Origin: a virus
IMG/VR virus record: IMGVR_UViG_2929074307_000005
Reading direction: 5' to 3' (one strand)
Length of the DNA stretch: 64,000 nucleotides
Shown: in pieces, positions 1-64,000 of the stretch
How the letters are laid out: the number at the start of each line of letters is the position of its first letter
Numbering within the stretch: position 1 is the stretch's first letter
Notes under the pieces: model-generated
Seen by the model: only the letters and a program-made list of their open reading frames with translations
What the model was told of the DNA's origin: nothing
Databases searched by the model: none
Program-made: the position numbers and the translations under genes

Positions 1-1254
1 GTGCCGATCGAAGTTTCGAATCACGACAAACGAACTTTTGTAAAAATAAGCCTCAAGACCAAGAATCATAAAGAGGCGCTTGAAAAGGCTCAGGGCGTTC
101 ATGACGCGACCGAGCGGCTTTGGGCTGCAATGTCATCAGGAAATGACAATCGCCCGGAATGGGAGCGCTACGAGGCTGCTGTGCGAACCGCACAGTCGCT
201 GGGCTTTGCGTATAAGACGGCTCCGGATTGGGCGCCATTGGTGGACCATGCCGAGTTTCATTCGCGCATGACTACAATTGAAGAGAATTATTCGACACGA
301 CCGACCGTTGTCGTTTCGGTGGCGGGTTTAGCGAAGTATCCGAATCCTCGCATCAGTGATATTTGGCAAATGTACGAAGACTTCAACCAGGCTGCTTTTG
401 TAGGGATGTCACCGAAGCAGCTTGAAAAACACAAAGTATCTCGACAGAGGGCTGTGAAATATCTCGGAGACCTTCTCAAAGATGTTCACTTGAAAGATGT
501 TTCTCGCGCTGAAGTGCTGAGCTACCGCCAATGGTGGACAGACAAGATTACAAAAGAGAGTCTTAAGGCCTACAGCGCGAACCGAAGCTTCAGCGATATC
601 AAAGGAATGCTGTCGGTAATAGATGATGCCATGCAGGCAAACTTTCGAGCTGCCTGGAGCGATATACGCATTAAAGAGACAAACGCCACAAAGCTCGAAA
701 AGCGCGTTCCGTTCTCAACATCATGGGTTCAGGATGAAATCCTGAAAGAAGGAATTCTTGATGGCATGAACGATGATGCGCGGTTCATCGTCTACACAAT
801 GGTGGAAACTGGCATGAGGCTAGGGGAGGTGTGCAATCTCCGCCCTGAAGATATCCGTGTAAACGATGAAGTGCCGCATGTTGAAGTTGCTGACCGAGCC
901 GACCGTCGTCAAAAAACAGAATATTCCATTCGGAGGATTCCACTGGTCGGAGTTGCTCTTTGGGCAATGAAGCAAGCGCAAGGCGGGTTTCCACGTTATG
1001 CGGATAATGCAGATTCAGCATCTGCGGCAATCAATAAGTATTTACGTTCCAAAAAACTATGCCCGACCACTCGGCATACTATTTATTCTCTACGACATAC
1101 GTTTCAGGATCGCATTGAGAATGCGGACTGTTCTGATCGCATGCAAGCTGACCTCATGGGGCACGAATTTGGACGTCCCACATATGGCGATGGCGCCGAG
1201 ATGAAGCGGCGCCAAGCATTTCTGGAATCCATTAAGTTCGTCTGGAAGGATTAA
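1..1254 (+). CDS. int: Tyrosine recombinase / phage integrase (N-terminus may be cut by the window edge)
   Basis: C-terminal catalytic region LRHTFQDRI...MGHEFGRPTYGDG (R..HxxR..Y); SAM-like N-terminal domain; position at the prophage edge. Confidence 0.85.
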   Translation: MPIEVSNHDKRTFVKISLKTKNHKEALEKAQGVHDATERLWAAMSSGNDNRPEWERYEAAVRTAQSLGFAYKTAPDWAPLVDHAEFHSRMTTIEENYSTRPTVVVSVAGLAKYPNPRISDIWQMYEDFNQAAFVGMSPKQLEKHKVSRQRAVKYLGDLLKDVHLKDVSRAEVLSYRQWWTDKITKESLKAYSANRSFSDIKGMLSVIDDAMQANFRAAWSDIRIKETNATKLEKRVPFSTSWVQDEILKEGILDGMNDDARFIVYTMVETGMRLGEVCNLRPEDIRVNDEVPHVEVADRADRRQKTEYSIRRIPLVGVALWAMKQAQGGFPRYADNADSASAAINKYLRSKKLCPTTRHTIYSLRHTFQDRIENADCSDRMQADLMGHEFGRPTYGDGAEMKRRQAFLESIKFVWKD

Positions 1255-1421
1255 GCGGCGCCACGAAGGATTGCCTGCGCACGGCTAACTGCGTCGTTCT
1301 GGGATTTTGCTATTTCGATTTCTTTTTCGACGCGCTCCAAAATCGGTATTGCATCGGTCCCGTAATCAACGACAAGGCGAGCCGCAGTTTTTAGGTGCCG
1401 TTCCAGTTGTACGAGCGACAT
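1251..1421 (-). CDS. Small helical hypothetical protein (~56 aa), convergent with int; possible excisionase or regulator
   Basis: Open frame MSLVQLERHLKTAARLVVDYG... read by hand; below the ORF-track size cutoff. Confidence 0.3.
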   Translation of the reverse strand: MSLVQLERHLKTAARLVVDYGTDAIPILERVEKEIEIAKSQNDAVSRAQAILRGAA

Positions 1422-1423
1422 TT

Positions 1424-1633
1424 TCAACCTGAACCGCCTTTCAGGGCTTGGCGACCGGCAGGGGTTATCTCGAAGAATACCACGCTGCGCCTTGATCCGC
1501 TTTTGACAATTGCCTGTTTTCGGATGAGACGCTTAACCGGCCCCCATGAAACAGCCTCGACACTAAGGCCGCAACCGCTGTGGCAGTTTCCTATCATCGA
1601 TAGAATTTTGCGCTGTCGCTCTGTCAGCTTCAT
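1424..1633 (-). CDS. Hypothetical protein (MKLTERQRKIL..., winged-helix-like)
   Basis: ATGA overlap (1630-1633) with the upstream gene indicates translational coupling. Confidence 0.4.
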   Translation of the reverse strand: MKLTERQRKILSMIGNCHSGCGLSVEAVSWGPVKRLIRKQAIVKSGSRRSVVFFEITPAGRQALKGGSG

Positions 1634-1878
1634 TCGCTCTGCTCCCCTAGTGCGGACGCGGCGAGCATGGCGCGCCAAACGTAGATCGGCCTATCGAGGT
1701 ACATGGCTTCTGCCAGCATATGCTCCGACGGCTCCTGTAGAGCGGCGAGGATGATGGAGAGAAGTTCTTCTGCCTTCTCCTTGCATTCGTATTCATCATA
1801 GGAACCGCCATTGTCCGACGAAACCGATATGTTTCGGAGAAAGGTTGAAACCTCGTTCGTGAGCTCCTTACTCGGCAT
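1630..1878 (-). CDS. Hypothetical protein
   Basis: Member of the coupled minus-strand chain. Confidence 0.45.
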   Translation of the reverse strand: MPSKELTNEVSTFLRNISVSSDNGGSYDEYECKEKAEELLSIILAALQEPSEHMLAEAMYLDRPIYVWRAMLAASALGEQSE

Positions 1879-2125
1879 TGCTGGCCTCTTTCTTTCGCAA
1901 ATCTCTCGGCTTGAATTCGTCGGTGATGTAACCGTCGTGCAGAAGGGTTATGCATGGCTCTAGGCGATCAGACCCGTAAACCCGTCGCAATTCGATCCCG
2001 ATAATAACGCCTTCAAAGCGGTCAAAATCATCCGTTGCATCACAGATGACTTCATCACCAATGTCGAAGCTAAGAAGCTCAGGAATGTCGATAAGCTTGT
2101 TCTCATTCGTCAGAGAAAGTTTCAT
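1868..2125 (-). CDS. Hypothetical protein (MKLSLTNENKL...)
   Basis: ATGA overlap with the upstream gene at 2122-2125. Confidence 0.45.
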   Translation of the reverse strand: MKLSLTNENKLIDIPELLSFDIGDEVICDATDDFDRFEGVIIGIELRRVYGSDRLEPCITLLHDGYITDEFKPRDLRKKEASNAE

Positions 2126-2376
2126 GTGCTGGCCTCCTTTGCGCGCAAGATGGCGGCACACTTCGGGCATGTCGCTGTTCCGTCACGGTGAAAAATCCAT
2201 CCTATTGAGCGCAATTGCGTCAGCGCTTCACCTCGCGTCTGGACGCTTATAGGCTCGTGGGGAAACTCGTTGAAGTGATGATCCGGGTTGTCGTATCGGC
2301 AGTAGGCGTGAAAAGAATATGATCCCGGGCAAATCTCAGGGCCGTCCAGCTTGGATAGTCTGTCAATGAGGGTCAT
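2122..2376 (-). CDS. Hypothetical Cys-containing protein (CPGS...CPKC, possible zinc ribbon)
   Basis: ATGA overlap at 2373-2376. Confidence 0.5.
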   Translation of the reverse strand: MTLIDRLSKLDGPEICPGSYSFHAYCRYDNPDHHFNEFPHEPISVQTRGEALTQLRSIGWIFHRDGTATCPKCAAILRAKEAST

Positions 2377-3122
2377 GGCTTGTCCTCCAAGGCGGCGCGG
2401 GCATCACGAAGATCGCCAAGTGTGATTTCGTAATTGGTGACACTGCCGATCACCAATGTTCCCGGCGTAAAATCGCCTTCGTTCTCTGGATCATAATCAT
2501 TAAGCACGGCAGCAAACGGTTCTAACGCCTTCCTTGCCGCCGCGAGTTGGGTTTCGAGGGCTTTGCGCTGTCTCCAGACCTTTACGAGTAATGAAGGATG
2601 GTCGCCCATATCGACGGAGAATTGCCAAAGAGTTGCATCGCTATGCGTTTCGTTGGCTAGACTGCGGTCCCGCAAGGCCTGCTTTTCGAGAGCGGTATTC
2701 TCCGCCTCCAACTCCTTAACCCGCGCAGTCAGCGCCGCGTTGTCGGCTTCTAACCGCGCCAGATCGGCGATTGTCATGTTACGTTGGTCAAGGGCGGTTT
2801 CGGTGTTCGCCCGTTCCGCCGCAATGATGGCCTCGGCCTGCGTGCGGGTGACGAGTTCGCGGACCAGATTGTCATTATCTCGGTAATAATTCGGGATGGT
2901 TGTTTTCGTCCATTCGCGAGTAGGCGCGTAGAACACTTCATAAGACACGACCTCCAACCCATCTACCGGCGCGGCGGGGCGGGTGACGGCATAGTTATGA
3001 GCATCCATGAGCGCAAGACGGTCATCCACCGTCACAGGACGGCTGAAATGTATTTGCAAGGTGTGCCCGTCTGCCCCGGTGGACATGGAAAGCATATCTT
3101 CAAGAAACGGTTTCAATGTCAT
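2373..3122 (-). CDS. Hypothetical coiled-coil protein
   Basis: Internal ATG at 3122 overlaps the upstream stop (TCAT 3119-3122); long heptad-like region LARLEADNAALTARVKELEAENTALEKQ. Confidence 0.5.
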   Translation of the reverse strand: MTLKPFLEDMLSMSTGADGHTLQIHFSRPVTVDDRLALMDAHNYAVTRPAAPVDGLEVVSYEVFYAPTREWTKTTIPNYYRDNDNLVRELVTRTQAEAIIAAERANTETALDQRNMTIADLARLEADNAALTARVKELEAENTALEKQALRDRSLANETHSDATLWQFSVDMGDHPSLLVKVWRQRKALETQLAAARKALEPFAAVLNDYDPENEGDFTPGTLVIGSVTNYEITLGDLRDARAALEDKP

Positions 3123-3454
3123 TTCAGCACCCACACTGCAAGCACGGTCCACCACGCCTTACAGGCGATGTGCAGGGCTTGATCCTGATTGAATGAAATT
3201 TTCCCGGAGCATTTGTAGTCATCAATCCGGCAGTGCAGAATGAATTCGCAGATTGCGAGAAGCAGACTGCCGGTGATAATACCGACGAAACCGGCGTGAA
3301 TGGCCGAATGTGCACCAAGTGCTTGATACCAAGGCGTTCCAGCAAGTGGCGAGAAACGGTTCTTTGCTTTAGCAATGAAGTCACCTTGCAAGGGGTAATC
3401 CGCCAACACATGACCAAAGACTAGAAGGCCGAACAGTTCCAATTCATTCGCCAT
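3119..3454 (-). CDS. Hypothetical membrane protein (MANELELFGLLVFGH...)
   Basis: Hydrophobic segments; start chosen at the internal ATG. Confidence 0.45.
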   Translation of the reverse strand: MANELELFGLLVFGHVLADYPLQGDFIAKAKNRFSPLAGTPWYQALGAHSAIHAGFVGIITGSLLLAICEFILHCRIDDYKCSGKISFNQDQALHIACKAWWTVLAVWVLK

Positions 3455-3683
3455 GGTTGCTGCCTCCTGTCGGGCGGGTGGCTTTAATGACTGCCTTGGA
3501 CATTTCCTTGACAAGTTTCTTAGTGATGGCGTTGCGCTGGCTGTCTGTGACATATCCACGGATACGAAGTCTCAGCATTGCTTCGCTGTCCTTTTGGAAG
3601 TGATCCGCAATATCATCGGGCAATTCTGGAAACTGTTCTTTGAAGGTTGGCGCACCCCAACCTAATGTGATTTGATCTCTCAT
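3444..3683 (-). CDS. Hypothetical protein
   Basis: Member of the coupled minus-strand chain. Confidence 0.4.
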   Translation of the reverse strand: MRDQITLGWGAPTFKEQFPELPDDIADHFQKDSEAMLRLRIRGYVTDSQRNAITKKLVKEMSKAVIKATRPTGGSNHGE

Positions 3684-4588
3684 CCCGAAACCTCCGGTGA
3701 GGCTGGGAGGGGACGCCAGTGGGTTATGTCATCGAAAGTTTGGGTGTTCTGCGCGCTGTCGATCCAAGCATCAGGCTCGCTGTGCCAGTCGCTATCGCAA
3801 TACTGACCGGCTTCGCCACAGTGATGCTCACGCTTTCCCCAGAAACAATCCGGCTGTCTGCCGAACTCACTCGACCAAAGGTCAATAACCGTCCCATCCT
3901 TCGGCGCTGTCTCAATCGGCAACCAGCCATCCGCTACAGGCTGAGACGAGAGTGCGCGGATACGCTTTGCATGTAAACGATGCCAACCAGCAACGATTGG
4001 GAATGGCACACCGTCTTTATCTCCGTGATGGGCCTCGTAGTATTCGGCCTCGCTTTCGTGCCATTTTGCAGCGACTTCAAGGCCATGGCTTTGACCTGAT
4101 TTGCAGCCAGCCATGGCGCGTATTTCGGCTGCAATCTCTTTGGGCGCTGTCAGCGTGTTGGTTTGATCGTACTGTTCTGCAATCTTAGCCGCTTCCTCCA
4201 ACGCCTGCGCACGCGGGGATGGGGTCGAAACTGTAGTAACGGGGTCGATGAATACCGAATTGATCGCTTCTGCGATTTTTGTGTACTGCTCATCAGTGAT
4301 TTCGTGTGCAACTTCATTCGCGATGCCAAAAACGATTTCCCACAGTTCTGGGCCGTCCAGCTTCACGTATGGCACGACACCCTTGCCGTCGCAGATTTCA
4401 CACAACAGAGATGGATAGCCGACAGGGCAAGCCTCATCCTGCTGGACTTTGGTGCAGGTGCAGTCAACATATGGCTTCTCGCCCACCTTCGCCCCCGTAA
4501 GGAAAGGCAGGGCGGCTAATTCCCGATTCGAGCCGGGTTGGTTCTCTTTTCGATCTTGCGCGTTTCCGGCCTGTGGATAATTATTCAT
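3680..4588 (-). CDS. Hypothetical protein (302 aa)
   Basis: Long ORF with ATGA overlaps at both ends. Confidence 0.5.
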   Translation of the reverse strand: MNNYPQAGNAQDRKENQPGSNRELAALPFLTGAKVGEKPYVDCTCTKVQQDEACPVGYPSLLCEICDGKGVVPYVKLDGPELWEIVFGIANEVAHEITDEQYTKIAEAINSVFIDPVTTVSTPSPRAQALEEAAKIAEQYDQTNTLTAPKEIAAEIRAMAGCKSGQSHGLEVAAKWHESEAEYYEAHHGDKDGVPFPIVAGWHRLHAKRIRALSSQPVADGWLPIETAPKDGTVIDLWSSEFGRQPDCFWGKREHHCGEAGQYCDSDWHSEPDAWIDSAQNTQTFDDITHWRPLPASPEVSG

Positions 4589-4776
4589 CGCAGGACCTCA
4601 CCAACATAACGCACCTCATCACCAACGACGATGGCCCGACCTGTTGCCGCCAGACGGCGAGCAACGGGCAGGGGAATGCCAGTGCTTCCAAGGGATATGC
4701 GCTGCGGGCCTAGCCGCAACGCGTTGAGGAAGGCAGTGTCGATACCGTTGCCGCGGCTGTCAGTGGTACGCATCAC
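4585..4776 (-). CDS. Hypothetical small protein
   Basis: Coupled ORF. Confidence 0.4.
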   Translation of the reverse strand: MMRTTDSRGNGIDTAFLNALRLGPQRISLGSTGIPLPVARRLAATGRAIVVGDEVRYVGEVLR

Positions 4777-5006
4777 GCCGCCCTCCGCTTGAAAGGACGG
4801 CGATTGTCGTTGGCCGGGCGCACACGGCGCATACGGATCTTCTCGCCCGTTTTGCGCGATACATCATATGCAATGTCTTTGATTGTTGCGGCAGTCGTCG
4901 GGTCGCTCACGCGGTACCAACGTGCGATCGAAAGGATTGCTGCTGCTGTGGTGCCCTGAGCAATGAACTCGTCGACGGTAAGGATGTGCGTCTGTCTGTT
5001 AGACAT
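4773..5006 (-). CDS. Hypothetical protein with a C-terminal RPANDNRRPF motif
   Basis: Coupled ORF; carries the recurrent ANDN motif. Confidence 0.45.
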   Translation of the reverse strand: MSNRQTHILTVDEFIAQGTTAAAILSIARWYRVSDPTTAATIKDIAYDVSRKTGEKIRMRRVRPANDNRRPFKRRAA

Positions 5007-5058
5007 GAATAAGTGCTCCTCGTGTGGTGGTGGTGCCGGTTGCGGTCAACCGGGGTGG

Positions 5059-7158
5059 TTAGGCGGCCTGCTTGGTTGGCAGGCTGTTATTGTTAGCGGT
5101 AGGCCATGCCTCCGGTGGGATTTTCATGTTTGTATTTTCGCGAATCCATTCTAGTCCGCGCTGGATGTGAGGTCGTCCATACTTGTCGGATGGCATACCT
5201 CTGTCTCTGTAGTCCTTTACGAACCCTTGGTCTTTCTTCCGGAGACGATTGGCGAATGCTCTAGCCGTTTCATGAACGACACAGTCTGGTGGAGCTACGT
5301 TAACTCTCACCCACTCGGCGCCTTCTTTTACTTTTGGGTAGCCATCAACGTGAGGCAGGCCACGCTGTATCCAGTGATAGATACTAGTAAGATGTTTGCC
5401 ATGGATTTTCGCAAATTCGGTTTTACTAATACATCCCTTTGGGACGCGTAATTTAGAACGCAGTGGGATATATGTGCTCATCCATTTAGTCGCGTCCTCC
5501 ACTGGGACGCCTTTAATTTTATCATACGGCATGCCGGCCCGGATAGGACCTTTCAGTTTATCTGGGTGGATGCCAATTCGTCTGGCAAAGTCAGACATAA
5601 TCTCATATCCTTCTGGAGGAAGCCCCCTCACATTTATGGCTACCCAATCCAATCCGTGCTGGATTACCACCGCCCGGTGTTTATCAATGGGCAGGCCTCG
5701 CCTTATCCAATCGGTAATTGTTCCGGAAGCCACCCCCACGCGTTTAGAGAACGCATGCTGAGATTCACTTCCTTGTTCAATTACCCTGACGTTACTAGCC
5801 ACCCACTCCAAGCCTTCTTTTTTTATTGGGTATTTATTAATGTTCGGCAGGCCATTTATTAACCACCTGTGAACATTTCCTGCACCGACCGCCTCCTTTG
5901 CCATTCTATTAAACTCGGCTGGCGTCACGCACCCCTCTGGCACCACCACCCTTAATTCTCGCAATTGCCCATCAAACTCGCCTATCTCTAGACCAGTTGG
6001 AAACTCATACCCGCACTTGCAGACTTTAGCCCGCTCGGCGCGAACTTCTTTACACTCCGGGCACCGACGCAAACGCCCGTCGCCCATCGATTGCAATCTT
6101 CTCTTGCGAGCGTCGCCATCGAGAGACCACTCAATAGGCGCATCGAACCAGCCGTGATCCATCCAGAGTCCAGCATGGTCGATCACTATCGCCATGTCTT
6201 TGCCTTCTGCTTTACGCAGCACGCGACCGATCATCTGCAAAAACAGTGCAAGTGATTTCGTGGGGCGCATGAGGATGACGGCGTCAATCGCCGGCAAATC
6301 GAAGCCTTCGGTAAAGACTTCGACGTTCGACAAGACCTTAATTGCTCCTGACGCCAGCGCGTTAACAGCACTGTCGCGTTCATCTGAATTTGTCGTGCCG
6401 TCTATGTGACGAGCTGGCACGCCGCTTTCATTGAACCGATCCACCAATGCCTTGCTCATATCTACGCTTGCTGCAAAGATCAGGGCGCGCTTGCCGCTAG
6501 CCTTTTCATTGTACTCTCGCACGGCATCGCCAATCAAAACTGGCGTGTTCATAACGCCTGCCAAATCCTTTTTGGCGTAATCGCCAGCTTGCATTCGTGC
6601 GGCAGACAAATCTGGATCAGACGGCGCGAAATACCTAAACTCTGAAAGATAACCTTCGTCGATCAGTTCGCGTGTCGATGGGCCAACCGTTAGCTCGTCA
6701 AACCAATTCGACAGGCCCTTACCGTCAAGGCGCTCCGGCGTAGCGGTGAGACCAATGTGCTTTGCATCGGAAAGTTGCTCACGGATCGCCGACCAAGACT
6801 TAGCTGCAAGGTGGTGGCACTCATCCCAAAAAACGGTCGAAGGGCGAGGCAAGTCATTTATACGACGAGCTAATGTGCCATGCGAAACGATCTGGACAGG
6901 CTTGCTGTAATCTGGTTCTGCGCGAGGCGACACTACGCCAAAATCAATGCCGGCTTTAGCAAATGAAGACGCAGCTTGGCGCTCGATTTCCTGACGGTGA
7001 CAAATAAACCAGACTGGGCCTTCCTGATCTGCGATCATAGAAGTCGCTACTTTGGTTTTACCGGCACCTGTTGGCATTTGAATTACAACGCTGCTTGATC
7101 TTTCCAACGCTTTGCGCGCGCTATCAATCACGTCAGCCTGATATGGGCGAAGTGTCAT
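5059..7158 (-). CDS. SF2 (DEAD/DEAH-type) helicase with a C4 zinc ribbon and five C-terminal ~45-aa tandem HTH-like repeats
   Basis: Walker A PTGAGKT and DECHH box. Zinc ribbon CPECK...CKCGYEFP. Repeats carry the consensus xFAxxxG....WIxRGLP..K.G...E.LEWV. Confidence 0.85.
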   Translation of the reverse strand: MTLRPYQADVIDSARKALERSSSVVIQMPTGAGKTKVATSMIADQEGPVWFICHRQEIERQAASSFAKAGIDFGVVSPRAEPDYSKPVQIVSHGTLARRINDLPRPSTVFWDECHHLAAKSWSAIREQLSDAKHIGLTATPERLDGKGLSNWFDELTVGPSTRELIDEGYLSEFRYFAPSDPDLSAARMQAGDYAKKDLAGVMNTPVLIGDAVREYNEKASGKRALIFAASVDMSKALVDRFNESGVPARHIDGTTNSDERDSAVNALASGAIKVLSNVEVFTEGFDLPAIDAVILMRPTKSLALFLQMIGRVLRKAEGKDMAIVIDHAGLWMDHGWFDAPIEWSLDGDARKRRLQSMGDGRLRRCPECKEVRAERAKVCKCGYEFPTGLEIGEFDGQLRELRVVVPEGCVTPAEFNRMAKEAVGAGNVHRWLINGLPNINKYPIKKEGLEWVASNVRVIEQGSESQHAFSKRVGVASGTITDWIRRGLPIDKHRAVVIQHGLDWVAINVRGLPPEGYEIMSDFARRIGIHPDKLKGPIRAGMPYDKIKGVPVEDATKWMSTYIPLRSKLRVPKGCISKTEFAKIHGKHLTSIYHWIQRGLPHVDGYPKVKEGAEWVRVNVAPPDCVVHETARAFANRLRKKDQGFVKDYRDRGMPSDKYGRPHIQRGLEWIRENTNMKIPPEAWPTANNNSLPTKQAA

Positions 7159-7227
7159 AATCGATTCCTCGAACAGTGTTTTTGGAGGGAGGGGGCGCTA
7201 CGCCCCGTCGCTATCTTTCGTGGTAAA

Positions 7228-7455
7228 TCATGTGACGCCGAGCCCAACAGCGCCAATGGTCACAAAGAAACCAATGACAACCGTCATCTCGACAGCTTCG
7301 CGCGCTGCGTATCGTATCCAAGGCATGGGGCGAGCGTGCTTCTTTGCGCGGTAATCAGGGCGCCGCATCGGCTCGTCACTGCCTGCACGCGCAGCGTCGG
7401 TGTGCAGGTCGGGCTCCATGTCGGCGAGCATTTCCAGCAGGGCGCGGTCCATCAC
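7228..7455 (-). CDS. Hypothetical protein
   Basis: ATGA overlap with the upstream gene. Confidence 0.4.
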   Translation of the reverse strand: MMDRALLEMLADMEPDLHTDAARAGSDEPMRRPDYRAKKHARPMPWIRYAAREAVEMTVVIGFFVTIGAVGLGVT

Positions 7456-7763
7456 GCAGCCTCCGCCATGGCTTCGTCGGCAGGCTCTGCGCTGGCGGGC
7501 AGTGCGTCAAACAAGGCCTCATTGCTGGTAGCGATCGCGCCGCTTGTCTGGAAAACTTCGTATGTTTCGCCCGGGTAGAGCTTGGCGAGGCGTGTTGCCT
7601 CAGCCAGTGCTTGCTCAAACGACCCGTGTTCATACGGTAGGGTAGTGGCTACGCTGACGCGGCCGGTTTGTTTGCCGCGGCGGAATACAAAGAATCCGCC
7701 GCCGATTACTTCGTTCATGCGAGGTGCTGGCGATCTTCTTCTCGGGGTTTTTGCGTTCGTCAT
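7452..7763 (-). CDS. Hypothetical protein; first gene of the leftward early operon
   Basis: Preceded on the minus strand by ccaacctaACACGAGGAGtgacccaATG, the phage-typical initiation element. Confidence 0.5.
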   Translation of the reverse strand: MTNAKTPRRRSPAPRMNEVIGGGFFVFRRGKQTGRVSVATTLPYEHGSFEQALAEATRLAKLYPGETYEVFQTSGAIATSNEALFDALPASAEPADEAMAEAA

Positions 7764-7869
7764 TGGGTCACTCCTCGTGTTAGGTTGGTTCAGCAGATCA
7801 AGCTGGTGAGGCTGTCTTCGTGCTGTTCTGTCACCTTTATATGCGTATCAGTCATCCTATGTCAACATA

Positions 7870-7892
7870 GATGATGACAAAAACACATCATC
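7870..7892. promoter_or_regulatory. Palindromic operator-like site GATGATGacaaaaacaCATCATC in the leftward-operon promoter region
   Basis: Perfect 7-bp inverted arms in an AT-rich intergenic region; a second palindrome TTATGAT/ATCATAA lies at ~7940-7960. Confidence 0.35.
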
Positions 7893-7985
7893 AGAATTCA
7901 CAGGGTTAACCAGGCGTAAAGAATGTTCTTGAATTGTTCCGATTATGATGGAATCATAATTCAAGAGTTAAGCGTGTGAGGTGCC

Positions 7986-8213
7986 ATGTATCCGCTGTTT
8001 GTTGTCCAAGGATTTACTGCGTGCAGATGGGGCGTGATTCCTGATGCTCCGATCCAGGTAGATACAGAGGATCATGCGCTGAGATTGGCTCATCGCTTGG
8101 CATGCGAAAAGCCTGCCGTCCTTGCTTTGTATAGATGGAACAATGAAACGCAGATCATCGCCGCTATCGGGCGTGTCCCGGATAGCGCACTTGAAGCAGT
8201 AGCTATTGGCTAG
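7986..8213 (+). CDS. Hypothetical small protein
   Basis: GAGGTG Shine-Dalgarno sequence before ATG 7986. Confidence 0.4.
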   Translation: MYPLFVVQGFTACRWGVIPDAPIQVDTEDHALRLAHRLACEKPAVLALYRWNNETQIIAAIGRVPDSALEAVAIG

Positions 8214-8216
8214 CTT

Positions 8217-8894
8217 TTAGCGGGTGTTGTACTTGCCAACGACGCGGTGACAGACTGGCCAATCCGCGCGAAATTCCTTGAATTCCTTATGCGGGTTGTA
8301 CTGTTCCAGCATCCATTCGCGGTCATTGAAGCCGACGAGTCGCTTGATGATAGCTTCGTTCTCGTCCATTGCGCTTGTGTGATAAAGAATTACATCTTCA
8401 TCGCGAACCGGCGGCAAATTCGGGTTCACGAGTGCGGTTTCACCCGGACGATAGGCAGGAACCATTGATTCCCCGGACAATAGAAGGCCGTATCCACCTT
8501 TAACGCCCTGCAGTACTGCAGGCATTTTCATATAGCTGATTGGATCAAAGGTGATGATAACGTGTCCATCGCCGCCCTTCGCTGCAGCGTAAACGGGCAG
8601 GCCGCGCTCTTGGCTTACAAGCTGGTCGCCCGGGATTGGTGCAGGTGTAAAAGTATCAGCAATCGGCTTAGCTGATGACGCGGTCATTTCGCCATTGCCG
8701 AAGGCAAGCCAATCCTCATTAAGATCCAGCGCACGAGCAAGGCGGGCTACAAATTCAACACTGGCCCCGCGCTTCCCGCTTTCCAAAAGACTGATCGACG
8801 ACTTGTCTCGCCCAATAAGAGCGGCAAGGTCAGCCTGGCTCATTTCTTTAAGGTCACGCGCCAAACGAAGGCGCTGCGCGAAATCTTTGTCCAT
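8217..8894 (-). CDS. cI: CI-like prophage repressor (HTH_XRE N-domain plus S24 LexA-like peptidase C-domain)
   Basis: HTH MSQADLAALIGRDKSSISLLESGKR. S24 motifs GESMVP (catalytic Ser) and IIKRLVG (Lys). Start taken at MDKDF (8894). Confidence 0.85.
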   Translation of the reverse strand: MDKDFAQRLRLARDLKEMSQADLAALIGRDKSSISLLESGKRGASVEFVARLARALDLNEDWLAFGNGEMTASSAKPIADTFTPAPIPGDQLVSQERGLPVYAAAKGGDGHVIITFDPISYMKMPAVLQGVKGGYGLLLSGESMVPAYRPGETALVNPNLPPVRDEDVILYHTSAMDENEAIIKRLVGFNDREWMLEQYNPHKEFKEFRADWPVCHRVVGKYNTR

Positions 8895-8937
8895 GTTGCG
8901 CTTTTCGCATATTGTTGTGAAAATGTAACGTGCGAAA

Positions 8938-8957
8938 ATGTCACCACATGTTGACAT
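8938..8957. promoter_or_regulatory. Operator palindrome ATGTCAccacatgtTGACAT; TGTCA half-sites recur at ~8968 and ~8980
   Basis: Imperfect 20-bp palindrome overlapping the -35 of the rightward promoter, in the cI-cro intergenic region. Confidence 0.45.
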
Positions 8958-8979
8958 GGATGCGAATCTGTCATATATA
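8951..8979 (+). promoter_or_regulatory. Sigma70-type promoter TTGACA-17 bp-TATATA (PR-like, rightward)
   Basis: Consensus -35 and -10 hexamers with 17-bp spacing. Confidence 0.55.
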
Positions 8980-9428
8980 GGTGTCATCAACCGGCGCAAA
9001 AGACGCTGGACAGTTCGAAGGAGGGCCTACCTCATGATGCCAGAGAACATCCACCCAAGGATATCGGCACTCAATAGATAGAAGCCGCGCTAACGCGCAA
9101 TTGAAACTGAGGAGAGAGCAAATGACCAATTCCGCCGAAAGAAGCGAACCGGCTCTCGTTGAGGCGCCGCCGTAGGATCAATAGGGACGCTGCTGACCTT
9201 AATAGGGTCAGTGGTGCTTTCGGCGTTCCTGAATGTCGAGAGATTTATAGGACGGCGTTGTGAGCCGGCACCACCCGCTGCTCCGCCGTCCTCGTAATAC
9301 CCCGGCTTACACGAGGAGGGCTTGCGCCACTTCTACACCGGGGGTTCCTTCGCGAGTACCACCCCGCGCAGGACAACAGATGGCTTCACCAAAGTCATTT
9401 GTCAACCAACACCACACACGAGGAGATC

Positions 9429-9710
9429 ATGAAAGATTATGAAACCATAGAAGAAGTGCATCGCATGCACGAGGTGGGCGCCAACCCGACAGAGATCGGA
9501 AATGCGCTTAGCTTGCCCAGATCGACGGTAGCTTCAATTCTGCGTCGTCCTATTCCAAAACCTACAGCCGACCGCATTGTCGTGCGGTGCGTTTCGAACG
9601 GTGGATGGTCCACGGCCAATCACTGCGTCAGTTATATCGCAATGCCACGCATCCGTGCGCTGGAAGCCGCGAACGACAATTACGAACAGCCGGGCGCAAT
9701 CGCAGCCTGA
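9429..9710 (+). CDS. HTH DNA-binding early regulator (Cro/CII-like position)
   Basis: HTH EVGANPTEIGNALSLPRSTVASIL; preceded by caccacACACGAGGAGatcATG; C-terminal AANDN. Confidence 0.6.
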   Translation: MKDYETIEEVHRMHEVGANPTEIGNALSLPRSTVASILRRPIPKPTADRIVVRCVSNGGWSTANHCVSYIAMPRIRALEAANDNYEQPGAIAA

Positions 9711-9767
9711 GCCACGTTGGCCCGCATGTGCAGGCCACAGATCAACCTCCTGACTGGAGGAATATCA

Positions 9768-9971
9768 ATGAAATCTCATAACTTGCGTGAGCCACACAAG
9801 GCTTACCAAACCAAATTCACGCGGACTGGTGAGCGGGACACGACGAACCGCAAGCCTTATCGAACAGCCGCGCAGAAGCTGCATGCCCGAGACACTGCCG
9901 TCCTTAAAGACGGTCGGTATGTTTCTAACGTCCCTGTGTCGTTCAGCAGAACGAAGCGGGGTGCGGCGTGA
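9768..9971 (+). CDS. Hypothetical basic protein
   Basis: GGAGG Shine-Dalgarno sequence before ATG 9768. Confidence 0.45.
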   Translation: MKSHNLREPHKAYQTKFTRTGERDTTNRKPYRTAAQKLHARDTAVLKDGRYVSNVPVSFSRTKRGAA

Positions 9972-10273
9972 CTTGCGAATGCGGTGACTGCTGGGATCTG
10001 CCCGGCTCAATTGTGACCCACAAGCTGACAGGCTGGAAGGGCATCATCATCGGCGACCGAGATGGCTGCATGTTCCTCACGGTGCGGTTCTGGATACCAG
10101 GCACCGGCCTTGGGACGATCGAAGTTTCGCGCTTCGAAGTCGAACCACCTGCCAGTGATGGCGGCGGCGGTGGCGGCTCTGAGGTCGGAACAGAAGAAGA
10201 CAACGTCATTCCGGTCGATTTCACCAAGGGCGTGAAGCTCACTAAAAACACCAAAACACGAGGAGTAGCTTGA
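9968..10273 (+). CDS. Hypothetical protein (Cys-rich N-terminus, Gly run)
   Basis: GTG start overlapping the upstream stop. Confidence 0.45.
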   Translation: MTCECGDCWDLPGSIVTHKLTGWKGIIIGDRDGCMFLTVRFWIPGTGLGTIEVSRFEVEPPASDGGGGGGSEVGTEEDNVIPVDFTKGVKLTKNTKTRGVA

Positions 10274-11073
10274 TGGGTAAACTTAAAGTTGGAGATAAGG
10301 TTAGAAGCCTTGTGACGCAGATCGACGTTCGTGCGGGCAAACTTTACGAGGCCGCTCGCAGTGATGCTGATAGTGGCGTTTGGGTTATCGATGATGTTGG
10401 TGACCAGTTCTACTTGACGAATGAAGAGTTCGAAATTCTGCCGGTTGCGATACCGACATTTGAGGTCGGGGATCGGGTACAAACTATTGCTGACTCACTT
10501 CCTTGGTACAGAGCGGGTGAAGTCGCGGAAGTCGTTATAGCAGATGGCGGAGATGACGATTGCTTTGTTCGATTTAACTCGGATCGAATGGCGAGCGACA
10601 GCTGGTATGTGAAGTGGAAGCATATCCAACTCGCTCCCCTCAAAATCGAAGCAGGCAAATACTACCGCACGCGTGACGGCCGTAAGGTTGGGCCTATGAA
10701 TGCTGCGGAAAGCGAGGGGTATGCTTTTTCTGGTGCATTGGTTGGCGTCGGTTATATTAAGATTTTTCAGTCAACTGGAGTACATGGTTCCATCTACATC
10801 CAGAATGAGCCAGATTTTGACCTCATCGCCGAATGGATTGAGGAGCCTGTCAAGGCATCTGCACCGGTTGCCGTGCAACAGGACTCACCAGAACTAACGC
10901 TCAAGCTCTCATTCGATGCCGTTGATGTAACCAATGCGATCAAAACCACCCTCCTGAAAACAAATCAGGGGTACGGCTTCGAGATTGCACGTCACGGTGA
11001 TTACGTCTGGGTTGATACGGGCAAGAAAGCGCCGATCGTGCTCAAGGCCAACGACGTGCAAGCCGCCGCCTAA
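10273..11073 (+). CDS. Hypothetical protein (267 aa)
   Basis: Conserved aacACGAGGAG element upstream; C-terminal KANDVQAAA. Confidence 0.55.
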   Translation: MGKLKVGDKVRSLVTQIDVRAGKLYEAARSDADSGVWVIDDVGDQFYLTNEEFEILPVAIPTFEVGDRVQTIADSLPWYRAGEVAEVVIADGGDDDCFVRFNSDRMASDSWYVKWKHIQLAPLKIEAGKYYRTRDGRKVGPMNAAESEGYAFSGALVGVGYIKIFQSTGVHGSIYIQNEPDFDLIAEWIEEPVKASAPVAVQQDSPELTLKLSFDAVDVTNAIKTTLLKTNQGYGFEIARHGDYVWVDTGKKAPIVLKANDVQAAA

Positions 11074-11138
11074 CCAGTAAATCCCACCGATAAACCAACC
11101 AGCCCCGCTGCAATCGCGGCGGGGAATGAGGAGGTATT

Positions 11139-11429
11139 ATGCAAAATAGACCGAATGCATTCCAGCGAGTCTTGAGCCGTGAATATGGTGAAGACCGACT
11201 TCTAGGAATGCCAGCACGTGATCATATGCACCACGATCGTCGTATGAATGAGATGGCGCAGATGACTGGCGGCCGTGGGTTTCGCACCCCTTCGAAGGCA
11301 GTTCGACGCTTCGCTGATGGCACCAGTCGTGGCGAACGTAAGCGCCAGCGCCGCGAAACAGCTAACGCAGTTGTTCGTTCAGTGCATGAAGCGGCATGGG
11401 CTCGCACAGCTTATGAGGCCAGCCTTTGA
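11139..11429 (+). CDS. Hypothetical protein
   Basis: GAGGAGG Shine-Dalgarno sequence upstream. Confidence 0.5.
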   Translation: MQNRPNAFQRVLSREYGEDRLLGMPARDHMHHDRRMNEMAQMTGGRGFRTPSKAVRRFADGTSRGERKRQRRETANAVVRSVHEAAWARTAYEASL

Positions 11430-11527
11430 CCGCGCCGTCAAGCAACCGGCCCTTCAAAGACTACGTCGTCGAAGACGACCGCATCTTGTCTAGCGAAACT
11501 ACGCTGGGCTTTGGTGATCGTTTTGTC

Positions 11528-11593
11528 ATGGGGCTGGCAGTTGTCGCAGCGCTTGCGCTGGCAATCGGCTTTTACTCATGGGTGCTGTTGTGA
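11528..11593 (+). CDS. Tiny hydrophobic peptide (21 aa, MGLAVVAALALAIGFYSWVLL)
   Basis: First of four chained small transmembrane ORFs; GTGA overlap with the next. Confidence 0.3.
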   Translation: MGLAVVAALALAIGFYSWVLL

Positions 11594-11751
11594 ACGTCGT
11601 CACGCCAGCCGACAATGGCACCGGTAAGATAGCGCGTTCGCTGGCTTTGACCGGCTTCACCCTTGGGTTCTTGCTGATCGTGGCAGGATTGATTTTTTGG
11701 AACGCAGTGTTGCCGTTCTACGGCCTGCTTTATTTGTGGGGTGCGTCATGA
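11590..11751 (+). CDS. Small membrane peptide (53 aa)
   Basis: GTG start; hydrophobic LTGFTLGFLLIVAGLIFW; ATGA overlap with the next. Confidence 0.3.
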   Translation: MNVVTPADNGTGKIARSLALTGFTLGFLLIVAGLIFWNAVLPFYGLLYLWGAS

Positions 11752-11849
11752 CCTACCCACGGTTCCCCACAATGACGACGGAAGCTCCAGTCTGGCTGAT
11801 CGGCTCGCTCATCCTGCTGGCCATGATGGTCGGTCTGAAAATCCTATGA
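11748..11849 (+). CDS. Small membrane peptide (33 aa)
   Basis: PVWLIGSLILLAMMVGL; ATGA overlaps at both ends. Confidence 0.3.
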   Translation: MTYPRFPTMTTEAPVWLIGSLILLAMMVGLKIL

Positions 11850-11956
11850 ACGCCTTAGCTCTAATAGGCGGGATCGTCGTTTGCGCAATCATCGCCTACG
11901 GGGTCGCGCAGATCGTTGCAAACACCACACCACCAAAAAACACGAGGAGAAAATAA
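11846..11956 (+). CDS. Small membrane peptide (36 aa)
   Basis: LALIGGIVVCAIIAYGV; its 3' end encodes the ACACGAGGAG element of the next gene. Confidence 0.3.
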   Translation: MNALALIGGIVVCAIIAYGVAQIVANTTPPKNTRRK

Positions 11957-12807
11957 TGCGAGGCATCGCGGCACTATTTGCGGGCTTTGTGGCCCTTCTA
12001 GTCACTATCACCGTCGTATTCGGCTCTTGGTACACCATCGACCAAGGCGAAAGAGGCGTGCTGTTGCGCAACGGGGCGGTTGTTGGCTCTGCACAGCCCG
12101 GTCTTGGCTTTAAAACGCCTTGGATTGAGGAGGTTGTGAAGGTGTCTGTGCAGTCACGCGCTCAGATTTACAAGGAAGTGCCCGCTTATTCGAAAGATCA
12201 GCAGTCAGCCATCCTTGCGCTTTCTGTCAATTATCGCATTCCCGCAGATCAGGTGACTGAAGTCTATGGCACGTATGGAGGTGAGGATGGCTTGCTTGCT
12301 CGTCTTGTTGATCGGCGCGTCAATGAAGATCTGAAGACCGTTTTTGGCAGGTTTACCGCTGTGCAGGCCATTCAGGAACGAGGGCGGTTAAATATGGAGG
12401 TTGCGACAGCCGTTCAAAATTCGGTCAAAGGTCCGGTGATTATCGACAGCGTGCAGATCGAAAACATCGACTTTTCCGATGTCTATGAAGCCAGCATTGA
12501 GCAGCGAATGCTTGCGGAAGTCGAAGTGCAGAAACTTCGCCAAAACGCCGAGCGCGAAAAGGTTCAAGCCGAAATCACTGTGACACAGGCAAAGGCCAAT
12601 GCGGACGCTGTGCGTGCTCAATCCAATGCTGAAGCCGAAGCAATCCGTATCAAAGGCGACGCCGAAGCGGCTTCTATCAAGGCACGTGGCGATGCGCTGC
12701 GCGAAAATCCCGGTCTTGTGGCTCTGACGCAAGCCGAGAAGTGGAATGGCCAGTTGCCAACCACGATGTTACCGGGCGGCTCGGTGCCGATGCTGCAGCT
12801 GCGATAA
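11956..12807 (+). CDS. SPFH / band-7 (prohibitin/HflC-like) membrane protein
   Basis: N-terminal transmembrane helix, SPFH core, and C-terminal Ala/Glu-rich coiled coil (AEVEVQKLRQNAEREKVQAEI...). Confidence 0.8.
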   Translation: MRGIAALFAGFVALLVTITVVFGSWYTIDQGERGVLLRNGAVVGSAQPGLGFKTPWIEEVVKVSVQSRAQIYKEVPAYSKDQQSAILALSVNYRIPADQVTEVYGTYGGEDGLLARLVDRRVNEDLKTVFGRFTAVQAIQERGRLNMEVATAVQNSVKGPVIIDSVQIENIDFSDVYEASIEQRMLAEVEVQKLRQNAEREKVQAEITVTQAKANADAVRAQSNAEAEAIRIKGDAEAASIKARGDALRENPGLVALTQAEKWNGQLPTTMLPGGSVPMLQLR

Positions 12808-12871
12808 GCAAACTCGGCGGGGTTCGCTCCGCCACACCACCACCCCACCAAACACACACGAGGAGTTAATT

Positions 12872-13645
12872 ATGGCTATCAGCCTATCAAGCCTCAAATC
12901 GACGAAGAGAAACGACCGGCCAGTCATGCTTTTGTATGGCGTCGACGGTATCGGCAAGACCAGCCTTGCTGCTGAGTTTCCAGATCCGATCTATCTGGCC
13001 ACAGAAGGCGAGCGTCCGCCGTCTGATATTGAAATGGCAACGCCAGGCACGATTGAAAGCTTCGAAGACCTGCTCAACATCATCGGCGAACTGCTGACCG
13101 TTGAACATGATCGGCGCACCGTCATTATCGACAGCGTCGACGGATTAGAACCGCTTGTCTGGGCGGCAACCTGTGCCCGCTTAGGAGTAAGCAGTATTGA
13201 AGAGCCTGGGTTCGGGCGTGGTTACGTCGAGGCTGATAGCGAGTGGCACGAGCTGATGTCTGCAGTCTCAGCGCTCTCGCGTACTGGAATCCACGTCGTG
13301 ATGCTGGCCCACCCTGAGATTATTCGGTTCGACAGTCCAGTCACCGATCCATACTCACGCTACACGATAAAGTTGCATAAACGAGCCAATTCTCTCGTCC
13401 GGGAAAAAGTCGATATCGTGGCCTTCATGAATTATCGCGTGTCCATCAAGGAGAAAGAGGTCGCTCGCCAAACGAAGGTGGCGCACGCGGAAGGTGGCAA
13501 GGAGCGTAATATTCATCTGAACGAAGGTGCGGGCTATGTGGCGAAAAATCGCTTCTCTATGCCGGACTCGATCGTTTACCGAAAAGGTCAGGGCTACGCT
13601 GAGTTAGCAAAGTTCTGGGCTGAAGAAAAAGCTGAAGCTGCATAG
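12872..13645 (+). CDS. P-loop ATPase, Sak4/AAA_24-like (RecA-fold recombination-associated)
   Basis: Walker A GVDGIGKTSLA near the N-terminus; size and context (next to an SSB-like gene). Confidence 0.65.
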   Translation: MAISLSSLKSTKRNDRPVMLLYGVDGIGKTSLAAEFPDPIYLATEGERPPSDIEMATPGTIESFEDLLNIIGELLTVEHDRRTVIIDSVDGLEPLVWAATCARLGVSSIEEPGFGRGYVEADSEWHELMSAVSALSRTGIHVVMLAHPEIIRFDSPVTDPYSRYTIKLHKRANSLVREKVDIVAFMNYRVSIKEKEVARQTKVAHAEGGKERNIHLNEGAGYVAKNRFSMPDSIVYRKGQGYAELAKFWAEEKAEAA

Positions 13646-13647
13646 GC

Positions 13648-14283
13648 TTGCTGTTCGAGTTGAAAAGCCTGCCTAAATCCAAAGCGGAAGCAATGGCGCT
13701 AGGTGTAAGGCACTTCTTCACTGGAATTCCGTGCACTCGTGGACACGTTGCGAAAAGGTACGCTAGCACGGGTCAGTGTACTGAATGCCAGTACCTCCAT
13801 AGGCTCAACTGGAAAAGCAATAATCCCGAAAAAGAAGCCGAGAGCAGACTTCAAGGCGTACGAGCATGGGCGCTACGAAATCCAGATCGGAAACGAGATT
13901 TGGCGCGTAAGTCAAATGCAAAGCCAGATGTCTCGGCGAACAACGTAGCAAGAGCGAAGCGATGGAGAGACAAAAACCCTGAGCAGGCCAGAAACTCTCG
14001 GCTGGTATCTAATCGGAATAGGCGCTCAAGAAAGAGGGGGGCTGAAGGTACTCATATCGCCGAAGACATAGCAAACATACTGAAGCGCCAAAAATACAGA
14101 TGCGCTGAATGTGGAGTTTCGGTCCGAAAGATTGAGCAGCGGCATGTTGATCACATCGTACCCTTAGCTTTGGGTGGATCTAATTGGCCATCTAACCTGC
14201 AAGTACTCTGTCCTGCTTGCAATCTGCATAAAGCGGCGAAAGATCCGCTAGTTTTCGCTCGGCAAAAAGGGCGACTTATTTAA
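13648..14283 (+). CDS. HNH endonuclease
   Basis: CAECGVS...HVDHIVPLALGGSNWPSNLQVLCPACNLHK. Confidence 0.7.
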   Translation: MLFELKSLPKSKAEAMALGVRHFFTGIPCTRGHVAKRYASTGQCTECQYLHRLNWKSNNPEKEAESRLQGVRAWALRNPDRKRDLARKSNAKPDVSANNVARAKRWRDKNPEQARNSRLVSNRNRRSRKRGAEGTHIAEDIANILKRQKYRCAECGVSVRKIEQRHVDHIVPLALGGSNWPSNLQVLCPACNLHKAAKDPLVFARQKGRLI

Positions 14284-14311
14284 CCACATCACCAACACGA
14301 GGAACTAACAC

Positions 14312-14881
14312 ATGGCATCACTAGGTAAGACCTACGTCGCAGGTGACGTAGATACCACGCAGAAAGACTTTGAAGACCTGCCTGCGGGTATCATGCAGTT
14401 CGAGATCGAAGCTACAGACGTTGTTGAAACCGGGCCCGAAGGCGCAAGAACCGGCGTCGGCCTCAAGTACACGGCGAACGTGCTCGCTCCTGAAGAAGTC
14501 TCAGGACGCAAGTTTTTTGGCTTCATCAATCTCGAGAACAAGAACCCTACGGCGCAAGAAATTGGTCAGCGCGAGTTTGCTTCGCTCCGCCGTGCCTGTG
14601 GGATTGACCAAATCGACGACACTGAAGAACTGCATTTCCGAACCTACACCGTGAAGCTTGGATTGGGTCGACCTTCCAAGGATGGGAAATATCCAGCGCG
14701 CATGGAAGTAAAGCGTTACTTCTTCCCCGATGAAGGCAACGTGCCAGAGCCGAGCATTGACGCTCAGCAGCCTGCGGCGGCAGCGCAGCGGCCTGCCAAC
14801 GACAACCGTCTTGCAGCGGCAAACAATAACAAGCCTGCGCAGCCTGCAAAAGCTGCGGGCAGCCGTCCCTGGTCTAAGTAA
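14312..14881 (+). CDS. SSB-like protein (DUF669-like), tentative
   Basis: Size, acidic/Pro/Ala-rich C-terminal tail with ANDN, and position after a Sak4-like ATPase. Confidence 0.45.
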   Translation: MASLGKTYVAGDVDTTQKDFEDLPAGIMQFEIEATDVVETGPEGARTGVGLKYTANVLAPEEVSGRKFFGFINLENKNPTAQEIGQREFASLRRACGIDQIDDTEELHFRTYTVKLGLGRPSKDGKYPARMEVKRYFFPDEGNVPEPSIDAQQPAAAAQRPANDNRLAAANNNKPAQPAKAAGSRPWSK

Positions 14882-14937
14882 GCGCCAACAAGCTGCCGGT
14901 GCTTTCGCGCCGGTGGCTCCGCAAGAGTGAGGGAAGA

Positions 14938-15126
14938 ATGAATTACGAATACAACGTTGAAGAAGCTACAGAATACCTTTCGACCGGAGGTCTCGGCGAA
15001 GTGATCGGGCTGACTAATATTGCGAGGCAGAACCTACAACCCAAGGTTCAAGTCGATACCGATATGGCAATGGCGCTTTGTTTGCTTGCTGATGAAGCAT
15101 TGAAGGCGCGGAAGGTTGAAGTATGA
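14938..15126 (+). CDS. Hypothetical small protein
   Basis: Shine-Dalgarno sequence before ATG 14938. Confidence 0.4.
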   Translation: MNYEYNVEEATEYLSTGGLGEVIGLTNIARQNLQPKVQVDTDMAMALCLLADEALKARKVEV

Positions 15127-15395
15127 ATCTAGCAGAGTTTAAAGCATGGCTTGAAGGCTATAGCGCGTCTTTTAAGGAAGGCGCCCCCAGCCAAGAACAG
15201 TGGGCTATTATCAGCAAGAAACTGGGCGGTGTGATTGCGCCATTTGCAACACAGCCTGCAATTTCAAAACTGCCACCTATTGGTGAGCCTTGGCTGGATC
15301 GTCAAACCGTGCCGAAAGTTTGGTACGAAACCAAGATTATCAGTGACGACCGACCAATGATGCAGTCATGGAATAGCGCCGTCCTTCACGGATAA
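15123..15395 (+). CDS. Hypothetical protein
   Basis: ATGA overlap with the upstream gene. Confidence 0.45.
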   Translation: MNLAEFKAWLEGYSASFKEGAPSQEQWAIISKKLGGVIAPFATQPAISKLPPIGEPWLDRQTVPKVWYETKIISDDRPMMQSWNSAVLHG

Positions 15396-15456
15396 CGCAC
15401 CAACCATGGCGCGGTCACCAGCCGCGCCTGACACCACCAACACGAGGAGAAAACCC

Positions 15457-16515
15457 ATGCGGGTAACGCTTGACCGAGCGCAGCTTGCGCACGCCTTGTC
15501 GACCGTGACAAAGGCAGTTGAGGCCAGAACGACAATTCCGATTCTTGGCAACGTGCTTTTGTCCGCGGACAAAGGACAGCTGAGCATCACTGGCACCAAT
15601 CTCGATCTGGAAATCAGCACCAGTTTGCCGGTTCTGGATAGCCAAGAAGGCACTGTCACAGTTGCGGGTAAGTTGCTTCTGGATATTGCCAAGCGCGCCA
15701 CGAGTGACGTTAATTTGGAAGCCGACGGCAATCATCTGGTCGTTAAATCTGGCAAGAGCCGTTTCAAACTCGACACGCTTCCAGCTGCGGACTTCCCGTC
15801 CTTCAATCGCGGAAGCTTCGACACGACGATCGACATCGATCTAGCCGCGCTTGTTGGTGCGGTTAACTTCGCTGTCAGTAACGAAGACACCCGCTATTAC
15901 CTGAACGGCGTATTTTTGGAAGCGAAGGACGGCCAGATTGTTGCCACGGCAACAGACGGACATCGCCTTGCATCGACACGCATTGAGCAGGAAGCCACGT
16001 TTGCACCCGTTATTCTGCCGAACAAGCTGCTGTCATTGCTGCCCACCGGAGTCGTGTCGGTTTCGCTGTCATCAAACAAGGTGATGGTCGAGGTCGGTTC
16101 GACTGTCATCGTGTCGAAACTCGTCGACGGCACTTATCCAGATTACGAGCGCGTTATTCCAAAGCCCTCGGAGCGTGTCGCTACTCTGTCGGCTAAAGCA
16201 CTGCGCGAAGCAGTCGGCCGCACATCAGTTATCGCCAGCGAGCGTGGGCGCGCTGTGCGCTTATCATTCGCTTCGGATGCTCTGACGTTGAACGTTGCTA
16301 ATCCAGATCGCGGCGATGCGACTGAGGAGATGGAAGTCAACTTCAGTAGCGAGCCGCTGACGATCGGTTTTAACGGCCAATATGTCACCGACCTCATGGC
16401 AGCGTTTGGCGCGGATGAAGTTACGATGTCGATGGCCGATTCCGGTTCGCCTGCGCTGATCACGTCGGCAAGTAGGCCGGGATACAGGTGCGTACTTATG
16501 CCGATGCGGGTTTAG
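15457..16515 (+). CDS. dnaN: DNA polymerase III beta subunit (sliding clamp), phage-encoded
   Basis: N-terminus MRVTLDRAQLAHALSTVTKAVEARTTIPILGNVLL; three-domain length; conserved initiation element upstream. Confidence 0.85.
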   Translation: MRVTLDRAQLAHALSTVTKAVEARTTIPILGNVLLSADKGQLSITGTNLDLEISTSLPVLDSQEGTVTVAGKLLLDIAKRATSDVNLEADGNHLVVKSGKSRFKLDTLPAADFPSFNRGSFDTTIDIDLAALVGAVNFAVSNEDTRYYLNGVFLEAKDGQIVATATDGHRLASTRIEQEATFAPVILPNKLLSLLPTGVVSVSLSSNKVMVEVGSTVIVSKLVDGTYPDYERVIPKPSERVATLSAKALREAVGRTSVIASERGRAVRLSFASDALTLNVANPDRGDATEEMEVNFSSEPLTIGFNGQYVTDLMAAFGADEVTMSMADSGSPALITSASRPGYRCVLMPMRV

Positions 16516-16523
16516 GTGGTGAA

Positions 16524-16748
16524 ATGAAGTTTAATTGCGGGCTAACACCAGAAGAGCTACGGGAAGAGAAACGCAAGAAATGGTGCGTGTGGCATAAATG
16601 GTTTGCTTGGCATCCTGTGCGCGTTGGTAGATCGGATTGCCGCTGGCTTGAAACAGTTGAGCGTAAAGCTCAGTATGTTTCTGTCGGTATAATTCTGGAA
16701 GCCAGACCCTATGAGTGCGAATACCGCGCTGTTGAGAAGCCATCGTAA
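16524..16748 (+). CDS. Hypothetical Trp/Cys-rich small protein
   Basis: Shine-Dalgarno sequence upstream; TAATG overlap with the next gene. Confidence 0.4.
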   Translation: MKFNCGLTPEELREEKRKKWCVWHKWFAWHPVRVGRSDCRWLETVERKAQYVSVGIILEARPYECEYRAVEKPS

Positions 16749-17674
16749 TGGCTCCACTCCCCAAACCACAATCGACAACCGTCGGCGCGATCTACGCTGC
16801 TTACGAGGCCCAGGCGAAATCCTGGGACTCGTGGGGCATCAGCGTGGGCGAGGCGGGCACCGAATGCGACAGGGCGCTTTGGTATGGTTTCCGATGGGCG
16901 TCAGCCCACGAAGTCCACAGCGGCCGACAGCTACGCTTGTTTGCAACGGGTAACATCGAAGAGGATCGGCTTGTCGCTGATCTCGAGCGCATCGGCGTCG
17001 ACGTGCACGGGCAGCAAGACAAGATCCGGCTTGTGTCAGGGTTCGTGCGCGGCAAATGCGATGGGAAGGCAATGAATGTGCCTGAAGCGTCGAAGACTGA
17101 GCATCTGCTAGAGTTTAAATCGAGCAATGCCAATGGCTTCGCGCTGATTGTTAAGGATGGTTGTCAGAAAGCAAAGCCGCTTCATTATGCGCAGTGCCAG
17201 CTTGGAATGCACGCCTTCGGTCTGACACGATGCCTTTATCTCGTCTCGTGCAAGGACAGCGACAGCCTTTATTCCGAGCGCATCGAATACGATCTGGAAT
17301 TCTGCCTGCGACTTGTGGCGCGCTGCGAACGCATCGTGTTTTCGGACATGCCTCCAAGCAGAATTAGCGAAAACCCGGAGTTCTTCGGATGCATGTTTTG
17401 CAAGCACAAAGCGGTCTGTCACCACGACGCACAGCCACGAGTGAACTGCCGAACCTGCCTTCATGCTCAGCCTGAAAGCGGCGGTGATTGCCATATCTCA
17501 TGCGCACGATGGGCAAAGCCTTTGTCGATCGACGAACAGCGTGACGGCTGCCCGGCGCACTTGTATCTGCCGGGCATGGTGAATGGCGAACAGATCGACG
17601 TCGATGAGGATGCCGAGACGATCACTTACAGGATGAAGTCGGGTGAGGTGTGGGTGGATGGGGCTAAGGGTTAG
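16748..17674 (+). CDS. Cas4-like PD-(D/E)XK exonuclease with an Fe-S cysteine cluster
   Basis: EFK (ExK) motif and QxxxY-like HYAQCQ; N-terminal Cys plus C-terminal CMFCKHKAVC (C-x2-C-x5-C). Confidence 0.7.
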   Translation: MAPLPKPQSTTVGAIYAAYEAQAKSWDSWGISVGEAGTECDRALWYGFRWASAHEVHSGRQLRLFATGNIEEDRLVADLERIGVDVHGQQDKIRLVSGFVRGKCDGKAMNVPEASKTEHLLEFKSSNANGFALIVKDGCQKAKPLHYAQCQLGMHAFGLTRCLYLVSCKDSDSLYSERIEYDLEFCLRLVARCERIVFSDMPPSRISENPEFFGCMFCKHKAVCHHDAQPRVNCRTCLHAQPESGGDCHISCARWAKPLSIDEQRDGCPAHLYLPGMVNGEQIDVDEDAETITYRMKSGEVWVDGAKG

Positions 17675-18285
17675 GACCAGTATTGGGAAAGCTCACGAAA
17701 CTCATGGTCTAACCGGTCTCTCAGTGACTGTGCTTGAAGTTGAAGTATTCGATATCGATTACGTAAATCTAACTCGTCGTCGTGCCCAAAATAGTGCTTG
17801 TGAAACGACTGGATTGTTCCATTTAACGATTGAAAAGAATAAACAAACCCGGGGGCTAGTACCTTGGTGGCCCTGTCAATGTAAGTATCGTCAAATGGGC
17901 CAATATTAAACCCGTCGACGTCAGGATCGCGGTTGGCTAGTTGTTCATCGAATGTCATGCATAGCATTGAGCTGCACCAATCAGAGGCCGCTATCATAAC
18001 GTCAAGCTGCTCTTTGAACGACCGTCTAATGCTGGCCGCATGCTGCCGACGATTAGCGTCCAACTGTTGCTTTGCAACGACCACAGCAACGAGAACTGGG
18101 ATTCCAGCAAGGATCGTTCCGTAATTCTTCATAAGATCCAAGAATGCTTCGCCGAAGGTCGGCATCTTTGAATAGAGGGCGCCAAATACCATCGCGCATA
18201 CGCCGACATATACAACCGTTGCGACGTACAAAATCGATGAAGAAAACTGCTCGTTTTCTTTTTCAGCTTTCTCTTTATCAGACAA
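17671..18285 (-). CDS. Two-transmembrane membrane protein on the opposite strand in a low-GC island (moron; candidate exclusion or abortive-infection gene)
   Basis: Two N-terminal transmembrane helices plus a ~120-aa soluble domain; AT-rich relative to its flanks; antisense to the early operon. Confidence 0.55.
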   Translation of the reverse strand: MSDKEKAEKENEQFSSSILYVATVVYVGVCAMVFGALYSKMPTFGEAFLDLMKNYGTILAGIPVLVAVVVAKQQLDANRRQHAASIRRSFKEQLDVMIAASDWCSSMLCMTFDEQLANRDPDVDGFNIGPFDDTYIDRATKVLAPGFVYSFQSLNGTIQSFHKHYFGHDDELDLRNRYRILQLQAQSLRDRLDHEFRELSQYWS

Positions 18286-18300
18286 GGTAACGCCCCCAAC

Positions 18301-20052
18301 ATGCTAACCTTACGAAACTACCAGTCAGAAGCAATAGACGCCGTATTCGACTATTGGCAAGAGGAGGCAGGCAATCCGCTTGTTGATCTTGCGACGGGCT
18401 GCGGCAAGTCGTTGGTTATGGCGTCTTTGATCCAGCGCCTCGTTGAAGGCTGGCCTGATATGCGCGTGATGGTCGTCACCCACGTCGCGGAGCTGATCGA
18501 GCAGAATTATCTGGAATTGCTTGGCGTCTGGCCGTTTGCGCCTGCAGGCATCTATTCGGCTGGTTTGGGTCGTCGTGATGCGCGCAGTCAGATCGTTTTT
18601 GCCGGCATTCAGACTGTTCATAACAAGGCGCAGAAAATCGGTCACGTCGACGTCCTTATGGTCGACGAGTGCCACCTGATTCCGATCAACAGCAACACGA
18701 TGTATCGCAAGTTCATTGATGCGCTGCTCGAGATCAACCCGGACATGAAGATCCTCGGACTGACTGCCACACCTTATCGGCTCGACAGCGGTCGCTTGGA
18801 TGAGGGCGCGGATCGTCTGTTTGATCAGATCGTCTACACCTACGGAGTTGCTGACGGTATCCGCGACGGCTTCCTTGCTCCACTGACGAGCAAGCCGACA
18901 GCAACAGAATACGACGTTAAAGGCGTCGGGCGGCTTGGCGGCGACTACAAACAGCGCGCGCTGGAAGAGGCAATCAATCGAACAGACCTCAATGATGCTG
19001 TGGTTTCTGAGATCATAGCAAAGGGCGCTGATCGTCGCTCCTGGCTTTGTTTCTGCGCCGGTGTAAAGGCTGCGCTGGACGTGCGCGACGTCTTCAGATC
19101 TCGCGGCATTACATGCGAGGCCGTCACGGGGGATACTCCTAAGGAAGAACGCCGCCGCATCCTTGAGGACTTCAAAGCATACCGCATTCAATGTGTGACG
19201 AACAATTCAGTTCTTACGACAGGTTTCAATCATAAGGGTGTTGATTTAATTGCATTTATGCGCCCGACGCTGTCTTTGAGTTTGTACGTCCAAATGGCTG
19301 GGCGTGGCACTCGTCCGCTCTACAAGGCTGGTGCGCCACTGGATACGGTTGAGGAGCGGCTTACTGCTATCTCGGCAGGCCCTAAACGTAATTGCCTCGT
19401 CCTGGATTTCGCGAAGCTTGTCGATCGGCACGGCCCTGTCGACATGGTCGAGCCTAAAGCGCCAAGCGCTGGCAATGGGGAGCCGCCAATCAAGATCTGC
19501 CCGACAGTGCCAGACGACAATGGGGCGATTGGCTGCGGTGAGAAGGTGCACATCTCGCTGATGAAATGCCCATGTTGCGGATATGACTTCCCTCCTAACG
19601 AGGACGAGAAGCTAACCCGCCAAGCCGCTGACGTTCCGATTGTCAGCACCGCCGAAGCAGAATGGCGCAAGGTAACAGGCCGGACGTTTCACTTTCACGA
19701 AGGCAAGGGCGACAAGCCGCCTTCGGTCAAGTGCAGCTACATCGCAGGATATACGCAGATCAATGAATGGCTCTGCCCACAGCATAGCGGGTTTGCGCAA
19801 ACTAAGGCGCATCGATGGTGGACGCAGCATGGAGGCCAGCGGCCGTTTCCAAAGACGGTCATGGAGTGGCTTGAGCGCCAGCGCGAGTTGCTCACCACCG
19901 ACGAAATCAGCGTCGTGCCGAACGGCAAATACTGGAATGTGAAAGACGTGCGGGCTGGAGACGTAGCAGATAACGACAACGTTCCGGAGCCTGCGAATGA
20001 CAATGTGTCTGTTGGCCTTTCGGAGCTTCTAGACGACGAAATTCCATTTTGA
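18301..20052 (+). CDS. SF2 helicase with a zinc ribbon and a C-terminal SSB-tail-like DDEIPF
   Basis: GCGKS Walker A and DECH box. Zinc ribbon CPTVPDDNGAIGCGEK...CPCCGYDFP. C-terminus ...LLDDEIPF. Confidence 0.85.
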   Translation: MLTLRNYQSEAIDAVFDYWQEEAGNPLVDLATGCGKSLVMASLIQRLVEGWPDMRVMVVTHVAELIEQNYLELLGVWPFAPAGIYSAGLGRRDARSQIVFAGIQTVHNKAQKIGHVDVLMVDECHLIPINSNTMYRKFIDALLEINPDMKILGLTATPYRLDSGRLDEGADRLFDQIVYTYGVADGIRDGFLAPLTSKPTATEYDVKGVGRLGGDYKQRALEEAINRTDLNDAVVSEIIAKGADRRSWLCFCAGVKAALDVRDVFRSRGITCEAVTGDTPKEERRRILEDFKAYRIQCVTNNSVLTTGFNHKGVDLIAFMRPTLSLSLYVQMAGRGTRPLYKAGAPLDTVEERLTAISAGPKRNCLVLDFAKLVDRHGPVDMVEPKAPSAGNGEPPIKICPTVPDDNGAIGCGEKVHISLMKCPCCGYDFPPNEDEKLTRQAADVPIVSTAEAEWRKVTGRTFHFHEGKGDKPPSVKCSYIAGYTQINEWLCPQHSGFAQTKAHRWWTQHGGQRPFPKTVMEWLERQRELLTTDEISVVPNGKYWNVKDVRAGDVADNDNVPEPANDNVSVGLSELLDDEIPF

Positions 20053-20126
20053 GGCTTGCGCCGACTGACGACCCCACCACAATGAGCATTACCCGGCCTC
20101 ACCAGCCAACCACACGAGGAGAAAAC

Positions 20127-20882
20127 ATGAAGAATATCTACGCTGATAACTACGATCCTTACACCGCCAGAGGCATGGGGGACAACAACCCGCCGACCTC
20201 CGCATATGAAGAGATCAAACAGGAAATCGAAGACCTGTACGGAGAAGCTAAACTGTTTGCGGACGGCGAAGCCATCGACAATCAGGCACTCGCCGACGCC
20301 GTGACCGAACTGCACGACAAGTTGCATGAGGCTGGAAAGCGCGCCGACGAGGTTCGTAAGGACGAGGCAAAACCGCACGACGATGCCAAGGCCGAAATCC
20401 AGACGCGCTACAACAAGCTGATCGGCAACACGAAGACTTCAGGCAAGGGCAAGGTCGTGCTTGGCAAGGAAGTGCTGCAAGGACTTCTTACCCCGTGGCG
20501 CAATAAGGTCGCAGCAGAAAAGGAAGCTGCGGCACGTGCAGCGCGTGAGGAAGCCGATCGCGTAATTCGCGAGGCGCAGGAAGCCATACAGGCGAGTAAT
20601 GGCAATCTGGAAGCGCGCGAGCAGGCCGAGGAACTGGTCAAGGAAGCGAAACAGGCTGACCGCTGGGCGAAGCGCGAAGACAAGGCGGCAACGACTGGCA
20701 CTGGCCTTCGCTCGGTATGGCACTGCGATCTGGTTGATGAAGGTGTCGCGCTTGATTGGGCGTATGGCCGCGCGCCGGAGCGTTTCAAAGCTGTTGTGCA
20801 GGCCATGGCCGAGGAGACGGTACGCGCCGGTATGCGTCAGGTGCCGGGATTCAATGTGCGCGAGGAAAGGGTGGCTAGGTGA
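20127..20882 (+). CDS. Hypothetical coiled-coil protein
   Basis: caaccACACGAGGAGaaaacATG upstream. Confidence 0.5.
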   Translation: MKNIYADNYDPYTARGMGDNNPPTSAYEEIKQEIEDLYGEAKLFADGEAIDNQALADAVTELHDKLHEAGKRADEVRKDEAKPHDDAKAEIQTRYNKLIGNTKTSGKGKVVLGKEVLQGLLTPWRNKVAAEKEAAARAAREEADRVIREAQEAIQASNGNLEAREQAEELVKEAKQADRWAKREDKAATTGTGLRSVWHCDLVDEGVALDWAYGRAPERFKAVVQAMAEETVRAGMRQVPGFNVREERVAR

Positions 20883-21064
20883 TGGGTAAGCTAGATCCTG
20901 CGGATTATGTGCCAAGCATCAAACGCTTGCGAGAGCAAGGGATGGGGCTGGATGAGGCAAGGAAACAAGTGGATCGCCTATATCTGTTGAACGGCATAGA
21001 TAACGCGTCCAACTTCTTTGAGCTTCGGCAAGTCGTGCGAGCCTGCATGGAGAAGGTGTTGTGA
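20879..21064 (+). CDS. Hypothetical small protein
   Basis: Start overlaps the upstream stop. Confidence 0.4.
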   Translation: MMGKLDPADYVPSIKRLREQGMGLDEARKQVDRLYLLNGIDNASNFFELRQVVRACMEKVL

Positions 21065-21306
21065 GCTACGCTTGGCTGATGGCTCCGCACGAGTATGAGC
21101 CAAATTATGACGCGTACATCAATGAAATGTATTCGTTGGAAGAGGCAATGATTGACGTCGTCGCCTATGACGACTGGTTCCCCGAGCTCATTCGCCCGAT
21201 TGCAGCCGTGCAGCAAGGCGGTGCAGGGTTGCGTTGCAGTGAATGTGGAGAGCCGCAGTTCATGACCCCGCATGGCATATGCTGTGCAGCAAGGCAGCAC
21301 AGCTAG
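21061..21306 (+). CDS. Hypothetical protein with C-terminal CSECGEP...CC
   Basis: Coupled ORF. Confidence 0.4.
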   Translation: MSYAWLMAPHEYEPNYDAYINEMYSLEEAMIDVVAYDDWFPELIRPIAAVQQGGAGLRCSECGEPQFMTPHGICCAARQHS

Positions 21307-21366
21307 CCTTTAACCAACACCCGCCAGCCACCAACTGGCGGGTTACCACACACGAGGAGAGAATGA

Positions 21367-21939
21367 ATGCATGCACCGCTACCCAGCGGGCCTTTCGGCT
21401 GCGTCCTTGCGGACCCGCCATGGTCTTTCAGAACATACGGTAAAAAAGACGTCGCACCGGCACGAGGCCGTCAGCCTTACGGCGTGATGTCACTTGACGA
21501 TATCAAAGCACTGCCTGTCGAACAGGTATGTGCTCGCGACTGTTTGTTGTTCATGTGGACGGTTTCACATCTACAGGCTGCTGCGATCGAGGTGGCTGCC
21601 GCATGGGGCTTTAAGCCTGTTAGTGTTGCTTTTGTCTGGGACAAAGGCCGCATGGGCATGGGTTATTGGACACGGCAGGAAGTCGAAATCTGTCATCTGT
21701 TCAAGCGCGGTAAGCCTCGCCGTCTATCGAAAGGCGTGCGCTCCCTGATCAAGGCCCCGCGCCGCGAGCATTCCCGCAAGCCAGATGAGCAATACGGACG
21801 CATCGAGAGGCTGGTTGACGGTCCTTATCTCGAGCTCTTCGCTCGTCAGGCGTGGCCGGGCTGGTCTTCATGGGGCAACGAGTCTGATAAGTATGTTGCC
21901 GCAAACGATAATCAGGATTTGCTGGGGAGGGTGGCTTAA
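21367..21939 (+). CDS. N6-adenine DNA methyltransferase, MT-A70 family
   Basis: DPPW motif (CVLADPPWSF); conserved initiation element upstream. Confidence 0.8.
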   Translation: MHAPLPSGPFGCVLADPPWSFRTYGKKDVAPARGRQPYGVMSLDDIKALPVEQVCARDCLLFMWTVSHLQAAAIEVAAAWGFKPVSVAFVWDKGRMGMGYWTRQEVEICHLFKRGKPRRLSKGVRSLIKAPRREHSRKPDEQYGRIERLVDGPYLELFARQAWPGWSSWGNESDKYVAANDNQDLLGRVA

Positions 21940-22751
21940 TGGCGAAGCTCTCCAAGGCGCAGGCGAAAACACACACTCAAGCAGTTGCTATCCTTCAGCA
22001 AGAACAGTTGTCGGAAGATGATAAGGAATTCGTATATCGCAACTGGAACGAGGGCGCGAACCACGTAAACGGCGCAGCTGGTGCATTCTTCACCCCATTC
22101 GATATGGCGTTTGATTTTGCGATAGATGCTGGCGGCGGTCGCATTATTGACCTGTGTGCTGGGATTGGAATGCTCTCTTACGCCATTTGGCAGCGTAGCC
22201 GTTTCAACGACAATAGGCCGCAAATTACCTGCGTCGAGCGTAATGCCGATTATCTTGAGGTCGGGAAAAAGTTGCTGCCAGAAGCAGAATGGATTCACGC
22301 TGACGTATTTGATGTTCTCGATATGGGACTGGGGCACTTCGATACTGCGATTAGCAACCCTCCGTTCGGAAATATCAAGCGGACCAGAAACTCTCCGAGA
22401 TACAGCGGCAAGGATTTCGAATTCCATGTAATTGATATTGCGTCACATTTAGCGGACTACGGCACGTTCATCGTTCCCCAAATGTCGGCAGGCTTCAATT
22501 ATTCCGGGCGGAATAGCTATGAGCGTCAGACCAGTGGCAAAGCCGTTAAGTTTCAGGAGTTGACCGGTCTGCATTTCGATGCAGGCTGCGGCGTCGATAC
22601 TGCCTATTTCATCGATCAGTGGAAAGGCGTCTCTCCAATGTGCGAGATCGTTTGCGTTGAATTTACAGATGCGCCCGTCGTTGCCGCGAAAGCGCAACCG
22701 GCGAACGACAATGTGTCAGCTCAGCCCAGCCTCTTCGGTGACGCAGCATGA
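21939..22751 (+). CDS. N6-adenine DNA methyltransferase (NPPF class)
   Basis: SAM-binding IDLCAGIGMLS and catalytic ISNPPFG; C-terminus ...PANDNVSAQPSLFGDAA. Confidence 0.75.
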   Translation: MAKLSKAQAKTHTQAVAILQQEQLSEDDKEFVYRNWNEGANHVNGAAGAFFTPFDMAFDFAIDAGGGRIIDLCAGIGMLSYAIWQRSRFNDNRPQITCVERNADYLEVGKKLLPEAEWIHADVFDVLDMGLGHFDTAISNPPFGNIKRTRNSPRYSGKDFEFHVIDIASHLADYGTFIVPQMSAGFNYSGRNSYERQTSGKAVKFQELTGLHFDAGCGVDTAYFIDQWKGVSPMCEIVCVEFTDAPVVAAKAQPANDNVSAQPSLFGDAA

Positions 22752-23065
22752 GCCATCCAGATCAATGTCACGTCTGCTTCCGTCACGCCGTGGGACTCGG
22801 GGTGCAGGAGGGCAAGGAACCGATCCGCTGGCTATGCAAGGAGTGCGCAGACATTGCCGAGCATATCCGTTCCCGACGCAGGATGGACCCTTACGAACTG
22901 CGGGCCCTTGATACCGGCGTTGAGGCGGTTGGGGAGTTTTTGCAGTCCATACAGAAAACCGACCTCGCCGACTGCGATGAGCTTGAAGCGCGCATTCTGG
23001 TGAAAACAGCGTGGGAGGCTTGCGGGCGAGGGATGAGGGAAGCACTGAAGGAGGCGCCGTTTTGA
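22748..23065 (+). CDS. Hypothetical Cys-rich protein (CHVC...CKEC)
   Basis: ATGA overlap with the upstream gene. Confidence 0.45.
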   Translation: MSHPDQCHVCFRHAVGLGVQEGKEPIRWLCKECADIAEHIRSRRRMDPYELRALDTGVEAVGEFLQSIQKTDLADCDELEARILVKTAWEACGRGMREALKEAPF

Positions 23066-24093
23066 CCGCCTACTACAACGAATTCGATCCTAAAGCTGCC
23101 GCTTGGCTGCGCGAGCTGATCAAAGCAGGACACATAGCCCCGGGAGATGTTGATGAGCGTTCAATTGTCGATATTCGACCTGCCGACCTCGTCGGATACA
23201 CACAATGTCACTTCTTTGCCGGTATCGGCGTCTGGTCCTACGCATTGCGTCGAGCAGGATGGCACGACGACCGTCCTGTCTGGACAGGTTCATGTCCCTG
23301 CCAACCTTTCAGCGCGGCAGGCAAAGGAGATGGGTTTGCTGACGAGCGGCACCTATGGCCGCACTTCCACTGGCTTATTCAAAACTGCCGACCTGCAGTC
23401 GTCTTTGGCGAGCAAGTTGCGAGCAAGGACGGACTCGGCTGGCTCGACCTTGTACAAGCTGACCTGGAAGGATCGGGCTACGCCAGCGGGGCGGTCGATA
23501 CCTGCGCTGCGGGCTTCGGTGCGCCGCACATCAGACAGCGCCTCTATTGGGTGGCCCACGCCGACGACACGCGATCACAAGGACGGAGGGGAGTGTCAGA
23601 ACGTTCCGCTGAACGCATTGTTGGGGCGAGTGGCGTGGCTGACTGGATGGCCGACGGCGAGATGTGGGGGCAATCCGGAGGGGTACGGGAACGCCGATCG
23701 TCAGAATGGACCGAGAGGAAGGTTGGAGGACACCGTGCCACTGGCAGGTTGGCCGACAACGACAACGACGGACGCATTGCGCCACCCATCACCGAACTTC
23801 AAAACAAAGAACGTCACACTGAACCACGCAGCAGCAATGGCAGGCCCGGCCCGACTAACGGCCACTGGTCAGATGCTGACTGGCTCTTTTGCCGGGATGG
23901 AAAGTGGCGGCCAGTTGAACCCGGCACATTCCCGCTGGCTCATGGGTCTGCCGCCAGAGTGGGACGATTGCGCGGTTACGGCAATGCAATCAATGCCGAG
24001 CAAGCGCAAGCGTTCATCGAAGCGTATCGCGAAACCGAATTAGTTGCAGCCAACGACAATCACTGCAGCAATACGCTGTGGCCCTCCGCATAG
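23062..24093 (+). CDS. DNA cytosine-5 methyltransferase
   Basis: Motif I FFAGIGV, motif [11 protein letters not shown], and a QxRxR-like HIRQRLY. Start uncertain (TTG 23062). Confidence 0.7.
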
Positions 24094-24248
24094 AGATGGT
24101 TGACTAGGCCAGCGGTATAGTTGGCCTGCCACTGCTCAAACCCGGTTTGAACGTTACCGCCGAGCTCGGCTACTTGTTCCGTCACTTTATCAATAACGGC
24201 CCAGGTTCCGTCTGGCATTTCTCGAATGCTGTATCTGGCTTCGTTCAT
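24060..24248 (-). CDS. Small hypothetical protein antisense between the C5-methyltransferase and the primase
   Basis: ggagaaaacgaATG on the minus strand; overlaps the methyltransferase 3' end by ~34 nt. Confidence 0.4.
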   Translation of the reverse strand: MNEARYSIREMPDGTWAVIDKVTEQVAELGGNVQTGFEQWQANYTAGLVNHLYAEGHSVLLQ

Positions 24249-24271
24249 TCGTTTTCTCCAAGGAAACAAAC

Positions 24272-26452
24272 ATGCATACTAACATCACGTCCGTTGTCGA
24301 AGAAGACCCAATGCTCGATGTTGCGTTGTCGTATCAGGCACAAAACTGGCCCGTTTTCCCATGCCGCCACCGCGACGAGGAGATTATCGACCCGCAAACC
24401 GGCGAAATTGAAATCCTTGCCACCAAGACCCCGCTGACCAGCAACGGGTTCCGTGGCGCGACGCTGAATGAGCGCATCGTCCGTGAATACTGGCGCCGCA
24501 ACCCTTACGCAATGATTGGCGTGCCAACAGGTGCGCCTATAGGTGCATGGGTTCTAGATATCGACCCGAAACACGGCGGCGACGAAACGCTTGCCGCGCT
24601 TGAGGCCGCACACGGCGCGCTACCTGCTACGCTAACCGCAGAAACCACGAGCGGCGGACGGCACTATTTCTTTCGTCATCGGCAGGGCGTTCGCAACCGT
24701 GGCGCGCTTGGCTCCGGCGTCGACGTGCGCGGTGACGGTGGTTATGTCATTGCGGCCGGCAGCGTGCCCGAGGTTGGCCTGCCTTACCGTTGGATATCTG
24801 AGCAAGAGCCGATCGACGCGCCAGACTGGTTGCTGGAACTGGTGCTGCCGCGCTCATATGAGAGCACATACACCGCAGCACCGTCTGTTAGCGGCAAGAT
24901 CAATGACCGCTATGTCGAGCGTGCAGTTCAATCTGAGCTGGACGATCTTGCGCTTGAACCGATGGGTAATCGCAACAACCGGCTGAACGACGCCGCGTTT
25001 CGTTTGGGCACGTTCGTTGGAGCCGGAGCTCTGGCTGAATCCGAAGCACGCGCTCTGCTACAAGACGTGGCACGAGGTTGGGGCCGGGACTGGCCGCGCT
25101 GTGTAAAGACGATCGACAACGGACTTGCTGCCGGTGCCCGCAGCCCGCGTAGTGTGCCACAGAACGACAACGATAACACGCGTCTGGTCGATATCAGCCG
25201 TATGATTGCCAATGGACTGGCGAAAGCGGAGGCGCGCACCGACGTGGTCGCAGAGCCAGTTTCGGATTTCGATTCATCTATAAACCAACAGGAACAAACT
25301 ACTGAAAATAAACGCGCAATCATTGCTACGCCATTCGTATGGAAAGACCCGGCGACGCTTCCACGGCGCGAGTTTGCATTCGGTAAGCACTTCATTCGCA
25401 AGTATGTGTCGGTGACGGTCGCGCCGGGCGGTCTCGGCAAAACTGCGAACAGCATCGTCGAAGCATTGGCCATGGCGTCGGGTAAAGCGCTCAATGGCAC
25501 GAAGCCGCCGAAGCGTCTTAAGGTCTGGTTGTTCAATGCCGAAGATCCGCGCGACGAGCTTGAGCGCCGCATTATGGCCGCTTGTATTCATTTCAATCTG
25601 AAGCCAGCAGATATCGACGGGCATCTGTTTCTAGACACAGGCCGCGAGCAGGAATTGGTCATTGCGATCGATGACAAGAAAGGCGTGCGGATTCAGGAAC
25701 CCGTCGTTGAAGCTGTTGTTGAAACGATCTCGGAGCTTGGCATTGACGTGATGATTGTTGACCCGTTCGTGTCGACGCACCAAGTCAATGAAAACGACAA
25801 CGGCGCAATCGACAAGGTGGCCAAGCTTTGGGCGCAGGTAGCGGATCGAACAAACTGCTCAATCGATATCGTGCATCATCTGCGAAAGGTGAGCGATCGT
25901 GAAGCAACTGTTGAAGACGCTCGCGGTGCGGTTTCGCTGATCGGTGCGGCACGTTCGGTGCGCGTGCTTAACCGTATGTCGGAAGCGCAAGCCAGTGAAG
26001 CTGGCCTTACACATGAAGCGCGGTTTTCATATTTCAGCGTGGTCTATGGCAAGTCGAACTTGTCAGCACTGTCGCACAAGGCTGACTGGCGCAAGCTGGA
26101 AAGTGTCGCGCTGGGGAACGGGCAGGGCCTGACCAAGCCTCAAGACCATGCGCCGGTCGTGACGTCATGGGCATGGCCGACAAGTGAGGAAGTTGCTGAG
26201 ACATTGACCGAGGACGAACGCGACGCAATCCGGGGTGTTGTGAACGGCGGCATGTATAAGCCGGCACCGCAGGCCAAGGATTGGGTAGGGCGCGCCGTTG
26301 CGTATGCACTGCAGCTGGACGTCGACGAAGAGACGGAAAAGAAGCGGGTGGGCATGATCACCAAAGCGCTGTTTGCAGAGGGCTTCCTAATGAAGGTGGA
26401 AGACCGGGACCCTGTTCAACGCAGGGCCACGACGTTTGTTCGAGCGATGTGA
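24272..26452 (+). CDS. Bifunctional primase-polymerase (PrimPol N-domain) fused to a RecA-like/AAA_25 ATPase domain
   Basis: PrimPol motifs DIDPKHGG and GYVIAAGS; P-loop APGGLGKT; phage P4-alpha-like organisation. Confidence 0.8.
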   Translation: MHTNITSVVEEDPMLDVALSYQAQNWPVFPCRHRDEEIIDPQTGEIEILATKTPLTSNGFRGATLNERIVREYWRRNPYAMIGVPTGAPIGAWVLDIDPKHGGDETLAALEAAHGALPATLTAETTSGGRHYFFRHRQGVRNRGALGSGVDVRGDGGYVIAAGSVPEVGLPYRWISEQEPIDAPDWLLELVLPRSYESTYTAAPSVSGKINDRYVERAVQSELDDLALEPMGNRNNRLNDAAFRLGTFVGAGALAESEARALLQDVARGWGRDWPRCVKTIDNGLAAGARSPRSVPQNDNDNTRLVDISRMIANGLAKAEARTDVVAEPVSDFDSSINQQEQTTENKRAIIATPFVWKDPATLPRREFAFGKHFIRKYVSVTVAPGGLGKTANSIVEALAMASGKALNGTKPPKRLKVWLFNAEDPRDELERRIMAACIHFNLKPADIDGHLFLDTGREQELVIAIDDKKGVRIQEPVVEAVVETISELGIDVMIVDPFVSTHQVNENDNGAIDKVAKLWAQVADRTNCSIDIVHHLRKVSDREATVEDARGAVSLIGAARSVRVLNRMSEAQASEAGLTHEARFSYFSVVYGKSNLSALSHKADWRKLESVALGNGQGLTKPQDHAPVVTSWAWPTSEEVAETLTEDERDAIRGVVNGGMYKPAPQAKDWVGRAVAYALQLDVDEETEKKRVGMITKALFAEGFLMKVEDRDPVQRRATTFVRAM

Positions 26453-26455
26453 AAA

Positions 26456-26481
26456 GAGCGCCCTACGGGGCGCTTTTTTTG
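26456..26481 (+). terminator. Rho-independent terminator after the primase
   Basis: GAGCGCCC-tacg-GGGCGCTC stem followed by T7. Confidence 0.7.
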
Positions 26482-26600
26482 TTAGATCGACGCACGGTTT
26501 ATCCAAAAGTATTCTGAAATGGCTTGCTTGCTCCCACTAATCTGGTTGATCGGTCGAAAACAAAGATCTATTGAAAGAAGGGGATAACAGGCGGGGTAAA

Positions 26601-26930
26601 ATGACTAGGTTTTTTCTGTTCTTCTTGATTTCTTGCACTTTGATCTCTGGAGTAAACGCTGCTGTTTATGAGACTTTGAACAAACTGCCGGATAAAATGA
26701 GGATGCTATACATCACTGGGATGGGCGAAGGGTTCATGTGGTCCAGTGCAGCAGTTAAAAACAATTACGATAAGATATACTGCCCACCGCAACACATCGG
26801 GTTGAATGGGGATCAATACGTGGCAGTGCTTGACGGATTTGTTAAAAGGCATCCAGAAATGGAGGCAGATAAAATGGAGATAGGCCACCTCATGTATACG
26901 GCTCTTCAAGAGAGCTTTCCGTGCAAATAA
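26601..26930 (+). CDS. Small secreted protein (signal peptide) in a low-GC island
   Basis: MTRFFLFFLISCTLISGVNA signal-like N-terminus; AT-rich. Confidence 0.5.
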   Translation: MTRFFLFFLISCTLISGVNAAVYETLNKLPDKMRMLYITGMGEGFMWSSAAVKNNYDKIYCPPQHIGLNGDQYVAVLDGFVKRHPEMEADKMEIGHLMYTALQESFPCK

Positions 26931-26987
26931 TACTGTTTAAGTGGCTGGGTACAACCCGCTGTCACAATCAAAATACAACCATAGGTA

Positions 26988-27135
26988 ACGCGTAAGTCTT
27001 GTTGCGTAAGTCTCAAAAAACCTAAAAAGACTTGCGCAAAAGCACGCTGCTTTTAGTGCGTAAGAGTTCTTATATAGAAACTTACGCACAAAGCGCGCAG
27101 CGCGTAGTTCTATGCGTTTGAGAACTACGCACTTT
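26988..27135. repeat. Iteron-like array: GCGTAAG(T/A) repeats in both orientations, plus a 10-bp inverted repeat GCGTAGTTCT...AGAACTACGC
   Basis: At least five copies of GCGTAAG or its reverse complement within 150 bp; perfect inverted arms at 27102-27131. Confidence 0.5.
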
Positions 27136-27311
27136 TTAGAAAATTTCCTGATTGAAAAATACAACCTGATTTGAGGTTGGTTGAAATTATGCCGGTTGAC
27201 GCTTGACCGACCTGTCACTCCCGCCATGATGTGAATTGTTCCGCTACCAACGGGACAACCGCAACGGAAGCCCACCAAGCTGACGCACCATGAAAACGAG
27301 GAGAGACACGG

Positions 27312-27821
27312 ATGCGAAACATCTGGTTTATGAGCGATACCCATTTTGGGCACGCGAACATCATCAAATACAGCCGAACGCAGTTCGATAGCGTTGATGA
27401 GATGGAAAGCGCCATCATCGAGCGCTGGAATGAAAAGGTGAGTAAGCAAGACCTGGTTTATCATCTCGGAGATTTTGCATGGTCGGCAAAAGACGCAAAG
27501 CGCGTCAGACCTAAACTCAATGGCTCCATTCGCCTGATTGTTGGCAATCATGATGACATTCCTGCGCTGGCATCTGCTGGACTATTCCAAAGAATTCAGA
27601 TGTGGCGTCAGTTTTCCGAAATCGGAGTAACTGCATCGCACTTACCAATGAGGCGAGAACAAATCCGCCACGGCAGTATGAACGTCCATGGCCACGTACA
27701 CGGCAATACCAGTGGGTTGGAAAACTTTCATTTCGATGTATCTGCGGAAAGCGTGAATTATTCGCCAGTCCATTTCGACGAGATTGCAGACTGGGCTAAT
27801 TCGAACAGGGCATCATCATGA
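27312..27821 (+). CDS. Calcineurin-like metallophosphoesterase
   Basis: DTHFGH, GDF and GNHD motifs; aaaACGAGGAGagacacggATG upstream. Confidence 0.8.
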   Translation: MRNIWFMSDTHFGHANIIKYSRTQFDSVDEMESAIIERWNEKVSKQDLVYHLGDFAWSAKDAKRVRPKLNGSIRLIVGNHDDIPALASAGLFQRIQMWRQFSEIGVTASHLPMRREQIRHGSMNVHGHVHGNTSGLENFHFDVSAESVNYSPVHFDEIADWANSNRASS

Positions 27822-28339
27822 AGGCCCGCAAACCAAAGGTTGGCACTTCGGTGTCAACCCAGACTGTCCGCATTAATGGCATCAGAACAATCATTACGAC
27901 ACGCGACGGCAAGGTGACAACAAAAGCAGCCCTGCCTCTGGAATGGGAACTGCAAGCAGCACAAGTTCGCAGCCTGCGTAAACTGCCAGAATACGTGCAC
28001 ACAGCGCGAGACGTGCAGCTGGGAACATTCACACTGGCTGGAGATCAGAACGCAGCCAAGCGTGGCCCCAAGGCGAGAGCGGAAGCGTTAGCGGCAGGAC
28101 TGACGCCGGGAGAAGCAGACGTCCGGATATATCTCTACGGTGGCGTGCTGCGGCAGATTGAAAACAAGGTCGGCAAGGCGAAGCTCGAACCAAGCCAGAT
28201 AACCCGTCACCAGCTGCTTGATGCTCTTGGCTTTCCCGTCGTGGTCGTCAGGGCAGTTACCGAGGATGATGCAGCGGAACAGGCGGTAAGGCTGGTTAAA
28301 GGCTGGCTGAGTGAAAGCGCGACAAACCAAGCCGCGTAA
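27818..28339 (+). CDS. Hypothetical protein
   Basis: ATGA overlap with the upstream gene. Confidence 0.5.
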   Translation: MKARKPKVGTSVSTQTVRINGIRTIITTRDGKVTTKAALPLEWELQAAQVRSLRKLPEYVHTARDVQLGTFTLAGDQNAAKRGPKARAEALAAGLTPGEADVRIYLYGGVLRQIENKVGKAKLEPSQITRHQLLDALGFPVVVVRAVTEDDAAEQAVRLVKGWLSESATNQAA

Positions 28340-28367
28340 GTGATGAACCAAACACGAGGAGAATTTT

Positions 28368-28733
28368 ATGAGCAAAGCAGTAACAAACAAAATCATCCCT
28401 GAAGGCTTCTATTGGTCGAAGTTGTGCGGAATGGCTTTAAGAAAGAGACAGCTAGGATCACCTGTATCTGTAGAACGGCACACCATGGCCCCAAGTTCTT
28501 TGTTGAGGCGGGCGCTTGCAGAAATATCGTCTGTCGAGAACGACGCGAATGAAGCCAAAAAGCTGACATCAGAAGACGCTTCCCGTTACGGTTCTGCATT
28601 GTGGTCTGGCAAACTGAAAGAATATTTCTCGTGGAGGGCGGGGCAGGGCTTGTCGTGGTGGCATGAACAAGAGCGCCTTTATCCTTCCGCAGCCAATGAC
28701 AATTCGGCAGCAGCAGTCAGGAAGGCAGCATGA
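28368..28733 (+). CDS. Hypothetical protein (C-terminal AANDNSAAAV)
   Basis: ccaaACACGAGGAGaattttATG upstream. Confidence 0.45.
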   Translation: MSKAVTNKIIPEGFYWSKLCGMALRKRQLGSPVSVERHTMAPSSLLRRALAEISSVENDANEAKKLTSEDASRYGSALWSGKLKEYFSWRAGQGLSWWHEQERLYPSAANDNSAAAVRKAA

Positions 28734-29638
28734 GCAGGCACAAGTCCCTTGCCGGAGCCATGACTGCTTTGATGGCTTACAAAAATCGGCCTGAAAGCGA
28801 AATCATACCCGTTTCAACAAACTGGAATGTGGTGCCTGAGAATAGCAACGAACCTGAAGTGATATCGCAGATGCATACTGAGCGGCGCATTCAGATACTT
28901 CCGACCGTTGAGGAAATCATGCGGAATGTCGGCAGTGAGGACATCGAGCGCAATGATCTAGGCCAGATAGTTCGTATAGGTCGCCTCAAATTCAGCGATG
29001 GCACGCAAGTTGAGGCAGGAAATAAATATGGACCCGGTGGCGAGGTAATCGCCACCAAACACCGAATGCCAGCGGGTGCAATGCTTGGATGCCGTGAACA
29101 GGAAAGCAGAGCGCTAGGAGGAGATGAAAATCCATCCGAAGTTGCAGCAAGTAATAACTACTTTCTAGCTGCGTTCGAATTGAAGCGCCGAGAGCGTATT
29201 CCATCAGGGAAAAAGACAAAACGAACTTATCAAACGCATGACCAAGCGAAAGAAGACCTCGCAAAAGCATACGCAAACACGCCAGCGCTGCCGCCAGTAA
29301 CAAGATGCCGGCCTGGCCTACCCAATGCAGGCAACCGCATTGGAGACAGCTTTCTTGGGATGAAGAAAACGACAACTGGTGAATCGGGATCAATGGGGTG
29401 GCAAGACGTTTCTAGTGCCCTGGTAGATCGCGAGATATGGGCCCAAGCCATTGAGGCGCTATCGGAGAGGGATAGAACGGCAATGGATACGGCGGCACAT
29501 GGGAAGGTGAGGAACTACGAAGGGTTAGGGATATCTTTGGGCTTCAAGACAGAATATTCGAGACGCAAGGGCGGACGGAAGGCCTTAACGGCGGCCAATG
29601 ATAATCTTCAAGAAAACATAAAAAGATTTTCTGCCTAG
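28730..29638 (+). CDS. Hypothetical protein (C-terminal AANDNLQENI)
   Basis: ATGA overlap with the upstream gene. Confidence 0.5.
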   Translation: MSRHKSLAGAMTALMAYKNRPESEIIPVSTNWNVVPENSNEPEVISQMHTERRIQILPTVEEIMRNVGSEDIERNDLGQIVRIGRLKFSDGTQVEAGNKYGPGGEVIATKHRMPAGAMLGCREQESRALGGDENPSEVAASNNYFLAAFELKRRERIPSGKKTKRTYQTHDQAKEDLAKAYANTPALPPVTRCRPGLPNAGNRIGDSFLGMKKTTTGESGSMGWQDVSSALVDREIWAQAIEALSERDRTAMDTAAHGKVRNYEGLGISLGFKTEYSRRKGGRKALTAANDNLQENIKRFSA

Positions 29639-29970
29639 GTCCATATTTCGCATAGTTATGGTTCTTAGATGTGAAGGGGTCGAGATGGAGACATTACGAC
29701 CTCTAACAGTTCCGACCACGGACCCTGCGCTATGCTGCATCAAGTGCAGCCTCTGAGTGTGGGGTAACTACCCGACGACGGTATTCAGTCGTCAATCGGA
29801 AAAGCAAGCGCAATCCCCTGCAGTCATTGGCTCGCAGACATAGGCAGTGCACGCCTGCATTGCGCTTGCCACTCTATTCAAATCCCCGGCGCCGTTTCTC
29901 CTCCGGCAGACGGGATACGGCGGGTTGAGGTTGGCAACGATAAAGCCAGTGCCTCCCCGCCAAACAATTC

Positions 29971-30046
29971 GCCCTTGTAGCTCAGTTGGGAGAGCGGCTG
30001 CCTTGTAAGCAGATGGTCCGGGGTTCTATTCCTCGCGAGGGCACCA
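29971..30046 (+). tRNA. tRNA-Thr (anticodon UGU), 76 nt with encoded CCA
   Basis: Cloverleaf folded by hand: acceptor GCCCTTG/CGAGGGC, D-arm GCTC..GAGC, anticodon loop cTTGTaa, T-arm CGGGG/CCTCG; one G-A mismatch in the anticodon stem. Confidence 0.65.
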
Positions 30047-30053
30047 ATTCAAT

Positions 30054-30129
30054 GCGGAGTGGAGAAGTGGTCATCTCGTCTGGTTCATACCCAGAAGACC
30101 GTCGGTTCGAATCCGACCTACCGCAACCA
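30054..30129 (+). tRNA. tRNA-Met-like (anticodon CAU) with an imperfect acceptor stem; possible degenerate phage tRNA
   Basis: Perfect T-arm GTCGG-TTCGAAT-CCGAC and anticodon arm TCTGG-ttCATac-CCAGA. Initiator-like 3' end CCGCAACCA. Acceptor stem has two mismatches. Confidence 0.45.
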
Positions 30130-30243
30130 AACAAGACCAATGGCATCTGTAATTCTTGACCTCTTGCAGATGCTTATCAGCGGGTGAGCGAAAGCTCCCC
30201 GCTGTTCTTGATAGAGGTCATTATCAGCCAATGGAGTCAAGCC

Positions 30244-30900
30244 ATGGGTTCTTTCAGGGATTTATCAGGCCAGATATTTGGTCGACTGACCGTAATTGAT
30301 CGAGCACCCAATAAGGGTGGGCGTACAATGTGGAATTATTTGTGTGAATGCGGGAACGCAGGAAGTACTGCGTCATACTACCTTACAACGGGCGGAACCA
30401 CGAGTTGTGGCTGTTTCCATCGAGAAATGGTTGGAAAAATGGGCCGCGATCAAATCATCCATGGTGCCACGAAGGGCGGCAAGCTGACAGCGACTTACTC
30501 ATCGTGGAGCGCAATGCGTGAAAGGGTGCTGAGTAAAACGCATCACGCATACGCTAGGTATGGCGGACGAGGTATTAAGATTTGTGATCGCTGGCTTGTG
30601 GGTGAAGGTTTGCTTTCCGGCTACGAGTGCTTCCTAGAAGATATGGGCGAGCGACCTGACGGGCATTCAATAGACCGCATTGACACCAACGGTAACTATG
30701 AGCCCGGTAATTGCCGTTGGGCTACACCTGCAACGCAGGCGAGAAACGCAGTCGACAATAAGATGTCAGGCATGGATGTTGGCATCCTTCACGCCATGGT
30801 GGCTAATGATAACTCACCTCTGTCAACGATGGCTGATAGGTTCGGTATATCCAAGCAGCATGCTTGGAGGATCAAGACAGGGCAGAGATGGGCGGCATAG
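30244..30900 (+). CDS. HNH_3-type endonuclease-like protein
   Basis: HSIDRIDTNGNYEPGNCRWATPATQARN; C-terminal VANDNSPLS. Confidence 0.55.
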   Translation: MGSFRDLSGQIFGRLTVIDRAPNKGGRTMWNYLCECGNAGSTASYYLTTGGTTSCGCFHREMVGKMGRDQIIHGATKGGKLTATYSSWSAMRERVLSKTHHAYARYGGRGIKICDRWLVGEGLLSGYECFLEDMGERPDGHSIDRIDTNGNYEPGNCRWATPATQARNAVDNKMSGMDVGILHAMVANDNSPLSTMADRFGISKQHAWRIKTGQRWAA

Positions 30901-31193
30901 GCCAACGAAGCGTTGAGGCTCGTCAGTATCACAAGCTTTATCGTACAGCGCGTTGGCAGCGTCTAAGGCAACATCAACTCGCACAGCAACCGCTTTGTGA
31001 GTGGTGCCTGCAAATGGAAATCATTGAACCTGCAACTGAGGTCCACCACCACGGGCCGCATCGAGGCGACTTGGATAAATTCTGGTCTGGGCCGTTCATA
31101 TCCACATGCAAGTCATGCCACGCCTCACGCGGTCAACGTGAAGACCTCGGGCAAACCATCGTGACTTTCGGGGCCGATGGGTGGCCGGTTTAA
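30888..31193 (+). CDS. Small HNH endonuclease of the terminase-associated type
   Basis: YRTARWQRLRQHQLAQQPLCEWC...EVHH; located immediately upstream of TerS. Confidence 0.75.
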   Translation: MGGIGQRSVEARQYHKLYRTARWQRLRQHQLAQQPLCEWCLQMEIIEPATEVHHHGPHRGDLDKFWSGPFISTCKSCHASRGQREDLGQTIVTFGADGWPV

Positions 31194-31298
31194 CCCCCGG
31201 GCATAACAAAAAGTCCAACGCTTTCGATTCCAACGGAACGGCGAGGGACTGTCGAACGCGATCCCGCAAGTTTTCAAAGTTTTTTTTACAGGTGAATA

Positions 31299-31769
31299 AT
31301 GGGCGCAAGAGGGCCAAGGCCTGAAACGCCTGAAATTCAGGCGCTAAAGGGTAATCCGGGCAAGCGAAAGAAGCGTGCGCCGTCGATACGCCCGAACGGC
31401 GATGTTTATATTCCAAACTATTTAGATGACGATGCCCGCGAGTGCTTCGAGATGATCGTCTCGGCTATGCCGCCAAGCACTTACTCGGCGACAGACGCGG
31501 GCGGTATTGCCGTTTACGCAGCCGCATGGGCTGACCACAAACGCGCGACAGAAGCATTAAAGACATTACCGGCATTGGTGCCGGGGTCGACCGGGAATCT
31601 GTCAGTAAACCCATGGTTCAAGATCAAGAATGAAGCCGCACGCATTATGATGGCAATGGGCGACCGCTTAGGGTTGGACCCAAAATCGCGCGCTGGTCTT
31701 GTTGCGCCAGAGGAGAAGCCAAAATCGAAGTTCGCAGGCCTGATTGGGCAAAGCGCGGTGAAGGCGTAA
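31299..31769 (+). CDS. terS: Terminase small subunit (P27 family)
   Basis: N-terminus MGARGPRP...LKGNPGKR; size; position. Confidence 0.8.
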   Translation: MGARGPRPETPEIQALKGNPGKRKKRAPSIRPNGDVYIPNYLDDDARECFEMIVSAMPPSTYSATDAGGIAVYAAAWADHKRATEALKTLPALVPGSTGNLSVNPWFKIKNEAARIMMAMGDRLGLDPKSRAGLVAPEEKPKSKFAGLIGQSAVKA

Positions 31770-31819
31770 CCCAACAGGGGCTGGACCGTGCAGAACGTGT
31801 AATCCAGTTCATTGAGCTG

Positions 31820-33346
31820 TTGCGCGTACCGAGCGGTGAAGGGCAAGGCGGTCAACTACTGCTTAGACCTTGGCAAAAGCAGTTCATATCCGACTTGTAT
31901 GCGCCGCATGATGCGAAAGGCCTTCGAAGAGTGAGGCGGGCTTTGCTGTCAGTTGCGCGTAAAAACGGCAAGACGGCGATTATCGCTGCCATTGCACTGG
32001 CTCATCTTATCGGCCCCGAGGCTATACAGAACGGCGAAATCTATTCAGCTGCTAATGATCGAGAGCAGGCGGCACAGGTTTTCAAATTCATTCGCCAGTT
32101 GGTGGATGCTGACGAAGAGTTAAGCCAGGCGCTTGACGTCGTACCGTCGACCAAAACGGTTGTGTGTAAGAGCAACGGTTCCTTTTACAGGGCACTGAGC
32201 GCCGAAGCGGGCACAAAGCATGGCTTGAACCCGTCAGTTTGGATCTACGACGAGCTGGCTCAGTCTAAAAACCAAGAACTCTATGAGGTAATGAACACCT
32301 CTCAGGGCGCTCGGCAAGAGCCGCTGGGGATCGTCATTTCTACACAGTCGCCAGATCCTGAGCACCCGCTTTCAAAGTTGATCGATGATGGCCTAGTAGC
32401 TGATGATCAAACCGTTCTAGTTCACCTGTATTGCGCAGATGATGAAGCCGATATCATGGATGTAGATGCGTGGAACGCGGCAAATCCAGCCTTAGGAGAC
32501 TTTAGATCTATTGAAGATCTCAAGGCGCTTGCTGTGCAGGCGTCCCGCATGAAGACAATGGAATCGAGTTTTCGGAACCTATATCTCAACCAGCGTGTAG
32601 ATCAGACATCCCCGCTCATTCCTCGTTCCGAATGGAAGGCGTGCCAGACAGGCGGAACACTTACTGCGGGAGAGCGAGCCTTTTTTGCGCTCGATCTTTC
32701 GGGCGTACATGATCTTACGTCACTTGTTGGTGTGAGCGCCGATGCAAGTGAAGATAGATTAAAGGCATGGAACTGGAAGCCGCAGGAGTTCTTGCTTGAC
32801 CACACAAAGCGAGATCGCGCTCCATATGACGTTTGGGCCGCCGAGGGCTGGTTAGATACTCCTCCCGGTCGCGCTATCGATTATGCGTATGTTGCTCAGC
32901 GAATAGCTGAAATTCGTGAAGAATATGATGTCGTCGGGCTGGCTTATGATCGCTGGCGCATTGAACAACTACTCGTCGAATTTCAGCGCATTGGTGTCGA
33001 TGTCTTTATCGACGGCAAGGACAAGCCATATGATGGCGCGTTGCGCCTTGTTCCGTGGGGGCAAGGATATCGCGATATGTCGCCAGCAGTTGAAGCGCTG
33101 GAAGCTTCGGTCATTCATCGCCGATTAAAGCACGACGGCAATCCGGTGCTGACTTTCTGCTTTGCGAACGCGATCGTGGCAACTGACGCATCCGGTAATC
33201 GCAAACTCGATAAGAGCAAAACTAGATTTCGTATCGACGGCGCCGTCGCATCAGCGATGGCAATCGGCCTAAAGGCTCGCGAAGTTACACCCGAAGAGCC
33301 AGAAAACCTAGATGACTTCATCAATAACATGGTCGTCATCGCCTAA
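31820..33346 (+). CDS. terL: Terminase large subunit
   Basis: Terminase_1-like ATPase (SVARKNGKTAIIAAIAL) and nuclease domains; only a TTG start is available, with no clear Shine-Dalgarno sequence. Confidence 0.8.
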   Translation: MRVPSGEGQGGQLLLRPWQKQFISDLYAPHDAKGLRRVRRALLSVARKNGKTAIIAAIALAHLIGPEAIQNGEIYSAANDREQAAQVFKFIRQLVDADEELSQALDVVPSTKTVVCKSNGSFYRALSAEAGTKHGLNPSVWIYDELAQSKNQELYEVMNTSQGARQEPLGIVISTQSPDPEHPLSKLIDDGLVADDQTVLVHLYCADDEADIMDVDAWNAANPALGDFRSIEDLKALAVQASRMKTMESSFRNLYLNQRVDQTSPLIPRSEWKACQTGGTLTAGERAFFALDLSGVHDLTSLVGVSADASEDRLKAWNWKPQEFLLDHTKRDRAPYDVWAAEGWLDTPPGRAIDYAYVAQRIAEIREEYDVVGLAYDRWRIEQLLVEFQRIGVDVFIDGKDKPYDGALRLVPWGQGYRDMSPAVEALEASVIHRRLKHDGNPVLTFCFANAIVATDASGNRKLDKSKTRFRIDGAVASAMAIGLKAREVTPEEPENLDDFINNMVVIA

Positions 33347-33363
33347 CTCACGACGGAGCGAAT

Positions 33364-34608
33364 ATGGGCTTCATTGATCGATGGGTCGGAAAACCCATCA
33401 AGCTCACCGACGGCGAGTTCTGGCGAGGTTTCTTCGGCCTTGGAACAACGTCGGGTGAAACAGTCACTTACGAAAAGGCTCTTGAGCTTGATGCTGTTTG
33501 GGCCTGCGTAAATCTCGTAGCTAACTCTGTGAAAACGCTGCCATGCAACGTGTTCAAAGACGACGGCGTTACAATCGATCGTGAAAACGTTCTTTATGAG
33601 CTGCTTCACGATATGCCCAATCTTGACGACACAGCGTCTGATTTTTGGGCCATGGTTGCGATGTGCCTTTGTCTGGATGGCAACTTCTTTGCTGAAAAGA
33701 AGATGAACGGCGGTCGGCTTACGGCTTTGAATCCGTTTCATCCTCTTGCTGTTAAGGTCTGCCGAGACGATCGAAACAATCGCTATTACGAAGTGACTGA
33801 AACCGCCAAGGGAAAGTCAGGCACGACCCGACGTATCAGCGAAGACAAGATGTTTCACGTTCGCGGGATGGTTATTCCCGGCTGTGATCGTGGTCTTTCG
33901 CCAATTGGTGTGGTCAGAAACACTGTCGGTAACGCGCTTGCGGGTGAAAAGACGGCTGGCAAAATGTTTGCCAACGGCATGCAGGTTGCAGGCGTTCTTT
34001 CATCGGACCAGATCCTAAAATCAGAGCAGCGCAAACAGCTCGGCGAGGTGCTTGGCCAGTTTGCCGGGTCTGATAAGGCCGGTAAAATTGCTGTTCTTGA
34101 AGCTGGACTTCAATACAAGCAGCTAACAATCAATCCACAAGACGCACAGATGCTCGAAACGCGTCAGTTCAGCGTTGAGCAGATCTGCCGCATCTTCGGT
34201 GTTCCGCCTGTCATGATTGGCCATGCCTCGAATGGCACGACAACGTGGGGCAGTGGGATCGAGCAGTTAATCCTGCAGTTTACCAAGACCTGCCTCACTC
34301 CGTTGCTGCGAAGCATTGAATCGGCAGTCTATCGCGATTTGCTTGATGCAAAGACGCGCAAAACGACTGTCGTGAAGTTCAATATGGAAGGCTTGCTGAG
34401 AGGCGATAGCCAAGCTCGCGCCGAATTCCTTCAACGGATGGTTCAGAACGGCATTTATACGCCGAATGAGGCCAGAAGTTACGAAAACAAAGCGTCGAAG
34501 CCGGGCGGTGACGAGCTCATCGTCAACGGAACAATGCAACCTTTGCACGGCATCGGCCACAACGGCGGACCATCGCTTGATGGCGCGCCCGACACGCGCG
34601 CTGCTTAA
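33364..34608 (+). CDS. Portal protein, HK97 family
   Basis: Size, order and sequence character. Confidence 0.8.
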   Translation: MGFIDRWVGKPIKLTDGEFWRGFFGLGTTSGETVTYEKALELDAVWACVNLVANSVKTLPCNVFKDDGVTIDRENVLYELLHDMPNLDDTASDFWAMVAMCLCLDGNFFAEKKMNGGRLTALNPFHPLAVKVCRDDRNNRYYEVTETAKGKSGTTRRISEDKMFHVRGMVIPGCDRGLSPIGVVRNTVGNALAGEKTAGKMFANGMQVAGVLSSDQILKSEQRKQLGEVLGQFAGSDKAGKIAVLEAGLQYKQLTINPQDAQMLETRQFSVEQICRIFGVPPVMIGHASNGTTTWGSGIEQLILQFTKTCLTPLLRSIESAVYRDLLDAKTRKTTVVKFNMEGLLRGDSQARAEFLQRMVQNGIYTPNEARSYENKASKPGGDELIVNGTMQPLHGIGHNGGPSLDGAPDTRAA

Positions 34609-34617
34609 GGGATTTCA

Positions 34618-35733
34618 ATGAAGTATCAGAATATCCTCTCGGCATTCGCTGCCGAGCCTTGGGCAATTGCGCCTGAAAAACTCGAAGCTATGACCGCCTT
34701 CCTGCTGTTTAAGGCAGAAGGCGGCAGCTTTTCGCCTGATGAGGTCGCCGCCCGTATCAGCAACAAGCGAGCTAATGAACTCGCAAAGACGGAAGGCGCA
34801 ACCGCTGTCATCCCTGTTTATGGCGTACTTGCGCAGCGCATGGACCTCATGTCTGAGATCAGCGGTGGTGTTTCATACCAGTCTCTGAAGCGAAGCATCC
34901 ACGAGGCGCTAGCCAATGATGACGTGAAGGCTGTTGTTCTGGACATTGATAGTCCGGGTGGGGCTGTTCCGGGCACTGATGAGCTTGCTTCTGAAATCCG
35001 CGCCCTTCGTGGCGGTGACAAGCCAATTATTGCACAGGTCAACAGTTTGGCCGCTAGCGCAGCCTATTGGATAGCATCTGCTGCCGACGAGATTGTTGTC
35101 ACCCCATCTGGCCGTGCGGGCTCTATTGGAGTTTACACATCGCACGATGACGTGTCTGCGTATCTCGAAAAGAATGGCGTTAAGCGCACGTATATTTCAG
35201 CGGGCAAATACAAGGTCGAAGGCAACGAAGTTGAGCCTTTGGGTGAAGATGCTCGCCAGTTTATTCAGGATCGCGTTGATTATTCTTATCGCCGTTTTGT
35301 TGAGGCAGTGGCGGAAGGCCGCGGCGTCACGAAGTCCAAAGTAGAGGACGGATTCGGTCAGGGTCGCGTGTTTTTCGCACAAGAACTTCTCGATCGTGGA
35401 ATGGCCGACCGGATCGCCACGCTAGACGAGACATTGGCTCGATATGGCTCCGACAGCACACCTCAGCCAATTAGGCGCATCAAAGCCGCAAACACGGCGC
35501 GCGCGCAGGATGCCGACACGCTGATCGCGAAGATCCGTGCTGGTGATGAAGTTTCAAAACGTGAATTCGAGAACGGCCTCAAGGGTCTTGTGGGCTGTTC
35601 GAATTCAGAGGCAGAGCGGGCCGCTCGGCTCTACCTCAAGTCTGATCAGGGGGAACCTGATGTCGATGCGGATGCTGCTGTTTCGGCGGCGCTAGATCAG
35701 CTCATCGCTGAAACAAAATCGTTCAAAATTTAA
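34618..35733 (+). CDS. Prohead protease, S49 (SppA/ClpP-like) family
   Basis: VLDIDSPGG motif; position between portal and capsid. Confidence 0.8.
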   Translation: MKYQNILSAFAAEPWAIAPEKLEAMTAFLLFKAEGGSFSPDEVAARISNKRANELAKTEGATAVIPVYGVLAQRMDLMSEISGGVSYQSLKRSIHEALANDDVKAVVLDIDSPGGAVPGTDELASEIRALRGGDKPIIAQVNSLAASAAYWIASAADEIVVTPSGRAGSIGVYTSHDDVSAYLEKNGVKRTYISAGKYKVEGNEVEPLGEDARQFIQDRVDYSYRRFVEAVAEGRGVTKSKVEDGFGQGRVFFAQELLDRGMADRIATLDETLARYGSDSTPQPIRRIKAANTARAQDADTLIAKIRAGDEVSKREFENGLKGLVGCSNSEAERAARLYLKSDQGEPDVDADAAVSAALDQLIAETKSFKI

Positions 35734-35747
35734 CATCAGGAGGACTT

Positions 35748-36953
35748 ATGTCCGATATTAATCTAGCCGATAAGATCGGCGAGCTTGGCCAGTCGATTGC
35801 TGCCATCAAAGAACACGTCGGCAATCTGGGTGCTGAATACACTGCAAAGCTTGAACAGGCGGGCACTGTATCTACTGAGCTGAAGGACAAGACCGACAAG
35901 GCTCTGTCGCAGCTTGGTGAAGCTACCACTCGTATCAGTGAGCTTGAAAAGCGCGCGGCTCGCGAAAAAGAAGTCCAAACTGCTGGCTTTAAGGGCCTCG
36001 GTGACTATCTCGTCGAATCTGAAAAGTTCCTTGCCATGGACAAGGGCGGTCGCGGCTCCGTTCGCGTAAAGGCCGAGCGCGCAGATATTACTTCTGCCAA
36101 CACAACTGTCGGTGCCGGTCGCTCGGATACAACGTCGCTTGTGTCGGGTCATCGCGTGCCAGGCATTATTGCTCCGCCTAACCGCACCTTCACGATCCGT
36201 GATCTGCTTGCACAGGGTGAAACCTCGAGCAACAGCATCGAGTACGTAAAGGAAACGGGCTTTACCAACAACGCCGCTCCGGTTGCCGAAGCGCCGACCA
36301 CGCCGAAGCCGAAGTCGGATATCACTTTCGACCTTGAAACGACGCCGGTTCGCACGATCGCACATATCTTCAAGGCTTCTCGCCAGATCATGGACGACGC
36401 GCCAGCACTTGCTTCGTACATCAATGCGCGCGGCACGTACGGACTGAAGTTCGTTGAAGAAAATCAGCTCCTCAACGGTGATGGCACCGGCCAGAACCTG
36501 AACGGCCTTCTGCCGCAGGCTACTGCCTTTGCTCCAGCGTTTACGCCGGCATCCGCAAACGGCATCGATCGTCTGCGCCTCGCAGTGCTGCAGGTCATTC
36601 TTGCTGAATACCCAGCAACTGGCTTCGTCCTCAATCCAACTGATTGGGCCAAGCTGGAACTGACGAAGGACGGCGAAGGTCGGTACATCATCGGTAACGC
36701 TCAGGGTGCTACCGCTCCGACCCTCTGGAACCTTCCAGTGGTTCAGACGCAGGCCATGGCCGTCAATGAGTTCCTGACCGGTGCGTTCAATCTTGCCGCT
36801 CAGATCTTTGACCGTCAGGATGTTGAAGTTCTGCTCTCGAGCGAGAACGAAGACGACTTCGTCAAGAACATGCTGACGATCCGCGTGGAAGAGCGTCTTG
36901 CACTGGCCGTATATCGTCCTGAAGCATTCGTTACCGGCGACGTCGAGGAATAA
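35748..36953 (+). CDS. Major capsid protein, HK97 fold with an N-terminal delta/scaffold region
   Basis: N-terminal coiled coil then capsid domain; order. Confidence 0.85.
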   Translation: MSDINLADKIGELGQSIAAIKEHVGNLGAEYTAKLEQAGTVSTELKDKTDKALSQLGEATTRISELEKRAAREKEVQTAGFKGLGDYLVESEKFLAMDKGGRGSVRVKAERADITSANTTVGAGRSDTTSLVSGHRVPGIIAPPNRTFTIRDLLAQGETSSNSIEYVKETGFTNNAAPVAEAPTTPKPKSDITFDLETTPVRTIAHIFKASRQIMDDAPALASYINARGTYGLKFVEENQLLNGDGTGQNLNGLLPQATAFAPAFTPASANGIDRLRLAVLQVILAEYPATGFVLNPTDWAKLELTKDGEGRYIIGNAQGATAPTLWNLPVVQTQAMAVNEFLTGAFNLAAQIFDRQDVEVLLSSENEDDFVKNMLTIRVEERLALAVYRPEAFVTGDVEE

Positions 36954-36998
36954 TAGCGGCTGGGAGGCTCCGGCCTCCCTCCCTTTTGGGAGGGTCAT

Positions 36999-37331
36999 AT
37001 GGCGCTATTAGAACTTGATACTGTCAAACGCCACCTACGCGTCTTTCATGATGATGAAGGCAGCCAAATAGAAATCTATACGGCTGCTGCGGAATCTATC
37101 GTTACGGAATATCTCGACCGAGAAGTTGTCGCGACCGGCGAAACTCCAACGATGCCTGACGGCATTGCTGTTGGTCCCGCTATTGTTGCGGCAATTTTGT
37201 TGGTTACAGCTGATCTGTACGAAAACAGAGAGCCTGACATGAGCGTACAGGGCGAGGTGGTTTTACCTCGACACGTTCGTGCTCTATTGGCTCCGTGGCG
37301 TGTTTGGCGTTCTATTCCTGAAGTGGATTAA
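36999..37331 (+). CDS. Head-tail connector (gp6-like)
   Basis: MALLELDTVKRHLRV...; size. Confidence 0.65.
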   Translation: MALLELDTVKRHLRVFHDDEGSQIEIYTAAAESIVTEYLDREVVATGETPTMPDGIAVGPAIVAAILLVTADLYENREPDMSVQGEVVLPRHVRALLAPWRVWRSIPEVD

Positions 37332-37334
37332 TGA

Positions 37335-37757
37335 ATGCAACCAAAGAATTACAAAACCGACGGCGGTGATACGCTCGTCATCGGCGGCACACTGAAGGTT
37401 GAAGCCGGTGCAACGGTTGAAGGCCTTGAAGGTGGCGGCGGTGCTACTGCCTGGGCCGACATTACGGACAAGCCTGCCGTTATTGCTGCCGGTGCGGATC
37501 AAGCCGCTGCGCGAACTGCAATTGGAGCAGGAACGTCGAGTTTGGCTGTAGCCACCACCGCTCCTGCCGCTTTGGCTGCCGCTGCTGCTGTCGGCACTGG
37601 CACTACCGCTGCTCGTGCAGATCATGTGCATGCTCTTCCTGCAGCTACTGCGCTTCAGGTTGTTGCCGGAACTGGTGGTCTCGCCGCTGGTAATCTGCAG
37701 GTTACACTACAGGCACTTGCGACTCGCATCGCAGCTCTTGAGGCCGCCGCAGGTTAA
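37335..37757 (+). CDS. Ala/Gly-rich hypothetical structural protein
   Basis: Low-complexity A/G/T-rich sequence. Confidence 0.4.
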   Translation: MQPKNYKTDGGDTLVIGGTLKVEAGATVEGLEGGGGATAWADITDKPAVIAAGADQAAARTAIGAGTSSLAVATTAPAALAAAAAVGTGTTAARADHVHALPAATALQVVAGTGGLAAGNLQVTLQALATRIAALEAAAG

Positions 37758-37824
37758 TGCCTTGGGTTCGCTTCTCCGAAGACTTCGACTGGAAGCCACT
37801 CCCGCAAGTCACGATTGCTTATAA

Positions 37825-37862
37825 GGGGTCGGAACAAGAGCAGTCCAAAATCGTACGCTAAG
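37825..37862. repeat. Tn3-family left terminal inverted repeat
   Basis: GGGGTCGGAACAAGAGCAGTCCAAAATCGTACGCTAAG, matching the reverse complement of the right end. Confidence 0.8.
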
Positions 37863-37992
37863 CCCGAACGAACGATGAAGTTACGGTCAGTTCGGTTCGG
37901 ATTGAAACTACATCGTAAGGCTACTTCCGCTACCCGATTTACCATCTTGGATTGCTTTGCAGATATGCCAATCAAGCTCGCTATGATGGATA

Positions 37993-38343
37993 TTAAAGGT
38001 CTATAGAGAGCTCATAAATGCCTAGCGCAGCGAGCACCGGCTTTGAATAAGTAATCTGCCGTATGTTCGTAAGTTCCCACGCCAACCACCCCTCTTCAAA
38101 ATAGTTTGCGCAAGCTGCCACCATATCCGTATGCTGAAACGGCCTGACCGATGCGATCCTCACAATGGCTACAGCTCTGCCGTCTGGATCCTCTTCGCCA
38201 TCGGCTCGCAGGAAACGGTTATTCTCAACGATCAGTAGATCTTCGTCGGGCCGCAGGCTTGGAGACCACCGCCTCACCTCAAGCGTTTTAAGACCATTCG
38301 CGATTCTCAATCCGCTTGGCGCGACAATGGATAAAGCCTTCAT
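37993..38343 (-). CDS. ASCH/PUA-like domain protein (transposon cargo), tentative
   Basis: Size and weak ASCH-like pattern; lies inside the transposon. Confidence 0.4.
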   Translation of the reverse strand: MKALSIVAPSGLRIANGLKTLEVRRWSPSLRPDEDLLIVENNRFLRADGEEDPDGRAVAIVRIASVRPFQHTDMVAACANYFEEGWLAWELTNIRQITYSKPVLAALGIYELSIDL

Positions 38344-38474
38344 GCTGTGCTCCTTCCTGTAAAGAGCGGTTTGAACACTTCTTGCTGCCTGCCCGATACG
38401 ACGACGACATTCGCACTGGCACGACCATGAACACTTATGTTGTCAGTTCGCTCCGGTCGGAACTAACTCCAAAC

Positions 38475-41450
38475 TCATGCAGCACGCAACAATCGACTGG
38501 TGCGGCGCAACGGCCTGAAGCCGTCTGTCATTTGCTGCTCTGCATCCCAGGAATAGATCCCGGTGAGGTTTATGTGTTCCCAACTGAGTGGCGAGACATG
38601 TTTCAATAACTCGTCTGGAATATTCCGGCCTTGTTGTCGCAAATGTGCGGCAGCACGACTGAGATAGACCGTATTCCAGTAAACAATTGCGCTCACTACC
38701 AGATTGAGGCCGGATGCTCGAAATGCCTGGCTGTCGTAGGATCGATCACGAATTTCTCCGCGCTCATGGAAAAAGACAGCGCGTTTCAGCTTGTGGGCGG
38801 CTTCGCCCTTGTTGAGACCAGCCTGACAACGCCGGCGCAGCGCCGGATTTGAATACCACTCGATCATGAACAGCGTGCGCTCAATGCGACCTAGCTCACG
38901 CAAAGCTTTTGCAAGTTCGCTGGATTTCGGAGAAGCAGAGAACCTTTTCAGGATCGTTGACGGCGCGACTGTGCGTGTTGTGATCGACGCTGCCAAACGT
39001 AACAGGTCATCCCAATGTTCGAGAATGAGGGCGCTGTTGATCGGTGCGCCGATATGACTTTCCAGCGCCGGATAGGCATCGGCCTTCTCGAATGTGTGGA
39101 ATTTTCGGTCCTTGATGTTTCGAAGCCTCGGCGCAAAACGCTTGCCGATCAGGGCGAAGATCGCAAAAACATGATCGCTCGCGCCGCCGGTATCGGTAAA
39201 ATGCTCCTCGATTTCCAGAACCGTGTCGTGATCAAACAGGCCGTCGAGGACATAGACGGCCTCGCTTTCAGTCGGGCTGATTGGCAATATGCCAAAATAT
39301 CCGTACTGGTCAGAGAGATGGCTGTAGAATTTCGAACCCGGTTCACTGCCATAGTGCAGATTGATATCACCGCGCTTGGCGGCTCGGTCGCTGGCACGGA
39401 AGAATTGCCCATCGGATGATGCGGTTGTTCCATCGCCCCAGAGCAGCGAATGCGGATGGCGCATATGAGCGTCTGTTATACAAGCCTGCGCCGCCCTGTA
39501 GGTTTCAGATCTGGCGTGAAAGGTGCGCATCCACCCGATCTGGTGCGCGCTGATCCCTTTCGACGCTCCTGCCATGCGTTTGGGTCCGAGGTTCGTGCCG
39601 TCCGCCAGAACGCCGGCGAGCATTGCGGAGATATTTTGCGGCGTATCTCCCGTCCGGACATGCGTGAACTGGTCGGCGAACCCGGTCCAGTCATGTACTT
39701 CCCTGAGAAGGTCGGGTACTTCGATCAACGGGTACATGTCGCTGATTTCGATGTTCAGTTCATCGGCGGCGGCGGGAATATCGCTCGTACGCGGCGTCAC
39801 GATCAAGGTTCCGGCTTTCAGCCTGACGTGATCAAGCTTTCTATTGCGAGCGCGATAAGCCAGGCGCTTGAGATTAAAGTCCATCATCTGCCGGACTTCC
39901 GTGAGCCAGGCTGCGCCGTCCCCTTGAACACCGAGACCGAGTTTGCCTTCATCTTTCATGGCGACGAAAGCAGGCTTAGGCATGAGATGTTCATCAATCG
40001 GCCGAAATGATCGGCTCCCGTCAACCCAGACATCCCCCGAGCGTAGCCGATCGCGCAAATGGGCCAGAGTTGCAATCTCGTAAAGCCGCCGATCCGGCTT
40101 TCCGTCCACGAATATCAGCCTTTTCTCAGATGACCCAAGATGGCCGACCGGCACGCGATCCGGTAGAACACGCCTCCCTTCCGTATAAAGCCCTTTCAGG
40201 GTTGAAAGCGCTGCCAGAAGCGGATCATACGTTCGGTGTGAGTGAAACGTGAACGTCTGAAGGAACACGCCTGCGAACTTTCGAACATTCGCGTATTGTT
40301 CTGCCGCCGTCGCCAAAGGCGATGTGTCAGCGTTCTCCACCATGGCTTCAAGGTTAGGCTTGATCTGGAGCAGCTTATGCCAGCCAACCTCCCTGTTTAT
40401 CACTCTGATTGCATCTTCATCAGCATCGTTGGCGTTCTGCAAGGCGACAATTGTGTCGAGGAATAATTTGAGCGCTCTGGATGTTTCCATCCGAGCATTC
40501 ATATGCCGCTGCTTTTTCCTGTTATTGGCTTTTGAGAATAGCCGACCGATCAGCTTGATGAACATCGTTACCGCATCGTCGGTGAGCTTCTGGCCGAGCT
40601 TGATAAGCTGAGTCACAATTGTAGCGCGCCGACGACTGGAACTGAAGTCACTGGCAAGCCATGCCGGAGTGGCATCGCCCTCGCGGATCATCTGATCCCA
40701 CCGACCGGCGGGAATGCGAAGTTGCAGCCGGGGATCAATCTCAAGATGGCGTAGGAACGCTATACGCTCCGTCATTCCGATCAGATTTCCTGCTCCCGGG
40801 GCGTCAGGAGCGGACCGCAACCAATGAAACCGCGTCTGACGGATCGCCGGGTCAACGTCCAATAGGATATCAAGAGCTTCCAGCTTTTCATCACTCAGAT
40901 CAGCAATGAGCGCACTCTCAGCGCGCCGACGAGCAATAGCACGGGCTGCGAGCCCCATTCGCTCGATCATATTCAATGCCGGTAGGAGAACGCATTGTTC
41001 GCGGAATGTGGCGATAATCGCTTTTGCTATCGACAACCCTTTATCTGTTTGGGAGGCTGCTTCAATACCCGCACGCAAAGCGGCGCGACGGTCTTCAGCG
41101 GTTGCACTCCGCAGATCGAGATAGCGCTGCAAATGTGCGATATGTTCGCGTCGGGTTTCCTCACGCGTTGCGTATAAACTAAATAACCGTGGATCCACGT
41201 TGATTTGCTCGGCGATATAGTTGAGTAGCATCGGTGGGGGAACTTCATTCGGCAGGAGCGCTCTTCCAGGGTAGCGCATCAGGCAAAGTTGCACAGCAAA
41301 GCCAAGCTGATTTTGCTTGCGCCGACGAAGCTCTATTTCCAGGCGATCCGCCGGAGAAAGCGAATAATGTCTGATCAAACTATCTTCGTCGGTAGGGATG
41401 TTGAAAAGCTCATGTCGGTCCTGAATTTTTAGAAGCGTCCGCTTGGCCAT
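38475..41450 (-). CDS. tnpA: Tn3-family transposase
   Basis: 991 aa; N-terminus [37 protein letters not shown] is typical of TnpA. Confidence 0.9.
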
Positions 41451-41602
41451 TCTTTACTCTCGCAACTCTGTACTACCGGTCTACCCCCTGTACGGAATCG
41501 TCCGATTGCGTACAGGGGCAAAACACCCTGTCCACAAATTATCTTGACATGGTTTCGAACAGTGGAGATATTTCGGACATCCTATTCGGACGAAATGAGC
41601 CC
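41451..41602. promoter_or_regulatory. Res site and divergent promoters between tnpA and tnpR
   Basis: Inverted repeats CTGTACGG...CGTACAGG in the divergent intergenic region. Confidence 0.5.
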
Positions 41603-42208
41603 ATGCCACGTACCTTTGCCTATGTTCGCGTATCCACGACCGGACAGACCACCGAAAACCAGATCCAGGAAATTAAAGCTGCCGGTTTCCATGTCGAACC
41701 GCGCCGGATCGTCACCGAGACGGTTTCCGGCAGCACGGCCATTGCGCAGCGCCGTGGTTTCTCCCGATTATTGGATAAGATGGAGGCCGGTGACATTCTG
41801 ATCGTCACCAAGCTCGACCGCCTTGGTCGTGATGCTATCGATGTAAGTAGTACCGTCAAAGCCCTCGCAGAAATGGGCGTCAGGGTTTACTGCCTCGCAT
41901 TAGGTGGTGCTGATCTAACCAGTTCAGCCGGCACAATGACCATGAATGTGCTGAACGCCGTGGCGCAGTTCGAGCGCGACCTTCTGATCGAACGGACGCA
42001 ATCAGGCCTCAAGCGCGCCAAGTCGGAAGGGAAATCTTTGGGTCGTCCATCCACACTTGACGATAAACAAAAGCAGGACGTCCTTGCCGATCTGGTGGAA
42101 GGAATAAGTATTTCAGGCATTGCTCGAAAATTTTCCACGAGCAGACAAACAATCATGCGCATCCGGAATCAGGCTGCTGAAAACGTTGGGAAAATGAATG
42201 GCAAATGA
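41603..42208 (+). CDS. tnpR: Serine recombinase / resolvase
   Basis: YVRVSTTGQ catalytic Ser motif; C-terminal HTH. Confidence 0.85.
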   Translation: MPRTFAYVRVSTTGQTTENQIQEIKAAGFHVEPRRIVTETVSGSTAIAQRRGFSRLLDKMEAGDILIVTKLDRLGRDAIDVSSTVKALAEMGVRVYCLALGGADLTSSAGTMTMNVLNAVAQFERDLLIERTQSGLKRAKSEGKSLGRPSTLDDKQKQDVLADLVEGISISGIARKFSTSRQTIMRIRNQAAENVGKMNGK

Positions 42209-42752
42209 ATCCTGGCAATCGTTTAAGATGCTTACTGAGCGCTTGGAACTGCGTCTGGTCATGGTATCAGATAGCGTTGCACTGCAAAAGCTAATGACAC
42301 CTGCGATCAGTCAATGGGTGGCAGTTTGGCCATACCCTCTTACGCAAGAAGCGGCAGAGAGGATAATTGATAAAGCGCTTATTGGGCATTCAGTGCAACG
42401 CACGCTTCCACTGGTAATCGTGAACCAAGCTGAAAATCAGGTTATTGGTTGGATCAAGGTCGATATTGAAGAATGTGATGGAAAGCGAATTGGCGAAATC
42501 GGCTACTGGCTTTCTGAGGAAGTTCACGGCATGGGATTTGGGTATGAAGCTGCCCAAGGACTGATTGCTGCGTGTTTTGAAGAATTGGAAATTCACTCTA
42601 TGCGAGCAGGCGCGCAGACCGCAAATGCCGTTTCTCATAATCTCCTGATGAAACTTGGAATGCACAGGACTGGCGAGCAACTTGTCTTTGCGCCCGCTCG
42701 TGGCCGAGATGAATTGTGCACCTATTTCGAACTGGAAAGGTCAAGAACCTAA
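42198..42752 (+). CDS. GNAT N-acetyltransferase (RimJ/RimL-like)
   Basis: GYWLSEEVHGMGFGYEA acetyl-CoA binding region. Confidence 0.7.
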   Translation: MANESWQSFKMLTERLELRLVMVSDSVALQKLMTPAISQWVAVWPYPLTQEAAERIIDKALIGHSVQRTLPLVIVNQAENQVIGWIKVDIEECDGKRIGEIGYWLSEEVHGMGFGYEAAQGLIAACFEELEIHSMRAGAQTANAVSHNLLMKLGMHRTGEQLVFAPARGRDELCTYFELERSRT

Positions 42753-42803
42753 TTTTTGGGCCATCTCGCCGATCATTGATTTATCTTCCACAAAAATCAG
42801 AGT

Positions 42804-43748
42804 TTGCAGCAAATGGATCACTTCTCGCTAAGCGCACAAAAGCTCTCGGAAAACCTGGAAACCGATATCGAGTTTGTTCTAAGCCACAGCGCGCCCGTCC
42901 AGTTTGCCGATCTGACTTCCGGAGCAAAGAATTCCAAGGCAATTCGCCTGGTAGATGAATCCCGACAACATGCAGGATCCTTCAAATATAGGGGAGCCAT
43001 ACTCGGAGTTAGCAAACATCCGAAAGGCGTTGTTGCTTGCGGTTCCGGAAACTTCCCCATAGCCGTCGGGTTGGCTGCATCAAAGCTTGGCATTCCAGCG
43101 ACAGTCGTTATGCCTGACGATGCACCTGCTGCAAAACGAGAAATGGCCCTGAATTCTGGTTCGGAAGTCCTTCTCGTACCACGATCGGACTTTGTTAATG
43201 ATGCGGAACTGGAAGCGAAAGCGCGGGGATTGCCATTGTTGCATCCGTTCAGGGACGCATCCATGCTGGTCGGGAGCTGTTCCCTTGGTGTGGAACTGGC
43301 TCATGCAATGAAGGATGATGCTTCTCCTGACGATGCCATTGTCGTAGCTTGCGGTGGCGGTGGATTGGCAGCAGGAACCTCATTGGGGCTCAGGATCAGC
43401 GGGATCGAGAACGATATTTATGTAGCTGAGCCTGAGCATTATCCACGCCTGTATGCTGCTTTTAACGTGTCGCATCCTGTGGAGATCGTCGCTCAAGAGC
43501 AGACAATCTGTGATGCTCTGAGAGTTACCGAAATAGGCTCGCTTGCTTTTAGCATTCTCCAGAAAATTGGGGTCCGTACACTAGCAGCATCAGACGCAGG
43601 CGTCATCGAAGCGCAAGCGCATATGGCCCGTGAAACAGGCATACAAGCGGAGCCCAGCGGAGCGTTGGCTTTGGCAGCGATTTCCGAGCAAGAACTTCCA
43701 AGGCGCTATCACAGGCTTTGGGTGATCGTATGTGGCAGCAACGTTTGA
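42804..43748 (+). CDS. PLP-dependent Ser/Thr dehydratase-family enzyme
   Basis: PLP-lysine motif SFKYRGA; Gly-rich CGGGGLAAG. Confidence 0.7.
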   Translation: MQQMDHFSLSAQKLSENLETDIEFVLSHSAPVQFADLTSGAKNSKAIRLVDESRQHAGSFKYRGAILGVSKHPKGVVACGSGNFPIAVGLAASKLGIPATVVMPDDAPAAKREMALNSGSEVLLVPRSDFVNDAELEAKARGLPLLHPFRDASMLVGSCSLGVELAHAMKDDASPDDAIVVACGGGGLAAGTSLGLRISGIENDIYVAEPEHYPRLYAAFNVSHPVEIVAQEQTICDALRVTEIGSLAFSILQKIGVRTLAASDAGVIEAQAHMARETGIQAEPSGALALAAISEQELPRRYHRLWVIVCGSNV

Positions 43749-43783
43749 AGTTAGCATAACTGCACGTTCCTCTTTCGTTCGAC

Positions 43784-43821
43784 CTAAGCGTGCGATTTTG
43801 AACTAATCTTGTTCTGACCCC
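43784..43821. repeat. Tn3-family right terminal inverted repeat
   Basis: Reverse complement GGGGTCAGAACAAGATTAGTTCAAAATCGCACGCTTAG. Confidence 0.8.
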
Positions 43822-43924
43822 TATAAGGCTGGCTGGTCCGGCCTTATGACAACGCCTTGCGCAACTGCTGCAATAGAACGCAACAAGGCTGTGCGGCTGA
43901 AAACCCCCAAGAAAGGCGAGAAGG

Positions 43925-44275
43925 ATGGCGACACGTAAAGGCGCAGGTGCGCTCAACAACATCGTCGTCTTTCAGCAGCGTGAAGCGGTGAGAGACGAGG
44001 GCGGCGGCACAAGCCAAGAGTGGGTCGACAAGTTCGAAACTGCGGCTCGTTTGCAGCCCCGACTTGGTTCTGAAACCGACATCGCCGCTCGTACGCAAGG
44101 TATCCAGCCTTATACGCTTGTTGTTCGCAGCGAACCGCGAACACGAGGCGTTACGCCGTCATGGCGCGCGAGAAACAAGCGAACTGGCGTTCTTTATGAA
44201 ATCCAGTCTTGTGCTAACCCCGACGAAGTTAATCAGTACATTGAAATGCGCGCTGTCGTGCAGGGCGGTGGCTGA
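43925..44275 (+). CDS. Head-tail joining / head closure protein
   Basis: Size, order and sequence character. Confidence 0.6.
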   Translation: MATRKGAGALNNIVVFQQREAVRDEGGGTSQEWVDKFETAARLQPRLGSETDIAARTQGIQPYTLVVRSEPRTRGVTPSWRARNKRTGVLYEIQSCANPDEVNQYIEMRAVVQGGG

Positions 44276-44748
44276 TGGCTATCGGTGCTCGCATTCTAGG
44301 GTTGGCTAAACTCGAACAGAAGTTCAAACGCTTGCCGAAAGTCGCTCGCGACATGGTTCGCGGTGCAATGGAGCAGGGCGCCGACGATATCGTCGACATG
44401 ATGAAACGTCGTGTTGCTGAAGATGACGGCGCACTAAGGGAAAGTATCGGCTGGACTTGGGGCAAAGCGCCAAAGGGCAGCATGGTTATCGCAACCGTCG
44501 AAGCCAGCCTTGCAGCTGATTGGACGATCACGATCTATGCAGGCGACAAAGAAGCTTACTACGCGCGCTGGATTGAATTCGGCACTGTAGGCTTTGCCAA
44601 CAAAGGCATGTTTCCCGGTACAAAGAACCCCGGTCAGGGCAAACAACCATTCTTCTACGTGACGTGGCGCGCAAAAGACAAAGAAACAAAACGCCGTATT
44701 CGTCGAGCCATCACCAAAGCAGCGAAAACAGTAGCCGCAGGAGGCTGA
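44275..44748 (+). CDS. HK97 gp10-like tail-attachment protein
   Basis: ATGA overlap with the upstream gene; order. Confidence 0.6.
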   Translation: MAIGARILGLAKLEQKFKRLPKVARDMVRGAMEQGADDIVDMMKRRVAEDDGALRESIGWTWGKAPKGSMVIATVEASLAADWTITIYAGDKEAYYARWIEFGTVGFANKGMFPGTKNPGQGKQPFFYVTWRAKDKETKRRIRRAITKAAKTVAAGG

Positions 44749-44751
44749 TGG

Positions 44752-45171
44752 ATGGACCCAGTATGGGAACTTCAAACCGCGATCTATGCGCGGTTATCGC
44801 AGAATGCTGCGCTGACAACGCTAATCGGTGTCGACAAAGTCTATGACAATCCTCCCGCCGATCCCAATGGCAATATACCGGCCGCAACCTATCCGTATGT
44901 TTCATTTGGCAGCGCCTCATCTTCTGATGACAGTGCCGATTGCGTTGATGCGGTAGACGTTACTTTTCAAATTAATTGCTGGTCGTCTTTGCCAAGTCAG
45001 AAACAGGTTCGGCAAATCGCTGATGCTGTCACCAAGGCGCTTAGACGATGGGAGCCGCCGCTCGCGGTGAACGCTCTCGTCACCTTCGATTATTGGCGGA
45101 CTGACTACATCCGCGCTCCCGGCATCAATCAGGCTTCTATCCAATACACGGCAGTCATAGAGACGCCGTAG
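44752..45171 (+). CDS. DUF3168-like tail completion protein
   Basis: MDPVWELQTAIYARLSQ...VYDNPP. Confidence 0.55.
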   Translation: MDPVWELQTAIYARLSQNAALTTLIGVDKVYDNPPADPNGNIPAATYPYVSFGSASSSDDSADCVDAVDVTFQINCWSSLPSQKQVRQIADAVTKALRRWEPPLAVNALVTFDYWRTDYIRAPGINQASIQYTAVIETP

Positions 45172-45208
45172 CTCACGCAGCCGGATTTCACCACTCAATC
45201 TTTTTCAA

Positions 45209-45232
45209 GGTCGCCATGGGCGGCCTTTTTTG
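45209..45232 (+). terminator. Rho-independent terminator-like hairpin
   Basis: GGTCGCC-atg-GGCGGCC followed by TTTTTTG. Confidence 0.5.
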
Positions 45233-45244
45233 TTGGAGGCCGCA

Positions 45245-45694
45245 TTGGCTCAAGCAACGACTATCAAGGGCGGCAAATTCCGCGTCCTTATCGGCGACGA
45301 TGCCGACCCAATTGTCTACGAAAACCCATGCGGCTTCACGCAGCGGTCGATCACAATCAACAAGGGCCTCGAAGAGGTCAATGTTCCTGACTGTACCGAT
45401 CCCGATAAGGTGGATTGGGTCGGTCGCGATGCAACCAGCCTTTCGATGAGTATCAGTGGTGAAGGCGTACTTGCCGCTGAAAGCGTCGATGTTTGGCTAG
45501 ATGCGGTCGACAGTCTCGAATCCATTCCAGTGAAGGTTGAGTGGGAGTTTCCAGCAAAAACCATTACTTGGACCGGCTTCATGCATGTTGAAAGCATTGA
45601 GGCAGGCGCAACGAATGGCCAGCGCGCAACGCTCAACGTCAGTCTGCAGTCTGACGGTGTCATGGTTCGTACGTCTACCCCGGCTACTCCATAA
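45245..45694 (+). CDS. Major tail protein
   Basis: GGAGG Shine-Dalgarno sequence with a TTG start; size; position before the chaperone and tape-measure genes. Confidence 0.6.
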   Translation: MAQATTIKGGKFRVLIGDDADPIVYENPCGFTQRSITINKGLEEVNVPDCTDPDKVDWVGRDATSLSMSISGEGVLAAESVDVWLDAVDSLESIPVKVEWEFPAKTITWTGFMHVESIEAGATNGQRATLNVSLQSDGVMVRTSTPATP

Positions 45695-46110
45695 TGCGCG
45701 ACGCATCGATTGAACTAACCTGGGCGGATGATGATTACACCTTCCGCCTTGGATGGAGCGAGCTCGAAGCACTTCAGGAGGCCTGCGATGCGGGCCCCTG
45801 GGTTATTCTTGAGCGGCTGATATCGAAGCAGTGTTTCGTCGGTGATATTGCAAACGTCATTCGGCAGGGCCTGATTGGCGGGGAGATGAAACCCACTGAC
45901 GCGACGAAGCTTGTGCAGCGTTATGTCGAAAAGCGTCCACCGGCCGAAAGTTTGCTTCATGCAATTGCGATATTGCAGGCTGGAATTCAGGGCGTGCCGG
46001 AGGAGCCAGTGGGGGAGCCGGGGGCGGCAAGTCAGACGGAGAGCGTATCGACAGCCTTCCCAACGGAAAAATCAGATTTGCCGCGATCTATGGAAACGGT
46101 GCAGTTCTAG
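45694..46110 (+). CDS. Tail assembly chaperone (gpG-like, GTA g10-like)
   Basis: Position immediately upstream of a frameshift extension and the tape measure. Confidence 0.6.
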   Translation: MRDASIELTWADDDYTFRLGWSELEALQEACDAGPWVILERLISKQCFVGDIANVIRQGLIGGEMKPTDATKLVQRYVEKRPPAESLLHAIAILQAGIQGVPEEPVGEPGAASQTESVSTAFPTEKSDLPRSMETVQF

Positions 46111-46259
46111 GATTTACGCCGCAAGACGTTGGGAAAATGTCGATGTGGCAATACATGGCTGCGCTTGATGGTTACATCAAAGCGAATACGCCAGATGAGC
46201 CCGGCAAGCTGTCAGAGTCCGAGAAAGATGATCTTTGGGATTGGATTAAGGCTGGGTGA
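46062..46259 (+). CDS. -1 frame extension (gpT-like, ...FTPQDVGKMSMWQYMAALDGYIK...) probably expressed by a programmed frameshift from the chaperone
   Basis: The -1 frame is open from at least 46062 to TGA 46259; candidate slippery site GGAAAAA at 46065-46071. Confidence 0.45.
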   Translation, partial: NGKIRFAAIYGNGAVLGFTPQDVGKMSMWQYMAALDGYIKANTPDEPGKLSESEKDDLWDWIKAG

Positions 46260-46267
46260 TGCTGGCC

Positions 46268-46582
46268 TTACCAATACTTTACGCCGATGTTCTTGTCATG
46301 CCAAGGCCGTCCGACTGTGTAGTTCAGACACCGGTCAACTTCGCCTCGGGCTTTGGCAAAGCTATCAGCGCGACCGTCGGGGCTGCCTTTCTTCCAAGAA
46401 TTCAGGGCTTTTACCCAAACATCGCAATCAGCCTCGTAGTCCCTAAGCGCTTGCTCTGCGCTAGCTGAACGCGCTGCGGCAACATACTGCGCAGCACGAT
46501 ACTCATTCCAAAAATAGTATCCGACAAACGCGATTACCGCGATGCAGGCCGCGCTGATCAATACTTTCATCCACATCCTCAA
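46268..46582 (-). CDS. Small membrane protein on the opposite strand between the chaperone and the tape measure (moron)
   Basis: N-terminal transmembrane helix ISAACIAVIAFVGYYFW; TTG or ATG start. Confidence 0.45.
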   Translation of the reverse strand: MRMWMKVLISAACIAVIAFVGYYFWNEYRAAQYVAAARSASAEQALRDYEADCDVWVKALNSWKKGSPDGRADSFAKARGEVDRCLNYTVGRPWHDKNIGVKYW

Positions 46583-46606
46583 GCTCGCGTTACTGCGAGC
46601 TTTTTT
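46583..46606 (+). terminator. Terminator-like hairpin GCTCGC-gttact-GCGAGC followed by TTTTTT, just upstream of the tape measure
   Basis: Perfect 6-bp stem plus T6. Confidence 0.5.
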
Positions 46607-46621
46607 CTTATCAGGACATCG

Positions 46622-49396
46622 TTGAGTATGGCAAGAACTGACCTCGAAAGTCTGGTTGTTCAGCTTTCTGCTGACTTCAAGTCATTTGAAAAGAGCCTGG
46701 CCCGCGCCAACGATGTTTCTAATCGCCAGTTCAACGCGATTGAACGTCGCGCGCGCCAGATGAACAAGAATCTGGATGGCATCTTTACACGTTCATTTAG
46801 CGGACTCACAGCGCCGCTCGCAGGTATAGGTGCAGCGCTTGGCGTCGACCAATTGCGCAAGATGACAGACACGTGGACGGACATGACATCCCGCGTCAAT
46901 CTTGCCGCAGGTTCGATTGATAAAGGCACGGAGGTCATGGGTCGCCTAGGAGAAATGGCGCGCCGTACCTATTCCGACCTTTCGCAAACTGCTGAAAGTT
47001 ATCTTTCGAACGCTACAGCCCTTCGCGAACTTGGCTATAATGCCGATGAATCCCTCAACTACACCGAGGCGTTAAATAACGCACTCGTTGTGTCCGGTGC
47101 CAAGGGTGATCGAGCAGCACGAGTAATTGACGCTCTCGCCAAGGCGATGGCAACAGGCAAGCTGCAGGGCGACAACCTGAACACCGTGATTGAATCGGGC
47201 GGTCGTGTTGCTGAAGCGCTGGCTGCGGGCCTTGATACGACAGTTGGCGGACTGCGCAAGCTTGGTTCACAGGGTAAGATCACTGGTAACGACATTGTTC
47301 GCGGTCTATCGAGCCAGATGGAAACGCTTCGCCAAGAAGCAGCCGACATGCCCGCCACGATTGGCGACGGCTTCACTCTTCTGAACAATGCTCTGCTGCA
47401 ATACGTCGGTAATGCTGACAGCGCAGCCGGTGTGTCTGCGAAGATTTCCGAAGCACTAGTCATGATTGCCGACAACTTCGACAAGGTCGCAGATGGCGCT
47501 TTGCAGGTTGCTGCGGTGATTGCGGGTGCCTTGGTTGGTCGATCGCTCCTCGGGATGATCCGCACGCTCGGTCTTGGTGTGACGGCTTTGGGCCAATTCA
47601 GAAAGGCTCTAGCTGCCGCAAGCACAATGGGTGGCTTGGCTACAGCTTTTGGCGGGCTTGGTGCCGCAGCTGGGCCTGTAGGCATGGTCATCGGTGGCGC
47701 GGTTGTATCGTCGCTCATTCTCTACAACTCAACTGTTGGTGAATCGAGTCAGGGAGCTACGCTCTTTGCAGAGCGGCTAAAGAAGGTTGAGGAGGCTGCT
47801 AAATCGTCCGGCAACGCTGTTGAGCAGGCCGGCCGACAGAATGATGCCTACACCCAGAACTCACTGAGCAAGGAAGTTGAGGCTTCGGTCGTCGCACTTG
47901 ATGATGCCCGCGAAGCCGCAGTCAACATGCTGGCCTCGTTCGCTCAAGTCTCGTCGATGAGCCTCATAACTCCGCAGCAATATGATGAGCTTGCTCGTCT
48001 GCGTGATGGGGTTAATGAAGGCACTGTATCTGCAGAAGACGCTAAGCAATCTCTGTTCGCTATGGCGAATGCTGATTACAATTTTCAGGAAGTTGCGGAC
48101 GCAATTGGCCCGATCCTCGATCGTCTAGCCATGGTTTCTACAGCTGCACGAGGTGCTGCCGCGGATCTTGCTGCGGTCACTGGCGCTCGGGCATTGGTCG
48201 AAGACCGTTCGACCCGTTCAGCTAAAGATCCATACATCATGCAGCGTGAAGCTGCGAATGAGTATGAACGCGATCAGATGCGCCTTGCTGCACTCAGCAA
48301 GAAAGAGCACGCGCTCGAAATGGAGCGCAAGAAAGTCCGGGACGCTGCAACTAAAGACGGCATTGCTCTTACAGAGAAACAAATCGACGCTATTGCACGC
48401 GCGAATGTTGCCGCTCAGGAAAGTCGAACCGCCGAAGGAAAGAAGCCGAAGAAAGAGAAAAAGACTCCGGCGGATAAATTCGACATGACCGTTCAGGACG
48501 CTAACGACCGCACAGCTGCATTGGTCGCCGAGACTGAGGCGCTTCGTCAGATCAACCCGCTGATCGACGATTACGGCTTTGCTGCTGAAAAGGCACGCAC
48601 GGAGCAGGAATTGCTCAATGCAGCTCAAAAGGCTGGTATTGCCATCACTCCTGAACTGCGATCGCAGATTGCTCAAACTGCCGATCAGTGGGCACTCGCA
48701 ACAGCTGAAGCGAACAAGCTCAACGAAGCTCAAGGAGAGCTAAGGCAGAAGTCATCGGAATGGCGAAGCACAGAGCTTGATGCGTTCAAGGGGCTTGTTA
48801 CTGACCTGTCATCTGGCAAGGATGCGGTTGAAGCCCTTACAGACGCAGTACAAAAGCTGATCGATAAGCTGCTGGACATGACATTGAACAACCTTTTCGA
48901 AGGTCTGTTCGGCAAGTCAGGCAGTCTTTTCGGCGGTTTTCTCGGCTTCAAAGATGGTGGACTGCCTAAGTTTGCCAACGGAACGCCTTCGCGTCCCGGT
49001 CCCGGTCTCATTCGTGGGCCTGGAACTGGTCGCAGTGACAGCATCCTCGCGAGAGTGTCGAATAAAGAGTTCATCACGAACGCTCGTTCGACAGCGAAAT
49101 ATCGCGGGCTGCTGGAAGCAATCAATGAGGATCGCTTGCCTGCCTTTGCGACCGGCACGCCGAGTTTGCGCGCGCCCTCGATGCCGATACTCGGGGCTCC
49201 GCAAAGACCAAGCGCTGCTGGCCCGATGCGTGTTGATGTTGTGACGCGGTTCGAGAATGACGGCAACTTCCATTCGTATGTTGAGAACGTGTCTCAGAGC
49301 GCCAGCACAAGAACCGTCAAAGCATACGATAAATCCGGTCCGATGCGCTTTGCGCGGGACAGCAAACAGGCCTCAAGGCGGGGGTTAGTGCGATGA
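46622..49396 (+). CDS. Tail tape measure protein
   Basis: 924 aa, helical and Ala-rich, with a C-terminal Gly-rich region. Confidence 0.85.
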   Translation: MSMARTDLESLVVQLSADFKSFEKSLARANDVSNRQFNAIERRARQMNKNLDGIFTRSFSGLTAPLAGIGAALGVDQLRKMTDTWTDMTSRVNLAAGSIDKGTEVMGRLGEMARRTYSDLSQTAESYLSNATALRELGYNADESLNYTEALNNALVVSGAKGDRAARVIDALAKAMATGKLQGDNLNTVIESGGRVAEALAAGLDTTVGGLRKLGSQGKITGNDIVRGLSSQMETLRQEAADMPATIGDGFTLLNNALLQYVGNADSAAGVSAKISEALVMIADNFDKVADGALQVAAVIAGALVGRSLLGMIRTLGLGVTALGQFRKALAAASTMGGLATAFGGLGAAAGPVGMVIGGAVVSSLILYNSTVGESSQGATLFAERLKKVEEAAKSSGNAVEQAGRQNDAYTQNSLSKEVEASVVALDDAREAAVNMLASFAQVSSMSLITPQQYDELARLRDGVNEGTVSAEDAKQSLFAMANADYNFQEVADAIGPILDRLAMVSTAARGAAADLAAVTGARALVEDRSTRSAKDPYIMQREAANEYERDQMRLAALSKKEHALEMERKKVRDAATKDGIALTEKQIDAIARANVAAQESRTAEGKKPKKEKKTPADKFDMTVQDANDRTAALVAETEALRQINPLIDDYGFAAEKARTEQELLNAAQKAGIAITPELRSQIAQTADQWALATAEANKLNEAQGELRQKSSEWRSTELDAFKGLVTDLSSGKDAVEALTDAVQKLIDKLLDMTLNNLFEGLFGKSGSLFGGFLGFKDGGLPKFANGTPSRPGPGLIRGPGTGRSDSILARVSNKEFITNARSTAKYRGLLEAINEDRLPAFATGTPSLRAPSMPILGAPQRPSAAGPMRVDVVTRFENDGNFHSYVENVSQSASTRTVKAYDKSGPMRFARDSKQASRRGLVR

Positions 49397-50010
49397 TCGA
49401 TCTTCTCTCAACCGTCCGCTTTGTACCGTCGTATCCCATGCTTAATAATCCGACCAGCCAGACGAAGTTTGGCGGTCGGGTTATTTCGACGGTCGAATTT
49501 GTTGACCCGTATCGAACCGTTGATATGGAAACTTTGCCGATGAAGGCCAGTGAGGCGGTTCAGCTTCAGGCCTTCATTGCGGCTGCAAAGGGCGGCATGG
49601 AAACGATTGTCTATCGTCCTAAACATATATGCATTCCACGCGCTTATTGGGGTGATCCGAACAACACACACATCACCGGCACAGCATCGCGCGGGACGGT
49701 GACTGGCGGATACTCTGTTCAGTTAACAGGTGTTGTTCCCGGCCTGCAATTGATGGACGGCGATATGTTTTCGCTAAAGAGTGGTGACTATCGGCAGTTC
49801 TTGCAGGTCGCTTATGGCGGCGGCGCTACCGCTGTCAGCACTCAGATGGTTGTTAAGGTCGATCAGCCGATTGCGTCTTATATCGCAACTGGCGCAACAG
49901 CTCGATTCAAGCAGCCGGAGATGAATACACGGCTGGTCAAGGACAGCTTTCAGATGTCGAAGGGTCCGCGACCGACGGCAAGTTTCCAGCTGATTGAGGT
50001 GCCGCGATAA
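49393..50010 (+). CDS. Distal tail protein (DUF2460 / GTA g12-like)
   Basis: ATGA overlap with the upstream gene; order. Confidence 0.55.
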   Translation: MIDLLSTVRFVPSYPMLNNPTSQTKFGGRVISTVEFVDPYRTVDMETLPMKASEAVQLQAFIAAAKGGMETIVYRPKHICIPRAYWGDPNNTHITGTASRGTVTGGYSVQLTGVVPGLQLMDGDMFSLKSGDYRQFLQVAYGGGATAVSTQMVVKVDQPIASYIATGATARFKQPEMNTRLVKDSFQMSKGPRPTASFQLIEVPR

Positions 50011-50579
50011 TGGCTTTCCCAACTCGTCTACAGCAATTGCTGGAAGAGGGGCGCATTGTTGTGCGCTCTCTCGGAGAATTTCAGTTTGGCACCGGCTTTT
50101 GGTATATGTGGAACGGGTCGTCCGAATTCACTTGGAACGGCAACACCTACATCCCCAACCAGCTTATTGCGATTGAAGAGCCACCGTATCAGTTGGGTGC
50201 TGAAGCGCTGCCGATCACGATCACAATGCCGACGGCAGCGGATTACGGTGTAACTCCTGACAAGCTCGCTCAGATCGAAAGCGTGGATTATAAGGGCCGC
50301 ACGGTCATCCTATCCGATGCTTATTTCGATCCGGACACGCGAGAGCTGCTCCATGTCGAGCCAATGTATCGCGGCTATATCGACACCATCGATCACGTCA
50401 TTGACGGTGGCGAAATGGTTCTGAAAGCCAACGTAGAAACGTCAGCGCTAGAAAACCACCGTGATGGCTATCGCACTGCATCGCACGAAGATCAGCAGCT
50501 TATCTCTCCGGGTGACAAGTTCTTTGAATACGCATCAACCGTGAAGCGCGAGAATTTTTACATCACGCCGTACCAATAA
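50010..50579 (+). CDS. DUF2163 / GTA g13-like tail protein
   Basis: Order; sequence character. Confidence 0.55.
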   Translation: MAFPTRLQQLLEEGRIVVRSLGEFQFGTGFWYMWNGSSEFTWNGNTYIPNQLIAIEEPPYQLGAEALPITITMPTAADYGVTPDKLAQIESVDYKGRTVILSDAYFDPDTRELLHVEPMYRGYIDTIDHVIDGGEMVLKANVETSALENHRDGYRTASHEDQQLISPGDKFFEYASTVKRENFYITPYQ

Positions 50580-50581
50580 GC

Positions 50582-50881
50582 CTATTCATCAGGAAACAAG
50601 ATTGATGACAAGTCGTCTGACGAAATCCGAAGTTCGTGCGCTGTCTTGCCTTCGCACTTGGAAAGAACGGCGCGTAATTGATCGGTCGCTTTATTCAGCA
50701 GAAGTTCTTCAAGCTGCGCGATCGTTAAATCGTCGTGGCTTTCTATCCGAAGGTCAAATGATACAGATTGAGCTACTGCAGTTGAACCGACCTCGTCAGA
50801 TAGGCGGAATTCAACCTTAGCAGCCAAGAGGCTGGTCCCGGCGTCATACTTTGTAATGTCTTTGATGATGAATTCCATCAT
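50582..50881 (-). CDS. Hypothetical protein on the opposite strand inside the tail module (moron)
   Basis: MMEFIIKDITKYD...; its neighbours run in the opposite direction. Confidence 0.4.
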   Translation of the reverse strand: MMEFIIKDITKYDAGTSLLAAKVEFRLSDEVGSTAVAQSVSFDLRIESHDDLTIAQLEELLLNKATDQLRAVLSKCEGKTAHELRISSDDLSSILFPDE

Positions 50882-50947
50882 AGCAGTTCCCCTTCGCCCT
50901 AAGTGTGACGGCAGATAAGCACACGCTCTCCAACTAAGGCAACAGAT

Positions 50948-51337
50948 ATGCACCAGCAATGGGAAAAACGCCTCGTGGCTGTCACAGAGGCGCACTTAGT
51001 CACGCCTCTGGTTTGGGGCAAGTCGGATTGCCTTCTGACTACCTGTGACGCAATAGAAGCCATGACCGGCGTTGATCCGGCTGCGGATATTCGCGGAAAG
51101 TACAAGAGCAAGGCCGGTGCTTATCGCCTGATTAAACAGCGTGGCTACGACAGCCTTGGTGCGGTTCTGGCAGACCGTTTTGAAGAAATTGGAACAGCCA
51201 TGGCGCAGCGCGGTGACGTTGGCATCTTCGAGAAAACCGTCGGCTACTTCTGTGAATACGGCTTCGCTGTGAAAGGCGAGGACGGTTTGCGCTTTCTACC
51301 GCGCACAATGGCCGAGAGGGCCTTCAAGGTTTCCTGA
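50948..51337 (+). CDS. NlpC/P60-like cell-wall peptidase (GTA g14-like)
   Basis: GKSDC catalytic Cys context; size. Confidence 0.6.
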   Translation: MHQQWEKRLVAVTEAHLVTPLVWGKSDCLLTTCDAIEAMTGVDPAADIRGKYKSKAGAYRLIKQRGYDSLGAVLADRFEEIGTAMAQRGDVGIFEKTVGYFCEYGFAVKGEDGLRFLPRTMAERAFKVS

Positions 51338-53973
51338 TGTTTTACATTCTGGCGATTTTATTCGCGCTGCTGGCAACGCCTGCGGCGGCGGACCCTGTTT
51401 CACTTGTGACAGGCATTGTCGGCCTTGGATCATGGCTGTTCGGCGGTACGGTTCTTGCAAACATCGTGCTTGGCGGACTTCTTGTTGCTGCGAAGTACGC
51501 GCTGACGTCGATCTTCCAGCAAACGCCGAAGTCTTCCGCCTCTGCTACAGAAACCAAGTATGGCGAAAACCTCGTGCGCGAGGTCGGCCTTGGCGTCTTT
51601 GGCACGATGGGCCATCACATCTACCGAAACGCGTTCGACAAGGGCAATCACATTGTCCAGGACGTGTTCAAGCTGTCGGATTTCCGATGCCTTGAGCTTC
51701 TTCGCGTGCAGATGGATGGCGAATGGAAGTCACTTTCTCCCGATCAGCAAGGCGATGAGGGCCGCATCTATGGCCAGCGCATTCTCGGTGTGAAGGATGG
51801 TGGCCAATGCTTTGTGCGCTTTTATCAGGGTACGCTTGACCAGACTGCCGACCCGGCACTGATCGCCTATGCCAATCCGGCCGGTCGCTGGACATCAGCG
51901 CATCGTGGCGCTGGGCTTTGTTATGCAATCGTCACGACCATAACTGACGTGGACAACCTCACGTCGGTCCCGAACCTCATGTTCGAAGTACGCGGCGCTC
52001 CACTGTATGATCCGCGCAAGGATAGCTCTGTCGGTGGTTTCGGCGCACATCGCTGGAATGACCAGAGCACTTGGGAATTCAGCAACAACAACGCCGTAAT
52101 GATGTATAACCTCGAACGAGGCCTCTACATCGGAACTGAAAAGATCGTCGGACGTGGAGTGGCTGCAAGCCGCCTGCCTTTGTCTGATTGGTTCACAGCA
52201 ATGAATATCTGCGATGAAATCATGTCGGATGGCAGCAAGCGTTATAGTGCGGCTCTAATTGCATCGTCCGGCGATGGCGTTACCCACGAAACCAACATGA
52301 CGCCATTGCGCGAAGGTTGCGCAGGCTCTTGGATTGAAGCTGTTACGGGCGAGTATCCTATTGTTGGTGCAAATCAGGCTGTCGTTGCGACAATCACCGA
52401 TGATGACATTGCGTGGGAAAAATCTTTCCAGCTATCGCTGACGCGCACGCGAACCGAGCTCGTTAATACGGTCGCTGCATCGTACGTCAGTCCGGACCTA
52501 TTCTATGAAACCACGTCACTGACCACCCGCATCGATGCACTTGCTTTGGCGCAGGATCGTGAGCGCTTGGCTTCCAAGGTCGATTACACGGCAGTTACCG
52601 ATCATCGAGTTGGTGACCGGCTGGCAGATATTGCAATCCGTGCATCGCGCTATCAGGCCAACGGCAGCTTTACTGTTCATCCAAAGTTCCTTGCGCTTCA
52701 GGTAGGCCAGTGGGTGCAATGGCAGTCTGACCGATACAATCGCACGGTTAAGTTCCAGATCCATAGCAAGTCTCTCGGTGCGATGGGCAGTGACAGCGTT
52801 CGCGATGTTTCAATTTCTTGGCAGGAGGTAGGCGAGGGCATCTTTGATCCAACCGCCTATGAAACCAATCCACCTGTTTTGATCCCCAACCAGCCACCGG
52901 ATTATCAGGCGCAGCTTGCCAACTTCAACGCCATCCCGAACAAGGTCATTGGTGATGATGGTCAGGAATACCCAGGAATTCGCCTATTCTGGGATGAAAT
53001 CACAGACACGACGGTCGAAGGCGTCGAAATTCAGTATTGGCCTGAGAATGATCCGTCGCAGGTATTCACGGCTTACGTGCCGCGTGACGTGACGGTGTTC
53101 CAGATCGTCAACGGACTGACCAGCAAATCAGAATGGAACGTGCGATATCGCTTCAGAGTGGCGGCAGGAACGCGCCCTGTGGTTTGGTCTGCTCCAGTGC
53201 TGGTTCTGACGCAGGAGGTGTCAGGCGATGACAGCCCGGTCGATTACGGCCGTCTTGATGACGACTTGTCGGGTCTGATTAACTGGATAACTGACGATAT
53301 GCGCGAGCTTAAAAGGCAAGCGCAGGAACTGGCAACCAGCACTGCCGACAATCACAACACCAACTACGCTGACTTGCAGACCATTCGCCGCCAGCTGACC
53401 AGCACGTACGGAACGGCAAAAGCATCGTGGCAAGAGGATATCCTTGTCGCAACGGGTCCAAATAGCGCCATTGGGCAACAGCTGACGCAGATCAATGTCA
53501 GCCTTGGCACCAAGGCAGATGCCAGCACAGTCGTGCTTTTGCAAAGCCGCGTGGATGGCGTCGAAGGCGATATGACTGCCATTTCGAATGCGCTGACTGA
53601 GGTCAATGCATCGGTAGATGGAACTGTCTCGAATGCCGCTTGGCGCATGACGGCAACACAGGGAAGTGGCGGACAGTCGGTCAAGATTTCAGCGTTTGGC
53701 CGCATTGGGTCTGGCGATAGTTGGAAACAAGCCGGGTGGTTTGTGAATGTCACTCCGACAGGCAGCCAGTTTGTCATCGTTTCCAACCAGTTCGCGATAG
53801 CTGACCCGAACGATGACGGCAGCTTTACGTATCCGTTTGTCGCTCAGAATGGTGAGATTTACATGCAAAGCGTTCGCCTCGGAACGTTGAGGTTTGATCG
53901 TCTCCTGTCAAACAATAGCAAGTTTGATGCACGTGGCGATGGCGGCAACGCATATCTGAGGATTATCGTCTAA
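51337..53973 (+). CDS. Host specificity / central tail protein (gpJ-like, GTA g15-like)
   Basis: 878 aa; ATGA overlap with the upstream gene; order. Confidence 0.75.
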   Translation: MFYILAILFALLATPAAADPVSLVTGIVGLGSWLFGGTVLANIVLGGLLVAAKYALTSIFQQTPKSSASATETKYGENLVREVGLGVFGTMGHHIYRNAFDKGNHIVQDVFKLSDFRCLELLRVQMDGEWKSLSPDQQGDEGRIYGQRILGVKDGGQCFVRFYQGTLDQTADPALIAYANPAGRWTSAHRGAGLCYAIVTTITDVDNLTSVPNLMFEVRGAPLYDPRKDSSVGGFGAHRWNDQSTWEFSNNNAVMMYNLERGLYIGTEKIVGRGVAASRLPLSDWFTAMNICDEIMSDGSKRYSAALIASSGDGVTHETNMTPLREGCAGSWIEAVTGEYPIVGANQAVVATITDDDIAWEKSFQLSLTRTRTELVNTVAASYVSPDLFYETTSLTTRIDALALAQDRERLASKVDYTAVTDHRVGDRLADIAIRASRYQANGSFTVHPKFLALQVGQWVQWQSDRYNRTVKFQIHSKSLGAMGSDSVRDVSISWQEVGEGIFDPTAYETNPPVLIPNQPPDYQAQLANFNAIPNKVIGDDGQEYPGIRLFWDEITDTTVEGVEIQYWPENDPSQVFTAYVPRDVTVFQIVNGLTSKSEWNVRYRFRVAAGTRPVVWSAPVLVLTQEVSGDDSPVDYGRLDDDLSGLINWITDDMRELKRQAQELATSTADNHNTNYADLQTIRRQLTSTYGTAKASWQEDILVATGPNSAIGQQLTQINVSLGTKADASTVVLLQSRVDGVEGDMTAISNALTEVNASVDGTVSNAAWRMTATQGSGGQSVKISAFGRIGSGDSWKQAGWFVNVTPTGSQFVIVSNQFAIADPNDDGSFTYPFVAQNGEIYMQSVRLGTLRFDRLLSNNSKFDARGDGGNAYLRIIV

Positions 53974-55526
53974 TGGTCAGTTGGTTTGTGGGCTGGAAAC
54001 CGGGCGTCGGCGCGGTGATGAAGGTCAATAAATATGACAGCGATTGGCCGCTGGATGTACCGAACGATGCGCATAATCGCTTTTATTTCAATTCGGAGGC
54101 AAGCAATCTTTCCTATGTGTTTGGAAACTTTCAGACACCGCAGCCCCTGAACAAATCGAACTATCCCGGGGGATATCTCCCGGGGGGCATGTATGGCCTG
54201 CAAACTGGATCACTGAGCGATCAGTGGGTTATGAAAAGCACCTACACGACATCTAATGAGACTGGCACTCGTTATGATATCTATGGGCTGATTGGTCGAA
54301 TGCCCGACCTCGCAGGCACAATCCCATTTGCAGAGGTGAAGTTCATCTCTGCGGATGGAACATCTCGCATTCTTTGGAACAATAAGCCGGGGAGTTCGAG
54401 CGCCTATTATTTCAGCGTCACCAATTACGGCGTGACTTGCTACTCCACGGAGACTGGCGAGACTGGCCTCGGCTATCGACGTATCCCCTCAAACTTCGGC
54501 TATACCGGATGGTGCATAAGGCCATCGGACACGTCCGCGAGTTTTGACACCTACCTCGGCGGCGACAAAGAATACGTGAATACGATGATCTGGGATTTGC
54601 CGTGTAACAACGTGCCAATCCCTAAGCCTGTCGGAACGCCTATCGCAGGACAGATAGCTTTTGAGGCGTCCAACACCCGCATCAAGATGGCAAGGCCGGG
54701 GTTTTCCATTGATACAGCGACAGGTCGTCAGCTCATCATGGATAGTGACAGAACGCCTATCAAGTGTGTGATGATGGGCGAAACGCCTGCCATCGCGCCG
54801 GGAACATCATACTTTGTCGCAAAGCCTACATCGATTGACTTCGACCTGTCTCCTTCAATGGTCTGCGATACGATTTGCAGCCTGAATGGTTGGGGATTTG
54901 CCGTTCCTCCAGTCAACCTGAATACTGGCTTTGATGAAGAACAGACTTGGGCATATTACCGCGTCGAGCATGGCGGAATAAGGTTCTCGGTCGTCGGTAC
55001 GCACTCAGTTGCTATTCGTTTCATGCTCTACGCAACTGGCATTCAAGGCCATACGACGGGCGGAAGCGCTGTAATCCGGAAGGTTGAAGGCCAGTACCTT
55101 CAGATCAAAAGGCCGGGTTCCAGTGATGTAGCACCGGGGTACAACGATATCCTTCTGGACACTCGTTTCGCAGCTGTGACGGTATTGGCAGAAGGGTATA
55201 TCCCCGCCTCAAGTTTCAGCGCAGCCAATCAGGTCCACTGGCGTTACGGGAATATCGCGGCCCGGATTAATTTCGACAGCCAAGGCTTGTTCGTGTTTCC
55301 CAAGGTCATCGTCGATTTTGGCGACATGTTCCGGCAGGGCAATCACACAATGTATCTGTCACCGGGCGGTGGTGTTGAAGTGCTGCGGCATTCAATGGCG
55401 ACGGTCGTCAATAGCGATCATTGCATTGTTCATATCTCGCCTGGCAACAGTGCTGGCCCCAATGTGACGGGTTTTCCCGACCCTGTTGGCGTCCGCTATT
55501 ACATCCTCGGAGCCACCACGCTCTAA
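53973..55526 (+). CDS. Tail fibre or hypothetical tail protein
   Basis: Order; ATGA overlap with the upstream gene. Confidence 0.5.
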   Translation: MVSWFVGWKPGVGAVMKVNKYDSDWPLDVPNDAHNRFYFNSEASNLSYVFGNFQTPQPLNKSNYPGGYLPGGMYGLQTGSLSDQWVMKSTYTTSNETGTRYDIYGLIGRMPDLAGTIPFAEVKFISADGTSRILWNNKPGSSSAYYFSVTNYGVTCYSTETGETGLGYRRIPSNFGYTGWCIRPSDTSASFDTYLGGDKEYVNTMIWDLPCNNVPIPKPVGTPIAGQIAFEASNTRIKMARPGFSIDTATGRQLIMDSDRTPIKCVMMGETPAIAPGTSYFVAKPTSIDFDLSPSMVCDTICSLNGWGFAVPPVNLNTGFDEEQTWAYYRVEHGGIRFSVVGTHSVAIRFMLYATGIQGHTTGGSAVIRKVEGQYLQIKRPGSSDVAPGYNDILLDTRFAAVTVLAEGYIPASSFSAANQVHWRYGNIAARINFDSQGLFVFPKVIVDFGDMFRQGNHTMYLSPGGGVEVLRHSMATVVNSDHCIVHISPGNSAGPNVTGFPDPVGVRYYILGATTL

Positions 55527-55548
55527 CAATCCGAAATCGGAGAATATT

Positions 55549-56937
55549 ATGGCTGTTTTGTCAGATTACACCTCTGGCACGATCACGCTCGCCAATGGCT
55601 CAACGGCTGTGACCGGAACCGGCACACTGTTCGACGTGGCGAAGTTTCGCGAAGGTGATACGCTTCAAATTGAGAACCTGACGGCTGTTATTGCCAGTGT
55701 CGATAGCAATACCCAATTGACGCTGACTGCGCCGTGGACCGGCACTTCGCTGACGGATGCGCCCTATAGAGCGCGATATTTGCCAGACGGCGCGCGCGTA
55801 ACTGCACAGGCGACAACGCTGATCGAATTGCTCGGCAACGGCGTTCTGTCCAACCTTGCTGAACTTGGCGTCGAGGATGGCAAGGTGCCTGTCGGTAATG
55901 CTGCTGGTGAGTATGAGCTGCACGACTATTTAGATGACCCGAACGGCACATTGGCGAAGTTTGCAGCGCTGACAGTAACTGCCCGTCAAATCTTTCAGAC
56001 GGATGAAAACGGCGCGCTGAAGGCTTTGGCTCTTCTGGCGAATAAATTCATCTATACGGATGCAAATAAAGACTTAGCACAGGGCGATATCACGCCTTGG
56101 GCAATCACAATGCTGGGTCTGACGGGTACGGCTGATCGCTTGCCCTATCTAAATGCAACCAACACATCAGCGTTGACGCCCCTGACTCCTTTTGCTCGGT
56201 CAATTTTGGATGATGCGAATGCGGCAGCGGTTCGCACAACTCTTGGGCTTGGTACAGCTGCAACGCGTGATGTTGGAACGAGCGGTTCGGTAATTCCAGT
56301 TCTGAACGCTGTAAATACTTGGAGTGGGCTCCAACGATTACAACTCGACGGTAATGCCCCTTTGGGCATTAATATGCGTTCGACTGCAAACACAGGAACA
56401 ACAGGGTCTTTTAACATATCTCCTGTACTTCGATTACAAATACCCAGAGGTGGGTTTGGTGTTTCAGATGGGGCGTATGGTCAGATACAATATGAAGAGA
56501 ATGTCGGAACATCAAACCAATTAACGATCAATATCAATGGGTTCAGTTCTAATAGATACTGGCAATTTCGCGATGACGGCAGCGCCTACGCGCTTGCGGG
56601 TTCTTGGGTCAACTCTTCTGACGGACGATTAAAAACCGAGGTTAAAAATATCCACGATCCGCTCGAAGCCTTGAAAAAGCTAAACGGCTGCACTTGGACC
56701 CGCATTGACACTGGTGCAAACGGTATAGGCCTAATTGCTCAGGACGCAGAAGAGGCGGTTCCAGGATGCTCACAGGTCAGCGAAAAAGAGAAGACGTTGC
56801 CAGACGGCACGACAATCACCGATGTGCTGGCGCTTGATACTGGTGGTGTGGCTGCGGCTGTGCTCGTGGAGGCGTGTAAGATGATGCTAGAACGCATTGA
56901 ACAGCTCGAAAGCCGCATTACGGAGCTGACCGCTTGA
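55549..56937 (+). CDS. Tail fibre with a C-terminal S74 intramolecular-chaperone auto-processing domain
   Basis: DGRLKTEV...LNGCTWTRIDTG...IAQDAEEAVP, typical of Peptidase_S74. Confidence 0.7.
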   Translation: MAVLSDYTSGTITLANGSTAVTGTGTLFDVAKFREGDTLQIENLTAVIASVDSNTQLTLTAPWTGTSLTDAPYRARYLPDGARVTAQATTLIELLGNGVLSNLAELGVEDGKVPVGNAAGEYELHDYLDDPNGTLAKFAALTVTARQIFQTDENGALKALALLANKFIYTDANKDLAQGDITPWAITMLGLTGTADRLPYLNATNTSALTPLTPFARSILDDANAAAVRTTLGLGTAATRDVGTSGSVIPVLNAVNTWSGLQRLQLDGNAPLGINMRSTANTGTTGSFNISPVLRLQIPRGGFGVSDGAYGQIQYEENVGTSNQLTININGFSSNRYWQFRDDGSAYALAGSWVNSSDGRLKTEVKNIHDPLEALKKLNGCTWTRIDTGANGIGLIAQDAEEAVPGCSQVSEKEKTLPDGTTITDVLALDTGGVAAAVLVEACKMMLERIEQLESRITELTA

Positions 56938-57054
56938 GCGAAGCGCTAGCAGCCTAGCGTAGAAGCCTTCTTGGCTGAACTATCTGCTTTCACGTGGAAT
57001 GGATCAGTGCGACGTTGCTATGATGAGCGACGCCGCACAACTCCAAGGATTTTC

Positions 57055-58446
57055 TTAATAGGTTGGAGATGAAATTCGTGCTGATTTATCCATCCTTTTG
57101 CGGTACTCGTCACGCAAGTCTTCTCGTAGAAAGCTTAAAGCCCAGTTGTGAGTTGCACTCTCAATCTCTGGAAGATATTCTCCAATTGATCCGTCAAACT
57201 TGTCATTTATCACGCCGCGCAAGTAGTCAAATATCTCAAAGTGGATAAACAAACGCTCGTCGCTAAAGCTAACGTCTTGGCCAGGCCGACCAAGTCGATA
57301 AAAATAGTGAGCTTCCGGTATCACAACTACAGATGTAGCTAGAGAAAGCGCAAGATAGTTGAATGGCAAATCGTCAAAGCGCTTCAAATTTTCGTTGAAA
57401 TCAATTTCGTACTTTTCTAGAAAATTTCTACGATAAATACGACGCCAGATTTGAGGTGCGTTATTGATGTAGTCTGGTTTATGGCTCGTCTCGTATGGAA
57501 AAGAGATCGCCCCAAATGGAGGTTCGGACACAATTTCGGCCTCTCCACCTTCCTCGTAAGCTTTGACGAAACCGCATTGACCGACATCCTTCATTCCAGG
57601 CAAGACAGACGTAATTAAGTCTTCAAACATATTTGGTGAAACCCAATCATCCCCGTCCACGAACCCTACATAAAGCCCCGACGCTACTTGCAGTCCTGCA
57701 TTCCGGGCTGATGCGCAGCCTCCATTAGCTTTATGGATGACTTTTAGCTTTCCTGGGTAGCTTGCTGCCCATTGATCAGCAATTTCTCCGGATCTGTCTT
57801 TAGTTCCATCATCAACAACAATAATCTCGATCTCCTCAAGTGTTTGATTACATAAAGTTTCCAGACATTGAGGAAGATATTTTTCAACTCCATAAGCTGG
57901 CACTATTACAGATACGTAAATTTTGGATTCATGATTTGAACTACTTAAAGTACCGCTCTCTAAAATTAGGTGCACATGGAATTTTTCAGCAATCAACGAA
58001 AGATCGCGATGCAATTGATAAGCACTCCGAAGAAAACCTTGAGCGGCTCCCGCAAGGTAGCGGATTTTTATGCAGGATTTGAGTAGTGAATCTAGCAGTT
58101 CATCGGTCAACCAAGTTTCGTCTACACGACAAAAATCAATAGATTCATCACCAATATGATCCCGGAGTGCCGCTAAACTATCTATATATATTACTCCGGT
58201 CGACCTTTGAGATCGAACTGGATCCAAAACGAATATCCTAGCAAGAGGGTAGTTCTCTTTTATAAAAGCCGTTTCCAATCCTGACCGATCACCCACAATA
58301 AGACACCGAGGTTGCGGCGTTGATGGCGAAGTTATTGGTCCATAGAAGGAGTCCGCAATGCGGCGAAGGTCGCTGCCCAGTAATGATTTCTCAATCCCGT
58401 GCTTCTCTAAAGTTTGTGCAACTTTTTTCCAATGATAAGGGATCAT
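57055..58446 (-). CDS. Family 2 glycosyltransferase with an extra N-terminal ~165-aa domain (low GC)
   Basis: VSVIVPAYGVEKYL...IIVVDDGTKD GT2 signature. Confidence 0.75.
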   Translation of the reverse strand: MIPYHWKKVAQTLEKHGIEKSLLGSDLRRIADSFYGPITSPSTPQPRCLIVGDRSGLETAFIKENYPLARIFVLDPVRSQRSTGVIYIDSLAALRDHIGDESIDFCRVDETWLTDELLDSLLKSCIKIRYLAGAAQGFLRSAYQLHRDLSLIAEKFHVHLILESGTLSSSNHESKIYVSVIVPAYGVEKYLPQCLETLCNQTLEEIEIIVVDDGTKDRSGEIADQWAASYPGKLKVIHKANGGCASARNAGLQVASGLYVGFVDGDDWVSPNMFEDLITSVLPGMKDVGQCGFVKAYEEGGEAEIVSEPPFGAISFPYETSHKPDYINNAPQIWRRIYRRNFLEKYEIDFNENLKRFDDLPFNYLALSLATSVVVIPEAHYFYRLGRPGQDVSFSDERLFIHFEIFDYLRGVINDKFDGSIGEYLPEIESATHNWALSFLREDLRDEYRKRMDKSARISSPTY

Positions 58447-59603
58447 TGCTTACCTCGGTATTTGATCATTCGAACGGGGGCCATCATTCGAGATACTAAC
58501 TCGTTCTTGATCACCGTTTTTTGTTGCATATTTTTTACCAAAGGCGCTTCAATAGCAGAACTATCCAGTGGTCTGCCGCCAATTAATCTAAGTAAACCCA
58601 ACTCGTCTTTTTTACCAGAAAGTGAGCTGAAATTGCGCTCTCTTTCATTCTCACTGTAGCGCATTGCATACAGCTCCCACCAATCAGCAGGTAATCCGTC
58701 AATCAAGCTTAAGAATTGTCGGATATAGCTATGTTTCAGTAGTGATGGACAATACTCACCACACCAATGCACTAGTCTGGAAAGCTGACCGCACAGGTTG
58801 GCGCCCGCATCGGAAGAAAGCGTCATCACGTATTTAGAATCAACAATTTCTTTGACTCCAGTTAGGATATCAAACCTACTTTTTCCTTTTGATGCGGTAA
58901 TTTGGCCTGCTCTATCGATTCTATAGAGCAACAAGTAATCGTTCAAAATTCCTATTCGTCCTGCGCGCGCTATCGCGCGAGAATGCGGAGCCACGTCTTC
59001 AAAAATGACGCCCTCTGGAAATTGAGTAATTTCGCGATCATAGAAATCTTTTCTAAAAACACGAATTGAAGAGTTGGGTTCAATACGAAATAACCGCGGC
59101 TCGCGGTAAATGTTTGTTACAAGAAAGTCTCGGTTATTGAGAATCTTATCTAAGATGAAATGATCGCCAAATAATTGGCTTCTCAGTGTCAGATTGCTGA
59201 AACTTTTTGCTCGTGCTAAAACAAGATCGAGATTATTTGCTTCCGCTAAGTCAACCATCGTACGATATACGAAAGACTGTACAAGATCATCGCTGTCAAG
59301 AAAGGCAATATACTTGCCGCGAGCAAATTGAGCGCCGGTATTACGGGCGGCTCCAAGGCCGCCATTCTCTTTTTGTACGAAACGTACGTTGATTGAGTTA
59401 CTATTGATCCATTGAAGAATTTTTTCTGCAGATGAATCAGGGCTGCCGTCATCAACAATTACAATTTCAAAATCATCACCTGCCGAAGTCGCGATCGACT
59501 GTAGGGTCTCTAATACGTATCGTTCTGTATTATAGACAGGAACAATTACAGATAGGAGCTTTTCGCCATCACTAGTACGCTCCATGACAATTCTGTGTAC
59601 CAT
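58443..59603 (-). CDS. Family 2 glycosyltransferase (low GC)
   Basis: LSVIVPVYNTERYV...IVIVDDGSPD; ATGA overlap with the downstream glycosyltransferase. Confidence 0.75.
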   Translation of the reverse strand: MVHRIVMERTSDGEKLLSVIVPVYNTERYVLETLQSIATSAGDDFEIVIVDDGSPDSSAEKILQWINSNSINVRFVQKENGGLGAARNTGAQFARGKYIAFLDSDDLVQSFVYRTMVDLAEANNLDLVLARAKSFSNLTLRSQLFGDHFILDKILNNRDFLVTNIYREPRLFRIEPNSSIRVFRKDFYDREITQFPEGVIFEDVAPHSRAIARAGRIGILNDYLLLYRIDRAGQITASKGKSRFDILTGVKEIVDSKYVMTLSSDAGANLCGQLSRLVHWCGEYCPSLLKHSYIRQFLSLIDGLPADWWELYAMRYSENERERNFSSLSGKKDELGLLRLIGGRPLDSSAIEAPLVKNMQQKTVIKNELVSRMMAPVRMIKYRGKQ

Positions 59604-59620
59604 TTTTTACCCTAGATCGC

Positions 59621-59800
59621 TTAGGCAGAATGCCAGATTCGGATTAAGATAGCTGTAGTTACGCTCGCTAAGCCGAAAGAGAATAACAAGACAGAGATTG
59701 AGACAAGAATGTCTGTGCCGTAAGGAACGAATCCCAATTTGCAAAACAGGTACAACAATGCTCCAAACATTGTAATCACTAATCCGTTTCTACCACCCAT
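59621..59800 (-). CDS. Small two-transmembrane peptide (~59 aa) upstream of the glycosyltransferases; coordinates approximate
   Basis: Open frame MGGRNGLVITMFGALLYLFCKLGF... read by hand. Confidence 0.3.
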   Translation of the reverse strand: MGGRNGLVITMFGALLYLFCKLGFVPYGTDILVSISVLLFSFGLASVTTAILIRIWHSA

Positions 59801-59972
59801 AGTTGCACTCTCTTCTAAATGAATAACATTCGCGTGCGTATACCTAGAAGAGAGATTGATTAAAAGGGTTGCTCGTAGAAAATGTGAATTTAAAAATACT
59901 GTGTGAATTTTGCGACAGTTTTTAATGGTTGATCGGCAGCCAAGAACAGTTTGAATATGCCCCCTATGTAGA

Positions 59973-60242
59973 TCACTTAGGGCGCTGGGATTTTATTTTT
60001 TTGAATTCCAGCTGGTAGCCTAGGCGATGAAGAACTAATGCGGTGTAACGCATAGATGGGTTAGTGTTGCGACCGAGAAGTTGACTAGCGCGAGCCCTTG
60101 TTACACCTAAAGCCGCGCCTAAATCAGCATGTGTCATCTTCTTTTCCGCTAGCATTACATTCAAAACTTCGTGGAATTTATCAACCGTATCCTGAGCAAT
60201 CTTTTCCTCTGTCTCGCTCCACTCTCTCATTATTCTGGTCAT
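59973..60242 (-). CDS. XRE-family HTH transcriptional regulator
   Basis: MTHADLGAALGVTRARASQLLGRN. Confidence 0.7.
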   Translation of the reverse strand: MTRIMREWSETEEKIAQDTVDKFHEVLNVMLAEKKMTHADLGAALGVTRARASQLLGRNTNPSMRYTALVLHRLGYQLEFKKIKSQRPK

Positions 60243-60667
60243 TCTACCCTACTCAATGTTCGATCTGGTTATTCTTGCTGCAAACGCCGTAGATCATTGG
60301 CCTGTAAAAGTGGCTAACTACCATGATTACGGTTTGAGGCAATCAAATTGAACAACGAATAAGTGCGTGGCGCTGCCATTGATGCGGTTTTTTTCATGCC
60401 GAAAGAAAACCCCGACCGGTTGTGTGCGGTCAGGGCTACGCAGGTCTCCAGTCGCGTCTCGAAGATGAACTGCGCTCGCCAAGCTTACACCCACCCTGGA
60501 ATGAAGAAAACCCCGGCGACCGCAAAGCCCACCGGGGTAATGCGCCTTGCTCTGATGTGGGTCAGGACAGCTTGCAAGGTCATCATCTCACAATAATAGG
60601 AAAACACAATGGCACGACGCATAAACGCGGTGGCGCTTTCGCTCATTTAATCTCCAAGGACAATCAA

Positions 60668-61531
60668 ATGAACAAAACAACGTTCTTCGCGTATGCGAGG
60701 CGCGCGCCTTTTGGCGGCCGTCTTTCGCAGGCGCAAGTCAGCGGCACCGAGGCAATTCTTGCCGAAGCCGCTAAAAGGAATCTGCCCGACGAACAGATCG
60801 CATACATCCTCGCGACCGTCTTCCACGAGACTGGCGGCAAGATGCAACCGGTTGTCGAGAAACTGAATTACTCGTCGGCTGCGCGCATTAGGCAGGTTTG
60901 GCCTAAGCGCTTTTCTTCGGTCGCTGCTGCCCAGCCTTATGTGAATAATCCGCAGGCGCTTGCAAATAAGGTCTACGGCGGTCGCATGGGTAACGACAGC
61001 GTTAACGACGGCTGGACTTATCGCGGACGTGGCCTGCCTCAGATCACTGGCGAGGACAATTACAAGAAGTTCGGCATTGCCGATACACCGGAGAAGGCGC
61101 TGGAGTTAGCCACTGCAATCCGCATCCTGTTTGAAGGAATGGTGCTGGGCAAGTTTACGGGCCGCAAGCTCGCGGATTATTTCGGCAAGGGCAAAGCCGA
61201 TCCAGAAGGCGCGCGAGTCATCGTCAACGGAACCGATAAGGCCACGCTGATCGCCGGCTATTACCGCAACTTCCTCGACAGCCTTATCGCTGCGCGCGAA
61301 ATGAAGGCGGCAGCTGTCGAAGATGCCAAGCCTGACGATGTGCCGTTGCTTAAGGATAAGACGGTGCAGACCATTGTCGCCGCTGGCGGCGGTACGTTCG
61401 TAACCGGACTTATAGGTGCTGTTTCGAACCCGTGGGCCTTCCTGACAGTTGCCTTGATCGTGGTTGCCTTGGGTGGCGGCTTCTGGCTTTGGCATACAGG
61501 TAGGCTGGAACTGAAAAGGGCGGCGGCGTGA
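60668..61531 (+). CDS. Endolysin, GH19/lysozyme-like, with a C-terminal hydrophobic anchor
   Basis: HETGG...YRGRGLPQITGEDNYKKFG motifs; C-terminal transmembrane-like FLTVALIVVALGGGFWLW. Confidence 0.65.
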   Translation: MNKTTFFAYARRAPFGGRLSQAQVSGTEAILAEAAKRNLPDEQIAYILATVFHETGGKMQPVVEKLNYSSAARIRQVWPKRFSSVAAAQPYVNNPQALANKVYGGRMGNDSVNDGWTYRGRGLPQITGEDNYKKFGIADTPEKALELATAIRILFEGMVLGKFTGRKLADYFGKGKADPEGARVIVNGTDKATLIAGYYRNFLDSLIAAREMKAAAVEDAKPDDVPLLKDKTVQTIVAAGGGTFVTGLIGAVSNPWAFLTVALIVVALGGGFWLWHTGRLELKRAAA

Positions 61532-61716
61532 GGATCGTGATTGACTACGATGTTTATGCTCAGACTGCTGCAGTTACGATCGACGGCACGGTCCAGCATT
61601 GGACTGATGTGCGCTTAACTCTCGCGCGAGGCGTCACTGAAACACGCGACGGGTATCTGATCCGCCGCGAACGCGACGGTTCGAAGTCTTTGCTTCTTAC
61701 GGGGGAGCAGACGTGA
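61528..61716 (+). CDS. Hypothetical small protein in the lysis cassette
   Basis: GTGA overlap with the endolysin stop. Confidence 0.35.
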   Translation: MRIVIDYDVYAQTAAVTIDGTVQHWTDVRLTLARGVTETRDGYLIRRERDGSKSLLLTGEQT

Positions 61717-61949
61717 CCTTCCTCTTAGCCCTACGCTCCAAGCTGACAGGCTACGCCGTGGCAATCGCTGCGGCGCTGGCGGTCCTTGTCAGCGCGTACC
61801 TCAAAGGCCGGTCTGATAGCAAAACAGCTCAGACGGCACGAGACGCACAATCCGCAACCAAAGCACGGAAGATAGAAAATGAAGTCAGCCGTCTTGATGA
61901 CAGCGCTGTTGACGCTCGGCTTGCTAAGTGGATGCGCGACAAGCGGTAA
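61713..61949 (+). CDS. Rz-like inner-membrane spanin
   Basis: N-terminal transmembrane helix then a charged coiled coil. Confidence 0.5.
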   Translation: MTFLLALRSKLTGYAVAIAAALAVLVSAYLKGRSDSKTAQTARDAQSATKARKIENEVSRLDDSAVDARLAKWMRDKR

Positions 61950-62064
61950 CTATTGCGACGTGGCGCGGGCGATCTATGCCAGCCATGACGACACATCAGA
62001 AACCAAGCGCCAGATCCTGGCCGAGAATGAGAAAATGGAAAAGCTGTGCGGGGTACGGCCTTGA
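61879..62064 (+). CDS. Rz1-like outer-membrane lipoprotein spanin, overlapping the Rz 3' end in another frame
   Basis: Lipobox LLSGC after a signal peptide; overlapped Rz/Rz1 architecture. Confidence 0.55.
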   Translation: MKSAVLMTALLTLGLLSGCATSGNYCDVARAIYASHDDTSETKRQILAENEKMEKLCGVRP

Positions 62065-62101
62065 GGAATCCTGCAATGAACGAATTGATGGGTAACGTGA
62101 A

Positions 62102-62437
62102 ATGACTGGCACTGAAATCATGGGCGTTGTCGGCTTCATCGTGATGCTGTTTGGCTTTTTGTTTGGCCTTTGGAAGTACGTCGACAGCAAGATCAACGCC
62201 GCGAGAAACGAAACGGCCGCCAAAGCCGAAGCAGCCACAGCGCTTGCCGCTCTGACGCGGCAGGAGCTTTCAGACTACAAGCTGCGTGCGGCTGAAACCT
62301 TCGCCACAAAGGCCGGGATGCAGGAACAGACCTCACAGATCATGCGCGCCATCGAAAGCGTTGCAAACCGCATCGATGGGCTTACCGAGCGCATGGATCG
62401 GGTGTTCGAGCAGAAGACGACGCGGGCGCGATCATGA
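62102..62437 (+). CDS. Single-transmembrane membrane protein (holin-like candidate)
   Basis: N-terminal transmembrane helix IMGVVGFIVMLFGFLFGLW then a coiled coil. Confidence 0.4.
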   Translation: MTGTEIMGVVGFIVMLFGFLFGLWKYVDSKINAARNETAAKAEAATALAALTRQELSDYKLRAAETFATKAGMQEQTSQIMRAIESVANRIDGLTERMDRVFEQKTTRARS

Positions 62438-62554
62438 TGTTGAAAGAAAGCGGTCTCTGGGCCCCTCTTTTTTTGTTTGACGCCCCTTTCACTTCCACCA
62501 CAATGACAAATTGCGGGCTACCAACCCGCAAACCAACCAACACGAGGAGACTGT

Positions 62555-62830
62555 ATGTCTGAACAGGCACAGGGCGCGGGAGCGCGCGTAAATACGGGCG
62601 GCAACGCCTTTCCTTCACCAGACTGGAATGGTGACTGGAAAGGCCCGGACGCTAGCCATGGCATGACGTTGCGTGATCATTTTGCTGGGCAAGCGCTGAA
62701 TGGCCTCATTGGCGGATCGCACCATGAGATGGCGACCGTCGCAGAGGCGAACAATACAACAATCCTCAAGGTGGCTGCCTCGCTAGCTTACGCTTACGCC
62801 GACGCCATGATTGCTGCCAGAGGACACTAA
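62555..62830 (+). CDS. Hypothetical protein
   Basis: ccaaccaACACGAGGAGactgtATG upstream. Confidence 0.45.
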   Translation: MSEQAQGAGARVNTGGNAFPSPDWNGDWKGPDASHGMTLRDHFAGQALNGLIGGSHHEMATVAEANNTTILKVAASLAYAYADAMIAARGH

Positions 62831-64000
62831 ATGCTCTCAAACCAAGAACTAGCACGCCGTGTAGCTGCGTATCAGCAGCACGGCACGATAACGAAGGCCG
62901 CGCACGCATGCGGCGTCAAGAAGTCTGCGTTTCATGAAAGCATCAAGCGCGCGGCTGAGCTTGGGCTGATGGGCCCGAAAGAAACGCTGCCAGGCTATGC
63001 AATCAAAAGCCTGACTGAGACGCCTAACGGCACTTACATGCGCCAGACTAAAGAGGCTGGCCCTGTCTATGAAGCAACTGCTGGCCTTGCCGTTAAGGGC
63101 AAGACGACCCTCGTTAACAGCGAAGGCCGCATCGTCACGCAACACATCATGGAGCGTGCGGACGCCGATCAACAGCGGGCTGCTATCATAGCCATGGTTG
63201 AAGCGCTGAAAGAAGACCTGCCGCGCGTATCTATCATGCCTGCGCCGAAGGGCTGTCGCGAGGATCTGTTAAATCAGTTCACGATCACTGACAACCATTT
63301 CGGCATGATGTCGTGGCGCGAAGAAACTGGCAGCGATTACGATCTGCGGATTGCTGAGCAGTTGCTGCTTGATTGGTTCTCTGCGGCTGTAGCGCAAGCG
63401 CCTGACGCTCACACAGCCATTCTGGCGCAACTCGGCGACCTGATGCACCACGATGCGCTTGAAAGCGTCACGCCTGCCCACAAGCATGTTCTTGATGCCG
63501 ACAGCCGCCTGCAAAAAGTCATTCGCATTGTGATCCGCACGATCCGCCGCATCATCGATATGCTGTTGCAGAAGCATGAGCGCGTTCATGTCGTGATGGC
63601 TTCGGGGAATCACGACCCGGCCTCATCTGCATGGCTGCGTGAAATGCTGGCCGTTATGTACGAGAACGAGCCGCGTATCACTGTCGATAATTCGCCGTCG
63701 CTCTATTACGCCTTCGAGTGGGGTAGCACGATGCTTGCCTATCACCACGGGCATAAGCGTGGTGTCGCAAATATTGAGGGCACGATTGCAGGGATGTTCC
63801 GTGGGATGTTCGGCCGCTCGTTGCAGGCCTACGTGCATATCGGACACAGACACAGCGATGACGCCAGAAAAGGCACTCTGATGTATGTCGAGCAGCATGA
63901 AACGCTCGCAGCACCAGATGCTTATGCAGCTGGCGGCGGCTGGCTGTCAGGCCGATCAGCTAAGCGGATAACCTATAGCAAGCAGTTCGGCGAAGTCGGT
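62831..64000 (+). CDS. HTH plus calcineurin-like metallophosphoesterase (NinI/SbcD-like motifs); 3' end beyond the window
   Basis: Not in the ORF track because it has no stop within the window. Motifs DNHFG, GDLMHHD, GNHD, HHGH and GHRH. N-terminal HTH ARRVAAYQQHGTITKAAHACGV. Confidence 0.6.
   Translation, partial: MLSNQELARRVAAYQQHGTITKAAHACGVKKSAFHESIKRAAELGLMGPKETLPGYAIKSLTETPNGTYMRQTKEAGPVYEATAGLAVKGKTTLVNSEGRIVTQHIMERADADQQRAAIIAMVEALKEDLPRVSIMPAPKGCREDLLNQFTITDNHFGMMSWREETGSDYDLRIAEQLLLDWFSAAVAQAPDAHTAILAQLGDLMHHDALESVTPAHKHVLDADSRLQKVIRIVIRTIRRIIDMLLQKHERVHVVMASGNHDPASSAWLREMLAVMYENEPRITVDNSPSLYYAFEWGSTMLAYHHGHKRGVANIEGTIAGMFRGMFGRSLQAYVHIGHRHSDDARKGTLMYVEQHETLAAPDAYAAGGGWLSGRSAKRITYSKQFGEVG

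Follow-up and report, generated by a model that had tools for sequence, protein, structure and literature searches.

The locus raises the question why the same short peptide, ANDN, recurs in frame in so many unrelated proteins of one phage. The window, i.e. the whole stretch of 64,000 nucleotides analysed here, carries a Brucella/Ochrobactrum prophage. Every occurrence of the motif listed in an initial annotation of this DNA was found again at its place, and the recurrence is real.

Over-representation of the motif and its selection as a peptide

In the window, the 12-mer GCSAAYGAYAAY was matched 8 times against 0.19 expected, and none of 100 shuffles reached 8. This count against shuffles, which the initial annotation had named as a check, bears the motif out. 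The shorter AAYGAYAAY gave 22 matches (4.06 expected). Eighteen of these lie in frame within called genes; the remaining four (307-, 7273+, 15528+ and 29368+) lie out of frame or on the antisense strand, roughly as many as chance would yield. NDN counts in proteins were evaluated by 5000 within-protein residue shuffles, and in each case 0/5000 reached the observed value. The window proteins contain 18 NDN in total (1.7 expected), 11 proteins have NDN within the last 35 aa (0.21 expected) and 7 show the pattern NDN.{3,16}A$ (0.01 expected). The over-representation of the motif is far beyond chance. An Ala-Ala C-terminus was found in 15/97 window ORFs with 1.2 expected, an excess as strong as that of NDN. 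Neither this excess nor the resemblance to the SsrA tag described below had been part of the initial annotation.

The 12-mer is 40-fold over-represented and has the same orientation as transcription. Both properties would suit a DNA- or RNA-level signal, such as a protein-binding site, a methylation target, a Chi-like sequence or a processing site, that lies in coding sequence incidentally. We consider such a signal extremely improbable. In a DNA-level comparison of 23 related regions with 274 matches, 221 of the matches were in sense frame 0. The degenerate positions of the motif coincide exactly with the third positions of its codons, and the synonymous codons at its A, N, D and N follow broadly the genome-wide usage. 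Moreover, the distance of the motif is fixed relative to protein C-termini and to no DNA landmark. The frame and codon data effectively refute the nucleic acid signal. The motif is selected as a peptide, and the earlier proposal to this effect is now carried by sense frame, strand and free synonymous variation.

Tails in the window, in related prophages and in other phages

Seven proteins of the window end in a full tail, four of them with AA, one with VA and two with SA. On the minus strand, a hypothetical 77-aa protein (4773..5006) ends in PANDNRRPFKRRAA (4776..4817). The same tail was present in its orthologue in L003, and a 77-aa protein of L008 that does not cluster with it ends in PANDNRARRYSKRAA. 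All other full tails are on the plus strand. The Cro-like HTH protein (9399/9429..9710) ends in AANDNYEQPGAIAA (9666..9707); its orthologues keep AANDN[YF] and ...IAA, and residues of the spacer are gained or lost. The MT-A70 methyltransferase (21367..21939) ends in AANDNQDLLGRVA (21898..21936). Among its closest 120 homologue clusters, 94 have NDN past the domain end and 107 terminate in A. A second methyltransferase (21939..22751) has the tail PANDNVSAQPSLFGDAA (22698..22748), in which a clamp-binding-like QPSLF is placed between NDN and AA, and NDN, Q..[SD/N]LF and AA were found together in 7/7 members of its family. The C5 cytosine methyltransferase (23011/23062..24093) carries a full tail at 24046..24090, with NDN...A in 3/4 family members. 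Two hypothetical proteins follow: 28368..28733, with AANDNSAAAVRKAA (28689..28730), and 28730..29638 (phrog_36072), with AANDNLQENIKRFSA (29591..29635), the L019 orthologue of which ends in AANDNLAAAIKKFVA. The placement of the motif in C-terminal tails had been noted before, and the tails are disordered; in the AlphaFold model of the MT-A70 methyltransferase, tail residues 172-190 have a pLDDT <50.

Other proteins show degenerate or partial tails. A second helicase (5059..7158, minus strand) has the degenerate tail ANNNSLPTKQAA (5062..5097). The protein 10270..11073 (plus strand) has a short degenerate tail, ANDVQAAA (11047..11070), and its relatives end in ...LVAA, ...LLAAA or ...VSAA. The protein 27818..28339 ends in ...SESATNQAA (28313..28336, plus strand), and judged by its orthologues with ...ESANDNQPKTHEEAA, the NDN seems to have decayed here while the AA was retained. 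The Sak4-like annealing protein (12746/12872..13645) has an AA-only tail, ...EEKAEAA (13622..13642, plus strand). In its family an AA end was found in 17/22 members and NDN in 4/22, with ANDN or SNDN inserted ahead of the AA end. AA or VA ends without NDN are seen on many proteins of these phages. The C-terminus of the CI-like repressor (8217..8999, minus strand) is ...GKYNTR, with neither NDN nor AA.

Most of the carriers listed in the initial annotation stand, three entries apart. The HNH endonuclease (30184..30900, plus strand) has VANDN at 30799..30813, 31 aa before its ...QRWAA end, and its membership is uncertain, as its family is a singleton. The QNDNDNT of the primase linker represents another motif, of which orthologues conserve only DNT-R, and the ADNDNDG inside the C5 methyltransferase lacks conservation; both are incidental.

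The same tails were searched for in related prophages, as had also been suggested, and 31 unrelated protein families carry them. In an unbiased count, no tail tripeptides occurred in more families than AND and NDN. Both the prophage of the window and its relatives come exclusively from Alphaproteobacteria, with Brucellaceae and Rhizobiaceae as the main groups, and tails of this kind occur as well in two cultured Rhizobium phages, 16-3 and RHph_TM3_3_14B. Tails are present in some orthologues and absent in others (Sak4, Cas4 exonuclease, MT-A70), and their length varies among orthologues by insertions and deletions. In the relatives, tags are also found on nucleases and annealing proteins, among others. 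Within the window, NDN tails were found in 10/55 early and 0/41 late ORFs. Thus the reported confinement to the early region holds for the window but not for the relatives, where the portal protein of RHph_TM3_3_14B has a full tail. This portal protein is a poor fit to a rationale of early toxic proteins.

No such tails were detected in E. coli phage slur01, which has a homologous helicase, Cas4 and clamp module, in the lytic Brucella phage Tb, in one Paracoccus phage or in the temperate Pseudomonas phage PMG1. The tails are restricted to one temperate phage lineage. Since phage Tb has none, they are dispensable for growth on this host.

Resemblance to the host SsrA tag and possible consequences for the carriers

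The initial annotation had not recognised ANDN as a described motif. However, the alphaproteobacterial tmRNA/SsrA tag has AANDN as its conserved beginning, and the tails match this tag in length and in the Ala-Ala end. An Rfam alpha_tmRNA fragment (103.5 bits) from Brucella/Ochrobactrum, adjoining an integrase found only in Brucella/Ochrobactrum genomes, encodes ANDNNAQGYALAA. In 75 tmRNAs confirmed by ARAGORN, most of them permuted, the tags have the form ANDN...LAA. In A. tumefaciens the tag reads ANDNNAKEYALAA (PMC12493166 Table 1). With these tags, and with that of Caulobacter (AANDNFAEEFAVAA), the phage tails share the first five residues A-A-N-D-N, an overall length of about 12-15 residues, a free Ala-Ala C-terminus and a place in a disordered segment at the very end of the protein. 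Native tags are added to broken proteins co-translationally, by trans-translation, whereas the phage tails are encoded in intact genes. A true tmRNA-added tag was ruled out, because the tails are encoded in frame before normal stop codons, and a search for a tmRNA within the window found none.

The likeness was also evaluated over a non-redundant set of tails. Of 98 tails with NDN, 59 terminate in A, 46 of them in AA, and NDN is most often followed by 7-10 residues (8-9 in native tags). In the A-ending tails, A occupies position -1 in 49/59, and 55/59 have A, P or V at position -2. These preferences show that A-ANDN is reproduced, including the untemplated Ala. Of the non-redundant proteins from related loci, 160/823 are AA-terminal. 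The tails combine four features of an SsrA-like degron: free Ala-Ala or a close variant, the start of the host tag, native-like length and spacing, and an exposed, unstructured location. Unlike in the native tag, the middle is variable, and the hydrophobic Leu at position -3 (native ...LAA) is not a feature of the tails. E, R, V, K or D prevail at this position, and LAA accounts for only 8/160 AA ends. This suggests that the tails may be weaker ClpX degrons or may depend on an adaptor for recognition by ClpX.

Judged from sequence, the tails are mimics of the host tag in their residues, length and terminus. Because they copy this tag, the phage probably makes the carriers short-lived. Our favoured explanation, which we hold to be fairly probable, is that the genome-encoded mimics send early lytic proteins to the host ClpXP protease, probably via the adaptor SspB. 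Of the candidate functions put forward initially, a protease recognition tag is the one that the evidence favours. The AANDN part of the alphaproteobacterial tag is the putative binding element for the SspB of these bacteria. A full tail is a short disordered C-terminal extension that comprises [A/P/V]-A-N-D-N as the copied tag start, a spacer of about 7-10 variable residues, and a free Ala-Ala (sometimes Val-Ala, Ser-Ala or Cys-Ala) as the hallmark ClpX recognition signal. From this arrangement we infer that SspB may tether the carriers and that ClpXP, or other proteases acting on SsrA tags, may degrade them, which would render early lytic proteins constitutively unstable. In the window this would affect the Cro-like regulator, three DNA methyltransferases and small proteins of unknown function. 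The probable purpose would be to hold down potentially toxic early functions, both in lysogens and while lysis or lysogeny is being decided, and to limit them in time during lytic growth. In Caulobacter, a C-terminal AA is a hallmark of ClpXP substrates, a change of AA to DD stabilises CdnL, and CdnL, FtsZ and others need AA or VA at their ends to be turned over (PMC5324124). These host degrons consist of the terminal motif only; in contrast to the full tails of the phage, no upstream AANDN is reported for them (PMC5324124).

Two families carry NDN without the terminal Ala, and simple degradation is no explanation for them. The DUF669 SSB-like protein (14312..14881) has the C-terminal linker PANDNRLAAANNN...GSRPWSK (14792..14878, plus strand), and in 15/17 members of the family this linker contains [AS]NDN once or twice and the protein has a ...RPW[SG]K end. 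The tail ADNDNVPEPANDNVSVGLSELLDDEIPF of the SF2 helicase (18301..20052) at 19966..20049 on the plus strand contains two NDN followed by the SSB-tip-like DDEIPF; in its family, NDN was found in 21/26 members and an [ILV]-[PQ]-F tip in 24/26. Adaptor binding without degradation, as these proteins would allow, is what a decoy would need. The SsrA mimicry might serve to keep SspB and/or ClpXP occupied and not to destroy the carrier, a possibility to which we assign a small chance. Abundant early proteins would then saturate adaptor or protease, so that other phage or host substrates are stabilised or ClpXP-dependent control of the host cell cycle is disturbed, both of which we rate as unlikely. 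Equally doubtful is the view of the helicase and the SSB-like protein as pure SspB sponges. Titration shares all the mimicry evidence with degradation, and ClpXP has a central part in the cell cycle of Alphaproteobacteria (PMC8119881). However, the terminal AA of most tails would turn a decoy into a substrate, and more than 30 tagged families would be odd for an inhibitor when one abundant decoy is sufficient.

The same two replication proteins would also agree with a lineage-specific docking function, in which ANDN binds a phage or host hub (beta-clamp, SSB-like or SPFH/Band_7 protein) to build a replication and modification factory and the SsrA likeness is coincidental. The limitation to one temperate lineage, and absence from other phages of the same hosts, point in this direction. 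So do the clamp-binding-like QxSLF and the SSB-tip-like DDEIPF in the same tails, which make these tails platforms of linear motifs. We nevertheless judge docking improbable. It leaves unexplained the strong excess of C-terminal AA, the tag-like spacing and the exact match to the first five residues of the host tag, preceding Ala included. Furthermore, the Cro-like protein, the small hypothetical proteins and the portal protein have no link to replication. Docking of ANDN to the beta-clamp, as proposed initially, found no support: the clamp consensus QL[SD]LF / QxxLxxF is not matched by ANDN, but by the QPSLF/QADLF of the methyltransferase tails, which is a separate motif. Likewise, DDEIPF at the helicase end is the counterpart of the SSB C-terminal tip DDDIPF, and ANDN fits neither consensus.

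Comparison with known phage systems

A precedent for the proposed degradation of tagged carriers is mycobacteriophage BPs, a temperate phage which encodes an ssrA-like degron on its own regulators, the repressor gp33(136) and the integrase. These C-terminal tags control both proteins, and host proteolysis tunes the lysis-lysogeny outcome through the tag (PMC4557955). The host of BPs belongs to a different phylum. BPs has one or two tagged proteins, whereas here a modular tag is found in about 30 families, mostly enzymes of DNA metabolism, and differs from that of BPs in pairing a putative adaptor-binding element with a terminal degron. In BPs, the tag of the repressor is removed by integration at an attP within the repressor gene. 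Such integration-dependent immunity is excluded here, as the CI-like repressor has no tag and the tags are on many early enzymes. Single ssrA-like tags are known from mycobacteriophage repressors, and our literature search found no report of such pervasive, modular use of an ssrA-like tag.

Naturally unstable early proteins are known from temperate coliphages; lambda O is degraded by ClpXP, CII by FtsH, and N and Xis by Lon, and the Mu repressor and MuA are substrates of ClpX. There, early or regulatory proteins are short-lived through host AAA+ proteases, and the same logic may apply here. In contrast to the idiosyncratic degron of each lambda or Mu protein, one uniform, portable tag that copies the quality-control tag of the host is found here on many unrelated proteins.

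Counts and reading frame of the ANDN motif

The initial annotation had described a recurrent in-frame ANDN motif in the early proteins of the window, and the counts bear this out. GCSAAYGAYAAY was found 8 times against 0.19 expected matches, and the DNA pattern AAYGAYAAY 22 times against 4.06. In a six-frame translation of the window, 18 of the 22 AAYGAYAAY matches lay in frame within long ORFs; the remaining four, off frame or antisense, are roughly the number expected by chance. As a control, residues were shuffled inside each protein (97 ORFs from a greedy caller, 5000 shuffles). The motif core NDN was observed 18 times in all proteins (shuffle mean 1.7) and 11 times in the last 35 residues (0.21), and the pattern NDN.{3,16}A$ was observed 7 times (0.01). 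For each of these three measures, none of the 5000 shuffles reached the observed value. Thus, chance or composition as the source of the motif is ruled out. Proteins with NDN tails were detected in 10/55 early ORFs versus 0/41 late ORFs, so that the proposed confinement to the early region holds in the window. Two instances from the initial list were dropped as non-conserved: in the primase 'linker', orthologues conserve DNT-R only, and conservation is likewise lacking for ADNDNDG inside the C5 methyltransferase.

A DNA-level signal was considered as an alternative and is excluded by frame, strand and synonymous-site analysis. In the pooled set of the window and 22 related loci, AAYGAYAAY occurred 221 times in sense frame 0, 14 times in the other sense frames, 30 times antisense and 9 times in intergenic DNA. 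Synonymous codons in 95 distinct ANDN tails broadly track genome-wide usage, with AAC/AAT at 0.59/0.41 versus 0.58/0.42 genome-wide and all four Ala codons in use. The motif is peptide-level; with these sense-frame matches and varying codons, the earlier view of a selected peptide rather than a DNA site was confirmed.

Tail anatomy and the host tmRNA tag

Besides containing ANDN, the tails terminate in Ala-Ala, which the initial annotation had overlooked. Seven full tails are present in the window: ...PANDNRRPFKRRAA, ...AANDNYEQPGAIAA, ...AANDNQDLLGRVA, ...PANDNVSAQPSLFGDAA, ...[15 protein letters not shown], ...AANDNSAAAVRKAA and ...AANDNLQENIKRFSA. Here, 15/97 ORFs end in AA, compared with 1.2 expected. 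Across relatives, 98 non-redundant NDN tails were collected; 59 of them have a terminal A and 46 a terminal AA, and the distance from NDN to the C-terminus peaks at 7-10 residues. The residue preceding NDN is A in 49/59, and the one further upstream is A, P or V in 55/59. An unbiased count of tripeptides in the last 22 residues placed AND and NDN at the top by family number (30 families each), followed by EAA, LAA, VAA, AAA and RAA. The AlphaFold model of the window MT-A70 methyltransferase has a mean pLDDT of 68 with a core that is confident in parts, and from residue 172 through to the C-terminus pLDDT stays below 50. A second helicase (phrog_16; 5059-7158, minus strand) carries the tail ANNNSLPTKQAA, an NNN variant of the motif, and shows a weak C-terminal match to a Cox-like excisionase/repressor at residues 570-620.

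At the sequence level, A-A-N-D-N followed by about nine residues and A-A-COOH is the pattern of the alphaproteobacterial tmRNA (SsrA) tag, a host quality-control degradation tag. The published tag of A. tumefaciens is ANDNNAKEYALAA (PMC12493166), and that of Caulobacter is AANDNFAEEFAVAA, a string that occurs in PMC9393093. A scan of viral contigs revealed at least 120 loci with ANDN-x6-L-A-A-stop, and 75 of the scanned loci are tmRNA genes by ARAGORN, mostly permuted. One scanned locus, L051, begins with the 3' part of Rfam alpha_tmRNA (103.5 bits), encoding ANDNNAQGYALAA. An integrase adjoins this tmRNA, and the exact sequence and cluster of the integrase are those of Brucella sp. 2280, B. 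anthropi, B. pseudogrignonensis, B. pituitosa and Ochrobactrum. Thus, ANDN at the start and AA at the end are features of the host family's own tag. No tmRNA was found in the window or in the loci recovered around the helicase, and a literature search did not return the host's own tag sequence. The tails mimic the tag in sequence, length, terminus and disorder.

Among the IMG/VR contigs L027-L146, many bear a tmRNA gene, usually a permuted one, at or near an end, as would be expected if prophages often integrate into ssrA. A smaller share of the ANDN tags, such as ANDNVEYDYALAA, is encoded by standard tmRNAs without permutation.

Relatives and control phages

The closest relatives of the window are Ochrobactrum/Brucella prophages, and the window is a prophage of this host family. 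A contig of NCBI assembly GCA_004341145.1 encodes a helicase identical to that of the window. A nucleotide search of a phage collection gave no close relative. Twenty-four helicase-centred loci were recovered and nearly all have such tails; their hosts are Brucella/Ochrobactrum, Falsochrobactrum, Limoniibacter, Paenochrobactrum, Agrobacterium, Rhizobium, Neorhizobium, Ensifer, Shinella, Aureimonas, Pelagibacterium, Ferrovibrio and Xanthobacteraceae. No such tails were found in two distant loci (Roseicella; a cyanobacterium). Cultured phages bear the tails too. In Rhizobium phage 16-3, full tails are present on p044, p056, p085, p096 and p097 and NDN only on p088 and p078, and 12/73 ORFs end in AA. 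The corresponding value for Rhizobium phage RHph_TM3_3_14B is 14/67. The portal of this phage (L148, 34596-35864), a late structural protein, bears a full tail ending ...EPPANDNKSDDEAQAA, and the tag is therefore not strictly early-only in relatives.

Clustering yielded 31 protein families with NDN tails, and tail presence varies inside families. Sak4-like proteins end in ...YWPV followed by TLPEAA, ANDNAAQRDAA or AEAA, and Cas4 exonucleases in ...VWVDG followed by AKG, AANDNEQRRVA or ATNAAA. Of the 120 MT-A70 clusters that lie closest in a large protein collection, 94 carry NDN right past the domain end and 107 end in A, with a highly variable spacer. An MT-A70 subgroup (P0077, P0078, P0089, P0092, P0094, P0098, P0102) ends in ...RGWPVQEAA without NDN, and one such member is labelled as a Delftia MAG (Betaproteobacteria). 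These sequences hint that presence of the NDN element follows host class, with the AA end retained.

As a control, phages were chosen via a listing of Cas4 exonuclease homologues. E. coli phage slur01 shares the module of helicase, Cas4 exonuclease and clamp, and has no NDN anywhere and AA ends on 2/78 ORFs. The lytic Brucella phage Tb, from the same host family, has homologous helicase, Sak4, SSB and primase genes, no NDN tails and 1/60 AA ends. NDN tails were likewise absent from Paracoccus phage vB_PmaS-R3, which has a different alphaproteobacterial host (AA ends 0/52), and from the temperate Pseudomonas phage PMG1 (2/83). A motif intrinsic to the protein families is ruled out, because orthologues gain and lose tails and slur01, Tb and the Paracoccus phage have homologous modules without it. 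Its absence from PMG1 rules out a general trait of temperate phages, and it is not general to the phages of the host either. The tail feature belongs to a 16-3-like temperate lineage of Alphaproteobacteria.

Predicted function and other features of the window

Encoded mimics of the SsrA tag are the best-supported reading of the tail sequences. A possible alternative is that ANDN serves as a non-proteolytic docking motif; this would leave the AA excess, the tag-like spacing and the exact identity to the host tag unexplained. Under the tag-mimic reading, we infer binding of the adaptor SspB and degradation of the tagged proteins. Work of Lessner and of Chien from 2007 reportedly places the site recognised by alphaproteobacterial SspB in the NDN portion of the tag. 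SspB is present in alphaproteobacteria, according to a passage of PMC8138137 referring to Lessner 2007. The protease ClpXP of Caulobacter degrades proteins of the SsrA/SspB pathway (PMC8119881), and an ssrA-tagged protein is broken down more slowly once sspB is deleted (PMC9393093). AA at the C-terminus is characteristic of ClpXP substrates, and its replacement by DD stabilises the protein (PMC5324124).

A short lifetime would be predicted for the tagged Cro-like regulator, DNA methyltransferases, nucleases, recombination proteins and small unknown proteins. No tag is present on the CI-like repressor. This set fits a temperate phage that limits leaky or prolonged early functions; lambda and Mu are classical cases of unstable early proteins. 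Since Leu is seldom found at position -3 of the tails, they may be weak, adaptor-dependent degrons.

The SF2 helicase (18301..20052), ending ...ADNDNVPEPANDN...DDEIPF, and the DUF669 SSB-like protein (14312..14881), ending ...PANDN..ANNN...RPWSK, lack a terminal Ala and keep NDN across the lineage. They may bind the adaptor and escape degradation, as would be expected of a decoy or timer, or a second partner of NDN may exist. It is a speculative and rather improbable extension that, in the 16-3-like lineage, a portable two-part tag module shuffled onto and off dozens of unrelated proteins programs their lifetimes and, with helicase and SSB-like NDN as SspB sponges, forms a commitment timer. 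The abundant, degron-free proteins would compete for SspB and switch degradation off after commitment to lytic replication, a proteolytic switch made wholly of tmRNA-tag mimicry.

The helicase tip DDEIPF (20032-20049) resembles DDDIPF, the acidic tip at the C-terminus of bacterial SSB. Of the helicase orthologues, 24/26 have an [ILV]-[PQ]-F tip, in most cases preceded by acidic residues; the helicase of Brucella phage Tb lacks this tip. In the SSB-like protein, the extreme C-terminus ...G(S/T)RRPW(S/G)K is conserved across the lineage and is a further candidate docking motif. Methyltransferase tails contain beta-clamp-binding-like motifs (QPSLFG, QLSLFG, QADLFG) between NDN and the terminal AA, in the window at 22713-22748, in related loci L005, L008, L011, L020, L022 and L023 (protein cluster fam16), and in clusters fam36/fam39. 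Together with the beta-clamp encoded in the window (15457..16515), these motifs suggest clamp-tethered, replication-coupled methylation, and clamp binding could possibly mask the methyltransferase degron. With several short linear motifs combined in the tails (adaptor site, clamp-binding-like, SSB-tip-like), partner binding may mask the degron and protect engaged proteins.

Single phage proteins with ssrA-like tags are already known: in mycobacteriophage BPs, one such tag inactivates the virally encoded repressor, and the integrase bears a C-terminal proteolysis signal (PMC4557955). Our literature search found no account of phage-encoded ANDN/ssrA-like tails in alphaproteobacterial phages, and peptide-string searches returned mostly noise and no description of such tails. 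What appears new is a uniform, portable, two-part copy of the host tag with the presumed adaptor site included, the presence of this copy in about 30 unrelated families of one phage lineage, and its occurrence alongside clamp-binding-like and SSB-tip-like motifs in the same tails. If the tag-mimic reading is true, one portable host-derived tag would set lifetimes for a large share of the phage early proteome, with a signal from the host's own quality control that the host can hardly escape by evolving. It would also provide a sequence-readable marker of predicted-unstable proteins in alphaproteobacterial prophages (Brucella/Ochrobactrum, Agrobacterium, Rhizobium, Sinorhizobium), and a natural series of degrons of graded strength for use in the synthetic biology of such hosts. 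Sinorhizobium meliloti phage 16-3, with the same tails, is a tractable model that could show proteolysis shaping lysogeny.

Several other features were observed. A tyrosine integrase (Phage_integrase, DUF6538; 1-1254) runs past the left edge of the window and marks the left end of the prophage. Genes for tRNA-Thr(TGT) and tRNA-Met(CAT) lie at the early/late boundary (29971-30129), and related loci L016 and L019 have tRNAs at the equivalent position. Amid the late genes, a 991-aa transposase (minus strand, phrog_7951) and a serine resolvase (41549..42208) at 38475-42208 look like a Tn3-family insertion; the GCA_004341145.1 contig with the identical helicase seems to end at about window position 37917, just ahead of this element. 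Two family-2 glycosyltransferase genes on the minus strand (57055-59603) lie in a low-GC patch (0.42-0.47 versus about 0.53 elsewhere) and are likely lysogenic-conversion cargo modifying surface polysaccharide.

Follow-up and report, generated by a model that had tools for sequence, protein, structure and literature searches.

In E. coli RadD (YejH; 6jde, 7r7j and 8h5y), two SF2 RecA-like lobes that bear DECH and TATP motifs precede a cysteine zinc motif, and the protein has little classical helicase activity. Free Xis, Cox, BldC and RdfS obtain specificity and DNA bending through oligomers on DNA. An excisionase, or recombination directionality factor, is a small wHTH protein whose gene adjoins that of the integrase and which excision requires. 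A classical MerR regulator combines an N-terminal wHTH with a coiled-coil dimerization helix and an effector-binding domain, and binds palindromes as a dimer. The alpha protein of phage P4 is a self-loading initiator helicase with a C-terminal winged-helix origin binder. BldC forms a head-to-tail oligomer on direct repeats, and Xis a cooperative micronucleoprotein filament (PMC5859096). According to a study on RdfS, an excision factor of the wHTH type that is itself oligomeric, oligomers on DNA are common among wHTH proteins (PMC11963761). SaPI Rep is a helicase with a C-terminal winged-helix origin binder (PMC9371898). Our keyword search of the literature returned no paper on a fusion of a RadD-like motor with tandem wHTH units; a keyword match on run-off replication in Bartonella concerns a Twinkle-like helicase, which is unrelated to the protein described here.

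The DNA that we analyzed is a stretch of 64,000 nucleotides (the window) from an IMG/VR virus record. Its helicase 1 gene (5059–7158, minus strand) encodes 699 aa: a RadD-like SF2 ATPase, then a zinc ribbon, then five wHTH repeats and last a conserved tail. Ochrobactrum sp. BH3 has a protein that is 100% identical to helicase 1. The two RecA-like lobes (6154–7158, minus; residues 1–335) belong to SF2 by a motif scan, with motif I GAGKT31, motif II DECH112, motif III TATP138 and motif VI QMIGR308. Pfam ResIII (7.7e-23) and Helicase_C (3.5e-18) match helicase 1 above the Pfam cutoffs, and phrog_16 matches it at 7.6e-101. The closest PDB entry to the motor is RadD both by sequence (6jde, E 1.8e-26) and by fold (8h5y, E 4.7e-23). 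On the RadD equivalog model NF053632 of NCBIfam, helicase 1 reaches 129 bits where the cutoff is 720, its alignment covering model positions 1–360 of 573 and ending at residue 334. The second gene, helicase 2 (18301–20052, plus strand; 583 aa), encodes a RadD-like paralogue without wHTH repeats and lies in a module with Sak4, DUF669, clamp and Cas4-exonuclease genes. It has GCGKS33, DECH122, TATP and QMxGR motifs, matches ResIII, Helicase_C and phrog_16 as well, and scores 250 bits on the same RadD model (cutoff 720). Judged from their sequences, both proteins are RadD-like and not RadD orthologues. The C-terminal DDEIPF of helicase 2 (20032–20049, plus) resembles the C-terminal tip of SSB; this end reads [DE]D[DE][IV]PF in phages RHph_X2_25 and 16-3, and IPF in RHph_X2_26.

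The sequence-only reading had described two SF2 helicases with DECH boxes on opposite strands that share a C4 zinc ribbon. Both open reading frames and their motifs are indeed present, and an alignment of the two proteins that spans about 440 aa shows 26% identity (E 2e-29). Cysteines follow the second RecA lobe in both, as in RadD-like proteins, forming a putative metal site. The ribbon of helicase 1 (5995–6069, minus; residues 364–388) has the spacing C366-x2-C369-x10-C380-x-C382-GYEFP, in which C366, C369 and C382 are invariant among 44 homologues. That of helicase 2 (19498–19596, plus) reads C400-x11-C412-x10-C423-x-C425-C426-GYDFP, ending in CPCCGYDFP. The second half of the signature, CxCGY(E/D)FP-like, is thus common to both, but helicase 2 has no CxxC first knuckle. 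Pfam UPF0547/Zn_ribbon_3 matches the helicase 1 ribbon only weakly, and the zinc-ribbon scores of both helicases are 17–18 bits, under the cutoff of 29. In the full-length AF2 model of helicase 1 (pLDDT 86; core above 90), the ribbon has low pLDDT and is modelled without metal.

What sets helicase 1 apart is the array that follows the ribbon. A repeat HMM finds five domains (i-E 1e-13 to 1e-18), all encoded on the minus strand: repeat 1 at 5788–5949 (residues 404–457; modelled helices 413–424, 429–434 and 446–456), repeat 2 at 5626–5787 (residues 458–511), repeat 3 at 5458–5625 (residues 512–567; the most divergent), repeat 4 at 5296–5457 (residues 568–621; nearest to repeat 1) and repeat 5 at 5128–5295 (residues 622–677). 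The number of tandem repeats noticed earlier therefore stands, and a BLOSUM dot-plot places their offsets at 53–55 and 164–166 aa; the period is 53–56 aa, not the roughly 45 aa first given. Repeats said to be visible in the nucleotides can barely be seen: one 66-nt pair at 73% identity (5297–5362 and 5789–5854, in repeats 4 and 1) exists alongside short matches, and TRF found no nucleotide tandem repeat over 5000–7200. The HTH-like character proposed for the units agrees with structure prediction. The model of a single unit, for which repeat 4 was used (AF2, pLDDT 82), predicts a strand, an HTH, a beta-hairpin and a helix, and each of the five units reaches a pLDDT of about 84–95 in the full-length model. 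The predicted units of about 50 aa thus have the HTH, beta-hairpin wing and third helix of the MerR/Xis/Nu1-type fold. With a pTM of 0.59, the full-length model fixes nothing firm on array geometry.

The best fold matches of the repeat unit are mostly DNA-binding proteins, several solved on DNA, and include Xis, RdfS and TorI. Repeat 4 matches PHROG families of Cox-like excisionases (2.5e-6), small terminases and MerR-like proteins, and the nearest stand-alone relatives among 1.84 billion proteins searched are the phrog_57 small terminases. Pfam HTH_17, MerR and MerR_1 gave no match on helicase 1 at E<=0.1; precomputed HTH_17/MerR-type matches on its homologues are faint or weak. A classical MerR regulator was rejected as a description, since each repeat in the full-length model stops after helix 3 and none of the units leads into a long coiled-coil helix. 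When only the last 301 aa served as query, the word prefilter let through one match, and homologues had to be sought with the full-length protein.

Proteins with this helicase-array architecture form a family that occurs in prophages, chiefly those of Alphaproteobacteria, and that has 1–8 repeats per protein. Across this family the median identity is 63% in the motor core and 29% in the array; in P0004 the core is 90% identical and the array 35%. The units shuffle and diverge very quickly between phages, and our scan of IMG/VR turned up nothing closely related to the array of the window. As far as sequence comparison goes, the array is a separate, fast-evolving module. Across the family, conservation within the array is highest in the wing and third helix of repeat 5 (HIQRGLEW[IV]R[ED]NT). 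Close orthologues retain recognition helices specific to each repeat, that of repeat 2, SGTITDWI, being unchanged in the two nearest. With a net charge of +16 and a pI of 9.8, the array is strongly basic, and the family median pI is likewise 9.8. Its fast, separate evolution is what one would expect of a specificity determinant. On the strength of this and of its charge, it is reasonable that the array addresses DNA, and tethering to DNA is a plausible function.

Other readings of the same features have to be weighed. The repeats may instead be protein-interaction or RNA-binding modules, the substrate of helicase 1 then being something other than DNA, and the recognition helix is in keeping with this in that it has no conserved residue, only the structural F, G, P and W being nearly invariant. 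We consider this very unlikely in view of the strong positive charge of the array across the whole family and of the DNA binders among its fold matches. Relaxed constraint or an arms race, in place of DNA specificity, could also account for the fast divergence. Another reading is a function in conflict, either anti-defence or superinfection exclusion, in which the array recognizes foreign or host DNA or mimics the DNA-binding domains of small terminases while the motor disrupts nucleoprotein complexes of a competitor or of the host. The shuffling of the array, the mosaic presence and absence of the gene among relatives that share gene content, the kinship of the units to small-terminase wHTH domains and the early-operon position typical of accessory genes all favor such a function. 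It nevertheless appears quite unlikely to us: PADLOC returned generic SF2 similarity only, with no specific match or defence-system assignment, and among 20 loci no partner gene recurs in more than 6, with nucleases and effectors absent from any conserved partnership.

The sequence-only reading had also named a target for the array, namely the iteron-like repeats of the window, at which it would load the helicase on an origin. This array (26990–27135) consists of about 7 near-identical 10-mers like GCGTAAGTCT in both orientations; no other cluster of at least four 10-mers, and no other strong cluster of repeats, occurs in the window. Some 20 kb separate it from helicase 1, and it sits directly 3' of the gene for a primase-polymerase (24272–26452, plus; 726 aa, with a helicase-like C-terminal part; phrog_906, 2.3e-120). 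RHph_X2_25, 16-3 and dozens of IMG/VR prophages have syntenic arrays downstream of the primase-polymerase, and the motif of these arrays follows the lineage of that enzyme. More than 20 IMG/VR contigs encode a primase-polymerase at 92–98% identity, most with a GCGTAAGTCT cluster; at about 79% identity, 9 of 22 have a GCGCACTTCT cluster and most others have none within the 2.5 kb examined; at lower identity the iteron motifs differ. RHph_X2_25 and 16-3, whose primase-polymerases are 73% identical, have GCGTGACA iterons in common. Since the syntenic arrays co-vary with the primase-polymerase lineage, we assign the iterons to this enzyme, which from these comparisons is likely their cognate protein.

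That helicase 1 recognizes these iterons and is loaded there as an origin-specific initiator is, in our estimate, highly improbable. SaPI Rep offers a precedent for the arrangement, and RHph_X2_25 has both a repeat-bearing helicase and iterons where RHph_X2_26 has neither. Yet phage 16-3, with 12 iterons of the RHph_X2_25 type, has no wHTH-array helicase (the top six-frame match is at E 0.039), and the many IMG/VR contigs with a near-identical primase-polymerase and the window's iteron motif come from a collection without a close relative of the array. Identical short sites in both orientations also mismatch five divergent head-to-tail units. The numbers of wHTH copies and iterons (5 and about 7 in the window, 4 and 14 in RHph_X2_25) are uninformative. 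Of the earlier proposal, then, the array as a DNA-binding address remains reasonable for a basic, fast-evolving module, whereas origin loading at the iterons is not supported. Because the iterons track the primase-polymerase and 16-3 does without an array helicase, helicase 1 is better regarded as an accessory early gene than as an origin loader. The reassignment also points to a candidate origin of replication in rhizobiophages like 16-3 and in prophages of Brucella and Ochrobactrum.

The genomic setting raises a further possibility. A CI/LexA-type repressor gene (8217–8999, minus; HTH_3 and Peptidase_S24) lies upstream on the same strand; among the open reading frames of 60 aa or more that follow this gene, helicase 1 is the third, after 7452–7763 and 7228–7455; the integrase gene (1–1254, plus) is outside this operon. 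In the six annotated loci that we read, the family gene and the gene for an S24-type repressor are 2–9 genes apart, whichever of the two operons holds the former, and in the E. coli phage HeidiAbel the first gene that diverges from CI encodes a homologue without repeats. Together with the Cox-like excisionase/repressor matches and the fold matches to Xis, RdfS and TorI, this position would suit a covalent Cox/Xis-like filament at promoters or att sites near the immunity region, where the motor would evict the repressor or remodel the complex and so control the switch or excision. We nonetheless think such a regulatory role unlikely. Phage 16-3, a relative whose operon layout from repressor to integrase is the same and which has genes for Xis, the primase-polymerase, helicase 2, Sak4 and the clamp in common, runs the same switch without a helicase 1 gene. 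We rejected the idea that the array takes the place of Xis, because RHph_X2_25 still encodes, next to int, its own 16-3-type Xis (79% identity). A search for repeats that could serve as the DNA target found none that was convincing near the helicase 1 gene, in the pL/pR regions or in integrase-proximal DNA, the last two of which also showed no direct-repeat sites, and blastn of the window against the locus of its closest relative gave coding similarity only, with no conserved non-coding DNA.

The protein ends in a tail (5062–5127, minus), IPPEAWPTANNNSLPTKQAA, in which IPPEAWP is followed by an ssrA-tag-like ANNN...AA end; the last residues are TANNNSLPTKQAA. An IPxxAW motif is present in 80 of 120 family members, a final AA in 67 and the pattern AN[DN]N.{5,12}AA$ in 30. 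The pLDDT is below 50 over residues 689–699, and the mean falls from 74 to 44 between the last two 10-residue blocks. A ClpXP degron of the ssrA kind would be a C-terminal AANDN...(L)AA peptide some 13–14 aa long. The Caulobacter ssrA tag is AANDNFAEEFAVAA (PMC9393093), and by this likeness the tail probably shortens the lifetime of helicase 1 via ClpXP. Ends of 13–15 aa like the alphaproteobacterial ssrA degradation tag occur in at least 10 proteins of the prophage, helicase 1 included.

Based on these findings, we tentatively propose that helicase 1 is an accessory, early-gene RadD-like translocase of an Ochrobactrum prophage whose wHTH array tethers the motor to DNA, a reading that we hold to be possible, if somewhat short of probable. 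The host phage would be temperate and 16-3-like, with a helicase 1 that carries five covalent Nu1/Xis-type units instead of the usual short C-terminal module. By analogy with Xis, Cox, BldC and RdfS, the array may lie head to tail on some 50–100 bp of duplex, and it would anchor the motor either at an extended, asymmetric, phage-specific site or on DNA with low specificity. The anchored motor could then remodel or branch-migrate DNA in the manner of RadD, aiding early recombination or replication restart; its output is uncertain because RadD itself has so little classical helicase activity. If the array is non-specific, it would simply help a RadD-type enzyme of weak processivity to bind DNA more tightly. 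If it reads sequence, it would be a compact recognition scaffold of about 55 aa per module and would account for the way in which an accessory translocase of a phage is directed to its place. A stronger form of the latter idea, which we regard as doubtful, is that the array is a modular DNA address in which each unit reads its own short segment, the number, order and identity of units setting where the translocase parks. Were it true, the array would be a covalent heterotypic Xis/BldC filament and a new class of multi-module reader on a motor.

Compared with described systems, helicase 1 has the lobes, motifs and zinc site of RadD, but five wHTH units stand where RadD has its C-terminal domain, and its gene is phage-borne and accessory. 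Its core and ribbon are 37–45% identical to the phrog_16 phage helicases (about 460–475 aa; for example, HeidiAbel_Bas97 gp41), which likewise come from temperate phages and are encoded near the repressor; these end, by contrast, in a short C-terminal module, L..LG..RGYK.P..WA, that does not match the repeat HMM. SaPI Rep and P4 alpha resemble it in general terms, as a motor with a winged-helix DNA address, but they are SF3 hexamers with one WH domain and with iterons directly 3' of their own gene, a description that in the window fits the primase-polymerase and not helicase 1. A lambda-type small terminase (gpNu1-like; 7lxs, 6hn7_B; phrog_57) has one N-terminal wHTH per chain followed by an oligomerization domain, whereas helicase 1 carries five tandem copies at the C-terminus of a motor. 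Xis, Cox, RdfS and BldC have the same fold as the array units, and the tandem array would be the covalent counterpart of their multimers; their units are identical, non-covalent and stand-alone, while those of helicase 1 are divergent, linked and fused to an ATPase. The array would in effect hard-wire an oligomer of the Xis/Cox/BldC/RdfS kind into one chain and couple it to an ATP-driven motor.

The window contains a temperate prophage with an organization like that of the Rhizobium phages 16-3 and RHph_X2_25, and a sequence search found an Ochrobactrum sp. BH3 protein 100% identical to helicase 1. Besides a CI/LexA-type repressor gene (8217-8999, minus strand), it has a leftward, minus-strand operon that includes the helicase 1 gene (5059-7158) and a rightward operon encoding Sak4-like, HNH, DUF669, clamp, Cas4-exonuclease, helicase 2, exonuclease and three methyltransferase proteins and a 726-aa primase-polymerase (24272-26452); terminase and structural genes follow this early operon. 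Genes for tRNA-Thr(TGT) (29971-30046) and tRNA-Met(CAT) (30053-30129) lie within the prophage, at the junction of the early and packaging modules. A tyrosine integrase ORF (DUF6538 and Phage_integrase; 1-1254, plus strand) begins at the window edge and faces the leftward operon, whereas in 16-3 and RHph_X2_25 int is the end of that operon.

Our results favor assigning the iteron array to the primase-polymerase. When the whole window was scanned on both strands with one mismatch allowed, 26990-27135 was the sole site with at least 4 copies of one 10-mer within 200 bp; it comprises about 7 GCGTAAGTCT-like copies, present in both orientations, and the primase-polymerase gene lies about 540 bp upstream of it. 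At the syntenic position RHph_X2_25 carries 14 GCGTGACA sites. Phage 16-3 has a primase-polymerase with 73% identity to the RHph_X2_25 protein, and 12 copies of this motif directly after its gene. More than 40 loci of related phages and prophages carry a syntenic array, with a motif that depends on primase-polymerase lineage (GCGTAAGTCT, GCGCACTTCT, GCGTGACA, CTTCCACCGC, AGCCAGACAT, TTGTCCCGCT and others). Across 80 IMG/VR loci, the motif tracks the primase-polymerase lineage: at 92-98% identity most loci have a GCGTAAGTCT cluster; at about 79%, 9 of 22 have a GCGCACTTCT cluster and most others have none within the 2.5 kb read; more distant primase-polymerases have other motifs. The sequence-only reading had instead offered the iterons as a candidate target of the winged-HTH (wHTH) repeats of helicase 1. 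RHph_X2_26, which lacks both a repeat-bearing helicase and iterons, is the only observation favoring this link. Phage 16-3, by contrast, has its 12 iterons and no repeat-bearing helicase (top six-frame match E 0.039), and no close relative of the window's wHTH array was found in IMG/VR, against more than 20 contigs with a 92-98% identical primase-polymerase, most of them bearing the GCGTAAGTCT array; recognition of the iterons by helicase 1 is thus very improbable. In SaPI Rep origins, too, the iterons come directly after the initiator gene and flank an AT-rich center (PMC9371898). Taken together, the synteny, the lineage-linked motif, the state of 16-3 and this SaPI-like layout argue that the iterons most probably belong to the primase-polymerase, and the array is best read as its origin.

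Both helicase ORFs are present as originally reported (helicase 1, 699 aa; helicase 2, 18301-20052, plus strand, 583 aa), each with the DECH box and also motifs I, III and VI, and both match ResIII, Helicase_C and phrog_16. They are indeed paralogous, albeit distantly (26% identity, E 2e-29). The zinc ribbon said to be common to them is shared in its second knuckle but differs in its first: C366-x2-C369-x10-C380-x-C382-GYEFP in helicase 1, C400-x11-C412-x10-C423-x-C425-C426-GYDFP in helicase 2. Judged by sequence and fold, the helicase 1 motor is RadD-like: its top solved relative is RadD (sequence, 6jde, E 1.8e-26; fold, 8h5y, E 4.7e-23), with XPB next. Both proteins fall far below the RadD equivalog cutoff of 720 bits (129 bits for helicase 1, 250 for helicase 2). 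Helicase 2 ends in LLDDEIPF (20032-20049), and homologues (L087, 4511-6244; L250, 47008-48738; L088, 36499-38247) finish EDDVPF, DDEVPF and PTIPF. This pattern, [DE]D[DE][IV]PF, resembles the acidic SSB C-terminal tip (DDDIPF), which recruits SSB-interacting proteins. Since E. coli RadD binds that tip, helicase 2, the paralogue of helicase 1, appears to carry an SSB-tip-like ligand in its own chain.

The five tandem repeats of helicase 1 were confirmed, their period being 53-56 aa rather than about 45, and next to nothing is repeated at the nucleotide level, where repeats had been described. Repeat 1 is most like 4, and 2 like 5. The proposed HTH-like character was borne out by fold prediction: a unit modeled from 91 family repeats (pLDDT 82) has a winged HTH topology of strand, helix-turn-helix, beta-hairpin and helix. 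The full-length model (pLDDT 86, pTM 0.59) gives a confident fold for each of the five units, with low confidence for the last 11 residues and for the zinc ribbon, which was modeled without metal. A repeat profile run against 1.84 billion representatives retrieved 1891 proteins at E<=0.001, the nearest stand-alone relatives being phrog_57 small terminases. The array is basic (+16, pI 9.8; family median pI 9.8), and only structural F, G, P and W are near-invariant over all repeats.

Nearly all of the best 120 homologues have 3-6 repeats (four in RHph_X2_25), and one representative, P0122, has 8; sources include Ochrobactrum, Agrobacterium, Bosea, Rhizobium, Shinella, Mesorhizobium, Ahrensia, Methylobacterium and phage RHph_X2_25. 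The array diverges far faster than the core (median identity 29% versus 63%; in one homologue, 35% versus 90%), and repeat-by-repeat orthology persists only in the two closest relatives, which keep repeat-specific recognition helices such as SGTITDWI of repeat 2. The wider helicase family (about 460-475 aa) shares this core and zinc ribbon but has a short, different C-terminal module. Any given neighbor gene was kept in at most 6 of 20 loci. An S24-type repressor gene is found 2-9 genes away from the helicase gene in the loci read, where the helicase gene belongs to either the leftward or the rightward operon. In Escherichia phage HeidiAbel_Bas97 (L082, 5283-7410), a repeat-less homologue from the wider family is the first gene divergent from a CI-like repressor, 170 bp away, the usual place of a cro/cox-type gene. 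P0123 (461 aa), with seven wHTH repeats, an IPASAW tail, its own start methionine and no helicase domain, appears from its sequence to be a stand-alone array without motor or a split gene. Large metagenomic proteins (P0130, P0149, P0154, P0172, P0146) carry 8-16 tandem HTH units of MerR_1, HTH_17 or HTH_3 type, fused in P0154 (1092 aa) to another, SF2/SNF2-like helicase; long tandem-HTH arrays thus recur and are largely uncharacterized. RadD-like motors and Nu1/Xis-type wHTH units are each of known kinds. A keyword literature search returned no paper describing a fusion of such a motor to a variable tandem array, and databases label the repeat-bearing proteins only DEAD/DEAH helicase or RadD.

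Helicase 1 has a conserved tail, IPPEAWP-x-ANNN...AA. In at least 10 window ORFs AN[DN]N occurs no more than 30 aa before the stop, mostly as 13-15-aa AANDN...A(A) tails, usually (A)ANDN, 7-9 residues and A(A)-stop (for example AANDNSAAAVRKAA, AANDNYEQPGAIAA and PANDNRRPFKRRAA): 9399-9710, 14312-14881, 18301-20052, 21367-21939, 21939-22751, 23011-24093, 28368-28733 and 28730-29638 on the plus strand, and helicase 1 and 4773-5006 on the minus strand. The six frames hold 12 AN[DN]N in total, 10 of them within 30 aa of the stop of a long ORF, mostly an annotated gene. Phage 16-3 (L250/L251) has 7 such ORFs and RHph_X2_25 (L001/L087) at least 5; none was found in RHph_X2_26. In mycobacteriophages, ssrA-like tags are known from repressors and integrases; the term 'ssrA-like' is reportedly used in one study of cluster P mycobacteriophages. 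The window tails resemble the alphaproteobacterial ssrA/tmRNA tag (AANDNFAEEFAVAA in Caulobacter; PMC9393093), and may be SspB/ClpXP degrons that the phage genome itself encodes on many of its proteins.

For helicase 1, a role in origin loading had been suggested. The repressor-to-integrase operon layout recurs in phage 16-3, which also has Xis, primase-polymerase, helicase 2, Sak4 and clamp genes in common with this prophage, yet lives without helicase 1; on this genome comparison the gene is accessory, and we reject a replication initiator role. Helicase 1 is also unlikely to be the excisionase itself because RHph_X2_25 retains a separate Xis. It may have a regulatory or a conflict-related role, and its repeats may bind protein. 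The most economical reading is a RadD-like motor tethered to DNA, whose binding, target and motor output we infer as follows. The motor would process branched or protein-bound DNA in the early lytic program, while array binding would raise DNA affinity and possibly supply a phage-specific extended address. Xis and BldC form oligomers on DNA (PMC5859096), and the RdfS report describes a wHTH protein that forms oligomers (PMC11963761); by analogy, the array would bind head to tail along duplex DNA and be a covalent counterpart of Xis, Cox, BldC and RdfS oligomers.

What the first reader, a model, noticed from the sequence alone, without database searches (positions are those of the whole stretch)
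7740..62560. Conserved extended translation-initiation element: CA-rich tract + ACACGAGGAG + 4-9 nt + ATG on at least 12 genes of both strands
The same element precedes ATG at 7763 (minus strand), 9429, 10273, 11956, 12872, 14312, 15457, 20127, 21367, 27312, 28368 and 62555. A typical instance is ccaccaACACGAGGAGaaaacATG. The GGAG core is Shine-Dalgarno-like. The invariant ACAC-G and the upstream CA repeats are not complementary to the 16S rRNA 3' end. A CA-rich translational enhancer, or a binding site for a phage or host factor, is possible. Many copies lie inside the 3' end of the preceding gene, so they constrain its C-terminal coding (for example ...PPKNTRRK*).
Basis: seen in the sequence. 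Interest (0 to 1): 0.6.

Follow-up and report, generated by a model that had tools for sequence, protein, structure and literature searches.

The report
Phage early-gene ribosome-landing cassette
A prophage of Brucella/Ochrobactrum places the same short signal (a stretch of only C and A, then ACAC, then a strong ribosome-binding site, often behind a small hairpin) in front of 13 of its non-structural genes, most likely to load ribosomes efficiently; the signal belongs to the 16-3-like phage lineage and is not the host's ordinary ribosome-binding site.

Summary
ACACGAGGAG occurs 12 times exactly (0.13 expected), plus two one-mismatch copies. Thirteen copies lie 3-9 nt before the ATG of non-structural genes on both strands. 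One further copy (9309) sits in the early-right leader.

The 10-mer is the 3' end of a larger cassette that fills gaps between genes. The cassette often starts with a hairpin with a variable stem and an invariant ACCA loop. A 6-28 nt stretch of only C and A follows, then ACAC+GAGGAG, then ATG.

It is not the host's generic ribosome-binding site. It occurs once among 180 annotated Brucella anthropi plasmid genes and not at all in 8.3 kb of flanking chromosome.

More than 40 related prophages keep the 10-mer almost unchanged while the flanks vary. Rhizobium phage 16-3, NV1.1.1 and RHph_TM3_3_14B carry a sister form (CACCAC...GAGGAGAC) with the same hairpins.

Genes with the cassette follow a gap. 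Genes without it mostly overlap the upstream stop codon.

Best reading: a cis-acting translation-initiation cassette, made of a CA/ACA-type standby site or enhancer plus a Shine-Dalgarno sequence. It is analogous to the unexplained start-associated sequences of Cluster K mycobacteriophages. A dedicated trans-acting factor is not excluded.

The parts
5004..5084 (-). Cassette before a 77-aa gene (5006..4773). It comprises hairpin GCCTGC-caaccaa-GCAGGC (5066-5084), hairpin CCGGTTG-accg-CAACCGG (5036-5053), CA tract (5026-5035), ACACGAGGAG (5016-5025) and ATG (5004-5006).
   Evidence: the gene was called independently in L171
7761..7813 (-). Cassette before the first gene of the leftward early operon (7763..7452, 103 aa). 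It comprises weak hairpin AGC-ctcacca-GCT (7801-7813), CA tract (7781-7791), ACACGAGGAG (7771-7780) and ATG (7761-7763).
9290..9324 (+). ATG-less leader copy: ACACGAGGAG (9309-9318), with no CA tract, followed by TTG (9322-9324). That TTG opens a 36-codon ORF whose stop overlaps the 9429 ATG. The upstream CCTCGT (9290-9295) can pair with ACGAGG. The copy is conserved 106-108 nt upstream of the 9416-type copy in relatives.
9376..9431 (+). Cassette before the first rightward early gene (9429..9710, 93 aa). It comprises an 11-bp hairpin with loop cacca (9376-9402), CA tract (9403-9415), ACACGAGGAG (9416-9425) and ATG (9429-9431).
10244..10275 (+). CA tract (10244-10255), ACACGAGGAG (10256-10265) and ATG (10273-10275) of a 266-aa gene. 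This copy is embedded in the 3' end of upstream ORF 9968..10273.
11919..11958 (+). CA tract of 21 nt (11919-11939), ACACGAGGAG (11940-11949) and ATG (11956-11958) of an SPFH/Band-7 gene. It overlaps the end of possible ORF 11741..11956.
12816..12874 (+). Hairpin GGCGGGG-ttcg-CTCCGCC (12816-12833), CA tract of 22 nt (12834-12855), ACACGAGGAG (12856-12865) and ATG (12872-12874) of a Sak4-like recombinase/AAA_24 gene.
14282..14314 (+). CA tract (14282-14294), variant ACACGAGGAA (14295-14304) and ATG (14312-14314) of a DUF669/SSB-like gene. It starts 12 nt after the stop of an HNH gene.
15408..15459 (+). Hairpin GGCGCGG-tcaccag-CCGCGCC (15408-15428), CA tract (15431-15439), ACACGAGGAG (15440-15449) and ATG (15457-15459) of the phage DnaN sliding clamp.
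20095..20129 (+). Mini-hairpin GGC-ctcacca-GCC (20095-20107), CA (20108-20111), ACACGAGGAG (20112-20121) and ATG (20127-20129) of an exonuclease gene.
21319..21369 (+). Hairpin ACCCGCCAG-ccaccaa-CTGGCGGGT (21319-21343), CA (21344-21349), ACACGAGGAG (21350-21359) and ATG (21367-21369) of an MT-A70 methyltransferase. In relatives this same cassette is flanked by unrelated genes on either side.
27236..27314 (+). Hairpin TTGTTCCG-ctaccaa-CGGGACAA (27236-27258), mini-hairpin AGC-ccaccaa-GCT (27269-27281), variant AAACGAGGAG (27294-27303) and ATG (27312-27314) of a phosphoesterase gene.
28345..28370 (+). CA tract (28345-28351), ACACGAGGAG (28352-28361) and ATG (28368-28370) of a 121-aa gene of unknown function.
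62511..62557 (+). Hairpin TTGCGGG-ctaccaa-CCCGCAA (62511-62531), CA tract (62532-62539), ACACGAGGAG (62540-62549) and ATG (62555-62557) of a 91-aa gene that matches a PHROG annotated as a transcriptional regulator.

Best explanation
The element is a cis-acting RNA cassette for translation initiation. It starts independent ribosome loading inside the long transcripts of the prophage's non-structural genes.

**Anatomy, 5' to 3'.**
1. In about half of the copies, a small hairpin sits just after the upstream stop codon. Its stem sequence is free to vary and its loop carries an invariant ACCA (consensus YNACCAR).
2. A stretch of 6-28 nt made almost only of C and A follows. It cannot fold on itself.
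3. Next comes ACAC, an ACA-type enhancer motif.
4. Next comes GAGGAG, a 6-nt Shine-Dalgarno sequence. Its first G can pair with the 16S tail as G·U.
5. A 3-9 nt spacer, often A-rich, follows, and then ATG.

**Proposed mechanism.**
- The single-stranded CA/ACA stretch acts as a standby site or enhancer for the 30S subunit. Ribosomal protein S1 is the suspected contact in enterobacteria.
- The Shine-Dalgarno sequence then positions the ATG.
- The hairpin insulates the landing pad from upstream coding sequence. It may also present a further single-stranded CA-rich loop.
- Genes without the cassette are mostly translationally coupled to the gene before them.

**Shown.** Sequence, position, conservation, rarity in the host, predicted accessibility, hairpin covariation, and the two classes of gene junction.

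**Inferred.** Enhancer or standby activity in an alphaproteobacterial host, the role of S1, and the role of the hairpin.
For: **Position and distribution**
- The motif is locked in strand and in distance to ATGs. There are 12 exact copies against 0.13 expected. Of 279 copies in 43 related sequences, 271 have a start codon 2-9 nt downstream.
- Only GAGGAG pairs with the anti-Shine-Dalgarno sequence (-8.7 kcal/mol). ACAC stays unpaired.
- The cassette is restricted to non-structural genes: 13 of 53, against 0 of 27 in the structural block (Fisher p=0.003).
- Cassette genes follow an intergenic gap in 33 of 36 cases (median 65 nt). Non-cassette genes overlap or abut the upstream stop in 123 of 202 cases.

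**Accessibility**
- The predicted unpaired probability over -18..+6 is 0.605 for cassette genes and 0.425 for others (p=1.6e-14).
- The Shine-Dalgarno duplex energy is -9.5 against -7.2 kcal/mol.

**Selection**
- In BLAST-anchored alignments of orthologous sites, mismatch is 0-4% in the 10-mer. It is 6-26% in the CA tract and 12-35% in the spacer.
- The CA tract changes sequence but stays 93% A/C at -6..-1.

**Host comparison**
- The motif occurs once in 200 kb of B. anthropi plasmid DNA, upstream of 1 of 180 annotated genes. GGAG lies upstream of 77 of those 180.
- It is absent from 8.3 kb of host chromosome flanking the prophage.

**Literature**
- In Salmonella, ACA motifs just upstream of a GAGGA Shine-Dalgarno sequence raise translation up to 10-100-fold, and G substitutions are the most harmful (PMC3879156).
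- Single-stranded CA-repeat tails act as ribosome standby sites, with a maximal effect at 16-18 nt (PMC5934652).
Against: - No experiment has been done in this system or in any alphaproteobacterium. The enhancer literature is enterobacterial.
- If lack of structure plus ACA were enough, ACACG need not be invariant across 13 sites and more than 40 genomes. Nor would the sister lineage need a different fixed extension (GAGGAGAC). Extensions that are uniform within a lineage are what a co-evolving trans factor would produce.
- The invariant ACCA hairpin loop is not needed for a plain standby site and remains unexplained.
- The Shine-Dalgarno sequence is not the strongest available. For example, gene 11139 has GAGGAGGT at -13.6 kcal/mol.
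- Copy 9309 has no CA tract and no ATG.
- The accessibility prediction partly follows from composition alone.
Confidence: 0.55

Rival explanations
1. The cassette is the operator of a post-transcriptional regulon. A dedicated trans-acting factor would recognise the ACCA loop, the CA tract or the extended Shine-Dalgarno sequence. That factor could be a phage- or host-encoded RNA-binding protein, or a G/U-rich small RNA acting as GcvB does on C/A-rich enhancers. It would switch translation of the 13-17 cassette genes on or off together, for example at the early-to-late transition or in the lysogen.
For: - Bases outside the anti-Shine-Dalgarno pairing are invariant.
- The extensions are uniform within each lineage but differ between lineages: ACAC-GAGGAG in Brucellaceae prophages and CACCAC..GAGGAGAC in Rhizobiaceae phages.
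- The ACCA loop is invariant on stems that vary freely, which is the pattern of a protein- or RNA-recognised hairpin.
- There is precedent. GcvB silences ACA/CA enhancers. Start-associated sequences were proposed as possible factor-binding sites.
Against: - No RNA-binding domain was detected by Pfam in about 40 phage ORFs.
- No complementary G/U-rich RNA candidate was found in the window apart from the antisense strands of the cassettes themselves.
- Only about half of the cassettes have the hairpin, so it cannot be obligatory.
- Hairpin-to-Shine-Dalgarno spacing varies widely, with gaps of about 0 to 35 nt or more.
Confidence: 0.2
2. The cassette is an RNA processing and stability module. An endonuclease would cut in or near the single-stranded CA/ACAC stretch. 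The upstream fragment would then end in a protective 3' hairpin. The downstream fragment would start at a ribosome-protected Shine-Dalgarno sequence. Known parallels are the RNase III sites between T7 early genes, T4 RegB cutting at GGAG, and the intercistronic hairpins of the Rhodobacter puf operon.
For: - The order stop codon, hairpin, single-stranded tract, Shine-Dalgarno sequence recurs at intergenic gaps.
- The hairpins are not followed by U tracts, so they are not intrinsic terminators. A canonical terminator with a U tract does exist at about 26455-26483.
- ACA is the cleavage motif of MazF-type toxins. This is general knowledge and is also noted in PMC3879156.
Against: - There are no transcript-end data.
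- No RegB-, MazF- or RNase-like gene was detected.
- Half of the cassettes lack a stable hairpin.
- CA-rich RNA is a poor RNase E substrate (general knowledge).
- This model does not explain the strict distance to the ATG any better than the translation model does.
Confidence: 0.1
3. The element works at the DNA level. Candidates are a conserved linker or boundary sequence at which homologous recombination shuffles gene modules, a promoter or operator (as now proposed for the extended start-associated sequences of Cluster K phages), or a Chi-like site (its complement contains TGGTGG).
For: - In relatives the same roughly 45-nt cassette is flanked by unrelated genes upstream and/or downstream.
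- About half of the orthologue alignments break within 45 nt upstream of the motif.
- The phage encodes a Sak4-like annealing protein.
- The extended start-associated sequences of Cluster K were re-read as SigA promoters with an operator (PMC11373665).
Against: - The distance to the ATG is fixed and the strand always follows transcription, which points to RNA.
- The stems vary with compensatory and G·U-compatible changes while the loop is invariant. This is the opposite of a double-stranded DNA operator.
- Nothing is conserved upstream of the hairpin, and the CA tract has no T-rich -10 element.
- Shared identity between different sites in one genome is only 10-20 nt.
- Mosaic junctions at gene boundaries are expected from selection alone.
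Confidence: 0.07
4. The ACCA-loop hairpins are boxB-like nut sites for a lambda-N-like antiterminator with an arginine-rich motif. The candidate is the product of the first leftward gene (7763..7452), whose N-terminus reads MTNAKTPRRRSPAPR.
For: - A small protein with an Arg-rich N-terminus is encoded by the first gene of the leftward operon.
- The hairpins have fixed loops on variable stems.
- From memory, the phi21 boxB also has a C/A-rich loop.
Against: - There are 6-10 hairpins per genome instead of one per operon.
- No boxA-like element is present.
- The Arg-rich protein has no counterpart among the first leftward genes of 16-3, NV1.1.1 or RHph_TM3_3_14B, although these phages share the hairpins.
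- The hairpins are tied to start codons, not to promoters or terminators.
Confidence: 0.04
5. The motif is simply the host's ordinary or optimal ribosome-binding site and says nothing specific about the phage.
For: - GGAG-type Shine-Dalgarno sequences are the host norm: 77 of 180 genes.
- One host plasmid gene, an HU-family gene on pOANT02, has the exact 10-mer.
Against: - The motif precedes 1 of 180 annotated host plasmid genes and 0 of 7 flanking chromosomal genes. It precedes 13 of about 80 prophage genes.
- Only 2 of 180 host starts have a CA-rich tract upstream.
- Structural genes of the same prophage do not use it.
Confidence: 0.03

Closest known systems
[quoted passage not shown] 2011, PMC3203893)
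   Same: - Both are asymmetric 10-13-bp repeats with an AGGAG core whose conservation extends beyond 16S pairing.
- Both lie 3-9 nt before start codons, nearly always ATG.
- Both have 11-19 copies per genome and occur only on non-structural genes.
- Both are rare or absent in the host.
- Both precede unrelated gene families in related phages.
- About half the copies in each have an extra upstream inverted repeat.
- The function of SAS was still untested in 2024-2025.
   Different: - There is no sequence similarity (GGGATAGGAGCCC against CA tract + ACACGAGGAG).
- The hosts belong to different phyla.
- The element here has a C/A-only tract, which SAS lack.
- ESAS arms are sequence-conserved, do not covary, and are now read as promoter plus operator DNA. 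Here the stems vary with compensatory changes and the loop is fixed, which indicates an RNA hairpin.
ACA-motif / C/A-rich translational enhancers of enterobacterial mRNAs (yifK, dppA, gltI; Yang et al. 2014, PMC3879156) and CA-repeat ribosome standby tails (Sterk et al. 2018, PMC5934652)
   Same: - Both are single-stranded, G-poor CA/ACA sequences directly upstream of a GAGGA-type Shine-Dalgarno sequence.
- The length range (10-28 nt) brackets the 16-18 nt optimum for CA tails.
[quoted passage not shown]
   Different: - The known cases are individual host genes or synthetic tails in E. coli and Salmonella. This is a repeated, lineage-wide phage cassette in Alphaproteobacteria.
- This element has an invariant ACAC abutting the Shine-Dalgarno sequence and, often, a structured ACCA-loop hairpin.
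- No GcvB-like partner was identified.
Intercistronic processing and regulatory signals of phage early operons (T7 RNase III sites; T4 RegB cleavage at GGAG; T4 RegA operators). This comparison rests on general knowledge.
   Same: All are repeated RNA signals at the starts of many early genes that act after transcription. RegB targets the GGAG of early Shine-Dalgarno sequences.
   Different: - No RegA, RegB or RNase homologue was detected.
- The hairpins are short (5-11 bp) and are not RNase III-type duplexes.
- No cleavage data exist.
Stoperators of Cluster A mycobacteriophages. This comparison rests on general knowledge, and they are contrasted with SAS in PMC3203893.
   Same: Both are short asymmetric repeats, in many copies, oriented with transcription.
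   Different: - Stoperators are repressor-binding DNA sites and are not locked to start codons.
- In phage 16-3 the C-repressor operators are annotated only at PL and PR.

Membership tests
Shine-Dalgarno ribosome-binding site | A purine-rich stretch complementary to the 3' end of 16S rRNA | tested here: met
   GAGGAG forms 6 pairs (one G·U) with CUCCUU of the assumed tail ...CACCUCCUUUCU, at -8.7 kcal/mol. ACAC is unpaired. The 16S tail sequence is taken from general knowledge and was not read from this host.
Shine-Dalgarno ribosome-binding site | Sits about 4-10 nt upstream of the start codon of a real gene | tested here: met
   Spacing is 3-9 nt to the ATG in 13 of 13 gene-associated copies. 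Ten of the 13 downstream products have a PHROG or above-threshold Pfam match; the 9429, 5006(-) and 28368 products have none. Of 279 copies in relatives, 271 have a start 2-9 nt downstream.
ACA / C/A-rich translational enhancer or CA standby site | A G-poor, single-stranded CA/ACA tract next to the Shine-Dalgarno sequence | tested here: met
   Positions -6..-1 are 93% A/C. ACA is present in the invariant ACAC. Predicted unpaired probability is 0.605 against 0.425 for other genes.
ACA / C/A-rich translational enhancer or CA standby site | Mutating the tract lowers translation initiation (reporter assay, toeprint) | not testable with these tools
   This needs experiments. It has been shown only for Salmonella and E. 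coli mRNAs.
Cluster K SAS/ESAS | An asymmetric conserved repeat with a Shine-Dalgarno core 3-9 nt before ATGs, on non-structural genes only, and rare in the host | tested here: met
   compared with the description in PMC3203893
Cluster K SAS/ESAS | Consensus GGGATAGGAGCCC with at most 2 mismatches, in Cluster K actinobacteriophage genomes | tested here: not met
   The motif here is ACACGAGGAG in a 16-3-like phage of Alphaproteobacteria. It is an analogue, not a member.
Cluster K SAS/ESAS | ESAS: 17-bp imperfect inverted repeats with conserved arm sequence and no RNA covariation (DNA site or promoter) | tested here: not met
   Here the arms vary freely and pair in 93.6% of cells, with 53 cells changed on both sides, and the ACCA loop is invariant. 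The hairpins in that alignment were chosen for pairing in their inner 4-5 pairs, so that figure is partly circular. The loop-anchored test is not circular: 16 of 42 against 3 of 407.
Intrinsic (Rho-independent) terminator | A GC-rich hairpin immediately followed by a U tract | tested here: not met
   Cassette hairpins are followed by C/A-only tracts. None is listed as terminator-like on the cassette strand. A true terminator with a U tract lies at about 26455-26483.
Lambda-type nut site (boxA + boxB with an N protein) | One site per early operon, a boxA element, and a conserved N protein with an arginine-rich motif | tested here: not met
   There are at least 6 hairpins per genome, tied to start codons. 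No boxA is present. The Arg-rich first leftward-operon protein is not conserved in 16-3, NV1.1.1 or RHph_TM3_3_14B.
Host generic ribosome-binding site | The same extended motif upstream of many host genes | tested here: not met
   It precedes 1 of 180 annotated genes on B. anthropi plasmids pOANT01-03 and 0 of 7 genes in the 8.3-kb chromosomal flank.
T4 RegB/RegA-type early-mRNA control | A phage-encoded endoribonuclease or repressor acting on GGAG or the ribosome-binding sites of early mRNAs | tested here: inconclusive
   GGAG is present in every copy. No homologous protein was found by Pfam or PHROGs, and many ORFs have unknown function.
Any described RNA family (Rfam 15) | A match at gathering threshold | tested here: not met
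   Only two tRNAs matched in the window.

The most novel reading that the evidence does not exclude
The hairpin with the invariant ACCA loop, the CACCA-rich linker and the lineage-specific extended Shine-Dalgarno sequence together form the recognition site of a dedicated RNA-binding factor that has not yet been identified. The factor could be a protein or a G/U-rich small RNA, from the phage or the host. It would co-regulate translation or stability of some 13-17 non-structural genes in all 16-3-like phages. That would be a phage post-transcriptional regulon of a kind long suspected, but never demonstrated, for the start-associated sequences of mycobacteriophages.
Probability: 0.2. Interest if true: 0.8.

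Novelty: new variant of a known kind. Interest (0 to 1): 0.55.

Why it matters
- **A natural test set for an open question.** CA-rich and ACA sequences stimulate translation initiation for reasons that are not understood. Sterk et al. 2018 called the effect "puzzling". This lineage supplies many natural instances: 13-17 per genome in more than 40 genomes, with a sister form in a second host family.
- **A second case of start-associated repeats.** This is an independent example in a different bacterial phylum. The mycobacteriophage repeats have remained functionally unexplained since 2011.
- **A tractable system.** Phage 16-3 of Sinorhizobium meliloti is a classical genetic system, so the question becomes testable there.
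- **Practical uses.** The cassette marks true start codons, which helps annotation; several longest-ORF starts in the window are wrong. It also marks module boundaries. It is a candidate strong, insulated ribosome-binding part for Rhizobiales and Brucella engineering.
- **A new RNA motif candidate.** The ACCA-loop hairpin has no Rfam match.

Tried and rejected
- **Megablast against GenBank phages.** No close relative was found, only a methylase and a capsid stretch.
- **Rfam.** Only two tRNAs matched.
- **Promoter and terminator scan of 4-24 kb.** Promoter-like hits were at chance level. The cassette hairpins are not terminator-like on the cassette strand.
- **Genome-wide count of ACCA-loop hairpins.** The total is not above shuffles (69 observed, 84 expected). 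Only the strong ones cluster at cassettes, so I switched to a loop-anchored test.
- **C/A-only and G/T-only runs.** They are not enriched overall (71 against 61), and no G/U-rich small-RNA candidate emerged.
- **Duplex scan for an RNA complementary to the cassette.** The best hit (24356-24395, minus strand) is antisense to primase coding sequence and is not a credible small RNA.
- **Pfam and PHROGs on about 40 ORFs.** No RNA-binding or RNase domain was found.
- **IMG/VR pattern scan for the sister motif.** Multi-copy contigs were 16-3-sized.
- **Aurantimonas phage AmM-1** (DnaN 39% identical). It has no cassette, so the element is not general to Rhizobiales phages that carry dnaN.
- **Phage tRNA-Met as an initiator tRNA.** The anticodon stem lacks the three G-C pairs, so it looks like an elongator.
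- **Lambda-N-like idea.** The Arg-rich protein is not conserved across the lineage.
- **Restriction-site or Chi-like readings** (CACGAG, GAGGAG, or TGGTGG in the complement). These are recalled from memory. I rejected them because the element is locked to ATGs and to the transcribed strand.
- **uORF after copy 9309.** The peptide is not conserved in relatives; frame-shifted variants occur. A coding role is therefore doubtful.

Full report

Yes. ACACGAGGAG occurs 12 times exactly in the 64-kb window. Dinucleotide-preserving shuffles give a mean of 0.13 and a maximum of 2.

Allowing one mismatch adds three copies:
- 14295 (ACACGAGGAA).
- 27294 (AAACGAGGAG).
- 44141. This copy lies inside a structural gene, has no CA tract, and is probably chance.

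One is a 13th gene, with its ATG at 5006 on the minus strand and the motif at 5016-5025. The other is an ATG-less copy at 9309-9318.

Spacing from the motif to the ATG is 3-9 nt. A position-weight-matrix scan finds no further copies.

The CA-rich tract is also real. In 13 aligned sites, positions -6..-1 hold 5 G/T out of 78 bases. In 106 distinct upstream sequences from the window and its relatives, -6..-1 is 93% A/C and -12..-7 is 76% A/C. The longest C/A-only runs in the window (13-28 nt) mostly abut the motif.

**2. What is the genomic setting?**

The window is a prophage in NCBI assembly GCA_004341145.1, contig SLYR01000003.1. Its layout is:
- an integrase at the left end;
- a leftward operon (7763 down to about 1250);
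- an S24/HTH repressor (8957..8217, minus strand);
- a long rightward operon of DNA-metabolism genes (9429 to about 29640);
- two tRNAs;
- a structural block (about 30-57 kb);
- further genes to the right.

Close relatives are prophages of Brucella (formerly Ochrobactrum) pseudogrignonensis, B. pituitosa, B. rhizosphaerae and Ochrobactrum spp.. There are also 36 IMG/VR contigs of about 57-66 kb.

By protein similarity it is a 16-3-like temperate rhizobiophage. Its DnaN is 48% identical to that of Rhizobium phage 16-3, and the gene order is the same.

**3. Which genes carry the motif?**

The 13 genes are all non-structural. They include:
- a Sak4-like annealing protein;
- a DUF669/SSB-like protein;
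- the DnaN clamp;
- an exonuclease;
- an MT-A70 methylase;
- an SPFH protein;
- a phosphoesterase;
- the first gene of each early operon;
- several genes of unknown function.

None of the 27 genes in the structural block has the motif, against 13 of the 53 other genes (Fisher p=0.003). Other genes have ordinary or weak Shine-Dalgarno sequences.

"Early" is inferred from gene function and position. There are no expression data.

**4. The 10-mer is the 3' end of a larger intergenic cassette.**

I compared annotated starts in the window with those in NV1.1.1, 16-3 and RHph_TM3_3_14B:
- Cassette genes follow an intergenic gap of more than 20 nt in 33 of 36 cases. The median gap is 65 nt.
- Other genes overlap or abut the upstream stop codon in 123 of 202 cases. 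These junctions are of the ATGA or TGATG type.

So the phage uses two kinds of gene junction. Coupled junctions carry weak GGNGG-type Shine-Dalgarno sequences. Uncoupled junctions are filled by the cassette.

**5. Many cassettes begin with a hairpin.**

Many cassettes start with a small hairpin just after the upstream stop codon. Examples:
- GGCGCGG-tcaccag-CCGCGCC before dnaN.
- ACCCGCCAG-ccaccaa-CTGGCGGGT before the methylase.
- TTGCGGG-ctaccaa-CCCGCAA before 62555.
- Further hairpins before 9429, 27312 and 5006.

The association with cassettes was tested in three ways.

*Start-anchored count.* A hairpin of at least 5 bp with ACCA in the loop precedes 15 of 41 cassette starts. It precedes 9 of 228 other starts.

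*Loop-anchored test.* This test does not pre-select hairpins.
- Of the 7-mers matching YNACCAR that lie 8-60 nt upstream of an extended Shine-Dalgarno sequence plus start, 16 of 42 are flanked by at least 5 consecutive base pairs.
- Elsewhere in the four genomes the figure is 3 of 407.
- The odds ratio is 83, with p=1.4e-15.

*Alignment of 18 hairpins from four phages.*
- ACCA is invariant.
- The seven stem pairs are 93.6% paired, against 45.5% when partners are shuffled.
- There are 53 cells changed on both sides.
- The inner pairs were a selection criterion, so this figure is partly circular. The outer pairs and the loop-anchored test are not.

Orthologous sites show compensatory changes:
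- CCGTGCGC/GCGCACGG against CCGTGCGG/CCGCACGG.
- AGGCT/AGCCT against AGGCG/CGCCT.
- At the dnaN site the loop is the same (tcaccag) on unrelated stems.

In one search the stem substitutions I traced among close relatives are C-to-T opposite G. These keep G·U pairs on the sense strand only. One search also lists a few variants that break a pair.

A variable stem with a fixed loop indicates an RNA hairpin read on the sense strand. It does not fit a double-stranded DNA operator. The hairpins are followed by C/A tracts, not U tracts, so they are not intrinsic terminators. A canonical terminator does exist at about 26455-26483.

**6. Conservation.**

All 36 IMG/VR relatives carry the 10-mer several times. 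Across the window and all 42 relatives there are 279 copies, and 271 have ATG or TTG 2-9 nt downstream.

I built alignments anchored by BLAST on the whole 140-nt context, without requiring the motif. They comprise 188 distinct orthologous sequences:

| Region | Mismatch |
|---|---|
| The 10-mer | 0-4% |
| CA tract | 6-26% |
| Spacer | 12-35% |

Each site has its own flanks, so the identity is not recent copy-and-paste. The 10-mer is under purifying selection at each site. The tract is selected for composition (A/C) rather than sequence.

In relatives, the same hairpin+CA+motif block is flanked by unrelated genes upstream and/or downstream. About half of the alignments end within 45 nt upstream of the motif. 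The cassettes therefore coincide with mosaic junctions.

**7. Is it the host's generic ribosome-binding site?**

- In 200 kb of Brucella anthropi ATCC 49188 plasmids pOANT01-03, with 180 annotated genes, the 10-mer occurs once. That copy is upstream of an HU-family gene and has no CA tract.
- In the same set, GGAG lies upstream of 77 of 180 genes. Only 2 of 180 have a CA-rich stretch of at least 85% A/C at -28..-15.
- The 8.3 kb of host chromosome flanking the prophage has no copy and 7 ordinary starts.

This remains a limit of the analysis.

**8. A lineage-wide feature with two forms.**

Sinorhizobium phage NV1.1.1, Rhizobium phage 16-3 and Rhizobium etli phage RHph_TM3_3_14B have no ACACGAGGAG. 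Instead, 12-17 of their non-structural genes carry CACCAC(A), then 0-5 nt, then (G/A)AGGAGA(C), then 3-5 nt, then ATG. The same YNACCAR-loop hairpins lie upstream, and the structural genes again lack the element.

Aurantimonas phage AmM-1 shares a dnaN gene (39% identity) but is otherwise different, and it has no cassette.

The architecture is therefore ancestral to the 16-3-like lineage. The bases flanking GAGGAG are fixed differently in the two branches: ACAC on the 5' side in Brucellaceae prophages, and AC on the 3' side in Rhizobiaceae phages.

I found no mention of this element in the searchable literature on these phages. For example, PMC10460002 does not mention it.

**9. How it most likely works.**

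*What the sequence and predictions show.*
- GAGGAG pairs with the anti-Shine-Dalgarno sequence through 6 pairs, one of them G·U, at -8.7 kcal/mol. ACAC is unpaired.
- The ACAC and the tract cannot be explained by 16S pairing.
- Cassette initiation regions are predicted to be more open: 0.605 against 0.425 unpaired over -18..+6 (p=1.6e-14).
- They have stronger Shine-Dalgarno pairing: -9.5 against -7.2 kcal/mol.

*What experiments in enterobacteria show.*
- ACA motifs directly upstream of a GAGGA Shine-Dalgarno sequence enhance initiation 10-100-fold. Every base matters, and G is the worst replacement (PMC3879156).
- Single-stranded CA-repeat tails are potent ribosome standby sites, with an optimum at 16-18 nt (PMC5934652).

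*My reading.* The cassette is a natural, modular version of this known arrangement. An insulating hairpin is followed by a CA/ACA landing pad, then the Shine-Dalgarno sequence and the ATG. The phage uses it wherever a gene has to be initiated independently of the gene before it.

Confidence is 0.55. Activity in Alphaproteobacteria, the involvement of S1 and the role of the hairpin are all inferred.

**10. Rival explanations.**

- **A trans-factor regulon (0.2).** The lineage-specific invariant extensions and the invariant ACCA loop would suit a co-evolving trans-acting factor. However, Pfam and PHROGs show no RNA-binding protein. No complementary RNA was found in the window. Only about half of the cassettes have the hairpin.
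- **A processing or stability module (0.1).** This fits the order stop codon, hairpin, single strand, Shine-Dalgarno sequence. There are no supporting data.
- **DNA-level roles (0.07).** Recombination linker, promoter or operator as now proposed for ESAS, and Chi were considered. They fit poorly with the ATG-locked spacing, the strand rule and the stem covariation. The cassettes do, however, coincide with mosaic junctions.
- **A lambda-N/boxB-like reading (0.04).** The Arg-rich protein encoded by the first leftward gene is not conserved across the lineage.
- **The host's generic ribosome-binding site (0.03).** This is contradicted.

**11. Comparison with what is known.**

The closest described phenomenon is the start-associated sequence (SAS), with its extended form (ESAS), of Cluster K mycobacteriophages.

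Shared features:
- a 13-bp asymmetric repeat with an AGGAG core;
- placement 3-9 nt before ATGs;
- restriction to non-structural genes;
- absence from the host;
- in half of the copies, an upstream inverted repeat;
- function still unknown.

The present element works like an SAS by every positional criterion, but it is not a member of that family:
- there is no sequence similarity;
- the host belongs to a different phylum;
- it has a C/A-only tract, which SAS lack;
- its upstream repeat behaves as an RNA hairpin with a fixed loop, whereas ESAS arms are conserved DNA now read as promoter plus operator.

Mechanistically it matches the ACA/CA enhancer and standby class. It differs in being a repeated phage cassette.

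**12. Novelty and value.**

I rate it a new variant of a known kind. Its value lies in three things:
- It is a large natural set of CA/ACA-type initiation regions.
- It includes a new ACCA-loop hairpin motif.
- It occurs in a lineage that includes the genetically tractable phage 16-3.

Together these make the long-open questions about start-associated repeats and about CA-rich enhancement testable. If it is only a strong ribosome-binding cassette, it is useful but not surprising. If a dedicated factor reads it, it would be a new phage post-transcriptional regulon. Interest: 0.55.

**13. Limits.**
- All functional statements rest on sequence, prediction and analogy.
- Host sampling is limited to plasmids plus 8.3 kb of chromosome.
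- Gene starts in the window are my own calls. They were checked against the independent calls in L171.
- The host 16S 3' end was assumed from general knowledge and not read.

Noticed in passing
window 9672, 14798, 19972, 19996, 21904, 22704, 24052, 28695, 29597, 30805 (+) and 4811 (-); also L047, L048, L049: There is a second recurrent motif in the same phage lineage, AAYGAYAAY, usually read in frame as [P/A]-A-N-D-N.

- **Counts:** 22 copies in the window (about 3 expected); 19-23 copies each in NV1.1.1, 16-3 and RHph_TM3_3_14B; 3-5 per 50 kb in host plasmids; none in AmM-1.
- **Placement:** 18 of the 22 window copies are in frame in real genes by my own arithmetic on the coordinates. About 11 lie 11-31 codons before the stop of unrelated non-structural proteins.
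- **Context:** Some are followed by a pentapeptide that resembles a beta-clamp-binding motif (ANDNVSAQPSLFGDAA* in the window; ANDNSPQLSLFGDAA in RHph_TM3_3_14B).
- **Possible meaning:** It may be a shared peptide docking motif, for example for the phage's own DnaN. Only 18 of 83 copies lie within 70 nt of the next start.
   Followed up: partly
window 37993-43748: A Tn3-family transposon is inserted in the structural module. It carries a transposase (38475-41450, minus strand), a resolvase (41549-42208), a GNAT acetyltransferase (42198-42752), a PLP-dependent enzyme (42813-43748) and an ASCH-domain gene (37993-38343, minus strand). The prophage may be disabled by it.
   Followed up: partly
window 57055-59603 (-): A low-GC island (44.5% against about 53%) carries two family-2 glycosyltransferase genes. 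It is probably a cargo gene block that modifies the cell surface (seroconversion).
   Followed up: partly
window 29971-30129 (+): tRNA-Thr(TGT) and tRNA-Met(CAT) genes lie between the non-structural and structural modules. The tRNA-Met anticodon stem lacks the three G-C pairs typical of initiator tRNAs. NV1.1.1 has a tRNA-Met at the equivalent place.
   Followed up: partly
window 8951-9428 (+): A candidate rightward early promoter, TTGACA-17 nt-TATATA, lies at 8951-8979 and overlaps the start of the repressor gene. A leader of about 440 nt follows. It contains the ATG-less motif copy at 9309, whose Shine-Dalgarno sequence can pair with CCTCGT (9290-9295). That CCTCGT can alternatively pair further upstream, so this could be a leader switch.
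   Followed up: no
L016, L022, L027, L035 and other relatives (for example the copies listed under MTHSIRA, MTISIRA and MNISVRA): Several relatives have a cassette followed by a short conserved ORF, M-x-x-SIRALFAVNDKYPP, that stops after 17 codons and then continues as ...TNRSAGL. This could be a small peptide gene or a recoding site. I did not search the window for it.
   Followed up: no
window 7452-7763 (-): The first gene of the leftward early operon encodes a 103-aa protein with an arginine-rich N-terminus (MTNAKTPRRRSPAPR). It occupies the position of lambda N but is not conserved in 16-3, NV1.1.1 or RHph_TM3_3_14B.
   Followed up: partly
L045 32437-32715 (-), B. anthropi plasmid pOANT02: The only host-plasmid copy of ACACGAGGAG lies 10 nt upstream of an HU-family DNA-binding protein gene and has no CA tract. 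It is probably chance.
   Followed up: no
L048 (Rhizobium phage 16-3) 19941 against 20001: The annotated start of the 16-3 dnaN gene (p081) lies 60 nt upstream of where similarity to the window's DnaN begins. It may be mis-set. Several longest-ORF starts in the window (11881, 12746, 15406, 20049) are likewise displaced by the cassette-marked ATGs.
   Followed up: no
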